Shown here piece after piece: positions 1 to 32,000 of a stretch of 32,000 nt of DNA; position 1 is the first letter of the stretch, and every line of letters starts with the position of its first letter. Both the position numbers and the translations under genes were made by a program. A model generated the notes under the pieces. It saw only the letters and a list, made by a program, of their open reading frames with translations. It searched no databases and was not told the DNA's origin. The stretch lies in assembly GCF_000022265.1 (NCBI RefSeq), contig NC_011979.1, positions 2,130,001 through 2,162,000 of the forward strand, in the 5' to 3' direction. The stretch comes from Geotalea daltonii FRC-32 (lineage in GTDB: Bacteria > Desulfobacterota > Desulfuromonadia > Geobacterales > Geobacteraceae).

Positions 1-988
1 TCAAAAGTCCCTGGAGCTTTCCCTGGAAGAGATCGACTCGGTGCTCACCCAGATGAAGGAAATGGGGGTGTATTTCGCCGTTATTTCCGGGGGAGAACCT
101 TTCTTCAAGGATGATATATTCGAGATATTCAGGAAGCATTCGGATATGGCGTTCCTCGTCTTCACCCACGGCGGGTTGATAGACGAGGCTATGGTGGAGC
201 GACTCATAGAGGTCGGCAATGTCATGCCCGCCTTTTCCCTTGAAGGCTATGAGACCGAGACCGATGAACGACGCGGCCCTGGCCACTTCAGGAAGGTGAT
301 GCACGCCATGGATCTGCTGAAAAATGCAGGGCTTTCATTCTGCGGCTCCTTTACCCACACCAGCAGGAATACGGATATTATTACCGATGGCAGTTATATT
401 GACATGCTGGTTGAGAAGGGCTGTTTTGCCCTCTGGCTTTTTTCTTATGTTCCGGTGGGGCGTAACCCGGATATGGCCTTGATGCCTGCCCCGGAACAGC
501 GAGACCTGATGCGGCGAAGGACAGCCGATTTCCGCGGTTCAAAGCCCATGCTGATCATCGATTTCTGGAATGACGGGCCCATCATCAGCGGTTGCATTGC
601 CGGTGGCCGTAAATATTTCCATGTCAATGCCAATGGCGACATCGAACCCTGCGTCTTCTGCCATTTTGCCGTGGACAACATCCGCCGCACTTCAATAAAC
701 GAGGCACTGAAATCGCCACTCTTCCGTAAGATCAGAGAAAAGCAGGGCAGCCACGAAAACCTGCTGAGACCTTGCATGCTGATCGATCATCCTTATGTGG
801 GGCGTGAAATGTTTGCCATGGAAGGCACCTACTCCACTCACGAGGGGGCAGGTGAAATTTTCACCGACCTGGCGGGGGACATGGACAAGTATGCTACTGA
901 TTATGCCAGGATTGCCGACCCGACCTGGAAAATGGAATTTACTGCTGAAGCAGGAGAGACAAAGCGGGCCGGTTCTGTAAAAGCATGA
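1..988 (+). CDS. Radical SAM enzyme, 5'-truncated by the window edge (non-B12 type, Cys-rich C-terminal region)
   Basis: The frame is open from base 2 (QKSLELSLEEIDSVL...), so the gene starts upstream of the window. It has a GGEPF glycine-rich motif and the general pattern of MoaA/NifB/PqqE-type radical SAM proteins. The C-terminus carries C-x18-C-x2-C-x37-C (nt 593-775). The CxxxCxxC motif would lie outside the window. Confidence 0.8.
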   Translation, partial: QKSLELSLEEIDSVLTQMKEMGVYFAVISGGEPFFKDDIFEIFRKHSDMAFLVFTHGGLIDEAMVERLIEVGNVMPAFSLEGYETETDERRGPGHFRKVMHAMDLLKNAGLSFCGSFTHTSRNTDIITDGSYIDMLVEKGCFALWLFSYVPVGRNPDMALMPAPEQRDLMRRRTADFRGSKPMLIIDFWNDGPIISGCIAGGRKYFHVNANGDIEPCVFCHFAVDNIRRTSINEALKSPLFRKIREKQGSHENLLRPCMLIDHPYVGREMFAMEGTYSTHEGAGEIFTDLAGDMDKYATDYARIADPTWKMEFTAEAGETKRAGSVKA

Positions 989-2340
989 ATGTCCTTTTGG
1001 TAAACCCGCCATCAACAGGAGTCTTTACCACCTTCGGGGTCAGTCTGCCGCCCATGGGGCTGCTCTACATTGCAGCGAGCCTTGAACAGGCCGGTCACAA
1101 GGTACAGGTTATCGATCTGCAGTGTGAACCGTCGGATCTCGATCCCTTTCATATCAAAGCAGCAGATGTTGTCGGGATCACTTCCGACACGACTCGCATC
1201 GAAAAAGCCATGGAGATTGCACGGCAGGCGGCAGCCATAGGCCGTCCGGTAGTTATGGGTGGCCCCCATCCGCAGTTCATGGCAGAAGAGATCCTTCGTA
1301 CCGGTCATGTGCATTGCATAGTGAAGGGAGAAGGTGATCTGACCTTTCCCCGGTTGCTTCAAAACTTGGAACGCCGTGAAGACCTGGCCGAGGTTGAGGG
1401 CATAATCTTCCGTGACGGGAAGAAGCTGGTGGAGACGGCCAACGGTCCAGTTCCCGACCCGGAACTGCTTTCTTTGCCCGCCCGTCATCTCCTGGATCTG
1501 GGCAAGTACAGTGCGTCCCTGAACGGTATTCCCCTTACGCCAGTAGTGACCAGCCGAGGCTGCCCCGGGGCATGTTCTTTCTGTTCCTCTTCCTCTTTCT
1601 TCGGGCGCCGCTGGCGTAGCCGCAGTCCGGAATCGGTGCTGGCAGAGCTCGACGAGGTGTATAACCGCTACGGCTTCCGTGCCGTTGCCTTTGTCGACGA
1701 CAACTTCAGTCTTTCCCCGGAGCGTGTCATTGCCATTGCCGATGGAATCCGCGCTCGCTCCTATGATCTGCAATGGTGGAACTTCTCCCGCGTCGATAAC
1801 ATCGTCGGCAACCCGCAGATGGTGCAAGCCATGGCACAGGCCGGGTCCAAAACGGTCTTTCTCGGCATCGAGAGTGCCGATGACGAATCATTGAAAACAC
1901 TGGGGAAAGAGAATCAGGGGGAGGCAACCGCAAAGGCGGTAAAGCTTTTGCAGGAAAATGGCATCGAGGTTTTTGGCAGCTATATTCTCGGCCATCTCAA
2001 TGAGACTGCCAAGGATGTGGAGCGGACCATCCAGATGGCGGTTGACCTGAACACCAATATTGCCCAGTTTTCCATCCTGACCCCATATCCCGGCACCCCC
2101 CTTTACAGGGAATTAAAGGAGCGGATATTTCTCAAGCGTTGGAAATTCTATGATGCTCTCCACCTTGTCTTCCGCCATCCGCGCATCAATCGACATCTGC
2201 TTCAGTTCTTGCTGATCAAGGCTTATCTACGGTTCTACCGGCGATCGAAGAAGGCAAAGGACGATTTCAGGGACTATGGCAAAACCCAGGATTTCAGCCT
2301 GAAGAGGATGTTGACCTGTGCATATGATCTTTTTTTCTAA
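985..2340 (+). CDS. B12-binding-domain radical SAM enzyme (class B), copy 1
   Basis: 451 aa. The N-terminus MNVLLVNPP...GLLYIAASLEQAGHKVQVIDL is typical of the cobalamin-binding-type domain. The CxxxCxxC motif is in TSRGCPGACSFC (nt ~1561-1584). The ATG overlaps the upstream stop by 4 bp (ATGA). Confidence 0.9.
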   Translation: MNVLLVNPPSTGVFTTFGVSLPPMGLLYIAASLEQAGHKVQVIDLQCEPSDLDPFHIKAADVVGITSDTTRIEKAMEIARQAAAIGRPVVMGGPHPQFMAEEILRTGHVHCIVKGEGDLTFPRLLQNLERREDLAEVEGIIFRDGKKLVETANGPVPDPELLSLPARHLLDLGKYSASLNGIPLTPVVTSRGCPGACSFCSSSSFFGRRWRSRSPESVLAELDEVYNRYGFRAVAFVDDNFSLSPERVIAIADGIRARSYDLQWWNFSRVDNIVGNPQMVQAMAQAGSKTVFLGIESADDESLKTLGKENQGEATAKAVKLLQENGIEVFGSYILGHLNETAKDVERTIQMAVDLNTNIAQFSILTPYPGTPLYRELKERIFLKRWKFYDALHLVFRHPRINRHLLQFLLIKAYLRFYRRSKKAKDDFRDYGKTQDFSLKRMLTCAYDLFF

Positions 2341-2377
2341 CAGGCGGATGAACAGCTTTGCTTGAAGAAGGCTTCCC

Positions 2378-3280
2378 TTGGCGCTATACAGTAGTTTGAA
2401 CCTGTTTTTCATAAGACTCTTTACCGTGCTCGTCCCCAGATTCATGCACCCTCCCTTTGCCATCTTCTGGGGCGGGCTTTTTTACCTGCTTCTGGCGGAA
2501 AAAAGACGGGGGATCAGGTCCAACATCAGGATCATCACCGGCAGTCGGAACGTGGAGCTGCTTGTGCTGGCCACCTATTACAAGTTCGCCCGCAACTGGT
2601 GCGATGTGATGCTGATGATGAGGTGGCGTGGCTCTAAACTGCAGTCGCTGATCGGCAGGAGGTCGGACGGCGGTCCTCTCGACGCAGCGCTTGCTGCAGG
2701 GAATGGCGCCATTCTCATTTCCCCGCACCTGGGTAACTGGGAGCTGGGGGGGCTGGGGCTTGCGGACATGGGGTACACCCTGAATGTCCTCACCTTCAGG
2801 GAGCCGGATGAGAAGGTAAACGAGTTGAGGGAGCAGGTCCGGCTTGAACGGGGTATTCGCTTTATCTATGTGGACCGGAACGATACGTCGCCGCTGGCGG
2901 TGATCGAGGCGGTCAACGCCCTTCGCCGTAACGAGATACTTGCTTTGCTTGGAGAGCGCGATGGCTCCTCCCATACCATGACCCTCGATTTTTTCGGCAG
3001 GCAGGCTTCCATTCCCGTTGGCGCCGCTTATCTGGCCATGGCCAGCGGAGCGCCGGTCATCCCCGTTTTCGTGCCTCTGGAGGGGAATCACTACGCCACT
3101 ATCATGGAAGCACCCATTTACTTCAGGGGAGGGCATGCCGACCATGCCGGGTCCATCGGGGAAGGGACAGAGCGCATCCTGAGGGTTTTTGAGAAATACA
3201 TCAGAATGTACCCGGACCAGTGGTACAATTTCTTCGACTACTGGGGCAGGGAAAATATCAACAAGGAAAAGGGTTTATAG
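2378..3280 (+). CDS. LpxL/HtrB-family lysophospholipid / lipid A acyltransferase
   Basis: 300 aa with a hydrophobic N-terminus. The HLGNWE motif (H-x4-E/D acyltransferase motif of the lauroyl/myristoyl acyltransferase family) sits in ILISPHLGNWELGG. The start is uncertain: TTG 2378 is the first possible start, and ATG 2445 is an alternative. Confidence 0.85.
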   Translation: MALYSSLNLFFIRLFTVLVPRFMHPPFAIFWGGLFYLLLAEKRRGIRSNIRIITGSRNVELLVLATYYKFARNWCDVMLMMRWRGSKLQSLIGRRSDGGPLDAALAAGNGAILISPHLGNWELGGLGLADMGYTLNVLTFREPDEKVNELREQVRLERGIRFIYVDRNDTSPLAVIEAVNALRRNEILALLGERDGSSHTMTLDFFGRQASIPVGAAYLAMASGAPVIPVFVPLEGNHYATIMEAPIYFRGGHADHAGSIGEGTERILRVFEKYIRMYPDQWYNFFDYWGRENINKEKGL

Positions 3281-3538
3281 ATGTCAGAAGAATTGATCGA
3301 CCAAGTGAAACAACTGATTATAGACAGCCTCCGCATCGAGGGGATGGGGATCAGCGACATCGAGACGGACGCTCCCCTGTTTGGCGAAGGGTTGGGGCTC
3401 GACTCCATCGACGCTCTGCAACTGGTGGTAGGGATGGAAAAGGCATTCGGCGTTGTCGTCCCTGATGCAGAGACCGGCAACAAGGTTTTCCGCTCCGTCA
3501 GGACCATGGCAGAATTCATCGCGGAACACCGTAAATGA
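3281..3538 (+). CDS. Acyl carrier protein (dedicated, cluster-specific)
   Basis: 85 aa and acidic. The phosphopantetheine attachment motif is GLGLDSIDALQLV. The ATG follows the upstream stop directly. Confidence 0.9.
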   Translation: MSEELIDQVKQLIIDSLRIEGMGISDIETDAPLFGEGLGLDSIDALQLVVGMEKAFGVVVPDAETGNKVFRSVRTMAEFIAEHRK

Positions 3539-4824
3539 AACTGCTTCTCATCTCTCCAGGCTGGCCCAAGGGGAGATTGTGGGGCGAGCTGGGGTTCAAA
3601 TTCCCATCCCTTTCCCTCGCAGCCATTGCCGCAGCTACCCCGCCACACTGGGAGGTGGCCCTGTGCGACGAGAACGTGGAGCCCCTTGATGTTGCCGGCC
3701 ATGCGGATCTGGTGGCCATCACCGCCATGACTCCCCAGGCGCCCCGCGCCTATGAGATTGCCGACCAGTTCCGTGCCAGGGGCATAAGGGTTGTGATGGG
3801 GGGCTTCCACGCCAGCAATCTTCCCGATGAGGCGCTTCTCCATGTTGATGCGGTAGTCGTGGGCGAGGGTGATCTGGTCTGGCCCCGGCTGGTATCTGAT
3901 TTTGAAAGGGGAACCCTGCAGCCCGTTTATCGCCCCGACGCCATGCTGGACATGGCGGATCTGCCGGTTGCCAGGCGGGAGATCTTTGCCGGCAAAGGCT
4001 ATCTACTCACAAACACACTCCAGACCACCCGCGGTTGCCCCTTTGACTGCGAGTTTTGTTCAGTTACCGCCTTTTACGGCAGAAAATACCGGGAGCGGCC
4101 GGTGGAGCAGGTACTTACCGAACTTGAAGTGCTGCGCAAGCAGAATTCCTTCGCCTTTTTCGTCGATGACAATCTGGTGGCCAACCGCCGCTATGCCCTG
4201 TCCCTGTTCTCAGCCATGAAAGGAATGGGATTCAAATGGCTTTCCCATGCCCCCATCGACTTTGCCGGTGATCCCGAACTAATGCGAGCGGCCGGCGAAT
4301 CCGGCTGCATCGGCATGTTCGTCGGCTTCGAATCGCTAAACCAGGAATCGCTGGTGGCGATGGGCAAGGTGACCAACCAGGCCACATCATATCTTGAGCA
4401 GGCCAAGGTCTTTCGCGACCACGGCATCGGTATTCTCGGCTCATTCGTCCTGGGTTCCGACGGTGATACTCCCGCCATCTTCGAACCCATACTTCGTTTC
4501 TGCGAAGAAGCCCGTATCGAGGCTGCCATCTTCCCCATCCTAACTCCCTATCCAGGAACCAAGGTTCGTGAAAGGCTGGAAAAAGAGGGGCGCATAACTT
4601 CCAATGACTGGCGCGATTACGATATGGGGCATGTGAATTTCATTCCGCGGGGCATGAGCGCAGCCGAGCTGCAGGCTGGCCATGACTGGCTCAACCGGTC
4701 GTTTTATTCCTTTTCTTCCATGTACCGGCGGATTTTCAAGCTGCACCGATCGGTGCAGGTCTTTGCACCGATGAATTTCGGTTTCCGGAGCGCCATCCGG
4801 CGCACGGCCAAGGTTATGGGGTAG
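3535..4824 (+). CDS. B12-binding-domain radical SAM enzyme (class B), copy 2
   Basis: 429 aa. N-terminus MKLLLISPG...; CxxxCxxC in TTRGCPFDCEFC (nt 4036-4059). There is a 4-bp ATGA overlap with the ACP stop. Confidence 0.9.
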   Translation: MKLLLISPGWPKGRLWGELGFKFPSLSLAAIAAATPPHWEVALCDENVEPLDVAGHADLVAITAMTPQAPRAYEIADQFRARGIRVVMGGFHASNLPDEALLHVDAVVVGEGDLVWPRLVSDFERGTLQPVYRPDAMLDMADLPVARREIFAGKGYLLTNTLQTTRGCPFDCEFCSVTAFYGRKYRERPVEQVLTELEVLRKQNSFAFFVDDNLVANRRYALSLFSAMKGMGFKWLSHAPIDFAGDPELMRAAGESGCIGMFVGFESLNQESLVAMGKVTNQATSYLEQAKVFRDHGIGILGSFVLGSDGDTPAIFEPILRFCEEARIEAAIFPILTPYPGTKVRERLEKEGRITSNDWRDYDMGHVNFIPRGMSAAELQAGHDWLNRSFYSFSSMYRRIFKLHRSVQVFAPMNFGFRSAIRRTAKVMG

Positions 4825-4828
4825 GCTG

Positions 4829-5674
4829 ATGGATTGTTTCATGTTCCCTGGACAACCACTGGCCCGAGGCGCCGCTCTGCCCCCGGATGAGGGCTTTACC
4901 ACAATTGCGGAACTGGTGAGGCAAAAGGCCGGCTTCGACTTGCTCACTTCCAGCTGGCTTCGAGAGGCGAGCACCGAAAATGTCGGCCTCCAGCTCTATG
5001 GCGTAGGGATGAGTCTGTATATGAACCGTAAAATGCGGTCTGCAGGGATTCAACCTGCTGTGGTCGCTGAACACAGCATGGGAATTTATCCGGCACTGGC
5101 TGCGTGCTCTTCACTTCCCGAGGCAGAGGTAATTGAACTTACCTGGCGTGTTGGCGCATGCCTGGCAGAAATGGGCAAAAACCGGGGCTTTGCCCTTGGC
5201 TGCATCATCGGCTTGACCTGCGAGCCGGTGTTGGCCATTGCCGGTAACAGTGGCACTCATCTGGCAAATCATAACACTTCCCGTCACTTTCTTCTCTGTG
5301 GCACGAAAGAAAATATTGAAACAGCCGTTGCCGAGGCCCTTGCCCAAGGAGCCTTTTCGGCAAAAGTCTTTGATTGCGACGCGCCCCTTCACACTCCTCT
5401 CATTTCTGAGTTGGAAACACCGTTGCGGCAGATATTGGCCGATTACAGCTATGCTGAGCCCTGCGGAGTTCTCATTGATCACCTGGAGCAGAACCGATTA
5501 AAGGCAAAAGACCTGCCCGATTTCATGTTCAGACAGCTCTGTATGCCGGTTTACTGGGAAAGAACCTACCGTGCCTTGGTTAGTATGGGGGCAAAGAGAT
5601 TTCATGAGGTAGGGGCAGGCGAGGCGCTGAAAAAGTACAACCGCTGGATAGCCAGTGAAACTGACCAGAAATGA
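4829..5674 (+). CDS. FabD-like acyl-CoA:ACP transacylase
   Basis: 281 aa. It has an MFPGQ N-terminal signature, a nucleophile elbow AEHSMG (FabD has GHSLG) and a downstream LHTPL histidine region. Confidence 0.8.
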   Translation: MDCFMFPGQPLARGAALPPDEGFTTIAELVRQKAGFDLLTSSWLREASTENVGLQLYGVGMSLYMNRKMRSAGIQPAVVAEHSMGIYPALAACSSLPEAEVIELTWRVGACLAEMGKNRGFALGCIIGLTCEPVLAIAGNSGTHLANHNTSRHFLLCGTKENIETAVAEALAQGAFSAKVFDCDAPLHTPLISELETPLRQILADYSYAEPCGVLIDHLEQNRLKAKDLPDFMFRQLCMPVYWERTYRALVSMGAKRFHEVGAGEALKKYNRWIASETDQK

Positions 5675-6101
5675 GAGTGCGGTGAATTTCCACGAGACCT
5701 TGATCAAAGTGCGCTTCAATGAGGTGGATGCTTACCGGGTTGCCTGGCATGGCCATTATGTGGCATGGATGGAAATAGGACGCAATGACCTTGCTGAACG
5801 CTTCGATGTGGGTGTGGAGCAAATCTCCGATGCAGGGTTCATGGCGCCGGTGGTGGATCTCAGCATCAAATACAAAAGACCCGCCCGCTTCGGCGAGGAG
5901 CTGCGCGTGCGCACGAGAGTGAAGCGCACCGAGACGAGCACTCTCGAATTTACCTGTGATATTGTCGGCGAAGATGGACAGCTGACCGCCTCGGGAAGGA
6001 CCGTGCACGTCCTGACTGACATGAATGGGGTCTTGCAGTATACCTTGCCGCCGGTTATTGCCGAGAGGCTTGAAAAGATGATGGCGTTTCTGGGGGTGTG
6101 A
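5655..6101 (+). CDS. 4HBT/YbgC-type hotdog thioesterase
   Basis: 148 aa. The sequence VRFNEVDAYRVAWHGHYVAWME matches the acyl-CoA thioesterase 4HBT pattern with a catalytic Asp. The start is uncertain: GTG 5655 overlaps the upstream gene by 20 bp, while GTG 5682 lies just after the upstream stop. Confidence 0.8.
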   Translation: MKLTRNESAVNFHETLIKVRFNEVDAYRVAWHGHYVAWMEIGRNDLAERFDVGVEQISDAGFMAPVVDLSIKYKRPARFGEELRVRTRVKRTETSTLEFTCDIVGEDGQLTASGRTVHVLTDMNGVLQYTLPPVIAERLEKMMAFLGV

Positions 6102-7507
6102 TGGATATCCTGCTGATCTCAGCCAACAGGGAAAGGACCCCGTATCCGGTTTTCCCTCTCGGTCTTTCCTATCTTGCCGGCCCGCTGGCCGAACGGGGAC
6201 ACCGCTTGAAGGTCCTTGACCTCTGCTTTGCCGATGATCCTGAATCTGCTGTAAGTACAGCTCTCGACGAGTTCACTCCCGATGCAGTGGTTCTTTCCAT
6301 CAGAAACATCGACAACGTCACCTTTCCCGGGAGCCGTTCCTATCTGCCCGGGGTGAAAAAGATCGTCGACATCTGCCGCGGCAGGGTGCCGGTTATCGCC
6401 GGCGGTTCGGGCTTTTCCATCATGCCGGCGGAGATTCTCGCCTACCTGGATGCGGATTACGGCGTGGTCGGCGAGGGAGAGGAAATCTTGCCGGAACTGC
6501 TGACATGCATCTCCGATGGCTTGATTCCCGAGTCCCTGCCGGGGGTGCTGGTCAGGGAAAAAACCGGTTTCTTGCCCGCCAGACTCATCCAGAGCATAAG
6601 ACCTGCCGAGCGCGGCCTTTTCCCGCTGGAACGGTACTACCGCGAAGGGGGGATGGCCAACCTCCAGACCAAGCGGGGCTGCCCCTTTTCCTGCATCTAC
6701 TGCACCTATCCCCTGTTGGAGGGGAGGGCGATCAGGGTGCGGCCGATCGGCGACATCATCACCGAGATCAGATCTCTGGTGGAGGGCTTCGGCATCGGTT
6801 ACATCTACTTTGTCGACGATATCTTCAACTACCCCCCCGAATTTGCCGAGGAACTGTGCCAGGCCATGATCTCCGAGAAACTTCAGATCAACTGGACCGC
6901 CTTCATCAACCCGGCCTTCATAACACCATCCCTGCTGCAGACAATGATTGCCGCCGGTTGCGACGCCGTGGAATTCGGCAGTGAATCGGGTTCAGCCTCG
7001 ATGCTGCGCAATCTCGGTAAATCGTTTACCGTCGATGATCTGCGCAACTCCTCGCGCCTGTGCCGGGAAGCAGGGGCGGATTTTGCCCACTATATTCTCT
7101 TCGGCGGACCCGGTGAGAGCGAAGCAACCATCGACGAGACTTTTGCCCTGATGGACGAGCTTGAACCGACTGCCGTCATTGCCATGACCGGCATCCGTAT
7201 CTTCCCCGGCACGCCATTGCACGCTTCCGCCCTGGCCGACGGCACCCTTGCTGCGGAAACATCCCTGCTGGAACCCGTTTTCTATATTTCGCCTCCCATC
7301 CGGGAGACCCTCTGCCAGATGGTCACGGAGCGGGCACTGGCCAGAAAGAACTGGGTGGCGCCGGGGCTGGAAATCAACATGAGCGATGCCATGCTGGAGG
7401 CCCTGCGCCATTTTCCGGTGCGGGGACCGCTGTGGAAGCTGATGAAAAGACTCGGCCGGAGCAGGATCAGGCCCATGTCGGCAACCGTCGTTGAATCTGC
7501 CGTCTGA
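6098..7507 (+). CDS. B12-binding-domain radical SAM enzyme (class B), copy 3
   Basis: 469 aa. N-terminus DILLISAN...LSYLAGPLAERGHRLKVLDL; CxxxCxxC in TKRGCPFSCIYC (nt 6680-6703). The start is GTG 6098 or, more likely, ATG 6101 (TGATG overlap with the thioesterase stop). Confidence 0.9.
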   Translation: MMDILLISANRERTPYPVFPLGLSYLAGPLAERGHRLKVLDLCFADDPESAVSTALDEFTPDAVVLSIRNIDNVTFPGSRSYLPGVKKIVDICRGRVPVIAGGSGFSIMPAEILAYLDADYGVVGEGEEILPELLTCISDGLIPESLPGVLVREKTGFLPARLIQSIRPAERGLFPLERYYREGGMANLQTKRGCPFSCIYCTYPLLEGRAIRVRPIGDIITEIRSLVEGFGIGYIYFVDDIFNYPPEFAEELCQAMISEKLQINWTAFINPAFITPSLLQTMIAAGCDAVEFGSESGSASMLRNLGKSFTVDDLRNSSRLCREAGADFAHYILFGGPGESEATIDETFALMDELEPTAVIAMTGIRIFPGTPLHASALADGTLAAETSLLEPVFYISPPIRETLCQMVTERALARKNWVAPGLEINMSDAMLEALRHFPVRGPLWKLMKRLGRSRIRPMSATVVESAV

Positions 7508-7518
7508 ATGGAGCTTTT

Positions 7519-8259
7519 ATGGAATTCAAAGACAATATAGTCGTCATCACCGGCGGCACCAGGGGTATCGGCAAGGCGATCTCCCTCCATTTCGCCCGGT
7601 TGGGAGCACAGGTCACGGCAGCTTACCTGACGAATGAAACAGCAGCGGCTGCCCTCAAGGAAGAGTCCGCCGGTCTTGCCGGTGCCATCACTACGGTGAA
7701 AACCGATGTTGCCACTGCCGACGGCGCCATGTCACTTGTGGAGTCAGCGGCGGCAGCCACCGGTTCCATTGATATCCTCGTCAACAACGCCGGCATCATC
7801 CGCGACTGCTATCTTCCCATGATGTCGGAAAATGACTGGGACGCCGTTGTCCGCGGCAATCTTTATCCCCTTTTCCATTGCTGCAAGTGGGGGGTGAGAA
7901 AGATGATCGCCAACCGGCGCGGCGCCATCATCAATCTTTCCTCCGTTTCCGCCTTAAGCGGCACGGCCGGTCAGACCAACTATGCGGCCAGCAAGGGAGC
8001 CGCCATAAGTTTTACCCGTTCCCTGGCCAGGGAGGTGGGGCCGATGGGCATCAGGGCCAATGTTGTGGCTCCGGGGCTGATCGAAACGGAAATGACCGCT
8101 GCCATGAAGCCCGATATGGTTGACAGAATCGTCAAGTCCTCTTCCCTCGGGCGTATCGGCAGGGCGGAAGAGGTCGCCGGGGCGGTTGCCTTTCTTGCTT
8201 CGGAACAGGCTTCCTATATAACCGGCCAGTGCCTGGTGGTGGACGGGGGAATAGTCTGA
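7519..8259 (+). CDS. fabG: 3-oxoacyl-ACP reductase (SDR, FabG-like)
   Basis: 246 aa. It has the TGGTRGIGKAI Rossmann motif, NNAGI, and the YAASKGA catalytic Y-x3-K. GGAG lies 6 nt upstream of the ATG. Confidence 0.9.
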   Translation: MEFKDNIVVITGGTRGIGKAISLHFARLGAQVTAAYLTNETAAAALKEESAGLAGAITTVKTDVATADGAMSLVESAAAATGSIDILVNNAGIIRDCYLPMMSENDWDAVVRGNLYPLFHCCKWGVRKMIANRRGAIINLSSVSALSGTAGQTNYAASKGAAISFTRSLAREVGPMGIRANVVAPGLIETEMTAAMKPDMVDRIVKSSSLGRIGRAEEVAGAVAFLASEQASYITGQCLVVDGGIV

Positions 8260-8316
8260 AAAGGGCTTTCCTGCGCCAAAGAAAAGCTTTATTTATTGTT
8301 CCTTTTCCGGTTAAAA

Positions 8317-8331
8317 TGGCATTTCATTAGC
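8317..8331 (+). promoter_or_regulatory. Candidate sigma-54 (-24/-12) promoter
   Basis: TGGCATTTCATTAGC compared with the consensus TGGCAC-N5-TTGC. The GG-N10-GC spacing is exact. It lies in the only sizeable (104 bp) intergenic gap of the forward operon, 33 bp upstream of the ketosynthase ATG. Confidence 0.3.
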
Positions 8332-8363
8332 GAACAAGTTAGCCAGATGCCACGAAGAGAACA

Positions 8364-9569
8364 ATGGAAAGAAAAAGAATAGCAATAACCGGATTGGGCG
8401 TTTTCGCTGCCGCCGGCAAAGATATAACTTCCTTCACCGATGCCCTTCTTAACGGCCGATGTGCCATGGGTCCCATCGACCTTTTCGATGTAAGCCGCTT
8501 TTCCTCAAGGATCGGTGCCCAGGTTCCAGGCTTCAATCCCCTCGACTATTTCAGCGCGCGAAATGCGGCAAAGCTTTCCCGTGCCGACCAGTTCGGCGTC
8601 ATTGCCGCCGGTGAAGCTTTGGCTGACAGCGGCGCTTTGCAACATTACTCACCATACGATGTGGGCATATCCATGGGCGCAGGCTCTGCCGGCATGCTTC
8701 ATGCCGAGCAATGGCTGAACGAGACCATCGCCGGCAGCAATCCGGACCCATCTCTTCTGCGAGGCATACTCCCCGACCGCACCTCCACGGCCATTGCCGA
8801 AACATATGGAATCGGCGGCTATCAGGGAAGCATCACCACTGCATGTTCTTCATCTGCGAACGCCATTGGCTGGGGTGCCGACCTCATCGCCTCCGGCAGA
8901 TTGAAGGCAGCCGTGTGTGGCGGTTCGGATTGTCTCTGCATATTGACCTTTGCCGGCTTCAATTCCTTGAGAGTTATCGATCCGGAACCCTGCGCCCCTT
9001 TCAGCCTGGGGCGGCGCGGCATATCCCTGGGAGAGGGGGCTGCTTTCCTTGTTTTAGAAGAGGAAAACGCTGCAAAAGAGCGCGGCGCAAAGATCCATGG
9101 TTATGTGCTTGGTTATGCAGTGGCGGGAGAGGCCCATCACATGACCGCTCCCGCACCGGACGGTGTCGATGCCTCCGAACTCATGGCTGCCGCTTTGAAA
9201 CAAGCCGGTGTTTCAACCGCGGATATCGGCTGGGTAAATGCCCATGGCACCGCTACGCCTCTCAATGACGTGGTGGAGACCAAGGCCATGAAACTGGTAT
9301 TCGGCGAGCGGGCCAAGGATGTGCCGCTGGTTTCCACCAAGGCCCTCACCGGCCACTGTCTCGGCGCTGCCGGGGCCATTGAAGCTCTGGCCACCGTGAT
9401 CGGCCTGAGAGACGGCTTTATCCCCCAGACGCTCAATTTCAGGGGGGCAGACCCTGAGTGTGACCTTGACTATTGCCACCAGGGGTTAAAGGCGAGCAAT
9501 GCCACGCTGGCGCTCTCCAACTCCTTTGCCTTCGGTGGAAACATAACAAGTCTGGTGCTCGGTAAATGA
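8364..9569 (+). CDS. Beta-ketoacyl-ACP synthase (KAS I/II-like, catalytically complete)
   Basis: 401 aa. The active-site Cys is in TTACSSSANAIG, and the two His are in EAHHMTAP and NAHGTATPLND. Confidence 0.9.
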   Translation: MERKRIAITGLGVFAAAGKDITSFTDALLNGRCAMGPIDLFDVSRFSSRIGAQVPGFNPLDYFSARNAAKLSRADQFGVIAAGEALADSGALQHYSPYDVGISMGAGSAGMLHAEQWLNETIAGSNPDPSLLRGILPDRTSTAIAETYGIGGYQGSITTACSSSANAIGWGADLIASGRLKAAVCGGSDCLCILTFAGFNSLRVIDPEPCAPFSLGRRGISLGEGAAFLVLEEENAAKERGAKIHGYVLGYAVAGEAHHMTAPAPDGVDASELMAAALKQAGVSTADIGWVNAHGTATPLNDVVETKAMKLVFGERAKDVPLVSTKALTGHCLGAAGAIEALATVIGLRDGFIPQTLNFRGADPECDLDYCHQGLKASNATLALSNSFAFGGNITSLVLGK

Positions 9570-10609
9570 AGAATATTGCCAAAGACATAGTAATTACCGG
9601 CATGGCGGCCATTTCTGCCGCTGGTGTCGGACTTGATCCCCTGGTTACTGCATTGGGAGAAGGCAAAAGTCTGCTCAAGCCGATCCCGGCAGATATCGCC
9701 GGTTCGGAGGGCTACCTGTGGGGTAAAGCTGACGCCTTCAAGGGGGGCGATTTCATGCCGCCCCTCAAGGCGCGGAAATTTGACCGTTGCAGTCTTTTTG
9801 CCGTTGTTGGCGCCGGAATGGCGCTCAAGGATGCCGGCATCGACCGTGGCACCATAGATGCCGGCAGAATAGGCATTGTCCTCGGCTGCGGATTCGGCGG
9901 CATTGCCAATTCGGAGGAATTCCTGCGCGGCTACTTCTGCTCCGGTGCAGAAGGTCTTTCACCGATGCTTTTTCCCAACACCGTTCCCAATGCCCCGGCC
10001 AGCAATGCCTCCATCGAAAACGGCCTCAAAGGCCCCAATGTAACCTTCGTTCAGCGTTTCTGCTCGGCCGAATCGGCTTTCATGATGGCCTGCCGCTTTT
10101 TGCAGGAAGGGCGTGCCGAGATCATTCTCACCGGCGGCGTCGATGAGCTGACCACTGCCATGGTCAGGGGATTCAAGGCAGCTGGACAGTTGAGACGCCA
10201 TGGGGCCGGTTTCGGCGAAGGGGCCGGTATTCTGGTGCTGGAAAGGGGCGACCACGCCCGGGGGCGTAATGCCGTGATCAAGGGGCATGTGGGAGAAGTG
10301 CGGACCATTGGCCGTTTGATCCCGGGCCTTGAGGCCGAAGGGGCGGACCGGCTGCTTTCCGGAGTAAAAGATATCAAGCTGGCAGGGCTTTCCGGAACAG
10401 CAGTTGCCGAGAAGACTCTGATGGAGCGGTTGCCCGCTGTGGAACGCCTTGAAACCGGTAACATCATCGGGCGGGCACTTGGTATGGGGGGGCTTGCCAT
10501 GGCCGCCCTTGTCCTCTCCCTTCCACAGGAGGCTGCCGGCCTGCATGTGGCGGCCTCGCCGGAAGGACCTTACTACGCCATTGAATTAAGTGGAGGATCG
10601 CCTGTTTAA
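9566..10609 (+). CDS. Ketosynthase-like partner subunit (chain-length-factor-like, lacks the His-His motifs)
   Basis: 347 aa with a thiolase-fold N-half (ITGMAAISAAG, GCGFGG). It retains a Cys in RFCSAESA, but no HxxxP or xHGTG motifs are recognisable. There is a 4-bp ATGA overlap with the ketosynthase. Confidence 0.8.
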   Translation: MKNIAKDIVITGMAAISAAGVGLDPLVTALGEGKSLLKPIPADIAGSEGYLWGKADAFKGGDFMPPLKARKFDRCSLFAVVGAGMALKDAGIDRGTIDAGRIGIVLGCGFGGIANSEEFLRGYFCSGAEGLSPMLFPNTVPNAPASNASIENGLKGPNVTFVQRFCSAESAFMMACRFLQEGRAEIILTGGVDELTTAMVRGFKAAGQLRRHGAGFGEGAGILVLERGDHARGRNAVIKGHVGEVRTIGRLIPGLEAEGADRLLSGVKDIKLAGLSGTAVAEKTLMERLPAVERLETGNIIGRALGMGGLAMAALVLSLPQEAAGLHVAASPEGPYYAIELSGGSPV

Positions 10610-10988
10610 TTCAGACCCCTCCCAGTATCTTCCCCACTGCCCCCCGTTTCTCTTCGTGGATAAAGTTATCAGCCGTGAGCCCGGTGTCAGTGCAACCGCA
10701 GAGATTGTCGTTACAGCTGGCAGTGGTCCTTTCCCTCCGATTCTGCTGATCGAGTCCATGGCTCAGGTGGGTGGTATTGCCGCCGGGCAGGTGGCCGGAG
10801 CCGGGGGAGTCCTTGCCGCCGTCAGCCAAGGGCTAATCCCTGCCGCAGTGGGCCCAGGGAAATATCTGGTTTCTGCGCGTATCGTCAAATCTTTTGGCAC
10901 ACTGCACATGGTGGAAGGGGAAGTGCTGGGGGAGGGAATATCCATTGCCAGCGCAATCCTGACCCTTGCAGTGGGCAGTCCGGGATGA
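10590..10988 (+). CDS. FabZ/FabA-like hotdog beta-hydroxyacyl-ACP dehydratase
   Basis: 132 aa. LPHCPPFLFVDKV resembles FabZ LPHRYPFLLVD (catalytic His), and LIESMAQVGG resembles FabZ IEAMAQ (catalytic Glu). The GTG start overlaps the upstream gene by 20 bp. Confidence 0.8.
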   Translation: MEDRLFNSDPSQYLPHCPPFLFVDKVISREPGVSATAEIVVTAGSGPFPPILLIESMAQVGGIAAGQVAGAGGVLAAVSQGLIPAAVGPGKYLVSARIVKSFGTLHMVEGEVLGEGISIASAILTLAVGSPG

Positions 10989-11022
10989 CACCATTCTCCA
11001 TAACCTGTTCCGAGAGAAAACA

Positions 11023-11631
11023 ATGAAAAAGATCCTGCTTGTATTGCTGTTTATTTCTTTCTGTCTGGGGCAATCTGCCCATGCTGCCCCCAATAAGGCC
11101 TTGGAAGCACTGGAGACGCTGCGGCGTGGTTTTTCCGGCATGAACGATTTTACTGCCGATATTGTCCAGGAAAAGCAGATGGCCATGATGAAGCGGAAGA
11201 TGGTCTCAAAAGGGATTGTTCGCTTCAGGAAGCCGGGCACCTTCTTCATGGAGCTTTTGCCTCCCTATGCCAGCCGCCTTCTCCTGCGGGACAATGTTTT
11301 GACCATGCGCCTGCCCGAGCAGGGGGTAACCGACCGGATCGTGCTGCCGCCGGATGAGAGCCTTGATAAATGGTTCGCCTACCTGGCAAAACCTATGACC
11401 AAGCTTCCGGAAGGGATGGAGGTGCGGGCCGACCGCCAAGGGAGCACCTGGAATGTCCAGTTGTCTCCCAAGGGCAAGGGTGGAGTCAAGGACCTGGCCA
11501 TCAGCTTCGATGCCGACGGCAAGATCAAGCGCCTGGCAATCGATGAGCGAAACGGAGACCGAACAGTCATCAAGTTTGCCAACATGCGGCGCAATGCCGG
11601 CCTGACAGAAAAGGACTTTCTCCTGGATTAG
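11023..11631 (+). CDS. LolA-like outer-membrane lipoprotein/lipid carrier, secreted
   Basis: I place the start at ATG 11023 (MKKILLVLLFISFCLGQSAHA signal peptide) rather than at the longest-ORF start 10966. The length, the DFTADIVQEK... pattern and the position next to an MMPL exporter are typical of LolA-domain proteins in pigment/lipid clusters. Confidence 0.75.
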   Translation: MKKILLVLLFISFCLGQSAHAAPNKALEALETLRRGFSGMNDFTADIVQEKQMAMMKRKMVSKGIVRFRKPGTFFMELLPPYASRLLLRDNVLTMRLPEQGVTDRIVLPPDESLDKWFAYLAKPMTKLPEGMEVRADRQGSTWNVQLSPKGKGGVKDLAISFDADGKIKRLAIDERNGDRTVIKFANMRRNAGLTEKDFLLD

Positions 11632-11648
11632 ATCCAGTCATTATCCCC

Positions 11649-14177
11649 ATGCCCAATGCCATCCGCACCATAACCCGTTCGTTTCAGCAGCTCGTCCATC
11701 GTCATCTTGCATGGATCCATCGCATGACCACCACCTATCCGCGGCGAGTGGTGATCATGGCTTTACTGCTCCTGCTATCCTCCATTGCTTCCATTGCCAC
11801 CACCAGATTTGAAGCCGATATCTTCAAGCTCTTCCCGTCCCAGGCAGGTCCGCTCAAGCTGTTCCTCGATTCACTGGAGTGGACCGGCGGCGCCAAGGAT
11901 GTCTATTTTCTGTTGGAGGGGGAACCATCCCTTCTGCCGGTCGAAGCTGAGAGACTGGCGGCCAGGCTGAAGACGCTGCAGGTGGATGGGACAACTGCCT
12001 TTCGCAATGTCAAATATCGTGTCTACGATACCTCCGAGGCAGCATCCTTCGCCCGGTTCATCGCCTATGCCGTAACCCATCCCCAACTGTATCTGGATCC
12101 TGCCGAAGCAGGCAATTATGGGGTGAAATTTGACCAGCCCGCAATAAACAAGGCTCTGGACAGGGCCGGAACAGAGCTTGCCAGCCAGGTGGGGATGGGA
12201 ATGCGGGACATAATTGCCGCAGATCCGCTCTACCTGCGCGAGTTGATTCTGCCGCGCCTGAAAAAGGCCAGCCAGGCCTTGGCCCTTGATACCACTTCGC
12301 CGTATTTTCTTTCCCGCGACGGGCAGGTGCTGATCATGATCGCCGAGCCGGCCCAGCCGGTGCAGAATATCGCCTTTGCCAGAAAACTGGTGGCAGGCAT
12401 TGAAGAGGTCCGCAGCGGTATGAAGGTGAATGTTTCCTGTGCCGGTGCCCACCTCTCAGCGGTAATGGACGAGCGGGTAATGAAAGAAAATATCATCGCC
12501 TGCATTGTTTCGTCCCTGATTGTGGTGCTGGGGCTGTTCTACCTGACCTACCGCCGGGTGCTTCCCACTCTGCTCATTCCGCTGATTCTTTTTTACGGCG
12601 TCGCCCTTGCCCTGGGGACTGCCGGCCTTTTTCTCTCCTCCATCAGCATCATCTCCTTTGCCTTTACCGCCTTGATCATCGGCCTCGGTACCGATTACTC
12701 AATCCACCTTTATGACCGCTATTACAGCGAGCGGAGCCTTGGCCGCGATACCGGTGAAGCAATGGGACTTGCCATCGTCGAAACCGGCCATGGCATATTC
12801 ACCGCTGCTGCTACCACCGCGCTGCCTTTTCTGGCGCTCACCATTTCCGATGTGCGCGCCCTTTCCGAGCTTGGCCTGCTTGTGGGCCTGGGAGTGATCT
12901 TCTCTCTCTATGCGACCTTTTTCTTTCTGCCGCCGTTTATCATTGCTGCTGAACGGCGCTTTCCTGCCGTGTCATACCGTCCGCTGCCCAGATTTGGGCT
13001 GGGGTGGATCTGGAAAAAGTGCCTGACCCGTTCCGGTTGGATTGTCGGCCTCTCTGCCCTGTTTTTTTGCGTTCTTCTGGTTGCTGCATGTTTCATCAGC
13101 TTTGAAGGTGATTTGAAAAATCTCCAGCCACGCCATTCGGAGGCCTTCCTTGCCCAGGAAAAAATGGAAAAACATCTGAGCTTGAGCCCCAAGCAGATGC
13201 TGGTGGCGCTGGACGGGCATCTGCCGGCGGAATTGATGGAGCGGGGGGGACGGGTTGAGACGCTGTTGTCAGAGTATCAGCGGCGCGGCAATATTGTTTC
13301 CTGGTCTTCCCTCGGGCAGGTATTGAATAATCGGGGGGTACAGGCTGAGGTGCTGAATTCCCTGCAACAATCTTTAGCAGGCAAGCGGCCTTCAGAGGCG
13401 GTACGGGGGGCATTGCAGGAAAAGGGCTTTGCTCCTGAGGCATTCGGGCCGTTTCTGGACAGTCTTGCCGGTCTCGGCCACGCAGCGCCTGTGGATGAGA
13501 GTGAAGCCCTCGACCATCTCGGACGTTCACCCCTGCGGGGTGTGGTGGAACGCCATCTGATCAAAGACAAAGGCAATTACCATCTGCTTCTCTACATTAA
13601 TTACCGGGGAGCGGAGTTCCACCAACAAACGTTCCTTAAACAGCTGGCGGCCATTGACCCCTCTGCCCGCGCTACCAGCGTCGATCTGGTCAGCGAGCAG
13701 CTTGGCGGCGCCGTGAAGAAGAGCTTTTTCTGGGGATTCCTGCTGGGTGGCGCGCTGGTGTTGTTTCTGCTTCTATCCCATTTCTCATCACTGGGGGAGA
13801 TCTGGCACTCACTCTTTCCGGTGGTGGGAGGGGTAATAGCAATGCTGGGGCTGATGGTTCTGACCGGTATGCGCCTCAATTTCATGAACGCCATGGTCCT
13901 GGTTACCATTGTCGGTATGGGGAGCGACTATGGCATGCATGTCCTGCACCGGGTGACGGCGCTGGATATGCATGAAGCCGGCGAGCAGTTCGTCCAGTCC
14001 GGGCGAGCGGTGCTTCTGTCGGCGCTTACCACCATTGCCGGTTTCGGCTCTCTGGCCTTTACCGATTACGGGGCCATGTCCTCCATCGGCTGGGCAACCA
14101 ACTACGGCATTGCCGCCACCGCCATCTTCGCCCTGGTGACGCTGCCGGCGATGATCTGCCGCCACAGACGCTCCTGA
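11649..14177 (+). CDS. MMPL/RND-superfamily exporter
   Basis: 842 aa. It has two hydrophobic bundles, each with the MMPL-type motif (GLGTDYSIHLYDRY and GMGSDYGMHVLHRV), separated by large soluble loops. Confidence 0.85.
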   Translation: MPNAIRTITRSFQQLVHRHLAWIHRMTTTYPRRVVIMALLLLLSSIASIATTRFEADIFKLFPSQAGPLKLFLDSLEWTGGAKDVYFLLEGEPSLLPVEAERLAARLKTLQVDGTTAFRNVKYRVYDTSEAASFARFIAYAVTHPQLYLDPAEAGNYGVKFDQPAINKALDRAGTELASQVGMGMRDIIAADPLYLRELILPRLKKASQALALDTTSPYFLSRDGQVLIMIAEPAQPVQNIAFARKLVAGIEEVRSGMKVNVSCAGAHLSAVMDERVMKENIIACIVSSLIVVLGLFYLTYRRVLPTLLIPLILFYGVALALGTAGLFLSSISIISFAFTALIIGLGTDYSIHLYDRYYSERSLGRDTGEAMGLAIVETGHGIFTAAATTALPFLALTISDVRALSELGLLVGLGVIFSLYATFFFLPPFIIAAERRFPAVSYRPLPRFGLGWIWKKCLTRSGWIVGLSALFFCVLLVAACFISFEGDLKNLQPRHSEAFLAQEKMEKHLSLSPKQMLVALDGHLPAELMERGGRVETLLSEYQRRGNIVSWSSLGQVLNNRGVQAEVLNSLQQSLAGKRPSEAVRGALQEKGFAPEAFGPFLDSLAGLGHAAPVDESEALDHLGRSPLRGVVERHLIKDKGNYHLLLYINYRGAEFHQQTFLKQLAAIDPSARATSVDLVSEQLGGAVKKSFFWGFLLGGALVLFLLLSHFSSLGEIWHSLFPVVGGVIAMLGLMVLTGMRLNFMNAMVLVTIVGMGSDYGMHVLHRVTALDMHEAGEQFVQSGRAVLLSALTTIAGFGSLAFTDYGAMSSIGWATNYGIAATAIFALVTLPAMICRHRRS

Positions 14178-14187
14178 ATCAGACTGA

Positions 14188-14805
14188 TCAGCGGAATAAT
14201 GTAATCCCCAGAAGAATTTTGCTGGAATTGAGCGGCTCGTTGGGGGAGGCGGTGCCGGCATTGGAAATGTGGTGGTAGCGGTATTCCAGGCTGACCGCCT
14301 TGTCCTTGGCAATGAAGTACTGGACGCCGGTTCCCCCCTGGTAGGAGAAATCCAGGCGGCTTCCCATGGTCGGCAGTCCCAGATCCACAAAAAGCACTCC
14401 GCCACCGGCAAAGACATAGGGTGCAAAATCCTCCAGGGAAGTAAATTTCCAACTCCCCAGCAGGTAGCCGCCAGTCATGGACCGCACCCTTGGGTCCACG
14501 GTCAGGTGCAGCGGCAGTTCCATCAACAGCTCATGACGTCCCCGATACCAGCCGCGACCTGTCTCATCGGAGAGGAACCAGCCGAAACGGGCGATGGTGT
14601 CGTAGGTCTGCACCTGGGTCCTGGTGTCGCCGAAACCGCGGTGGGTGATGCCGTAGCCCGAAAGCAGCGTATATTCGCCGGTGGCATTTCTGACGGTGAC
14701 CTCTTCAGCGTAAGCAGCTGCGTTGCTGCAAAGGATTATTGTCAGGGCGACAGCTAAAATCTTCCCATAAACTGTTTCACTTCTCCCCATCTGCACCCTT
14801 ACCAT
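14188..14805 (-). CDS. PagL-like lipid A 3-O-deacylase / acyloxyacyl hydrolase family outer-membrane protein
   Basis: 205 aa with a signal peptide (KILAVALTIILCSNAAAYA) and alternating beta-strand pattern. The C-terminal motif YRYHHISNAG matches the H-x-S-N catalytic motif of PagL-type deacylases. The start is ATG 14805 or ATG 14790. Confidence 0.75.
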   Translation of the reverse strand: MVRVQMGRSETVYGKILAVALTIILCSNAAAYAEEVTVRNATGEYTLLSGYGITHRGFGDTRTQVQTYDTIARFGWFLSDETGRGWYRGRHELLMELPLHLTVDPRVRSMTGGYLLGSWKFTSLEDFAPYVFAGGGVLFVDLGLPTMGSRLDFSYQGGTGVQYFIAKDKAVSLEYRYHHISNAGTASPNEPLNSSKILLGITLFR

Positions 14806-16217
14806 TTCTGCTTCATCTCGAACCTGAGGATCTCCGGCAGATTGCGCAGGAACATCTTGATACTGTGGGGCGACTTCCAGAGCATTTTCGTGTAACCCCA
14901 GTGGATCCGGCTGCGGCGGTAAAAACGCCTGATGAATTCGTTATAGAGGTTTTCCAGCTGCTCCAGGGTCATGCCATGGGGGATGAAGACGAAGTTCATG
15001 CAGTTCATGTCCGGCCAGTCCTCCCTGAATTCCCCCTGCTGGCAGATGTTTTCGTAGATGGGAGCCCCCGGAAACGGGGTGAACTTGGTAACGTTGATTT
15101 CGTCCAATGGCAGCGTCAGGGCATAGTCGATGGTGCGCCTGATGGCGGCTTCGTCTTCCCCCGGCAGACCGACCATGAACAGCCCCTTGACCCTCATACC
15201 GCCGGTTTTCACCATCTTCAGCTTTTGATGCACGGCGTCCAGTGCCATGTATTTGCGGTGCTTCTTCAGGACCTCCGGGTCTCCGGACTCGATGCCGAAA
15301 TTTACCTGCCAGCAGCCCGATTTCTTCAACAATCCCACCAGTTCTTCATCCACATGCTCAAGACGGGCGATGCAGTTGTAGGTGACCGGTAGCCGGTTGT
15401 CCACCAGCAGGCGGCACAGTTCCTCCACCCTGCTGCGGTCGAAGGTGAAGAGATCGTCGTAAAAGAAGACGTGGCGGATGCCGAAGTCCCGGTGCAGGTA
15501 TTTCAGGTGCTCGAAGATGTAGCCGGGGGAATTGAAGCGGAAGCCCCGGCTGAAGACCGAACGGTCGCAGTAGCTGCAGTGGTAGGGGCAGCCGCGGCTG
15601 GAGATGATGCTGGTATTGGGAGCAGCAGGATAACTGAAGAGGGGCAGGTTGTATCTGCCGGGAAATTGGTCCAGCCGGTGATAAGCCGGGAAGGGGAGTG
15701 AATCCAGATCAGCGATATGCTGGCGAATGCCGCTTAAGACCCCCTTGCCGTCGCGGCGATGGCCGATGCCGGGAATATGTTCCACGCCGCTGAAGTTGGC
15801 AGCCAATAGCTCGTAAAAGGTTACCTCTCCTTCGCCGATGATCAGATAGTCGATGGCGGGGAAGGTGTCGAGTAGTGAAACGCCGACCGAGCAGGCGTGG
15901 GCACCGCCAAAAATGACCTTGATCTCCGGTGCCTGTTCCTTGATACTATGGGCTATCCCATAACCTTCGAGGAAGGATGAGGTGGTACAGGAAAAGCCGA
16001 CCACATCGGGCTTGCTGCCGATTATGTGGGCAACAAGCTCCGGCGTGGGCATGGGCCTGGCATAGCAATCCATCAGCTCCACTTCCATTCCCTTCGCCTC
16101 CAGATAGGCAGCGATGCTCATCATTCCCAAAGGGGGCATCAAGTTGAAGATGGAGCTGATATCTTTCAGATTCCCCAGCCAGTTTCTGCCGTGGGGGTGG
16201 ACAAATAGTGCTTTCAA
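14799..16217 (-). CDS. B12-binding-domain radical SAM enzyme (class B), copy 4
   Basis: 472 aa. The N-terminus ...PPLGMMSIAAYLEAKGMEVELMDC is B12-binding-type, and CxxxCxxC is in SSRGCPYHCSYC. The TTG start at 16217 is preceded by AAGGAG at a 5-nt spacing. The stop overlaps or abuts the PagL-like start. Confidence 0.9.
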   Translation of the reverse strand: MKALFVHPHGRNWLGNLKDISSIFNLMPPLGMMSIAAYLEAKGMEVELMDCYARPMPTPELVAHIIGSKPDVVGFSCTTSSFLEGYGIAHSIKEQAPEIKVIFGGAHACSVGVSLLDTFPAIDYLIIGEGEVTFYELLAANFSGVEHIPGIGHRRDGKGVLSGIRQHIADLDSLPFPAYHRLDQFPGRYNLPLFSYPAAPNTSIISSRGCPYHCSYCDRSVFSRGFRFNSPGYIFEHLKYLHRDFGIRHVFFYDDLFTFDRSRVEELCRLLVDNRLPVTYNCIARLEHVDEELVGLLKKSGCWQVNFGIESGDPEVLKKHRKYMALDAVHQKLKMVKTGGMRVKGLFMVGLPGEDEAAIRRTIDYALTLPLDEINVTKFTPFPGAPIYENICQQGEFREDWPDMNCMNFVFIPHGMTLEQLENLYNEFIRRFYRRSRIHWGYTKMLWKSPHSIKMFLRNLPEILRFEMKQKW

Positions 16218-16359
16218 CGGTGCTCCTTGTGATATTGCAGTCTGTCGAACCAGAAAGCTATGCTAAATTGTTTGCGACAATAAATCAAACTGAAACCTCA
16301 TCGCTGCTCTTGCCCATTTTGTGGCGACATTAGCTGACTTGACTCCACCCATCCGGGGT

Positions 16360-16385
16360 GATATAGCTTTAATGGTAGCTATATC
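16360..16385. repeat. Perfect 9-bp inverted repeat (GATATAGCT-N8-AGCTATATC) in the divergent promoter region
   Basis: Read directly from the sequence. It is flanked by a second inverted pair, ATCCGGG (16351-16357) and CCCGGAT (16401-16407). It lies 54 nt upstream of the small repeat-protein ATG and about 145 nt upstream of the minus-strand radical SAM start. Confidence 0.6.
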
Positions 16386-16438
16386 ATTTGACTGCGAATG
16401 CCCGGATGAGCAACCCCCCTGAATAAAAATATCTGGAG

Positions 16439-16696
16439 ATGTTTGTGATAAGAATAATAGCAATATCAGCCGCTTTAATGCTTTTGTCTGCCAATTTCGT
16501 CAACGCCGGTGAAGGTTTCAAGGAGGGTGGCAAACAGGTCGGACAAGGCTTCAAACAAATGGGGAAATCAACCGGTAAGGTTGCCAAAAAGTCGGGAAAG
16601 TCGGTTGGAAAGGCTTTCAAGGAATCGGGCAAGGCCACGGGCAAAGCTTTCAAACGTATGGGCAAGGATATAGGCAAGGCTTTCAAGGGGGAATAA
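16439..16696 (+). CDS. Small secreted Lys/Gly-rich protein made of 11-residue tandem repeats (uncharacterised)
   Basis: 85 aa. The signal peptide is MFVIRIIAISAALMLLSANFVNA. The mature part is GFKEGGKQVGQ / GFKQMGKSTGK / VAKKSGKSVGK / AFKESGKATGK / AFKRMGKDIGK / AFKGE. GGAG lies just upstream, and the start is ATG 16439 or GTG 16445. Confidence 0.6.
   Translation: MFVIRIIAISAALMLLSANFVNAGEGFKEGGKQVGQGFKQMGKSTGKVAKKSGKSVGKAFKESGKATGKAFKRMGKDIGKAFKGE
16508..16693 (+). repeat. Imperfect 33-bp tandem periodicity (coding repeat)
   Basis: The core aaggctttcaagg / aaagctttcaaac recurs at a 33-nt spacing, in frame with the 11-residue protein repeat. Confidence 0.7.
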
Positions 16697-16750
16697 TTCC
16701 CAATGCTTGTCACGTTTCCTTAACGAAATTAGACTCTGTCCGAGGTGTAA

Positions 16751-19700
16751 ATGAGCGTCAATAACAAAAACGGTGTGTATTTTCCGTTCGGTATTCAGAT
16801 ACAGAAAAAAATGTGGGAACTGCTGGACCTGGAGAAGGTTGCGGAGGAAGTCCGGTCCAGGAAGCAGCCCGATATCATATTTATCCGCCAGTTGGCGAAC
16901 CGCCTGAACAAGCAGCCAGAACGACGGGAACAGCCGGTACCTGCAGGGCTGCTTAATCTCTATGCCATGTTGGAAAAGATATATCGGTATGTGTTCGAGC
17001 TCTATGCACGGGAACAGTTTCCGGCCGTGCTTGATGAGGTGCTCCGCGATTCAGGCTATCCAGCTGATTCTCCGCAAATGCGATCAGTGCTGACCCGGTT
17101 TGCCGAGCATTTTCCCGGGGCCTCCATTTTGGAGAAAAAGGAAGATGCAGCCCGCTTTGTTGCTGCCGACGAAAATGGGGAGCGCAGGGGGCTTCTGCTG
17201 AAAGAGCTCCTGCTTTTACGACTCAGCGGCGAGAACAGGGCGCTGGACCAATTTAGTGCTTTATTTCACGCACCGGACCTGAAAGCCTCCGATGAGCATC
17301 AGGGACTGGAAACTGCTGCGGATGAAGGGCTTGCCGACGCCCCGCCCATGGAACCTTTCGGTGTTCCCTTGCCTCACCTGCTACGGGCTCCCATGCTCGC
17401 ATCCCCTTTTTCCCTTCCCGGCCAGATCGATTATATCCGCGCCAACTGGCGCTCGATCTTGCCTCCCGACCTGCTGGCCGAGCTTCTCACCGCCATGGAC
17501 ATCGTTAAGGAGGAAGAGCGGGAATTCTGGGGCGGCCCCGGCAGGCCCCAGGTGTTGGAATTCCTCAAGGGCAAACGGCTTGGCAAGGAGGGGTATGATT
17601 ATCCCGAATATGACCGGTTTTCTCCCGATGCCGAATGGATGGCCAATGTGGTCATGCTGGCGAAGATGGTCTATGTCTGGCTCGATCAGTTGTCGAAGCA
17701 GTACAAAAGACCCGTCCATCGCCTTGATCAGGTGCCGGACGAGGAGCTGGACATGCTTTCCCGGTGGGGGTTTACCGGCCTTTGGCTGATCGGTCTCTGG
17801 GAGCGCTCACCGGCTTCCCAGCGCATCAAGCAGATTTCGGGGAATCCGGATGCCTTTTCTTCGGCCTACTCACTCTACGATTATGTCATCGCCAATGATC
17901 TGGGTGGGGACGAGGCCCTGGCAAACCTGAAGGAGCGTTGCCGGCAGCGGGGCATACGCCTGGCCAGCGACATGGTGCCCAACCACACCGGCATCTATTC
18001 CCGCTGGACGGTGGAACATCCCGACTGGTTCGTCCAATTGGATTATCCGCCGTATCCTGCCTATTCCTTCAATGGCCCGGACCTCTCCTTTTCATCGGAG
18101 GTCAGTCTGAACATTGAGGACGGCTACTGGACCAAAACCGATGCAGCGGTCGTCTTCAAGCATTATGACCATCGCGATGGCAGGACCCGCTACATCTACC
18201 ATGGCAACGACGGCACCTCCACCCCCTGGAACGACACGGCCCAGCTCAATTATTTGTTGCCCCAGGTGCGCGAGGCTGTCATCCAGACCATTCTCCATGT
18301 GGCCCGCCAGTTTCCCATCATTCGCTTCGATGCGGCCATGACCCTGGCCAAAAAGCATTACCAGCGCCTCTGGTATCCCCAGCCGGGTCACGGAAGCGGT
18401 GTCCCTTCCCGTTCCGAACACGGCATGAGCCGTGAGGAATTCGATGCCGCCTTCCCCGTGGAGTTCTGGCGCGAAGTGGTGGACAGGGTGGCGGCGGAAG
18501 CTCCGGGAACGCTGCTGCTGGCCGAGGCATTCTGGCTCATGGAAGGCTATTTCGTCCGTACTCTGGGCATGCACCGGGTCTACAACAGCGCCTTCATGAA
18601 CATGCTGAAGATGGAGGAAAACGCCAAGTACCGCCAGACCATCAAGAATGTCCTCGAATACGACCACCGCATTCTGCCCCGCTTCGTCAATTTCATGAAC
18701 AACCCCGATGAAAAGACGGCGGTGGAGCAATTCGGCAAGGAAGGTAAATACTACGGCGCCTGCGTTCTCCTTGTCACCATGCCTGGTCTGCCCATGATCG
18801 GCCATGGTCAGATCGAGGGCTTTCGCGAGAAATACGGCATGGAATATCGGCACGCCCACTGGGATGAACAGGTTGACGAGCACATGGTCAGGATGCACGA
18901 GGAGAAGATTTTTCCGCTCATGGGCAAGCGCTGGCTCTTCAGCGGCTCCGAAAACTTTGTCCTCTATGACTTCTTTGCCGGCGGCCAGGTGAACGAGGAT
19001 GTTTTTGCCTACTCAAACCTCAAGGGATGCGAGCGGGGAATCATCCTCTATCATAACAAGTTTGCCGAAACCGCCGGATGGATCAGGACATCGACGGCGA
19101 TCGGCGTCAAGGGGGCCAACGGCGAGACGGTGCTCGTGCAGAAGAGTCTTGGCGATGCATTATGTTTCAATGGCGATGGCCGTTGCTATTATATCTTCAG
19201 TGATTACGCTTCGGGATTGGAATATATCCGTTCCGGGCGGGAGCTCAGCGACAGCGGGCTCTTTGTGGAACTGAAAGCCTTTGAATACCACGCTTTTCTC
19301 GATTTTCGCGAGATCTGGGATGATGAATACGGCACCTGGGGCCAGCTTTGCCATTCATTGAACGGCAGCCCGGCCCCGAGTATGGACGAGGAAGTAAAGC
19401 AGGTCCGATATAAGGGATTGAACAACCGGTTGCGCGAACTTCTTGCCTTGCAGGCCGTTGACCAGGAAGAAACAGAGAAACCAGTGGCCGAGCAATTCAG
19501 AAACCGCCTGACTGCATTTCTGGTCGCCTTGGCAGAACATACAGGTGACGTTGGTAAATGGGAACGCCTTGTTGCCGCCCTTGCCCGGCAACATGCACTT
19601 TTCAGCAGGCTGACTACCCATAAAACCGGGGATGTACCCATCGACGAGCCGCTGCTCCAATTCGGAGAGGTAATGGGAACAAGGATCGGCAGGCTTATCT

Positions 19701-20233
19701 GTTATTCCTATATCTGCCTCCATGCCGCCGGCAGACTGGTGGATGAAAAGGCATATCCCCATGCTTCCGCCGAATTTTTCTCCAGGTTTGGTCTTTACCG
19801 GCCTCTTGAAGAGTCTTTCCACGCCATTTCCGAAGAAGTATGGCAGCGTTTCCCTGGAATGGACCCTGCTACGGCTGGCAGCCTGATACGGGTCATGACC
19901 GAACATCAGCTGTTGCTTTCTACAGCAGTGGAGAAAGACCGTGAAAGAGACTTTACCGTCCTCCTGGAAGAGACGCAGGCCCGGGCGTTCCTCCTTGTCA
20001 ACCGGAGCAACGATCACGAATGGTTCAACAGGGAACGTTTCGAGATGCTGTTGACCTGGCTGGGTGTCGCTGCCCTTTTTGATACGGAAAAGGAATTTGA
20101 CGCCGACGAATTAATGGCCATGGCAAAGGCACTACAGAAGGAAATCACGGAAATAACAGGCAAAGCTCAGGAAGCAGGCTTTGAGGTAAAAGAGTTTTTA
20201 GCCCTGGTTAAACCTGCGGAAGTGGAGGAATGA
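16751..20233 (+). CDS. Large alpha-amylase-family (GH13-like) protein with long N- and C-terminal extensions
   Basis: 1160 aa. GH13 region I is DMVPNH (nt ~17951-17992), region II is IIRFDAAMT (~18314-18346), region III is LLLAEAFW (~18511-18537) and region IV is FMNNPD (~18683-18712). Confidence 0.85.
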   Translation: MSVNNKNGVYFPFGIQIQKKMWELLDLEKVAEEVRSRKQPDIIFIRQLANRLNKQPERREQPVPAGLLNLYAMLEKIYRYVFELYAREQFPAVLDEVLRDSGYPADSPQMRSVLTRFAEHFPGASILEKKEDAARFVAADENGERRGLLLKELLLLRLSGENRALDQFSALFHAPDLKASDEHQGLETAADEGLADAPPMEPFGVPLPHLLRAPMLASPFSLPGQIDYIRANWRSILPPDLLAELLTAMDIVKEEEREFWGGPGRPQVLEFLKGKRLGKEGYDYPEYDRFSPDAEWMANVVMLAKMVYVWLDQLSKQYKRPVHRLDQVPDEELDMLSRWGFTGLWLIGLWERSPASQRIKQISGNPDAFSSAYSLYDYVIANDLGGDEALANLKERCRQRGIRLASDMVPNHTGIYSRWTVEHPDWFVQLDYPPYPAYSFNGPDLSFSSEVSLNIEDGYWTKTDAAVVFKHYDHRDGRTRYIYHGNDGTSTPWNDTAQLNYLLPQVREAVIQTILHVARQFPIIRFDAAMTLAKKHYQRLWYPQPGHGSGVPSRSEHGMSREEFDAAFPVEFWREVVDRVAAEAPGTLLLAEAFWLMEGYFVRTLGMHRVYNSAFMNMLKMEENAKYRQTIKNVLEYDHRILPRFVNFMNNPDEKTAVEQFGKEGKYYGACVLLVTMPGLPMIGHGQIEGFREKYGMEYRHAHWDEQVDEHMVRMHEEKIFPLMGKRWLFSGSENFVLYDFFAGGQVNEDVFAYSNLKGCERGIILYHNKFAETAGWIRTSTAIGVKGANGETVLVQKSLGDALCFNGDGRCYYIFSDYASGLEYIRSGRELSDSGLFVELKAFEYHAFLDFREIWDDEYGTWGQLCHSLNGSPAPSMDEEVKQVRYKGLNNRLRELLALQAVDQEETEKPVAEQFRNRLTAFLVALAEHTGDVGKWERLVAALARQHALFSRLTTHKTGDVPIDEPLLQFGEVMGTRIGRLICYSYICLHAAGRLVDEKAYPHASAEFFSRFGLYRPLEESFHAISEEVWQRFPGMDPATAGSLIRVMTEHQLLLSTAVEKDRERDFTVLLEETQARAFLLVNRSNDHEWFNRERFEMLLTWLGVAALFDTEKEFDADELMAMAKALQKEITEITGKAQEAGFEVKEFLALVKPAEVEE

Positions 20234-20940
20234 CAAACTTGCAGCCAAGATTCCCAATGCTTAAGTACCTTACGATCCTGTTGATGTTGTTTTCTACGGC
20301 ATGTGCCACCATTTCCAGACCAACAGCCGTTCCGGCGCCCGGAAAAGAGATCGAAACCGTTCAATCTCCCGTCTCCGTCACCGTCAAGACCGCCCAGCGC
20401 AGTGTCGGCGGCAGGGGCTATCTGGTCTTCAGGCATCCCGACCAGTTCCATATGGCAATACTGTCTCCCTTCGGTTTTACCATCATGGAGATGTACAGTG
20501 ACGGAGAGCGGTTGACCTGCATCATACCCTCCAGGGATGTGGCATATCAGGGGCTTTTATCCGAATTGCCGGAACAGGGAGGACTAAAGAACTGGGGCCT
20601 GATCAAATGGGTGGTGGAGCGGCCGCCTGTTGCCGGGCCGTCCCTGGGAGCCACGGAAATTGTCATGGCCGATGGCCGCCGGGAGCAGATCTTTTTTGAC
20701 AGCAAGGGGCTCGTCCAGCGCAAGGTGACCGAGGATGGTGACGAAGCCGTGTATCAGAGTTACCGTGATGTGAACGGCGTCGCTTTTCCCGAATCGATAG
20801 AAATGATTAACCGGAACGGAGACCGGGTGAAAATCGCCTTCGACGATCCGGAGGTAAACGAGCCAGTTGAAGAAGCTGCATTGAAGCCGAGGCTCGAAAA
20901 CTTTACCCTCCTTCCACTGAGTGAATTCAGGGGGCTTTAG
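20230..20940 (+). CDS. Probable lipoprotein, possibly LolB/DUF4292-like (hypothetical)
   Basis: 236 aa. The N-terminus MLKYLTILLMLFSTAC is lipobox-like. The beta-rich body (GRGYLVFRHPDQFHMAILSPFGFTIMEMY) is reminiscent of LolB-fold lipoproteins. There is a 4-bp ATGA overlap with the GH13 stop, and ATG 20257 is an alternative start. Confidence 0.65.
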   Translation: MTNLQPRFPMLKYLTILLMLFSTACATISRPTAVPAPGKEIETVQSPVSVTVKTAQRSVGGRGYLVFRHPDQFHMAILSPFGFTIMEMYSDGERLTCIIPSRDVAYQGLLSELPEQGGLKNWGLIKWVVERPPVAGPSLGATEIVMADGRREQIFFDSKGLVQRKVTEDGDEAVYQSYRDVNGVAFPESIEMINRNGDRVKIAFDDPEVNEPVEEAALKPRLENFTLLPLSEFRGL

Positions 20941-20963
20941 CCGTTGAAGGAGAAACATTACTC

Positions 20964-20999
20964 AAAAAAGCCTCCATCGGTACCGGTGGAGGCTTTTTT
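20964..20999. terminator. Bidirectional rho-independent terminator
   Basis: AAAAAA-GCCTCCATCGG-TA-CCGGTGGAGGC-TTTTTT. The 11-bp stem has one G-U pair, with an A-tract on one side and a T-tract on the other. It sits between convergent transcription units. Confidence 0.75.
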
Positions 21000-21007
21000 A
21001 TCAGTAA

Positions 21008-21163
21008 CTATTTCATCTTTCGTGTTTTCAGCCCGCACAAAGGGCAGCGCTTCTCAGGGACTTCCTTTTTGCAGTTGTCGCACCAGTATGTCGGTCTCTG
21101 GCTGCACACCTCGCACTGCAGGTCCTGCATTCCACCAGGACAGGTGCATTGCCTGTCATTCAT
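21008..21163 (-). CDS. 51-aa Cys-rich zinc-ribbon/rubredoxin-knuckle-like small protein (below the ORF-track size cut-off)
   Basis: Hand translation of the minus strand gives MNDRQCTCPGGMQDLQCEVCSQRPTYWCDNCKKEVPEKRCPLCGLKTRKMK*. It has 8 Cys arranged as CxC plus three CxxC, including CPLCG. GGAGAG lies 5-6 nt upstream of the ATG. It is 58 nt downstream of the nitroreductase stop and ends just before the terminator. Confidence 0.55.
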   Translation of the reverse strand: MNDRQCTCPGGMQDLQCEVCSQRPTYWCDNCKKEVPEKRCPLCGLKTRKMK

Positions 21164-21221
21164 GTCGTCTCTCCATGGACAAGATAAAGAAGTCTCTGAG
21201 AGCGGACCCTTGCAAAATCAG

Positions 21222-21782
21222 CTATACCTTCCATCTTTCCAGAAAGAAAATCTCCTCCAGCGGCTTTCGCGGCGGCCCCGGTTTCCATTCGTCCTGGGGA
21301 TAGCCCATGGGAAACAGTCCGACGATGCGGACCTCCGGCGGGATGTCCAGGAGTTCCCCCAGCCCTTCCTCATCGAAAACCCCGACAAAGACACTGCCAA
21401 GTCCGAGACTGTGGGCCGCGAGCATCATGTTTTCTGCAGCTATGCCCACATCAGCCATGTAATAGTGCTGCCCGTGAAGGTCCCCCGACTGGACCGGGTC
21501 GGCACAGGCGACAATCACCACCGGCGCATCGGCGAGAGCTTGTTTGGCCGGGTTTGTCTTGTAGCCTTTGGGGGCGAAGAAGGCCTCCACATAGGAAAGG
21601 TCGCTGATCTTCTCCCGTGTGGCAGCATCCTTTACGATGATAAATCTCCAGCACTGCATGTTTGCCCATGAAGGAGCAGCCTGGGCGGCTTCCATCATTG
21701 CCTGGAGCTTTTCCGGCTCCACCGGTCGGTCAGAAAACTTGCGCACGCTTCTTCTTGTCCTGATTGCTTCCATTGTATCCAT
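21222..21782 (-). CDS. Nitroreductase-family flavoprotein
   Basis: 186 aa. The N-terminus [18 protein letters not shown] is the classical nitroreductase signature. Also present are [14 protein letters not shown] and a [18 protein letters not shown]-type region. Confidence 0.9.
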
Positions 21783-21921
21783 TCATGCCTCCTTCGTCGC
21801 TGACTGCAAAACTACAGAATTCTACCATAGAAACCATCAATGGGAAGGGTTCTTCATCGGGACTCTAAAATCTAAAGCGTGGCTCCACAGTGCCTGTTGT
21901 GAAAATCAGCAACCGGACCTC

Positions 21922-21949
21922 TTGGATGGGGGCCACAAGATGTTATACT
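21922..21949 (+). promoter_or_regulatory. Candidate sigma-70 promoter for the GT4 gene
   Basis: TTGGAT-N16-TATACT, about 60 nt upstream of ATG 22010. This is a pattern match only. Confidence 0.3.
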
Positions 21950-22009
21950 GAAATGAGTGATATTTAATACTTCCCTTTTCCATTATCCTGCACCTTCGGG
22001 AGACATGCC

Positions 22010-23113
22010 ATGAGAATAGCACAGGTATCGCCTTTATACGAACGGGTGCCCCCCCTTTACTATGGTGGAACGGAGCGGATAGTCGCCTATCTTACGGATG
22101 CGCTGCTGGCTATGGGGCATGATGTTACCCTCTTTGCCAGCGGCGATTCCATCACTGCCGCCCGGCTGGTCCCCTGCTCGAAGAATTCCCTGCGCCTGGA
22201 TAAGAACTGCGTCGATCCCATTCCCCACCACCTGCTGATGCTGGAACAGGTGATGCGCCGGGCAGAGGAATTCGATATCATTCATTTCCACACCGATTAT
22301 TTCCACTTTCCCTTTTCCCGGCGCTACGGCTATCCCGGCGTGACTACGCTGCACGGGCGGCTGGACATTCCCGACCTGGTGCCTCTTTATCGCGAGTATT
22401 CGGAGATCCCGGTCGTTTCAATCTCCGACGCCCAACGTCGCCCTCTACCCTGGATAAACTGGACCGGCACCGTTCATCACGGTCTGCCACCGGATTTGCT
22501 CCCTTATACGGAACAGACGAAAAACTATCTGGCTTTCCTTGGCCGTATTTCTCCGGAAAAAGGGCTTGATGTGGCCATTGCCATTGCCGAGCAGAGCGGC
22601 ATCAAGCTCAAGGTTGCCGCCAAGGTCGACAAGGAAAATCTGGATTATTACGAAAGCGTCATCAGGCCTCTGATGAATAGCCCATGGGTGGAATACGTGG
22701 GGGAGATCGGCGAGGAGGAAAAGAAGGCCTTTCTCGGCGAAGCGCTGGCACTTGTCTTTCCCATCGACTGGGAGGAGCCGTTCGGCCTGGTGATGATAGA
22801 GTCCATGGCCTGCGGTACGCCGGTCATAGCTTTTGGCCGCGGTTCGGTTCCGGAGGTGGTGAAAGACGGTGTTTCCGGTTATGTGGTCAAGGGTATCGGG
22901 GAAGCAGTGGCGGCTGTGGCAGATATCGGCTCCATAAGCCGCCGGGGTTGCAGGAGATACTTCGAGGAGCATTTTGTTGCGAGGCGCATGGCTGCCGATT
23001 ACCTGAACATCTATGAGGATATAATTGAAGGCATAGCGGCAAGCAAGACAAAGCCGCTGAAGAATGTCGTCCTGCCACGGCATGGGATGATGGGGGTCGG
23101 TCAGAACGGCTGA
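22010..23113 (+). CDS. Family 4 glycosyltransferase (GT-B, group 1)
   Basis: 367 aa. The N-terminus is MRIAQVSPLYERVPPLYYGGTERIVAYLTDALLAMGHDVTLFASGDS, and the C-terminal EEPFGLVMIESMACGTPVIA carries the E-x7-E motif. Confidence 0.9.
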   Translation: MRIAQVSPLYERVPPLYYGGTERIVAYLTDALLAMGHDVTLFASGDSITAARLVPCSKNSLRLDKNCVDPIPHHLLMLEQVMRRAEEFDIIHFHTDYFHFPFSRRYGYPGVTTLHGRLDIPDLVPLYREYSEIPVVSISDAQRRPLPWINWTGTVHHGLPPDLLPYTEQTKNYLAFLGRISPEKGLDVAIAIAEQSGIKLKVAAKVDKENLDYYESVIRPLMNSPWVEYVGEIGEEEKKAFLGEALALVFPIDWEEPFGLVMIESMACGTPVIAFGRGSVPEVVKDGVSGYVVKGIGEAVAAVADIGSISRRGCRRYFEEHFVARRMAADYLNIYEDIIEGIAASKTKPLKNVVLPRHGMMGVGQNG

Positions 23114-23129
23114 TATCGCGGGAGGAGCC

Positions 23130-25292
23130 ATGCAGGAAGTAATCCAGATCGAGGATCAGTATTATATTCTTGCCACATCGGACCGGGGGGCAGACCGTAC
23201 CAGGGTCTTGAAGGAGGGGGAAACCTTCGCCATTTTCGATTGCCATGGCGATATCCAGCCGCTCGGCCTGGGAGAGCAGGGCATCTTTCACGAAGGAACC
23301 CGCTTCCTTTCCAAGCTGGAGCTGCGTTTTGCCGGTATCCGCCCGCTTCTGCTCGGTTCCACCATCAACAAGCAGAACGAATTCCTCTCGGTGGACCTGA
23401 TGAACCCTGATTTCATGGCTGATGACTTGCAGATCCGCCGTGATTCCATCCACATCTACCGGACCAAATTCATCTGGAAGGGCAAATGCTTCGAGCAGTT
23501 GCGCATGACCAATTTTTCTTTGGAGCCGCTGAGCATACCTTTCACCATCCAGTTTGCCGCCGACTTTGCCGATATATTCGAGGTGCGCGGCAACAAGCGG
23601 AAGAAACGGGGCAGGTTGATGCCGGTAGTCCCGGAAGCCTCGGCCGTCAATCTCTCCTACCAGGGGCTGGATGGCCAGGCCCGGACCACGCGGCTGGATT
23701 TCTCCCCCACGCCGCTCAAGGTGGGAAAGGATGAGGTCCATTACCGGGTTTCCCTTGAGCCGAAGGAATCGGTGTGCATCCAGATTACCGTCAGTTGCGA
23801 ATGCAGGGAGTGTGAGCGCTTTTCCGGAACATTCGAGGAGGCTTTCCAGGAGGCTGCTGTCAATATCGCTGACCTCAAGGCAGGGTATTGCGAGATCACC
23901 ACCGACAATGAGCATTTCAATCTGCTGCTGTCCAGATCCCAGTCTGACCTGCTCATGATGACTTCCAAAACACCACATGGTATCTACCCCTATGCCGGTG
24001 TCCCGTGGTTCAGCACCACCTTCGGCAGGGACGGCATAATCACCGCCCTTGAGGTGCTCTGGGTCAATCCCGGCATTGCCCGCGGCGTCCTCTCCTTTCT
24101 TGCCAAAACACAGGCAACTGCAATAGATGCGGAAAAAGACGCCGAGCCAGGTAAAATAATCCACGAGACCAGGCTGGGGGAGATGGCGGCACTGGGAGAA
24201 ATACCCTTCGGCTTCTATTACGGCAGTGTCGACTCGACCCCGCTGTTTATCGTTCTGGCAGGCGCCTATTACCGGCGCACCGGGGATCGGGAGTTCATCG
24301 CCGGTATCTGGGAGAATATCCTGGCGGCATTGAAATGGATCGACACCTATGGTGACGCCGACGGCGACGGCTTTGTGGAGTATGCCCGACATTCCCATCA
24401 CGGTCTGCTCCAGCAGGGATGGAAAGATTCAAATGATTCGGTGTTCCATGCCGACGGCACCCTGGCAGAGGCGCCGATCGCTCTGTGCGAAGTCCAGGGC
24501 TACGTCTACGACGCCAAAAACAGCGCCGCCATCCTGGCGCTGGTGATGGGGGAAGAGAGTATGGCGGCGCGCCTGAGGAAGGAGGCGGAGGCGTTGCAGC
24601 AGAAATTCAATGAGGTATTCTGGTGCGACGACATATCCTTTTACGCCCTGGCCCTGGATGGACAGAAACGGCCGTGCCGGGTTCGTTCCTCCAATGTGGG
24701 ACATTGCCTCTTTTCCGGTATAGCAGACTTCAGCCGGGCAGGAATAATTGCCGATCAGCTGCTTTCGGAGCCCTTCTATTCAGGATGGGGAGTGCGAACC
24801 ATCGCCAATACGGAAAAGCGATACAATCCCATGTCCTATCATAACGGCTCCATCTGGCCCCACGACAATGCCCTTGTTGCCTGCGGCATTGCCCGCTACG
24901 GCTTCACCAGCCATGCCATCCTCATTCTGGAAGGGATCTTCAATGCCTCTCTGGCCATGGACCTGCATCGTCTGCCGGAGCTCTACTGCGGCTTCAAGAG
25001 GAGGGAGGATTTGAGCCCCATCCTCTATCCGATGGCATGTGCTCCCCAGGCCTGGGCCGCTGCCTCCGTATATCTTCTGCTGCAGAGCTGCATGGGGCTG
25101 GAGATCGATGCGGGGAACCGCAGGCTCCGCTTTACCTATCCAGTCCTGCCGCCATTCCTTAACGAAGTGGAGATCAAAAAACTATCGGTGGGCGATTCCA
25201 GGGTGGATATCATGCTCAGACGCTATCAGAATGATGTTTCGGTCAACGTGCTGCGCAAGGAGGGGCCGGTGGAAGTGATCATTACCAAATAA
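23130..25292 (+). CDS. Amylo-alpha-1,6-glucosidase / glycogen-debranching-enzyme-like protein
   Basis: 720 aa. The N-terminal LKEGETFAIFDCHGDI...GIFHEGTRFLS pattern and the central GVPWFSTTFGRDGIITALE and GEIPFGFYYGSVDSTPLF are typical of bacterial GDE_N/GDE_C proteins. GGGAGGAG lies upstream of the ATG. Confidence 0.9.
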   Translation: MQEVIQIEDQYYILATSDRGADRTRVLKEGETFAIFDCHGDIQPLGLGEQGIFHEGTRFLSKLELRFAGIRPLLLGSTINKQNEFLSVDLMNPDFMADDLQIRRDSIHIYRTKFIWKGKCFEQLRMTNFSLEPLSIPFTIQFAADFADIFEVRGNKRKKRGRLMPVVPEASAVNLSYQGLDGQARTTRLDFSPTPLKVGKDEVHYRVSLEPKESVCIQITVSCECRECERFSGTFEEAFQEAAVNIADLKAGYCEITTDNEHFNLLLSRSQSDLLMMTSKTPHGIYPYAGVPWFSTTFGRDGIITALEVLWVNPGIARGVLSFLAKTQATAIDAEKDAEPGKIIHETRLGEMAALGEIPFGFYYGSVDSTPLFIVLAGAYYRRTGDREFIAGIWENILAALKWIDTYGDADGDGFVEYARHSHHGLLQQGWKDSNDSVFHADGTLAEAPIALCEVQGYVYDAKNSAAILALVMGEESMAARLRKEAEALQQKFNEVFWCDDISFYALALDGQKRPCRVRSSNVGHCLFSGIADFSRAGIIADQLLSEPFYSGWGVRTIANTEKRYNPMSYHNGSIWPHDNALVACGIARYGFTSHAILILEGIFNASLAMDLHRLPELYCGFKRREDLSPILYPMACAPQAWAAASVYLLLQSCMGLEIDAGNRRLRFTYPVLPPFLNEVEIKKLSVGDSRVDIMLRRYQNDVSVNVLRKEGPVEVIITK

Positions 25293-25529
25293 AAGAAATT
25301 GAAAATCCATACAGCATTTGGGGAAAAGCCGTCTGCCGCGACTTCGTCCGTTCGTTCTGTCGCCGCAGCTGCGGACCTTGCACCGTCTCTCGCTCTGACG
25401 GCTGTATATCAAGGGTTTTCGGCAAAGGTGCTTCTTTCAGCTTCGGGCGGGTGTCCGCTCGCCGCTGCGGCTCGGTCACTCACTCCCGAAGCCACGGCAG
25501 CCGTCCACAGATATGGCGGAAGAAACCAT

Positions 25530-25558
25530 AAAAAAGCCCTGCGCAGGTGCACAGGGCT
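25530..25558 (-). terminator. Rho-independent terminator of the minus-strand porin-like gene
   Basis: On the minus strand: AGCCCTG-(loop)-CAGGGCT followed by TTTTTT. It lies 29 nt downstream of the stop at 25587. Confidence 0.6.
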
Positions 25559-25586
25559 TTGGTGATTCGCCGGGTCGAGCAGGCCT

Positions 25587-26156
25587 TTAGAAGCGGAAGC
25601 CGATGCCACCCTGCATGGTGAAGTAAGGGTCGGAGATGAGATGCTCCTTCATTTGTGCCTGAACAAAGAAGTTCTTGTTCAGCATGTATTCGACGCCGGC
25701 TCCCGGAGTTACACCGACATTGGTTTCATCGTCACTGACTTTACCAAAGGGTGTGCCGACTTCAATAGAATCGAAGCTGAGCTCCAGACTGGCCTGGCCG
25801 AAGACGCGCAGGTTTTTAACCTGCTTGATCGGATAGTAATAGCGGCAACCGACGGAAACGGGGACGCGGCTGAAATCAACATCTTCGTCAAAGCCAAATC
25901 CATGGAAATCGCCTGACCAGGATTCGTAGCCGATATCGCCGCGGATCTGCAGGGTGTCGTTGCGGGTTGCGGAAAGCTGGAGGAATTCGTAGCCGCCGCC
26001 GAAATTGAGTCCCCAGCCCAGATCACTTTCATCGTAAGGGGCGGTGGCAAAGCCGATGCCGAAGTCCAGTTCCGTGTCTCCCTTTGCTGCAAGGGCAGCA
26101 GAAGACATGCCCAATAACAGGGTGAAGCATGCTGCAATCAATACCACTTTCTTCAT
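25587..26156 (-). CDS. Small outer-membrane beta-barrel protein (OmpW/OmpA-beta-barrel-like)
   Basis: 189 aa with signal peptide MKKVVLIAACFTLLLGMSSAALA and alternating amphipathic strands. The C-terminus GGIGFRF ends in an aromatic residue typical of BAM substrates. Confidence 0.8.
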   Translation of the reverse strand: MKKVVLIAACFTLLLGMSSAALAAKGDTELDFGIGFATAPYDESDLGWGLNFGGGYEFLQLSATRNDTLQIRGDIGYESWSGDFHGFGFDEDVDFSRVPVSVGCRYYYPIKQVKNLRVFGQASLELSFDSIEVGTPFGKVSDDETNVGVTPGAGVEYMLNKNFFVQAQMKEHLISDPYFTMQGGIGFRF

Positions 26157-26343
26157 TTTTTCTTCCTCCTAAAATTTTAATGGCCCAATTCTCTAACAGA
26201 GTCTCGTCAGCTGTTAAGGAAGGGCCTGCATCAAGCGTATAGCACAAGCATTAATGAATGTAAACCAGAGAAAAGTTTGCAGGGGCTCATGAGCAGGCAG
26301 GGGCAGAGGTGAAATCGGCAGCAACTGTTGTACTAAATAAGTG

Positions 26344-26373
26344 TGGAAACAGGGTGCTGTTTCATAGTATAAA
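26344..26373 (+). promoter_or_regulatory. Candidate sigma-70 promoter for the carbonic anhydrase gene
   Basis: TGGAAA-N18-TATAAA, about 40 nt upstream of ATG 26414. This is a weak pattern match only. Confidence 0.25.
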
Positions 26374-26413
26374 ATGCTTCCTTGTCGCATGACTTTACCT
26401 GATTGGTGGACCC

Positions 26414-26956
26414 ATGAAACTTCTCGACTCCGTACTGGCAGCGAACAAAAAGTTCGTGCAGCCCAATGCATTTCCCCCATTGCCCAAGTCGCCGAAAAAG
26501 CAGCTGGCAATCTTCACCTGCATGGATACCAGGCTGGTCCATTTTCTGGAACCGGCCATGGGCATCAAGCGCGGCGAGGCCAAAGTCATCAAGAATGCCG
26601 GCAACACTATCATAGATCCCTTTGGTGGCGTCATCCGCAGTCTGGTGGTTGCCGTTTTCCTCCTGGGGGTTGAGGAGATCTTCGTTATCGGCCACAAGGA
26701 CTGCGGCATGTCCACCATCGATGCTCCCCACCTGAAGCAGAAGATGATCGAGCGCGGCATTGACGAGAGTGTCATCGATTCACTGGTCCCCGACCTTGGG
26801 CAGTGGATGGGTGCCTTTGCCTGCCCGGAGGAAAACGTGGAACGGGTAGTATCCATAATTCGCGACAGTCCCCTTATCCCCAGGGATATACCGGTCCACG
26901 GCCTTATTTTCTGCCCCAACGACGGCCATCTGGATGTGGTTGTCAACGGCTACTGA
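26414..26956 (+). CDS. Beta-class carbonic anhydrase
   Basis: 180 aa. The zinc ligand motifs are CMDTR (C-x-D-x-R) and GHKDCG (H-x-x-C). Confidence 0.9.
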   Translation: MKLLDSVLAANKKFVQPNAFPPLPKSPKKQLAIFTCMDTRLVHFLEPAMGIKRGEAKVIKNAGNTIIDPFGGVIRSLVVAVFLLGVEEIFVIGHKDCGMSTIDAPHLKQKMIERGIDESVIDSLVPDLGQWMGAFACPEENVERVVSIIRDSPLIPRDIPVHGLIFCPNDGHLDVVVNGY

Positions 26957-26984
26957 ACTGCCCTGCTGACCACACGGAAACCCA

Positions 26985-27380
26985 ATGTTCACAAAACTTT
27001 TTCTTCTTTTTCTCCTTGTCCCGGTAATTGAAATTTACCTGCTTCTCAAGGTCGGCTCCCTCATGGGCGCCATGCCGACGGTAGCGGTTCTTTTGGCCAT
27101 AAGCCTTGCGGGTGCCTGGCTGGTGCGTCATCAGGGATTCATCGTCCTGCAACGGATTCAAACGGAACTCGCCCAGGGACGCCTGCCAGCATCGGAACTC
27201 ATGGATGGCGCCCTGATCCTGATTGGTGGGGTGCTGCTCCTGACTCCCGGTTTCTTTACCGACTTCCTCGGCATATTTTTTATCTTCCCTCCCACCAGGA
27301 TTCTTATCAAACGCCTGCTTGGCCAATGGCTGCAGCGCCGGCTAAGCAGGGGCAATTTCATTATCCGCACCCGTTTCTGA
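26985..27380 (+). CDS. fxsA: FxsA-family inner-membrane protein
   Basis: 131 aa. LFLLVPVIEIYLLLKVG, LVRHQG and LLLTPGFFTDFLG match the conserved FxsA pattern (E. coli LLLLPGFFTDFLG). Confidence 0.85.
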   Translation: MFTKLFLLFLLVPVIEIYLLLKVGSLMGAMPTVAVLLAISLAGAWLVRHQGFIVLQRIQTELAQGRLPASELMDGALILIGGVLLLTPGFFTDFLGIFFIFPPTRILIKRLLGQWLQRRLSRGNFIIRTRF

Positions 27381-27480
27381 CCTGTCCGATGCATACTTCC
27401 TTTGACTGCATTTCTTCGTAACGCCCCTTTCACCAATCAGAGACGAACCTCTTTTCTATTCAAACAGTACCTTCAAGTCC

Positions 27481-27508
27481 TCAAGTTTTCCACTAATTCT
27501 TCCGATAT
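27481..27508 (+). promoter_or_regulatory. Candidate sigma-28 (FliA-type) promoter for the chemoreceptor genes
   Basis: TCAAGTTT-N12-TCCGATAT compared with the consensus TAAAGTTT-N11-GCCGATAA (7/8 and 6/8 matches). It lies 70 nt upstream of ATG 27579. Confidence 0.3.
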
Positions 27509-27578
27509 GGTTTAAGAATCCGTGAAAGCGAATCGCGATTCAAATAAACTAATCGGCCCTGTAAATGGAGGAAAAGTC

Positions 27579-29219
27579 ATGTCATTGAGAAACCTGAGTA
27601 TCGGCACCCGTATAAGTCTGGGATTCGGGCTTGTGTTGCTGCTTCTGCTTGCAGTGGGCGTCGTCGGCTACTGGGGAACGGGCAAGATCGCCAAAACCAG
27701 TGAAGCGATGATCGGCACCGAATCCAAAATAGGGGAGTACTTTGCCCGGGCCAGGGCCAACATCCTTTTCCTTCGCTTGTATGAGAAGGAGGTATTCGTA
27801 CATGCGGGTGATGCAAAGGAGCAGGATGAATACGTAAAGAAGTGGAATGAGAAAAAGGAACGGCTGGATTTATGGTTTTCAGAGCTGGAAAAGATGCCCC
27901 TGTCCCCCCAGGAACGTGGAACTCTACAGGCGATTCAAGCCGAGATGGTCAAATATGGTGATGGTTTCAAGACGGTTCTGGCGGCTATTGGCAGCGGCAC
28001 GGTAAAAACGACCGAAGAGGCCGACCGGGCCATCGCCCAATTCGAGAATGCGGCCGACAAGATGGAAAAGCAGACTTCGGAGGCGAGCAAGGCGGCCTTT
28101 GACAAGATCCACGCCAAGGAGAAAGAAATCCATCAGCTGGACCTGTACATAGGCCGGGTCATCCTGGTTCTGCCAATCCTGGCCATTGTATTGGCCATCG
28201 TGGTCACCGTACTGATCAGGCAGAGCATCGTCAAACCTATCCGCGAGATGAATGTCATGCTGGACGATATCGCTTGTGGTGAAGGTGATCTTACCAAACG
28301 CCTGATAGTCTCCTCCAACGATGAGATCGGGGCAGTGGGGAAATCCTTCAATATCTTCATGGAAAAACTCCACGACATCATTAACCAGGTGGCGCAAAGT
28401 TCCATGCAGGTGGCTTCTGCAGCCAATCAGCTTTATTCCACTTCCGAACAGATGGCGACTGGTGCGGAAGAGGTTGCTGCCCAGAGCGGCACGGTGGCCA
28501 CAGCCAGCGAGGAAATGGCTGCAACTTCCGGTGAGATTGCCCAAAACTGTACCTATGCAGCTGCCGGGGCAAAGCAGACCAGTGATTCGGCCTCTACCGG
28601 GGCGGCTGTGGTCGAAACCACGGTTAAGGTCATGGCAAGGATCGCCGAGCGGGTGAAATCGTCATCCCGGACAGTGGAAAGCCTGGGAGACAGAGGTGAG
28701 CAGATCGGCGCCATCATCGGCACCATAGAGGACATTGCCGACCAGACCAACCTGCTTGCCTTGAATGCCGCCATCGAGGCTGCCAGGGCCGGTGAACAGG
28801 GACGCGGCTTTGCAGTGGTGGCCGATGAGGTTCGGGCACTTGCCGAACGTACCACCAAGGCGACCAGGGAAATCGGCACCATGATAAAGGCGATCCAGAC
28901 TGAGACAAAAGACGCCGTCAGTGCCATGGAGGAAGGGGTCCGGGAAGTGGAAAGCGGCACGGCAGAGGCTGCCAAATCGGGAGAAGCCATCCAGGATATC
29001 CTGAACCAGATCGGCGCAGTCACCATGCAGGTGAACCAGATCGCCACCGCTGCCGAGGAACAGACCGCCACCACCTGTGAGATAAACAACAACATGCAGC
29101 AGATAACCGAGGTGGTTCAAGGGACGGCCAAGGGCGCCCAGGAATCGGCAGCCGCAGCCAGCAAAGTTGCCAGCCTCGCCGAGGGGCTGCATCAGCTGGT
29201 CGGGCAATTCAAGCTATAG
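27579..29219 (+). CDS. Methyl-accepting chemotaxis protein (four-helix-bundle-type sensor, HAMP, signalling domain)
   Basis: I place the start at ATG 27579 (GGAGGA 6 nt upstream) rather than at GTG 27522. It has two TM segments, HAMP ([17 protein letters not shown]) and the highly conserved hairpin [42 protein letters not shown]. Confidence 0.9.
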
Positions 29220-29256
29220 GTTTCGGTGTTAAATAAATTAGCTTATGGAGGAATAA

Positions 29257-30900
29257 GTGAGCCTTTGGTCTGATCTCAAGGTAAAAACCAAGATACTGTC
29301 ACTGGTCCTGATGGCACTCCTGATCCTGCTGCTTGTTGGTGGCATGGGGCTGGGCAACATGAAGTCCCTTGCCGGGAACGAAGGTGACATGGCTCTGGCT
29401 GTCAAGCATGTGGATATGCTGGGGGATATGAAAAACGATTTTCTGGCTGTGCGCCTCAATCTGGTGTATATGCTGGCTTTGAACGACAAGGCCAAAATAG
29501 CCGAGAAGGCCGATGATATTGCCAAGCGTAGCCAGAAGATAAAGGCTGACATATCCCAGTTTGCCAAGAGCGGCATAGAGCCCGAAGAGCAAAAGCTGAT
29601 TGATTCCTTCAAAGAAGGATTCGAGGCCTACCTGGTTCAGGGGAATAAGCTGGCGGAAATGGCGAGAAACGGAGCCGATGATCCCACACTGAAATCAGCC
29701 GCAACCGCCTATGCCACTGCCGCCGTGGCGCCCCTTTATGAAAAACCGGCCACGGCGCTGGATGCACTGGTGGACATGAATGTGAAAGGCGCTGCGGCCA
29801 CCTATGACAAAGATATAGCTGCTTATGACAGATCCTTTATCTTTCTGGTGGCGATAATCGCTATTGCCATCCTGGGACTGCTCGGCATCGGTCTTTTTAT
29901 CGCTTCCTCCATAAGTAAGCCCCTGCAGGAGGTATTCGACACTTTGGCAGGCGTCGCGGCAGGCGATCTGACGGTCCGCACCCATATCAATTCCAGGGAT
30001 GAGATGGGCATGCTGGCCGGAGAAGTGAATGAGATGGCCGTCAAACTCATGGACGCCATGAATCAGGTGGCCCAGACCAGCGTACAGGTTGCTTCCGCAG
30101 CCGAACAGCTCCATTGTACTTCCGAGCAGATGGCGACCGGTGCGGAGGAAGTAGCCGCCCAGGCCGCTACGGTGGCTACAGCCAGCGAGGAGATGGCGGC
30201 AACGTCAATGGAGATTGCCCAAAGTTGTCACCATGCTGCAGACGGAGGGCAGCAGGCTGACGAGAGGGCCTTGACCGGTGTGGAAGTGGTCAAGGAGACC
30301 GTGGCCGTAATGGGGCGCATAGCCGAGCGGGTAAAAACTTCGGCAGGAACTGTGTCCTGTCTCGGTTCAAGGAGCGACCAGATTGGCGAGATAGTCGGCA
30401 CCATCGAGGATATTGCCGATCAGACCAACCTGCTGGCGCTCAATGCCGCCATCGAGGCGGCCAGGGCTGGGGAGCAGGGGCGTGGTTTTGCCGTGGTGGC
30501 CGACGAGGTCAGGGCGCTTGCCGAGCGCACCACCCGTGCCACCAGGGAAATAGGCGAGATGATCAAGGCTATTCAGCAGGAAACCAGGGATGCCGTCGGC
30601 GCCATGGAAGAGGGGGTAAAAGAGGTGGAAGCCGGGACCCGCGACGCGGCCAGATCCGGTGAAGCGCTACAGGAAATTCTGCAGCAGATCAACAACGTGA
30701 CCATGCAGGTAAACCAGATTGCCACCGCTGCAGAGGAGCAGACGGCAACCACCAGTGAGATCAGCAACAATATTTATCAGATAACCGAGGTTGTCCATGG
30801 AACAGCCAAGGGGGCACTGGAATCGGTGGCTGCGGCACGGCAGTTGTCGGTGGTGGCGGAAAACCTGCAAAGTCTGGTGGGGCAGTTCCGCCTGGTTTGA
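29257..30900 (+). CDS. Methyl-accepting chemotaxis protein, tandem paralogue
   Basis: 547 aa with a GTG start 5 nt after GGAGGA. The architecture matches the upstream MCP. The signalling domain is nearly identical at protein level, while the periplasmic sensor is unrelated in sequence. Confidence 0.9.
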
Positions 30901-30930
30901 CAGCAATTTTACATGGAACTTTTGCACAAA

Positions 30931-30957
30931 CGGGGGTATCATCGCCCCCGTTTTTTT
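30931..30957 (+). terminator. Rho-independent terminator after the MCP pair
   Basis: CGGGGG-TATCATCG-CCCCCG followed by seven T residues. Confidence 0.8.
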
Positions 30958-31034
30958 GTATGACGCTCCTTGCAGGTTGTTGCACCGGGCTCTATTGGAG
31001 GGTATGCTGTCAGAAACCGCAGTCGGAGGAAAAA

Positions 31035-31892
31035 TTGAAATATCCATCCGCAGTCAACCTGCCTTTTAACGGCGAAATCATAAAGGATCGCTTTACGCTT
31101 GCCCGTCCCGGAGAGGGGCGGGGAGACGGACCCGGGTACTGGATCATCATTCAGGGCAATGCAATGGTCGTAAAAGAGGAACAGGGAGCGATTTCCCTGC
31201 ACGAAGGGACCCTACCCTCGTGGCTTGAGGCGAAGAGCGAACCACTCTGCTTCGGCTACTGGCAGAACAGCCCCATCTATGGAGTTGTCGTCGGGAAAAA
31301 TCAAATTCTCCCTGCACCATATGTTGCCGAACCGTTCAATGCGGCGGAAGATGATCGCCTGGACGACTCTTTTCTGACCCTGGGGGGCCTTGCCCTGCAG
31401 ACTCTCCATTGGGAACGGAACAGTGCCGTCTGTTCCCGCTGCGGCGGTAGTCTGCAAAGAATTGAGAACACCTGGGGCAAGCGCTGTCAGTCCTGTGCCT
31501 ATGAACATTTTCCCCACATCAGTCCCTGTGTCATAGTGCTGGTGAAGCGTGGCGATCAATTTCTCCTGGGGCGGAAAAGCGTCTGGCCCGAGGGACGCTA
31601 CAGCCTCATTGCCGGTTTCCTCGATTTCGGCGAATCCCTGGAGGAGTGCGTCCATCGTGAAGTGATGGAGGAGGCAGGTGTCGAGGTGGAGAACCTGCAC
31701 TATGTGGGGAGCCAGAACTGGCCCTTTCCCAGCCAGCTCATGGCCGGCTTCGTCGCCGATTATGCCGGTGGCGAGATAAATATCGACGGCGAAGAGCTGG
31801 AAGATGTGCGCTGGTTCAGCAGGGATGCCATGCCCCCCTCATTGCCGGCAAAGAGAAGTATTGCCCGGTGGATCATCGACAGTTACACATGA
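31035..31892 (+). CDS. nudC: NADH pyrophosphatase (Nudix hydrolase with zinc ribbon)
   Basis: The zinc ribbon is CSRCGG...CQSC, the Nudix box is GFLDFGESLEECVHREVMEEAGV, and the NudC signature is SQNWPFPSQLMAGF. The start is set at TTG 31035 (GGAGGA 4 nt upstream). ATG 30960 is an alternative. The longest-ORF start 30897 spans the upstream terminator and is rejected. Confidence 0.85.
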   Translation: MKYPSAVNLPFNGEIIKDRFTLARPGEGRGDGPGYWIIIQGNAMVVKEEQGAISLHEGTLPSWLEAKSEPLCFGYWQNSPIYGVVVGKNQILPAPYVAEPFNAAEDDRLDDSFLTLGGLALQTLHWERNSAVCSRCGGSLQRIENTWGKRCQSCAYEHFPHISPCVIVLVKRGDQFLLGRKSVWPEGRYSLIAGFLDFGESLEECVHREVMEEAGVEVENLHYVGSQNWPFPSQLMAGFVADYAGGEINIDGEELEDVRWFSRDAMPPSLPAKRSIARWIIDSYT

Positions 31893-31905
31893 AAAGGAGG
31901 ACAGA

Positions 31906-32000
31906 ATGCAGATACTGGCCGTCATTTACCGTCTTGCCGTTGCCCTGTGGTTGGGTGGAGTCGGCATCTTCACATTTATCGTCACCCCTATCGTCTTCAA
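31906..32000 (+). CDS. Membrane protein, 3'-truncated by the window edge (possibly DUF4149-like)
   Basis: The ATG at 31906 has AAGGAGG 6-7 nt upstream. MQILAVIYRLAVALWLGGVGIFTFIVTPIVF is a hydrophobic helix pattern. Only 31 codons are visible. Confidence 0.5.
   Translation, partial: MQILAVIYRLAVALWLGGVGIFTFIVTPIVF

Follow-up and report, generated by a model that had tools for sequence, protein, structure and literature searches.

The closest described relatives of the locus studied here are the candidate ladderane clusters of anammox bacteria, namely kuste3603-3608, kuste3335-3352, and kuste2802-2805 of Kuenenia, which have syntenic relatives in Desulfotalea, Geobacter, and Pelobacter (Rattray 2009; Dietl 2023). 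Rattray 2009 (PMC2649909) named Geobacter, together with Pelobacter and Desulfotalea, among the carriers of similar clusters, which bears out the ladderane-candidate link drawn in the first-pass annotation of this DNA. antiSMASH also calls ladderane clusters in non-anammox MAGs, Desulfobacterota included. In the searchable literature we found no experimental product for any orthologue of the cluster, and texts from 2023 to 2026 still describe its chemistry as putative. Literature searches for an unusual radical-SAM-type lipid of Geobacter likewise returned none. Clusters of this type have been on record since 2009 under the name "ladderane-like", and the present locus is a further member of it and no new kind. 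Since publications and annotation pipelines already cover this type, the first-pass annotation implied too much novelty.

A conserved gene cluster in Geotalea daltonii

The window, that is, the whole stretch of 32,000 nucleotides analysed from G. daltonii FRC-32, shares 96.7% nucleotide identity with G. toluenoxydans. All genes listed in the first-pass annotation were present, and Pfam and NCBIfam scans supported each assignment, that of the dehydratase weakly (Table 1). The motifs quoted there were all read in the translations (DSID and GCPFSCIYC in addition to those in Table 1), and the catalytic motifs are intact. Neighbouring genes are translationally coupled.

Table 1. Features of the cluster. 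Loci: upstream-side genes were scored over 60 loci, and genes from the FabG-to-LolA side onward over 43 loci. Scores are in bits, with the curated cutoff in brackets.
Product	Position	Strand	Domains and motifs	Status	Loci	Named family models
Radical SAM/SPASM enzyme	2..988	+	PF04055 + PF13186; 5'-truncated by window edge	core	58/60	all NCBIfam matches far below cutoffs
B12-binding radical SAM enzyme 1 (BchE/HpnR-like)	985..2340	+	PF02310 + PF04055; GCPGACSFC	accessory	17/60	BchE 202 (481)
LpxL/LPLAT-family acyltransferase	2378..3280	+	PF03279, E 5.5e-28; HLGNWE (HX4E)	core	59/60	
Dedicated ACP	3281..3538	+	PF00550; LGLDSID	core	59/60	PRK09184 67.3 (70)
B12-binding radical SAM enzyme 2 with DUF4070	3535..4824	+	PF02310 + PF04055 + PF13282; GCPFDCEFC	core	58/60	
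FabD-like malonyl-type acyltransferase	4829..5674	+	PF00698; EHSMG plus Arg and His read in sequence	core	60/60	fabD and mdcH below cutoff
4HBT (YbgC/FadM-type) thioesterase	5655..6101	+	PF13279 + PF03061	core	60/60	TIGR00051 67.1 (68.7)
B12-binding radical SAM enzyme 3, TIGR04072 member	6098..7507	+	PF02310 + PF04055	signature gene		
FabG-like 3-ketoacyl-ACP reductase	7519..8259	+	PF13561 + PF00106		38/43	TIGR01830 268 (298)
FabF-type ketosynthase (KS)	8364..9569	+	PF00109 + PF02801 (both domains); Cys/His/His triad		38/43	
KS partner (chain-length-factor-like)	9566..10609	+	PF00109 only; no recognisable C-terminal domain			
FabZ-like hot-dog dehydratase	10590..10988	+	LPH..., IESMAQ		38/43	FabZ (NCBIfam), E 2.7e-9, below cutoff
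LolA-like periplasmic carrier	10966..11631	+	PF03548; signal peptide		38/43	LolA2_flexi 62.9, below cutoff
MMPL/RND-type inner-membrane lipid exporter (HpnN/BstA-like)	11649..14177	+	PF03176		28/43, within flank reach	HpnN 184 (752)
PagL-family outer-membrane lipid deacylase	14188..14805	-	PF09411, E 2.7e-21; signal peptide; HHISN...E	accessory	8/43	
B12-binding radical SAM enzyme 4 (HpnJ/Sden_1168-like)	14799..16217	-	PF02310 + PF04055; GCPYHCSYC	accessory	6/43	all NCBIfam matches below cutoff
GH13-like cytoplasmic protein, 1160 aa	16751..20233	+	PF00128; PDB match faint only	variable passenger or accessory	6/43, between LolA and LolB	
LolB-like outer-membrane lipoprotein	20230..20940	+	PF03550, E 2.7e-10	conserved export-arm member	27/43	

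The count of five radical SAM genes in 16 kb stood, with the correction that the first is cut at its 5' end by the window edge. Its full orthologue in the relative locus L002 has 460 aa and carries CNLSCYGC; the CxxxCxxC motif of the window's copy falls upstream of the edge. The extent proposed earlier, 1-16217, was too short. Downstream it leaves out the LolB-like gene, and upstream of the window, where more genes had been suspected, lie a polysaccharide deacetylase and a GT2, each in 57/60 loci. The best match of the GT2 was the polyprenyl-phospho-GalNAc synthase PpgS and that of the deacetylase an XrtA-type deacetylase, both below cutoff. The PagL-like deacylase is present as claimed but encoded on the minus strand, and enzyme 4 overlaps the start of its gene. 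LolA-LolB-MMPL is the usual order in other Geobacterales, and in this locus the LolB-like gene has been displaced by an insertion. The true start of the LolA-like carrier is likely the ATG at 11023.

The ketosynthase had been described as complete, and all three active-site residues were located (Cys161 and the His residues of HHMT and AHGT). Its partner has Phe at the active-site Cys position in the alignment, like the G. sulfurreducens paralogue NP_951518 (Table 2 of Rattray 2009), which has Phe at the Cys163 position. For the dehydratase, PF07977 matched the AOG1 orthologue weakly. There is no enoyl reductase in the cluster.

The locus is a real gene cluster kept among Geobacter relatives. 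Gene neighbourhoods compared among species-representative genomes showed the same arrangement in about 60 species of Geobacterales, which is more than an accident of order would give, with the core genes of the upstream side found in 57-60 of 60 loci and those of the FabG-to-LolA side in 38 of 43. Each cluster carries three to six radical SAM genes depending on the species, three of them core (SPASM-type, B12/DUF4070-type, and TIGR04072), and enzyme 2 is multi-copy in 25 loci, often as two or three paralogues. The counterparts in the distant locus L084 were 41% identical for enzyme 2, 43% for the LpxL-family acyltransferase, and 63% for the ACP. Looser versions of the cluster occur in distant MAGs, and distant relatives (34-50% identity) adjoin an ACP, a KS with KS partner, a thioesterase, a GT2, a SPASM-type or DUF4070-type radical SAM gene, or LolA. 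In 5 of the 43 loci (e.g., L017, L081, and L082), as well as in L084 and L085, the radical SAM module had no adjoining KS or export genes, indicating that the two halves may not be obligatorily linked.

The TIGR04072 enzyme and the proposed pathway

The product of the signature gene scored 395 bits against NCBIfam TIGR04072, "lipid biosynthesis B12-binding/radical SAM protein", above the curated cutoff of 360. The family model named in the first-pass annotation thus exists and fits this gene, and a homologue 98% identical to the product bears the same name at NCBI. Apart from this enzyme, no enzyme of the cluster reached the curated cutoff of any named family, so that substrates can be assigned only by analogy.

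The closest solved structure is the tryptophan 2-C-methyltransferase TsrM (PDB 6wte/6wtf; E 1.9e-37 for 6wte), although the score with the TsrM NCBIfam model was only 142 bits (cutoff 500). Both enzymes have a CxxxCxxC motif and an RN(I/T)D loop whose Arg blocks the lower face of cobalamin. R69 corresponds to TsrM Arg69 in the alignment and was unchanged in 24 diverse relatives. In contrast, the cluster-ligating Glu273 of TsrM, which prevents radical chemistry, is replaced by I242 here and by Ile or Val in TIGR04072 enzymes (roles of both TsrM residues from PMC13331322 and PMC8992657). Because the TIGR04072 enzyme lacks the Glu that blocks SAM binding in TsrM, radical chemistry would be possible, and the Arg beneath the corrin would favour cob(I)/methyl-cobalamin cycling. 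The contexts also differ, with a tryptophan/thiopeptide substrate for TsrM and an ACP/lipid setting for the TIGR04072 enzyme.

We favour, with some reserve, the reading that the locus is the Geobacterales version of a widespread TIGR04072-type FAS-II/radical-SAM lipid cluster, which genome-mining tools label "ladderane". It probably builds a fatty-acid-like chain that is modified by several radical enzymes and then sent to the outer membrane. The likeliest function is that of a dedicated type II FAS/PKS line: radical SAM enzymes would methylate or cross-link the chain on its ACP, the LpxL-family enzyme would transfer it, and MMPL, LolA, and LolB would export it. The FabD-like transferase would put malonyl units on the dedicated ACP, and the KS with its inactive partner, the FabG-like reductase, and the FabZ-like dehydratase would extend the chain. 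Enoyl or polyenoyl intermediates may survive, since no enoyl reductase is encoded in the cluster. The three core radical SAM enzymes would then tailor the chain on the ACP, joined in this species by the two further B12-type enzymes. This tailoring is most likely C-methylation, and C-C bond formation or ring closure may also be carried out by the BchE/HpnJ-like paralogues; sequence alone does not separate methylation from ring formation. The thioesterase may edit or release the chain, and the LpxL-family acyltransferase would pass it to an acceptor, for which our guess is a lipid-linked amino sugar supplied by the conserved upstream genes, the polyprenyl-phosphate-HexNAc-synthase-like GT2 and the deacetylase. 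Delivery to the outer membrane would proceed through the MMPL pump, the periplasmic LolA-like carrier, and the LolB-like lipoprotein, where the PagL-like deacylase may remodel the lipid. The first-pass interpretation as a whole was upheld and no part of it contradicted, with methylation, cyclisation, and the lipid anchor being what we infer.

Alternative readings of the locus

In the AcpXL/LpxXL locus of Rhizobiales, which serves very-long-chain fatty acids of lipid A, two FabF-like proteins and a FabZ-like dehydratase are encoded together with a dedicated ACP and an acyltransferase of the LpxL family. We take the gene set studied here to resemble the Rhizobium order acpXL-fabZXL-fabF2XL-fabF1XL-lpxXL, and lipid A remodelling of this type is an unlikely alternative. 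The dedicated ACP, both FabF-like proteins, and the dehydratase would together produce an unusual acyl chain, long or branched, which the LpxL-family enzyme would add as a secondary chain while PagL removes a primary one; the GT2 and deacetylase would supply an undecaprenyl-phosphate amino sugar with which lipid A is decorated, as in ArnC/ArnD or the Francisella GalN pathway. All these components were found, including the PF03279 acyltransferase, and the GT2 matches ArnC-type transferases as well as PpgS. However, PagL is confined to the few loci given in Table 1, and the best matches of the acyltransferase, to the PIM acyltransferase model and to generic LPLAT models, all fell well short of the cutoffs. 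Lipid A uses MsbA/Lpt, whereas MMPL, LolA, and LolB are conserved in this cluster; the Rhizobiales locus has neither these nor any counterpart of the radical SAM enzymes, its product reaching lipid A by the normal LPS route.

A pigment of the aryl-polyene/flexirubin kind appears improbable. It would be a polyene, possibly methylated and lacking the aryl head, that is fixed in the outer membrane and protects against oxidative stress. The gene set shares with the type II PKS clusters for aryl polyenes, flexirubin, and xanthomonadin a KS with inactive partner, KR, DH, 4HBT thioesterase, dedicated ACP, LPLAT acyltransferase, GT2, LolA-like carrier, and MMPL exporter, and equally the lack of an enoyl reductase. 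The scaffold recognised in the first-pass annotation is visible in near- or sub-threshold matches, with the ACP near PRK09184, the KS near PRK09185, and further matches to FlxB and LolA2_flexi, but every match to aryl-polyene or flexirubin families stayed below cutoff. As had been noted before, an adenylating enzyme is absent, as are an ammonia-lyase and any other aromatic-starter enzyme, in the window and upstream in L002. To our knowledge, canonical aryl-polyene clusters contain no radical SAM genes, in contrast to the three to six of the Geobacterales clusters.

A locus for hopanoid tailoring and transport is very improbable. On this reading the radical SAM enzymes would be HpnJ/HpnR-like, the exporter HpnN-like, and the glycosyltransferase with the deacetylase HpnI/K-like. 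HpnR, HpnJ, and HpnN were among the best or near-best NCBIfam matches of three radical SAM genes and the MMPL gene, but every score fell short of its curated cutoff by a factor of 3-7. The locus has neither a squalene-hopene cyclase nor any other hpn gene, and at its centre stand an ACP, a malonyl transferase, and ketosynthases, for which hopanoid pathways have no use.

Synthesis of true ladderanes (concatenated cyclobutanes), the proposal made for the related cluster of anammox bacteria, is scarcely credible: the above-cutoff TIGR04072 enzyme, dedicated ACP, FabZ variant, and FabF with a degenerate FabF would fit it, as would the homology stated by Rattray 2009 (PMC2649909), but neither the window nor L002 has a phytoene-dehydrogenase-like gene, Desulfotalea had no ladderanes despite its syntenic cluster (PMC2649909), and reports of ladderanes are confined to anammox bacteria, to which Geotalea does not belong.

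Comparison with known systems

Seen as a TIGR04072-type lipid cluster, the locus shares with the anammox clusters a B12-binding radical SAM enzyme, a link made through the TIGR04072 short name rSAM_ladder_B12 and not through scored anammox sequences. Both have a dedicated ACP, a FabZ variant, and an active FabF with a FabF paralogue lacking the active site (function putative in all), and both have a polysaccharide-deacetylase-like gene and a glycosyltransferase close by. Besides the phytoene-dehydrogenase-like gene, the Geotalea cluster lacks the class I SAM methyltransferase of the anammox clusters, whereas it has more radical SAM genes (five) and, in addition, the LolA/LolB/MMPL arm and PagL.

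The export arm resembles hopanoid HpnN and sterol BstABC trafficking, in which an RND/MMPL inner-membrane pump is combined with a periplasmic and an outer-membrane partner and serves a single lipid class, and the Geotalea MMPL protein gave sub-cutoff matches to the HpnN and BstA models. It differs from these systems in that the partners are LolA- and LolB-like and the cargo is presumably acyl-based, not triterpenoid.

Gene map and outer limits of the cluster

The cluster is a well-preserved and unusually radical-SAM-rich member of the TIGR04072 type of FAS-II/radical SAM cluster. This type is already represented by a profile model (TIGR04072), has been noted in Geobacter since 2009 and is flagged by genome-mining tools. 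New here are the boundaries of the Geobacterales version, from an upstream deacetylase and GT2 glycosyltransferase through the LolB-like gene at 20230-20940, as well as the assignment of the radical SAM genes to a core and an accessory set, the conservation of the LolA-LolB-MMPL arm and a TsrM-like cobalamin signature.

The gene map was compiled from the ORF list together with Pfam and NCBIfam profile scans of the window. It consists of one long plus-strand operon and, at its end, a convergent minus-strand pair formed by PagL and B12-radical SAM 4. Many adjacent genes overlap by 4-23 bases, which fits translational coupling of neighbours.

Genes of the cluster with their window coordinates and their occurrence at related Geobacterales loci (n/60, loci whose upstream flank is 9 kb or longer; n/43, loci whose downstream flank is 9 kb or longer)
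Gene	Coordinates	Strand	Loci
Polysaccharide deacetylase (upstream of window)			57/60
GT2 glycosyltransferase (upstream of window)			57/60
Radical SAM/SPASM, cut at window edge	2-988	+	58/60
B12-radical SAM 1 (BchE-like)	985-2340	+	17/60
LpxL-family acyltransferase	2378-3280	+	59/60
ACP	3281-3538	+	59/60
B12-radical SAM 2 with DUF4070	3535-4824	+	58/60; 2-3 tandem copies in 25
FabD-like transferase	4829-5674	+	60/60
4HBT thioesterase	5655-6101	+	60/60
B12-radical SAM 3 (TIGR04072)	6098-7507	+	
FabG-like reductase	7519-8259	+	38/43
Ketosynthase	8364-9569	+	38/43
Ketosynthase partner	9566-10609	+	38/43
FabZ-like dehydratase	10590-10988	+	38/43
LolA-like carrier	10966-11631	+	38/43
MMPL exporter	11649-14177	+	28/43, within flank reach
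PagL	14188-14805	-	8/43
B12-radical SAM 4	14799-16217	-	6/43
GH13-like protein, 1160 aa	16751-20233		6/43
LolB-like	20230-20940		27/43, within flank reach

All motifs quoted in the first-pass annotation were found in the translations: the four CxxxCxxC motifs, LGLDSID in the ACP, EHSMG in the transferase, HLGNWE in the acyltransferase, LPH... and IESMAQ in the dehydratase, and the Cys/His/His set of a complete ketosynthase. The five radical SAM genes that it had counted are all present (the range across clusters is 3 to 6), but the first is cut by the window start. The part within the window lacks the N-terminal third and the cluster-binding motif; the full 460-aa orthologue has CNLSCYGC. The PagL-like gene that it had listed is real, and its strand is corrected to minus; the plus-strand ORF 14269-14757, considered as the PagL gene, carries no domain.

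The extent first assigned to the cluster, 1-16217, was too short on both sides. The locus of Geotalea toluenoxydans is collinear with the window, with 96.7% nucleotide identity across 17.5 kb and proteins that are 96-100% identical. In its intact assembly (L002), the deacetylase is the first cluster gene and is preceded by a divergently oriented YceG gene, which places the 5' boundary approximately 3.9 kb upstream of the window start. The expectation that more genes lie upstream was thus borne out by the deacetylase and GT2, both in this locus and in 57 of the 60 loci with sufficient upstream sequence. On the other side, the MMPL gene, the PagL/radical SAM pair and the GH13-like gene lie between LolA and the LolB-like gene. 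Since LolA-LolB-MMPL is the usual order after the dehydratase in other Geobacterales, the LolB-like gene is part of the cluster. In the draft of G. toluenoxydans JCM 15764 (L001/L004), the cluster is split into many short ORFs; considering that it is intact in the second assembly, these look like draft frameshift errors and not pseudogenes.

The GH13-like protein, an alpha-glucan-type enzyme embedded in the lipid export arm, is cytoplasmic, with readable catalytic regions, and its gene is translationally coupled to the LolB-like gene. It lies between LolA and LolB in six of the 43 other Geobacterales clusters, and is followed here by genes for a GT4 glycosyltransferase and a glycogen-debranching-like enzyme (22010-25292). 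An 85-aa ORF (16439-16696), also called in L002, precedes it, and several overlapping ORFs of 110-200 aa occupy 20944-21951 after the LolB-like gene. Domain scans of these ORFs gave no matches, barring a faint 4Fe-4S match at 20944-21303. The region 25587-31892 contains unrelated housekeeping and sensing genes, encoding an outer-membrane beta-barrel protein (minus strand), a beta-carbonic anhydrase, FxsA, a NudC-like NUDIX hydrolase and two methyl-accepting chemotaxis proteins that are tandem paralogues (27522-29219 and 29257-30900).

The Rfam scan of the window (1-32000) returned no family at threshold; a cobalamin riboswitch is thus also missing beside this cluster, which has four predicted cobalamin enzymes. 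Promoter and terminator scans gave chance level only.

The TIGR04072 enzyme and its cobalamin site

The protein of 6098-7507 is a member of TIGR04072, scoring 395 bits against a curated cutoff of 360 and covering profile positions 2-440 of 443. The NCBIfam name of this family is 'lipid biosynthesis B12-binding/radical SAM protein' (short name rSAM_ladder_B12), and NCBI gives it to a 98%-identical homologue; looked up by its exact sequence, the window protein itself matched no record. The protein combines an N-terminal B12-binding domain (PF02310) with a radical SAM core (PF04055), and GCPFSCIYC is located at residue 195. This is a very large family, with 1672 clusters counted at 50% identity and 6921 or more at 90% identity (E <= 1e-30 in both cases).

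The other three B12 radical SAM proteins scored 72-113 bits against TIGR04072, indicating that they are not members, and are likewise far under the cutoffs of BchE, HpnR, HpnJ, PhpK and the remaining NCBIfam models. BchE identity was rejected for the protein of 985-2340 (202 bits against a curated cutoff of 481). Across the cluster, membership in the NCBIfam families HpnR (best 160 against 650), HpnJ (best 180 against 578) and HpnN (184 against 752) was rejected too. Kinship of the SPASM radical SAM enzyme with the tetraether or membrane-spanning lipid synthases was likewise rejected; its PDB matches were generic (SkfB, BlsE, PqqE), and GDGT-MAS was matched at an E value of only 0.005.

The nearest solved structure to the TIGR04072 enzyme is TsrM (6wte, E 1.9e-37), with AprD4 and 9ccb next. 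R69 of the window protein is aligned with Arg69 of TsrM within an RN(I/T)D loop common to both, and R69 and N70 are invariant among 24 diverse family members. In TsrM, Arg69 blocks cobalamin on its lower side and stabilises the cob(I)alamin state used in heterolytic methyl transfer, and Glu273 is a ligand of the unique iron and stops radical SAM cleavage (PMC13331322, PMC8992657). The position of Glu273 is taken by I242 in the window protein, and by Ile or Val across the TIGR04072-type family. These residues suggest that the enzyme uses cobalamin as a methyl carrier in the manner of TsrM, and that it would not be barred from making the 5'-deoxyadenosyl radical. Carrying the TsrM-type Arg and lacking the blocking Glu, the enzyme is favoured to perform methylation, and other C-C chemistry is also possible.

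Conservation in Geobacterales and in distant loci

Species-representative genomes were scanned for relatives of the 6098-7507 protein, and all window proteins were then compared with the best loci by tblastn. At least 542 loci carried a relative; the best 80 of these were all from Geobacterales, with 59-98% identity. The occurrence of each gene is listed in the table. The DUF4070 paralogues, two to three per locus, lie upstream of the FabD-like gene in L013, L016, L082 and 22 more loci.

Distant relatives of the TIGR04072 enzyme, fetched at 34-50% identity, had the same neighbour genes in varying combinations. Two of these loci (L084 and L085) contain the SPASM radical SAM, acyltransferase, ACP, FabD-like, thioesterase and FabG genes with two more B12 radical SAM genes, and no ketosynthase was found near the radical SAM gene in either. 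In L086 and L088, the ketosynthase and partner genes precede the radical SAM gene, which is followed by one for a class I methyltransferase; L088 contains in addition ACP, thioesterase, GT2 and SPASM radical SAM genes. L089 has LolA, two ketosynthases, two further B12 radical SAM genes, FabD-like, FabG and ACP.

A dedicated ACP and FabF-type ketosynthases accompany the radical SAM gene in the window, in 38 of the 43 Geobacterales loci and in the distant L086, L088 and L089. As these neighbours are kept across distant loci, the radical SAM family is stably associated with ACP-dependent chain building. This association supports an acyl-ACP, or a substrate derived from ACP, as the probable substrate.

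Genes with HGD-D/DUF2229 and BcrAD_BadFG domains were observed within the operon at L084:803-3982, L085:847-3934 and L089:329-2345. These domains are those of the family of 2-hydroxyacyl-CoA dehydratases and PlsA/Ger ester-to-ether lipid enzymes, which hints that some distant versions may make ether or otherwise reduced lipids. Among relatives of 34-47% identity, a class I SAM methyltransferase gene adjoins the TIGR04072-like gene (L086:11452-12198, L088:11341-12240 and L087:443-1108). Unlike these three loci, the Geobacterales clusters have no such gene. SAM-dependent enzymes are also reported for the FASII clusters of anammox bacteria; one of these enzymes is a methyltransferase that has been crystallised.

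Predicted pathway and relation to known clusters

In the translations, the Ser, Arg and His typical of malonyl transferases are present in the FabD-like protein, as are Ser/Tyr/Lys in FabG, the FabZ His and Glu in the dehydratase, and HX4E in the acyltransferase. The ketosynthase partner has Phe at the Cys position, with no C-terminal ketosynthase domain detected, and no enoyl reductase is encoded in the cluster. PagL passes the Pfam model PF09411 (76.6 bits against a cutoff of 23) and has a signal peptide and the His/Ser/Glu set (HHISN...E), which makes it a member of the PagL family and a predicted lipid A 3-O-deacylase. The LolA-like protein has a signal peptide, the LolB-like signal sequence ends in Cys, and the MMPL protein is of the 12-helix RND type. 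According to established family knowledge, from which the pathway roles were inferred, MMPL would act as an inner-membrane pump, LolA as a periplasmic carrier, LolB as an outer-membrane receptor and PagL as an outer-membrane deacylase. The upstream GT2 is nearest to the polyprenyl-phospho-GalNAc synthase PpgS, AglJ and ArnC, and the upstream deacetylase to an XrtA-type enzyme, all at sub-cutoff scores; a lipid-linked amino sugar is at most a reasonable guess for the acceptor or a co-product. The original interpretation, in which an ACP-tethered chain is tailored by several radical steps, transferred to a lipid anchor and exported to the outer membrane, is supported as far as sequence reaches.

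A wider reading, which we put forward tentatively and consider rather doubtful, is that an outer-membrane lipid class not described so far is made by Geobacteraceae and by many other anaerobes. Radical C-C chemistry on an ACP would build or rebuild the acyl chain of this lipid, leaving it multiply methylated, cross-linked or carbocyclic, and each cluster's set of B12 radical SAM paralogues (3-6) would determine how many tailoring events take place. If this reading is true, the Geobacter cluster would be the first experimentally accessible model of a 'ladderane-type' radical SAM/FAS pathway, because genetic work is possible in Geobacter but not in anammox bacteria, and it could show the real role of TIGR04072. 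The chemistry of this family has been proposed as the basis of ladderane biosynthesis. Anammox bacteria have no genetic system, and the radical SAM enzyme has not been obtained so far by heterologous expression (Dietl et al. 2023). A complete, well-bounded version in cultivable and genetically manipulable Geobacter/Geotalea makes the product accessible in practice, along with the enzymology of radical SAM enzymes that act on acyl-ACPs, and may lead to new sedimentary lipid biomarkers.

The lead itself is 17 years old, having been available since 2009. Rattray et al. 2009 (PMC2649909) described the Kuenenia FAS-II clusters with radical SAM genes, and reported polyunsaturated hydrocarbons and no ladderanes for Desulfotalea. 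Ladderane lipids have been reported from anammox bacteria only. 'Ladderane' calls by antiSMASH are published for non-anammox MAGs, in Desulfobacterota and other phyla, with no function assigned. The role of the cluster and its radical SAM chemistry are still putative in Dietl et al. 2023, a 2026 review and a 2026 PNAS paper, the latter two also treating the 'ladderane synthase' as putative. Literature searches, whose coverage excluded most subscription journals, found no paper tying any orthologue to a product, none on TIGR04072 or its name, and none on Geobacter with ladderane, antiSMASH or BGC, or on GSU0456-0461. The papers on the genomes of Geobacter and Pelobacter contain no discussion of it.

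Compared with known systems, the cluster resembles the anammox ladderane candidate cluster in pairing an active FabF with a FabF paralogue without active-site residues (9566-10609). For the G. sulfurreducens entry, Table 2 of Rattray et al. 2009 likewise gives Phe in place of Cys163 and shows the remaining active-site residues that it lists as absent (PMC2649909). The anammox candidate cluster differs in having a phytoene-dehydrogenase-like oxidoreductase, which was found neither in the window nor among the L002 ORFs. Aryl-polyene clusters need aromatic starter activation, whereas neither the window nor the 3.9 kb preceding it (L002) contains an AMP-binding or lyase domain, and the aryl-polyene-specific models PRK09184 and PRK09185 scored just below or well below cutoff. 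What the cluster has in common with aryl-polyene clusters is a ketosynthase with a chain-length-factor-like partner, a ketoreductase, a dehydratase, a thioesterase, an ACP, an LPLAT acyltransferase, a LolA-like protein and an MMPL exporter.

Follow-up and report, generated by a model that had tools for sequence, protein, structure and literature searches.

In the 32,000-nucleotide stretch of the Geotalea daltonii FRC-32 genome analyzed here (the window; NC_011979.1, positions 2,130,001 to 2,162,000), a gene for a B12-binding radical SAM protein runs directly into a gene for a PagL-like outer membrane barrel, and both lie inside a lipid biosynthesis and export cluster. This raises the question of what a member of a family associated with lipid A remodeling does in such a place. 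The original prediction was that the cluster removes a standard acyl chain and installs a radical-SAM-tailored chain on lipid A or a related outer membrane glycolipid. Of these two substrates, the related glycolipid is our preferred reading. We propose that the gene pair acts late, as an accessory to a radical-SAM-rich, aryl-polyene-like cluster for a candidate exported acyl (glyco)lipid, and we put the probability of this proposal at roughly 0.5.

The gene pair and its two products

The radical SAM gene (rSAM4; minus strand, 14799 to 16217) is the fourth B12 radical SAM gene of the window, as predicted, the others being located at 985 to 2340, 3535 to 4824, and 6098 to 7507. It starts with a TTG codon (16217 to 16215), the earliest start available downstream of the preceding stop. 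The strong Shine-Dalgarno sequence AAGGAG already noted for this gene (minus strand, 16223 to 16228) is indeed present, 5 nt ahead of the TTG. At the other end, the TAA stop (14801 to 14799) overlaps the ATG (14805 to 14803) of the barrel gene in the sequence ATGGTAA (minus strand, 14799 to 14805), which bears out the predicted stop/start coupling to a gene for a secreted barrel. The "MV..." start recurs at the matching position in barrel orthologues. Judging from the overlap, the two genes are probably cotranscribed. A promoter and terminator scan of positions 13900 to 16900 returned the same counts as shuffled sequence. In the window, the pair is located inside the cluster, with a gene for an MMPL/RND-type lipid exporter (plus strand, 11649 to 14177; PF03176, 100.6 bits) on one side and GH13-like and LolB-like genes on the other. 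The exporter and barrel genes are convergent, and their stop codons are 10 bp apart.

The 472-aa rSAM4 protein consists of an N-terminal B12-binding domain (PF02310, 81.5 bits) and a radical SAM core (PF04055, 84.4 bits), in which CPYHCSYC represents the CxxxCxxC cluster motif. This is the domain composition of class B (cobalamin-dependent) enzymes. Assignment to a characterized radical SAM family was rejected, as every NCBIfam equivalog scored far under its cutoff, and membership in HpnJ, BchE, HpnR, PhpK/Sden_1168, or TIGR04072 was not reached. The top NCBIfam score was obtained for Sden_1168 (195 of 575 bits), and TIGR04072 gave 104 of 360 bits. Sequence matches in the PDB, of which AprD4 (6FD2; E value, 2e-30) is the best and TokK another, place rSAM4 only by general class B/AprD4 similarity. 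Since AprD4 is a diol dehydratase, the reaction of rSAM4 should not be assumed to be a methylation.

The barrel gene (minus strand, 14188 to 14805) encodes a 205-aa PagL-family protein, predicted to be an 8-stranded outer membrane beta-barrel and putative serine esterase. It matches the Pfam PagL profile PF09411 with 76.6 bits (cutoff, 23; E value, 2.7e-21) over profile positions 18 to 135 of 136. An AF2 model of the protein (pLDDT, 87.8) has eight strands behind an N-terminal helix (residues 8 to 31). The helix coincides with the signal peptide region (residues 1 to 33, no lipobox; minus strand, 14707 to 14805), for which cleavage is predicted between AAAYA and EE. The top Foldseek match of the model is PagL (2ERV; E value, 5e-6; TM score, 0.76, normalized to target length), and a profile search against the PDB gave 2erv as well (E value, 2.3e-7), at a sequence identity of about 17 to 18%. 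Public databases name the protein "acyloxyacyl hydrolase" or "lipid A 3-O-deacylase."

The predicted catalytic His and Ser and the oxyanion Asn are found in the motif H179-I-S181-N182 (minus strand, 14260 to 14271). The surrounding sequence YRYHHISNAG, initially described as the end of the protein, is present at residues 175 to 184, but 21 residues lie beyond it. His179, Ser181, and Asn182 align with H126, S128, and N129 (HYSN) of 2ERV. They are invariant in a 19-sequence alignment, which took in a divergent paralogous form (type 2, described below) and the canonical PagL paralogue of this genome. The PagL-like identity of the barrel, which the original prediction had made dependent on conserved His and Ser residues in a proper alignment, therefore holds, as it is backed by the profile match, the fold match, and the conservation of these residues together with the Asn. 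In the part of PMC4402001 that summarizes Rutten 2006, the His and Ser of PagL are given as catalytic and the Asn next to the Ser as the oxyanion residue.

The third residue of the triad sets the barrel apart. Where P. aeruginosa PagL has the acidic Glu140, the alignment with 2ERV places Asn193 (minus strand, 14227 to 14229). This Asn is nearly invariant among the 19 sequences, with only the canonical paralogue, which has an Asp, deviating; type 2 forms carry Asn at equal spacing, and Asp once. Escherichia coli OMPLA (PldA) has the triad His142-Ser144-Asn156 (PMC5043575), and the spacing of its residues (H, +2, +14) is the same as that of His179-Ser181-Asn193. Like the barrel, OMPLA is an outer membrane barrel serine hydrolase. 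However, OMPLA has 12 strands, forms a calcium-dependent dimer, and belongs to another family, and no sequence homology between the two was detected. Because the third residue is Asn and not the Glu of PagL, esterase activity is assumed by analogy with OMPLA. The barrel is likely an active esterase.

The surrounding lipid cluster

Pfam and NCBIfam profile matches delineate a biosynthetic arm on the plus strand (2 to 10988). Its first genes encode an rSAM/SPASM protein, B12rSAM1, an LpxL-family acyltransferase, an ACP, and B12rSAM2, followed by a FabD-like protein, a 4HBT thioesterase, B12rSAM3, FabG, a KS, a CLF-like protein, and a FabZ-like protein. No enoyl reductase was found in the cluster. 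B12rSAM3 (6098 to 7507) passes TIGR04072, "lipid biosynthesis B12-binding/radical SAM protein," with 395 bits (cutoff, 360). The window hence contains a TIGR04072 B12 radical SAM protein beside FASII-like genes, the combination by which "ladderane-type" clusters are recognized.

The export genes include, besides the MMPL gene, a gene for a LolA-like periplasmic carrier (plus strand, 10966 to 11631; PF03548, 55.4 bits), the top NCBIfam match of which is flexirubin LolA2. By NCBIfam, the MMPL exporter is HpnN/HAE3-like, with scores under the cutoffs. Genes for a 1160-aa GH13-like protein and a LolB-like lipoprotein (PF00128 and PF03550) occupy positions 16751 to 20940 of the plus strand. In one other genome and at three public loci, these two genes sit between the LolA-like and MMPL genes, and the LolB-like gene adjoins the MMPL gene in many loci. 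Altogether, genes for a KS/CLF pair, an ACP, a KR, a DH, a thioesterase, an acyltransferase, an RND exporter, and LolA-like and LolB-like proteins are all present, as in aryl-polyene-type outer membrane lipid clusters.

The LpxL-family acyltransferase (plus strand, 2378 to 3280; PF03279) contains the H-x4-E motif as PHLGNWE. Its match to PF03279 is the weakest of the three in the genome (98.8 bits versus 174.6 and 164.9). Only this family-level profile is passed and none of the LpxL/HtrB equivalog cutoffs, with the best lipid A acyltransferase model reaching 60 of 248 bits and the top-scoring model of all, a PIM acyltransferase, 103 of 209 bits. This counts against the proposed re-acylation of lipid A.

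Occurrence and synteny of the pair

Among 40 relatives, the lipid cluster, traced by its rSAM3 orthologue, is present in 25. Orthologues of rSAM4 (identity of at least 68%) occur in 23 of the 40, all within the cluster-bearing 25. The PagL-like barrel was found in 18, namely 17 that have both the cluster and rSAM4 and one with a divergent cluster, and in none of the eight relatives without the cluster. Occurrence is thus nested, the barrel within rSAM4 and rSAM4 within the cluster. Eight cluster-bearing relatives do without the barrel, which is therefore dispensable. A PagL HMM gave no match in any of six genomes that carry rSAM4 and lack the barrel, and no non-homologous outer membrane gene substituting for the barrel was found in these six. 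At the two of these loci where the downstream genes were inspected, the genes looked by eye to be of the inositol-monophosphatase and PilZ types, along with a peptidase U32 relative. The canonical PagL paralogue, in contrast, is also present in three cluster-less genomes.

In 10 of the 18 relatives, the PagL-like gene and the cluster are no more than 20 kb apart, and cluster genes lie within 10 kb of the barrel gene in 34 of 80 public loci. In 51 of these 80 barrel loci, rSAM4 is immediately upstream on the same strand, with -18 to +208 nt between the aligned parts, indicating a pairing beyond chance adjacency. The two genes form a conserved two-gene unit that is only present in genomes with the lipid cluster. 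Many Geobacter genomes carry the pair by itself amid unrelated genes, away from the cluster, which counts against our reading. The neighbors there include genes for an FMN reductase, a peptidase U32, a GGDEF regulator, and a multiheme cytochrome, and no common theme was found among the neighbors of the stand-alone pair in Geobacter metagenome-assembled genomes.

A paralogous (type 2) cluster occurs in other families of the phylum, with the gene order LolA, MMPL, TE, KS, rSAM, rSAM, rSAM4' (~49%), GT2, LpxL family, ACP, KS, CLF, and PagL. The PagL gene is located 4 nt past CLF. Across the phylum, no PagL-family gene was detected within 1.5 kb of the rSAM4 homologues; a 20-kb view of the same clusters places PagL at the far end. 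The GT2 gene of type 2 clusters, which they carry together with the LpxL-family acyltransferase gene, is of the GT2-DUF2062 type, and at one locus a CE4 deacetylase gene adjoins PagL.

These distributions speak to whether the pair has any functional link to the cluster or merely consists of unrelated genes that came to lie beside it. The stand-alone pairs in Geobacter would fit the latter. On the other hand, the nested co-occurrence, the absence of barrels from cluster-less genomes, the frequent rSAM4 adjacency, and the terminal position of the PagL family in the paralogous cluster all point the other way. Chance neighborhood was rejected on co-occurrence and synteny, and its probability is negligible. 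The functional tie of the barrel to the radical-SAM lipid cluster, part of the original prediction, is supported by nested occurrence, synteny, and type 2 recurrence, and we are highly confident that the pair is a functional part of this cluster.

Such a tie might also be noncatalytic. The barrel could serve as the outer membrane receptor or insertion site for lipid delivered by the LolA-like and LolB-like proteins, or as a small product channel. No LolB-like gene was detected in the type 2 gene sets examined, which makes the barrel the sole outer membrane component seen there, and the barrel gene adjoins a LolB-like gene in one genome and at two public loci. However, the invariance of His179, Ser181, and Asn182, and the near invariance of Asn193, across forms that are only ~25 to 30% identical argues for catalysis beyond a scaffold role and is hard to explain otherwise. 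A purely noncatalytic barrel is consequently highly improbable.

Proposed pathway and comparison with known systems

In the pathway that we propose, a private type II FAS/PKS (ACP, KS/CLF, FabG, and FabZ-like) would assemble an acyl chain, to be tailored in the cytoplasm by the B12 radical SAM enzymes, rSAM4 among them. At the inner membrane, the LpxL-family acyltransferase would then link the tailored chain to an acceptor through an ester bond, and the MMPL, LolA-like, and LolB-like proteins would transport the lipid to the outer membrane. In the outer leaflet, the PagL-like barrel, acting as a serine esterase through its OMPLA-type His179-Ser181-Asn193 triad, would cleave one ester-linked acyl chain off the exported lipid, as a maturation or trimming step. 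In the aryl polyene lipid model (bioRxiv 10.1101/2020.12.19.423268; PMC8253772), acylation at the inner membrane likewise comes first and RND/LolA-like/LolB-like export second. The restriction of the pair to cluster-bearing genomes suggests that, at the cell surface, the esterase probably trims the cluster lipid (or lipid A). The choice between the two is tentative: the cluster's own lipid, as opposed to lipid A, is given slightly less than an even chance of being the substrate.

The reaction sequence originally predicted, removal of a standard chain followed by installation of the tailored chain by the LpxL-like enzyme, puts the compartments out of order. LpxL-family enzymes draw on acyl-ACP and work on the cytoplasmic side of the inner membrane, ahead of export, whereas PagL-type barrels act in the outer membrane, once export has taken place. 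Deacylation can therefore not precede that acylation on one molecule, and the sequence is unlikely as written. Its workable core, stripped of this order, is that the barrel is a lipid A 3-O-deacylase. The cluster product, either a tailored secondary chain placed on lipid A by the LpxL-family enzyme or a co-resident lipid, would alter the packing of the outer leaflet, and the barrel would be co-inherited with the cluster because 3-O removal compensates. PagL family membership with conserved His, Ser, and Asn fits this explanation, as do the public annotations and the presence of a gene from the lipid A acyltransferase family, with its H-x4-E motif, in the cluster. Furthermore, the active site, which by the model should lie where strands 7 and 8 reach the extracellular side, would open toward the outer leaflet. 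LPS is the predominant lipid there, and this favors lipid A as the substrate. A type 2-related homologue (~50% identical) also lies beside Omp85/TamB and LPS core (heptosyltransferase) genes, a setting that would suit an ordinary lipid A deacylase. However, the barrel is strictly cluster dependent, while the occurrence of the more canonical PagL paralogue does not follow that of the cluster, and the cluster acyltransferase is the most divergent of the three PF03279 proteins. In addition, lipid A is transported by MsbA/Lpt, which leaves the MMPL, LolA-like, and LolB-like set superfluous for it. On balance, a lipid A 3-O-deacylase is a rather unlikely explanation, and trimming of the cluster's own glycolipid remains our preferred one.

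A third use of the active site would make sense of a cluster that has its own export route and yet encodes two families of "lipid A" enzymes. Here, Ser181 would form an acyl-enzyme and move the tailored chain from a carrier lipid to lipid A or another outer leaflet acceptor, a PagP-like function on a PagL scaffold. Serine hydrolases are capable of transacylation, and the nested occurrence of cluster, rSAM4, and barrel is compatible with this role. However, we know of no PagL-family member that transacylates, and the barrel shows no sequence sign of an acceptor site, which makes the idea pure inference and very unlikely. A broader variant, somewhat less improbable, is a second lipid-A-like pathway for an outer leaflet glycolipid, with its own radical-SAM-tailored chains, Lpt-independent export, and PagL-derived surface finishing, either by trimming or by transacylation onto lipid A. 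If true, this would be a glycolipid assembly logic new to Gram-negative envelopes.

When compared to PagL of Pseudomonas aeruginosa (2ERV), Salmonella, and Bordetella, the barrel shares the PF09411 profile, the 8-stranded outer membrane fold, and the signal peptide. The H-x-S-N motif on the penultimate strand, giving His, Ser, and oxyanion Asn, is likewise common to both (PMC4402001). The barrel differs in having Asn193 for the Glu of the Ser-His-Glu triad, and its gene, unlike pagL, is coupled in translation to one for a B12 radical SAM protein and depends on a lipid biosynthesis and export cluster. If the proposed role is correct, the PagL family reaches past host-adaptive lipid A remodeling to specialized lipid biosynthesis in environmental anaerobes.

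The rhizobial acpXL-fabZXL-fabF2XL-fabF1XL-lpxXL region resembles the biosynthetic arm, as it combines a private ACP, a KS pair, and a dehydratase with an LpxL-family enzyme that adds a special chain to lipid A; LpxXL places AcpXL-borne very-long-chain acids there. Unlike the cluster described here, it is without radical SAM, MMPL/LolA/LolB-like, and PagL genes. The APE/APEL clusters of E. coli CFT073 and Xenorhabdus doucetiae share a private ACP, a KS/CLF-type pair, KR, DH, thioesterase, acyltransferase-mediated lipid attachment at the inner membrane, and export by RND, LolA-like, and LolB-like proteins. Neither a PagL-family gene nor a radical SAM gene appears among the published genes ApeA-R (PMC8253772). 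Conversely, the window is without an ApeH-type aryl starter ligase and an ApeB methyltransferase (neither such a ligase nor a head-group methyltransferase was found among the ORFs scanned, 1 to 20940), and its acyltransferase, unlike that of APE clusters, belongs to the LpxL family (PF03279). The literature searched yielded no publication on the rSAM4/PagL-like pairing and nothing relevant on Geobacter lipid A or on a link between PagL and aryl polyenes.

Through B12rSAM3 and TIGR04072, the cluster finally resembles the "ladderane-type" FASII and radical SAM clusters. To our knowledge, no ladderanes have been reported from Geobacterales. Clusters of this type were described in Kuenenia stuttgartiensis and Desulfotalea psychrophila by Rattray et al. 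in 2009, who already reported similar ones in Geobacter and Pelobacter and whose text does not contain the term "outer membrane" (PMC2649909). In the literature searched, no such cluster was described as having a PagL-family member. According to a 2026 review, only ladderanes and the Jaw5 product have been proposed as radical-SAM-modified acyl lipids (PMC13459092). Radical-SAM-rich clusters of the ladderane type have been catalogued since 2009, and a conserved, putative PagL-family esterase inside such clusters offers a concrete handle on them: without the barrel, a precursor heavier by one acyl chain should build up, which would aid identification of the lipid.

The rSAM4/PagL-like gene pair

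Two ORFs on the minus strand occupy 14188-16217. The upstream ORF (14799-16217, 472 aa), a B12-binding radical SAM gene termed rSAM4, begins at a TTG (16217), its earliest possible start downstream of the preceding stop, with a Shine-Dalgarno sequence, AAGGAG (16228-16223), 5 nt ahead. The PagL-like barrel gene (14188-14805, 205 aa) starts at an ATG that overlaps the TAA stop of rSAM4 (ATGGTAA). The sequence therefore confirms the TTG start with AAGGAG and the stop/start-coupled gene for a secreted barrel that were proposed in the original prediction. The motif YRYHHISNAG is also present in the barrel (residues 175-184), but it does not end the protein, as had been stated; 21 more residues follow. 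Divergent from rSAM4 lies a gene for a small Lys/Gly-rich repeat protein (16439-16696), which has no Pfam match and is conserved beside rSAM4 solely within the genus (genomes G002, G005, and G003).

rSAM4 is the fourth B12-type radical SAM gene in the window, after B12rSAM1 (985-2340), B12rSAM2 (3535-4824), and B12rSAM3 (6098-7507). Its product combines a B12-binding domain (PF02310, 81.5 bits) with a radical SAM core (PF04055, 84.4 bits; motif CPYHCSYC). It reaches none of the characterized equivalogs (Sden_1168, the best, 195/575 bits; HpnJ, 180/578; TIGR04072, 104/360). The solved structures nearest to it are those of AprD4 and TokK, and no specific chemistry can be assigned.

The barrel protein has a signal peptide (residues 1-33, AYA/EE), lacks a lipobox, and scores 76.6 bits against Pfam PagL (cut-off, 23); public annotations read "acyloxyacyl hydrolase" or "lipid A 3-O-deacylase." An AlphaFold2 model built with 19 homologues (pLDDT 87.8) has eight strands, and the top solved-structure match is Pseudomonas aeruginosa PagL (2ERV; E 5e-6, TM 0.76 by target length), which the barrel-family profile also matches (E 2.3e-7). 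His179, Ser181, and Asn182 align with the corresponding residues of the H-x-S-N motif in PagL and are invariant in 19/19 aligned sequences. In contrast to PagL, the position of the third triad residue, Glu, is occupied by Asn193, which is nearly fully conserved in this alignment, the sole departure being the canonical paralogue. Because the resulting spacing (His, Ser at +2, Asn at +14) is identical to that of the OMPLA triad His142-Ser144-Asn156 (PMC5043575), a His-Ser-Asn esterase is a reasonable, though unproven, reading by analogy. When the usual topology of even-stranded barrels is applied to the model, His179/Ser181 would lie at the end of strand 7 and Asn193 at the start of strand 8, on the extracellular side, so the site is expected to face the outer leaflet; this geometry derives from alignment and strand order.

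The same genome carries a second PagL-family gene (G000:C1:3978634-3979191, L001:1339-1899; 186 aa, 98.7 bits), with the motif HMSNAG...GLD and Asp at the third triad position.

The surrounding lipid cluster

The plus strand of the upstream part of the window carries a type II FAS/PKS-like gene set. It opens with a SPASM-type radical SAM gene (2-988) and B12rSAM1, followed by an LpxL-family acyltransferase (PF03279, PHLGNWE motif), an ACP, B12rSAM2, a FabD-like protein, a 4HBT thioesterase, B12rSAM3, FabG, KS, a CLF-like half-KS, a FabZ-like protein, a LolA-like carrier, and an MMPL exporter, whose stop lies 10 bp from that of the PagL-like gene. B12rSAM3 passes TIGR04072 (395 bits; cut-off, 360), "lipid biosynthesis B12-binding/radical SAM protein," which encodes the context of FASII-plus-radical-SAM lipid clusters. 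Clusters of this kind, like the proposed ladderane genes, were described in Geobacter and Pelobacter (Rattray et al. 2009; PMC2649909). Our literature searches found no publication on a PagL-family member of such clusters or on one coupled to a B12 radical SAM gene. We class the finding as a PagL-family putative esterase recruited to a specialized lipid pathway.

Past rSAM4 and the repeat protein follow genes for a 1160-aa GH13-like protein and a LolB-like lipoprotein (16751-20940), which travel with the lipid cluster. Because these two genes are located between the LolA-like and MMPL genes in several relatives (including G019; loci L126, L127, and L132), the cluster probably extends to about 20940, and the rSAM4/PagL pair therefore lies inside it in this genome, not at its edge. 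Finding a glycoside-hydrolase-family protein in a lipid cluster hints that the product may contain sugar. After the cluster (22010-25292) come genes for a GT4 glycosyltransferase and a 720-aa glycogen-debranching-like protein (GDE_N_bis, MGH1-like); these and the GH13-like gene may instead make up an alpha-glucan or compatible-solute module outside the lipid pathway.

Occurrence of the pair and of a paralogous cluster

Among 40 same-order relatives of this Geotalea genome, whose nearest kin in the collection are G. toluenoxydans and Geotalea sp. SG265, a B12rSAM3 orthologue (at least 61% identity) occurs in 25, which include all 23 with an rSAM4 orthologue (at least 68%). The barrel orthologue (at least 60%) is found in 18, namely 17 with both B12rSAM3 and rSAM4 and one (G008) with a divergent cluster, and in 0/8 genomes without the cluster, 2 of which are incomplete; these are counts, not a test, as kin are not independent. 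Six fetched cluster-bearing genomes without the barrel have no barrel gene beside rSAM4. These patterns make the barrel an optional, downstream add-on to a pathway that has rSAM4 (23 of the 25 B12rSAM3-bearing relatives). In 10 of the 18 barrel-bearing relatives, cluster genes are found no more than 20 kb from the barrel gene. The second PagL-family gene shows no cluster dependence (8/40 relatives, including cluster-less G001, G034, and G037).

A motif search, biased towards close relatives, collected 80 public loci, nearly all labelled Geobacterales or Desulfuromonadales, with one MAG labelled Acidobacteriota. Of these, 62 have rSAM4 upstream on the same strand, directly adjacent in 51, and 34 have cluster genes no more than 10 kb away; many Geobacter genomes carry the pair alone amid unrelated genes. 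In Geobacter-type genomes (L068, L190), rSAM4 occupies a comparable position on the chromosome, upstream of a peptidase U32 gene, with or without the PagL-like gene, consistent with gain or loss of the latter there.

Absent from the window is an additional B12 radical SAM gene, with 41-46% identity to B12rSAM2, which in many relatives adjoins MMPL or separates rSAM4 from the PagL-like gene (G019, G027, G029, G030, and G035; L094, L096, and L133). B12rSAM1 occurs in some lineages only, and the radical SAM complement is therefore variable. Within the genus, the MMPL gene of G005 (L026/L027) is only 57% identical amid flanking genes at 84-92%, and the LolA-like gene of G002 (L024/L025) is 59% identical amid neighbours at 92-100%; this mosaic suggests swapping of export components. 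G002 also gives many split matches, probably frameshift errors of the draft.

Many other families of the phylum have rSAM4 homologues (44-52% identity), which 20-kb views place in a paralogous, "type-2" cluster (L178 1-16900 in G073, L186, L187, L170, L174, L180, L181). The order is LolA-like, MMPL, thioesterase, KS, half-KS, three consecutive B12 radical SAM genes, GT2-DUF2062, LpxL-family acyltransferase, ACP, and a second KS pair (KS, CLF), with PagL terminal. A PagL-family gene is present in 7/13 type-2 loci, several of the remainder being cut by contig ends, and directly follows CLF in five of these seven (4 nt after it in L178; PF09411, 73.4 bits). Two of three more distant homologues in public assemblies share the KS, CLF, PagL order and have three B12 radical SAM genes alongside; the third adjoins Omp85/TamB and an LPS-core glycosyltransferase. 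Type-2 forms keep H-H-[IL]-S-N, mostly with Asn at +14. Retention of a PagL-family barrel by both cluster types, about 25-50% identical gene by gene, makes the strongest case that the link is functional and the barrel catalytic. Just past PagL in L178, on the opposite strand, lies a CE4 polysaccharide deacetylase; by analogy, GT2, deacetylase, and acyltransferase recall NodC/NodB/NodA-like logic.

Proposed order of action

Enzymes of the LpxL family work before export, at the cytoplasmic face, where they require acyl-ACP. The originally predicted lipid A cycle, in which the barrel strips a standard chain and the LpxL-like enzyme then installs a tailored one, is unworkable in that order, because acylation precedes export and the barrel acts after it. 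Lipid A, moreover, would require none of the cluster's export genes (MMPL, LolA-like, LolB-like). Of the genome's three PF03279 genes, that of the cluster diverges most, and it falls below every LpxL cut-off. A separate matter is whether the barrel acts on lipid A, a serious rival, if an unlikely one: the site is predicted to face the LPS leaflet, and the only activity of the family known to us is on lipid A. Less likely again are a transacylase role and a non-catalytic one, both improbable.

Instead, we favor a role on the cluster's own product, in a five-step mechanism modelled on the aryl-polyene template. The acyl chain would be synthesized and radically tailored in the cytoplasm, rSAM4 included, esterified at the inner membrane, and exported to the outer membrane, where the barrel would last remove one ester-linked chain in the outer leaflet. 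The attachment and export logic is common to this cluster and to aryl-polyene lipid clusters, in which an acyltransferase puts the special acyl chain on a lipid at the inner membrane, and an RND transporter with LolA-like/LolB-like proteins delivers it to the outer membrane, with a possible flip to the outer leaflet (bioRxiv 10.1101/2020.12.19.423268; PMC8253772).
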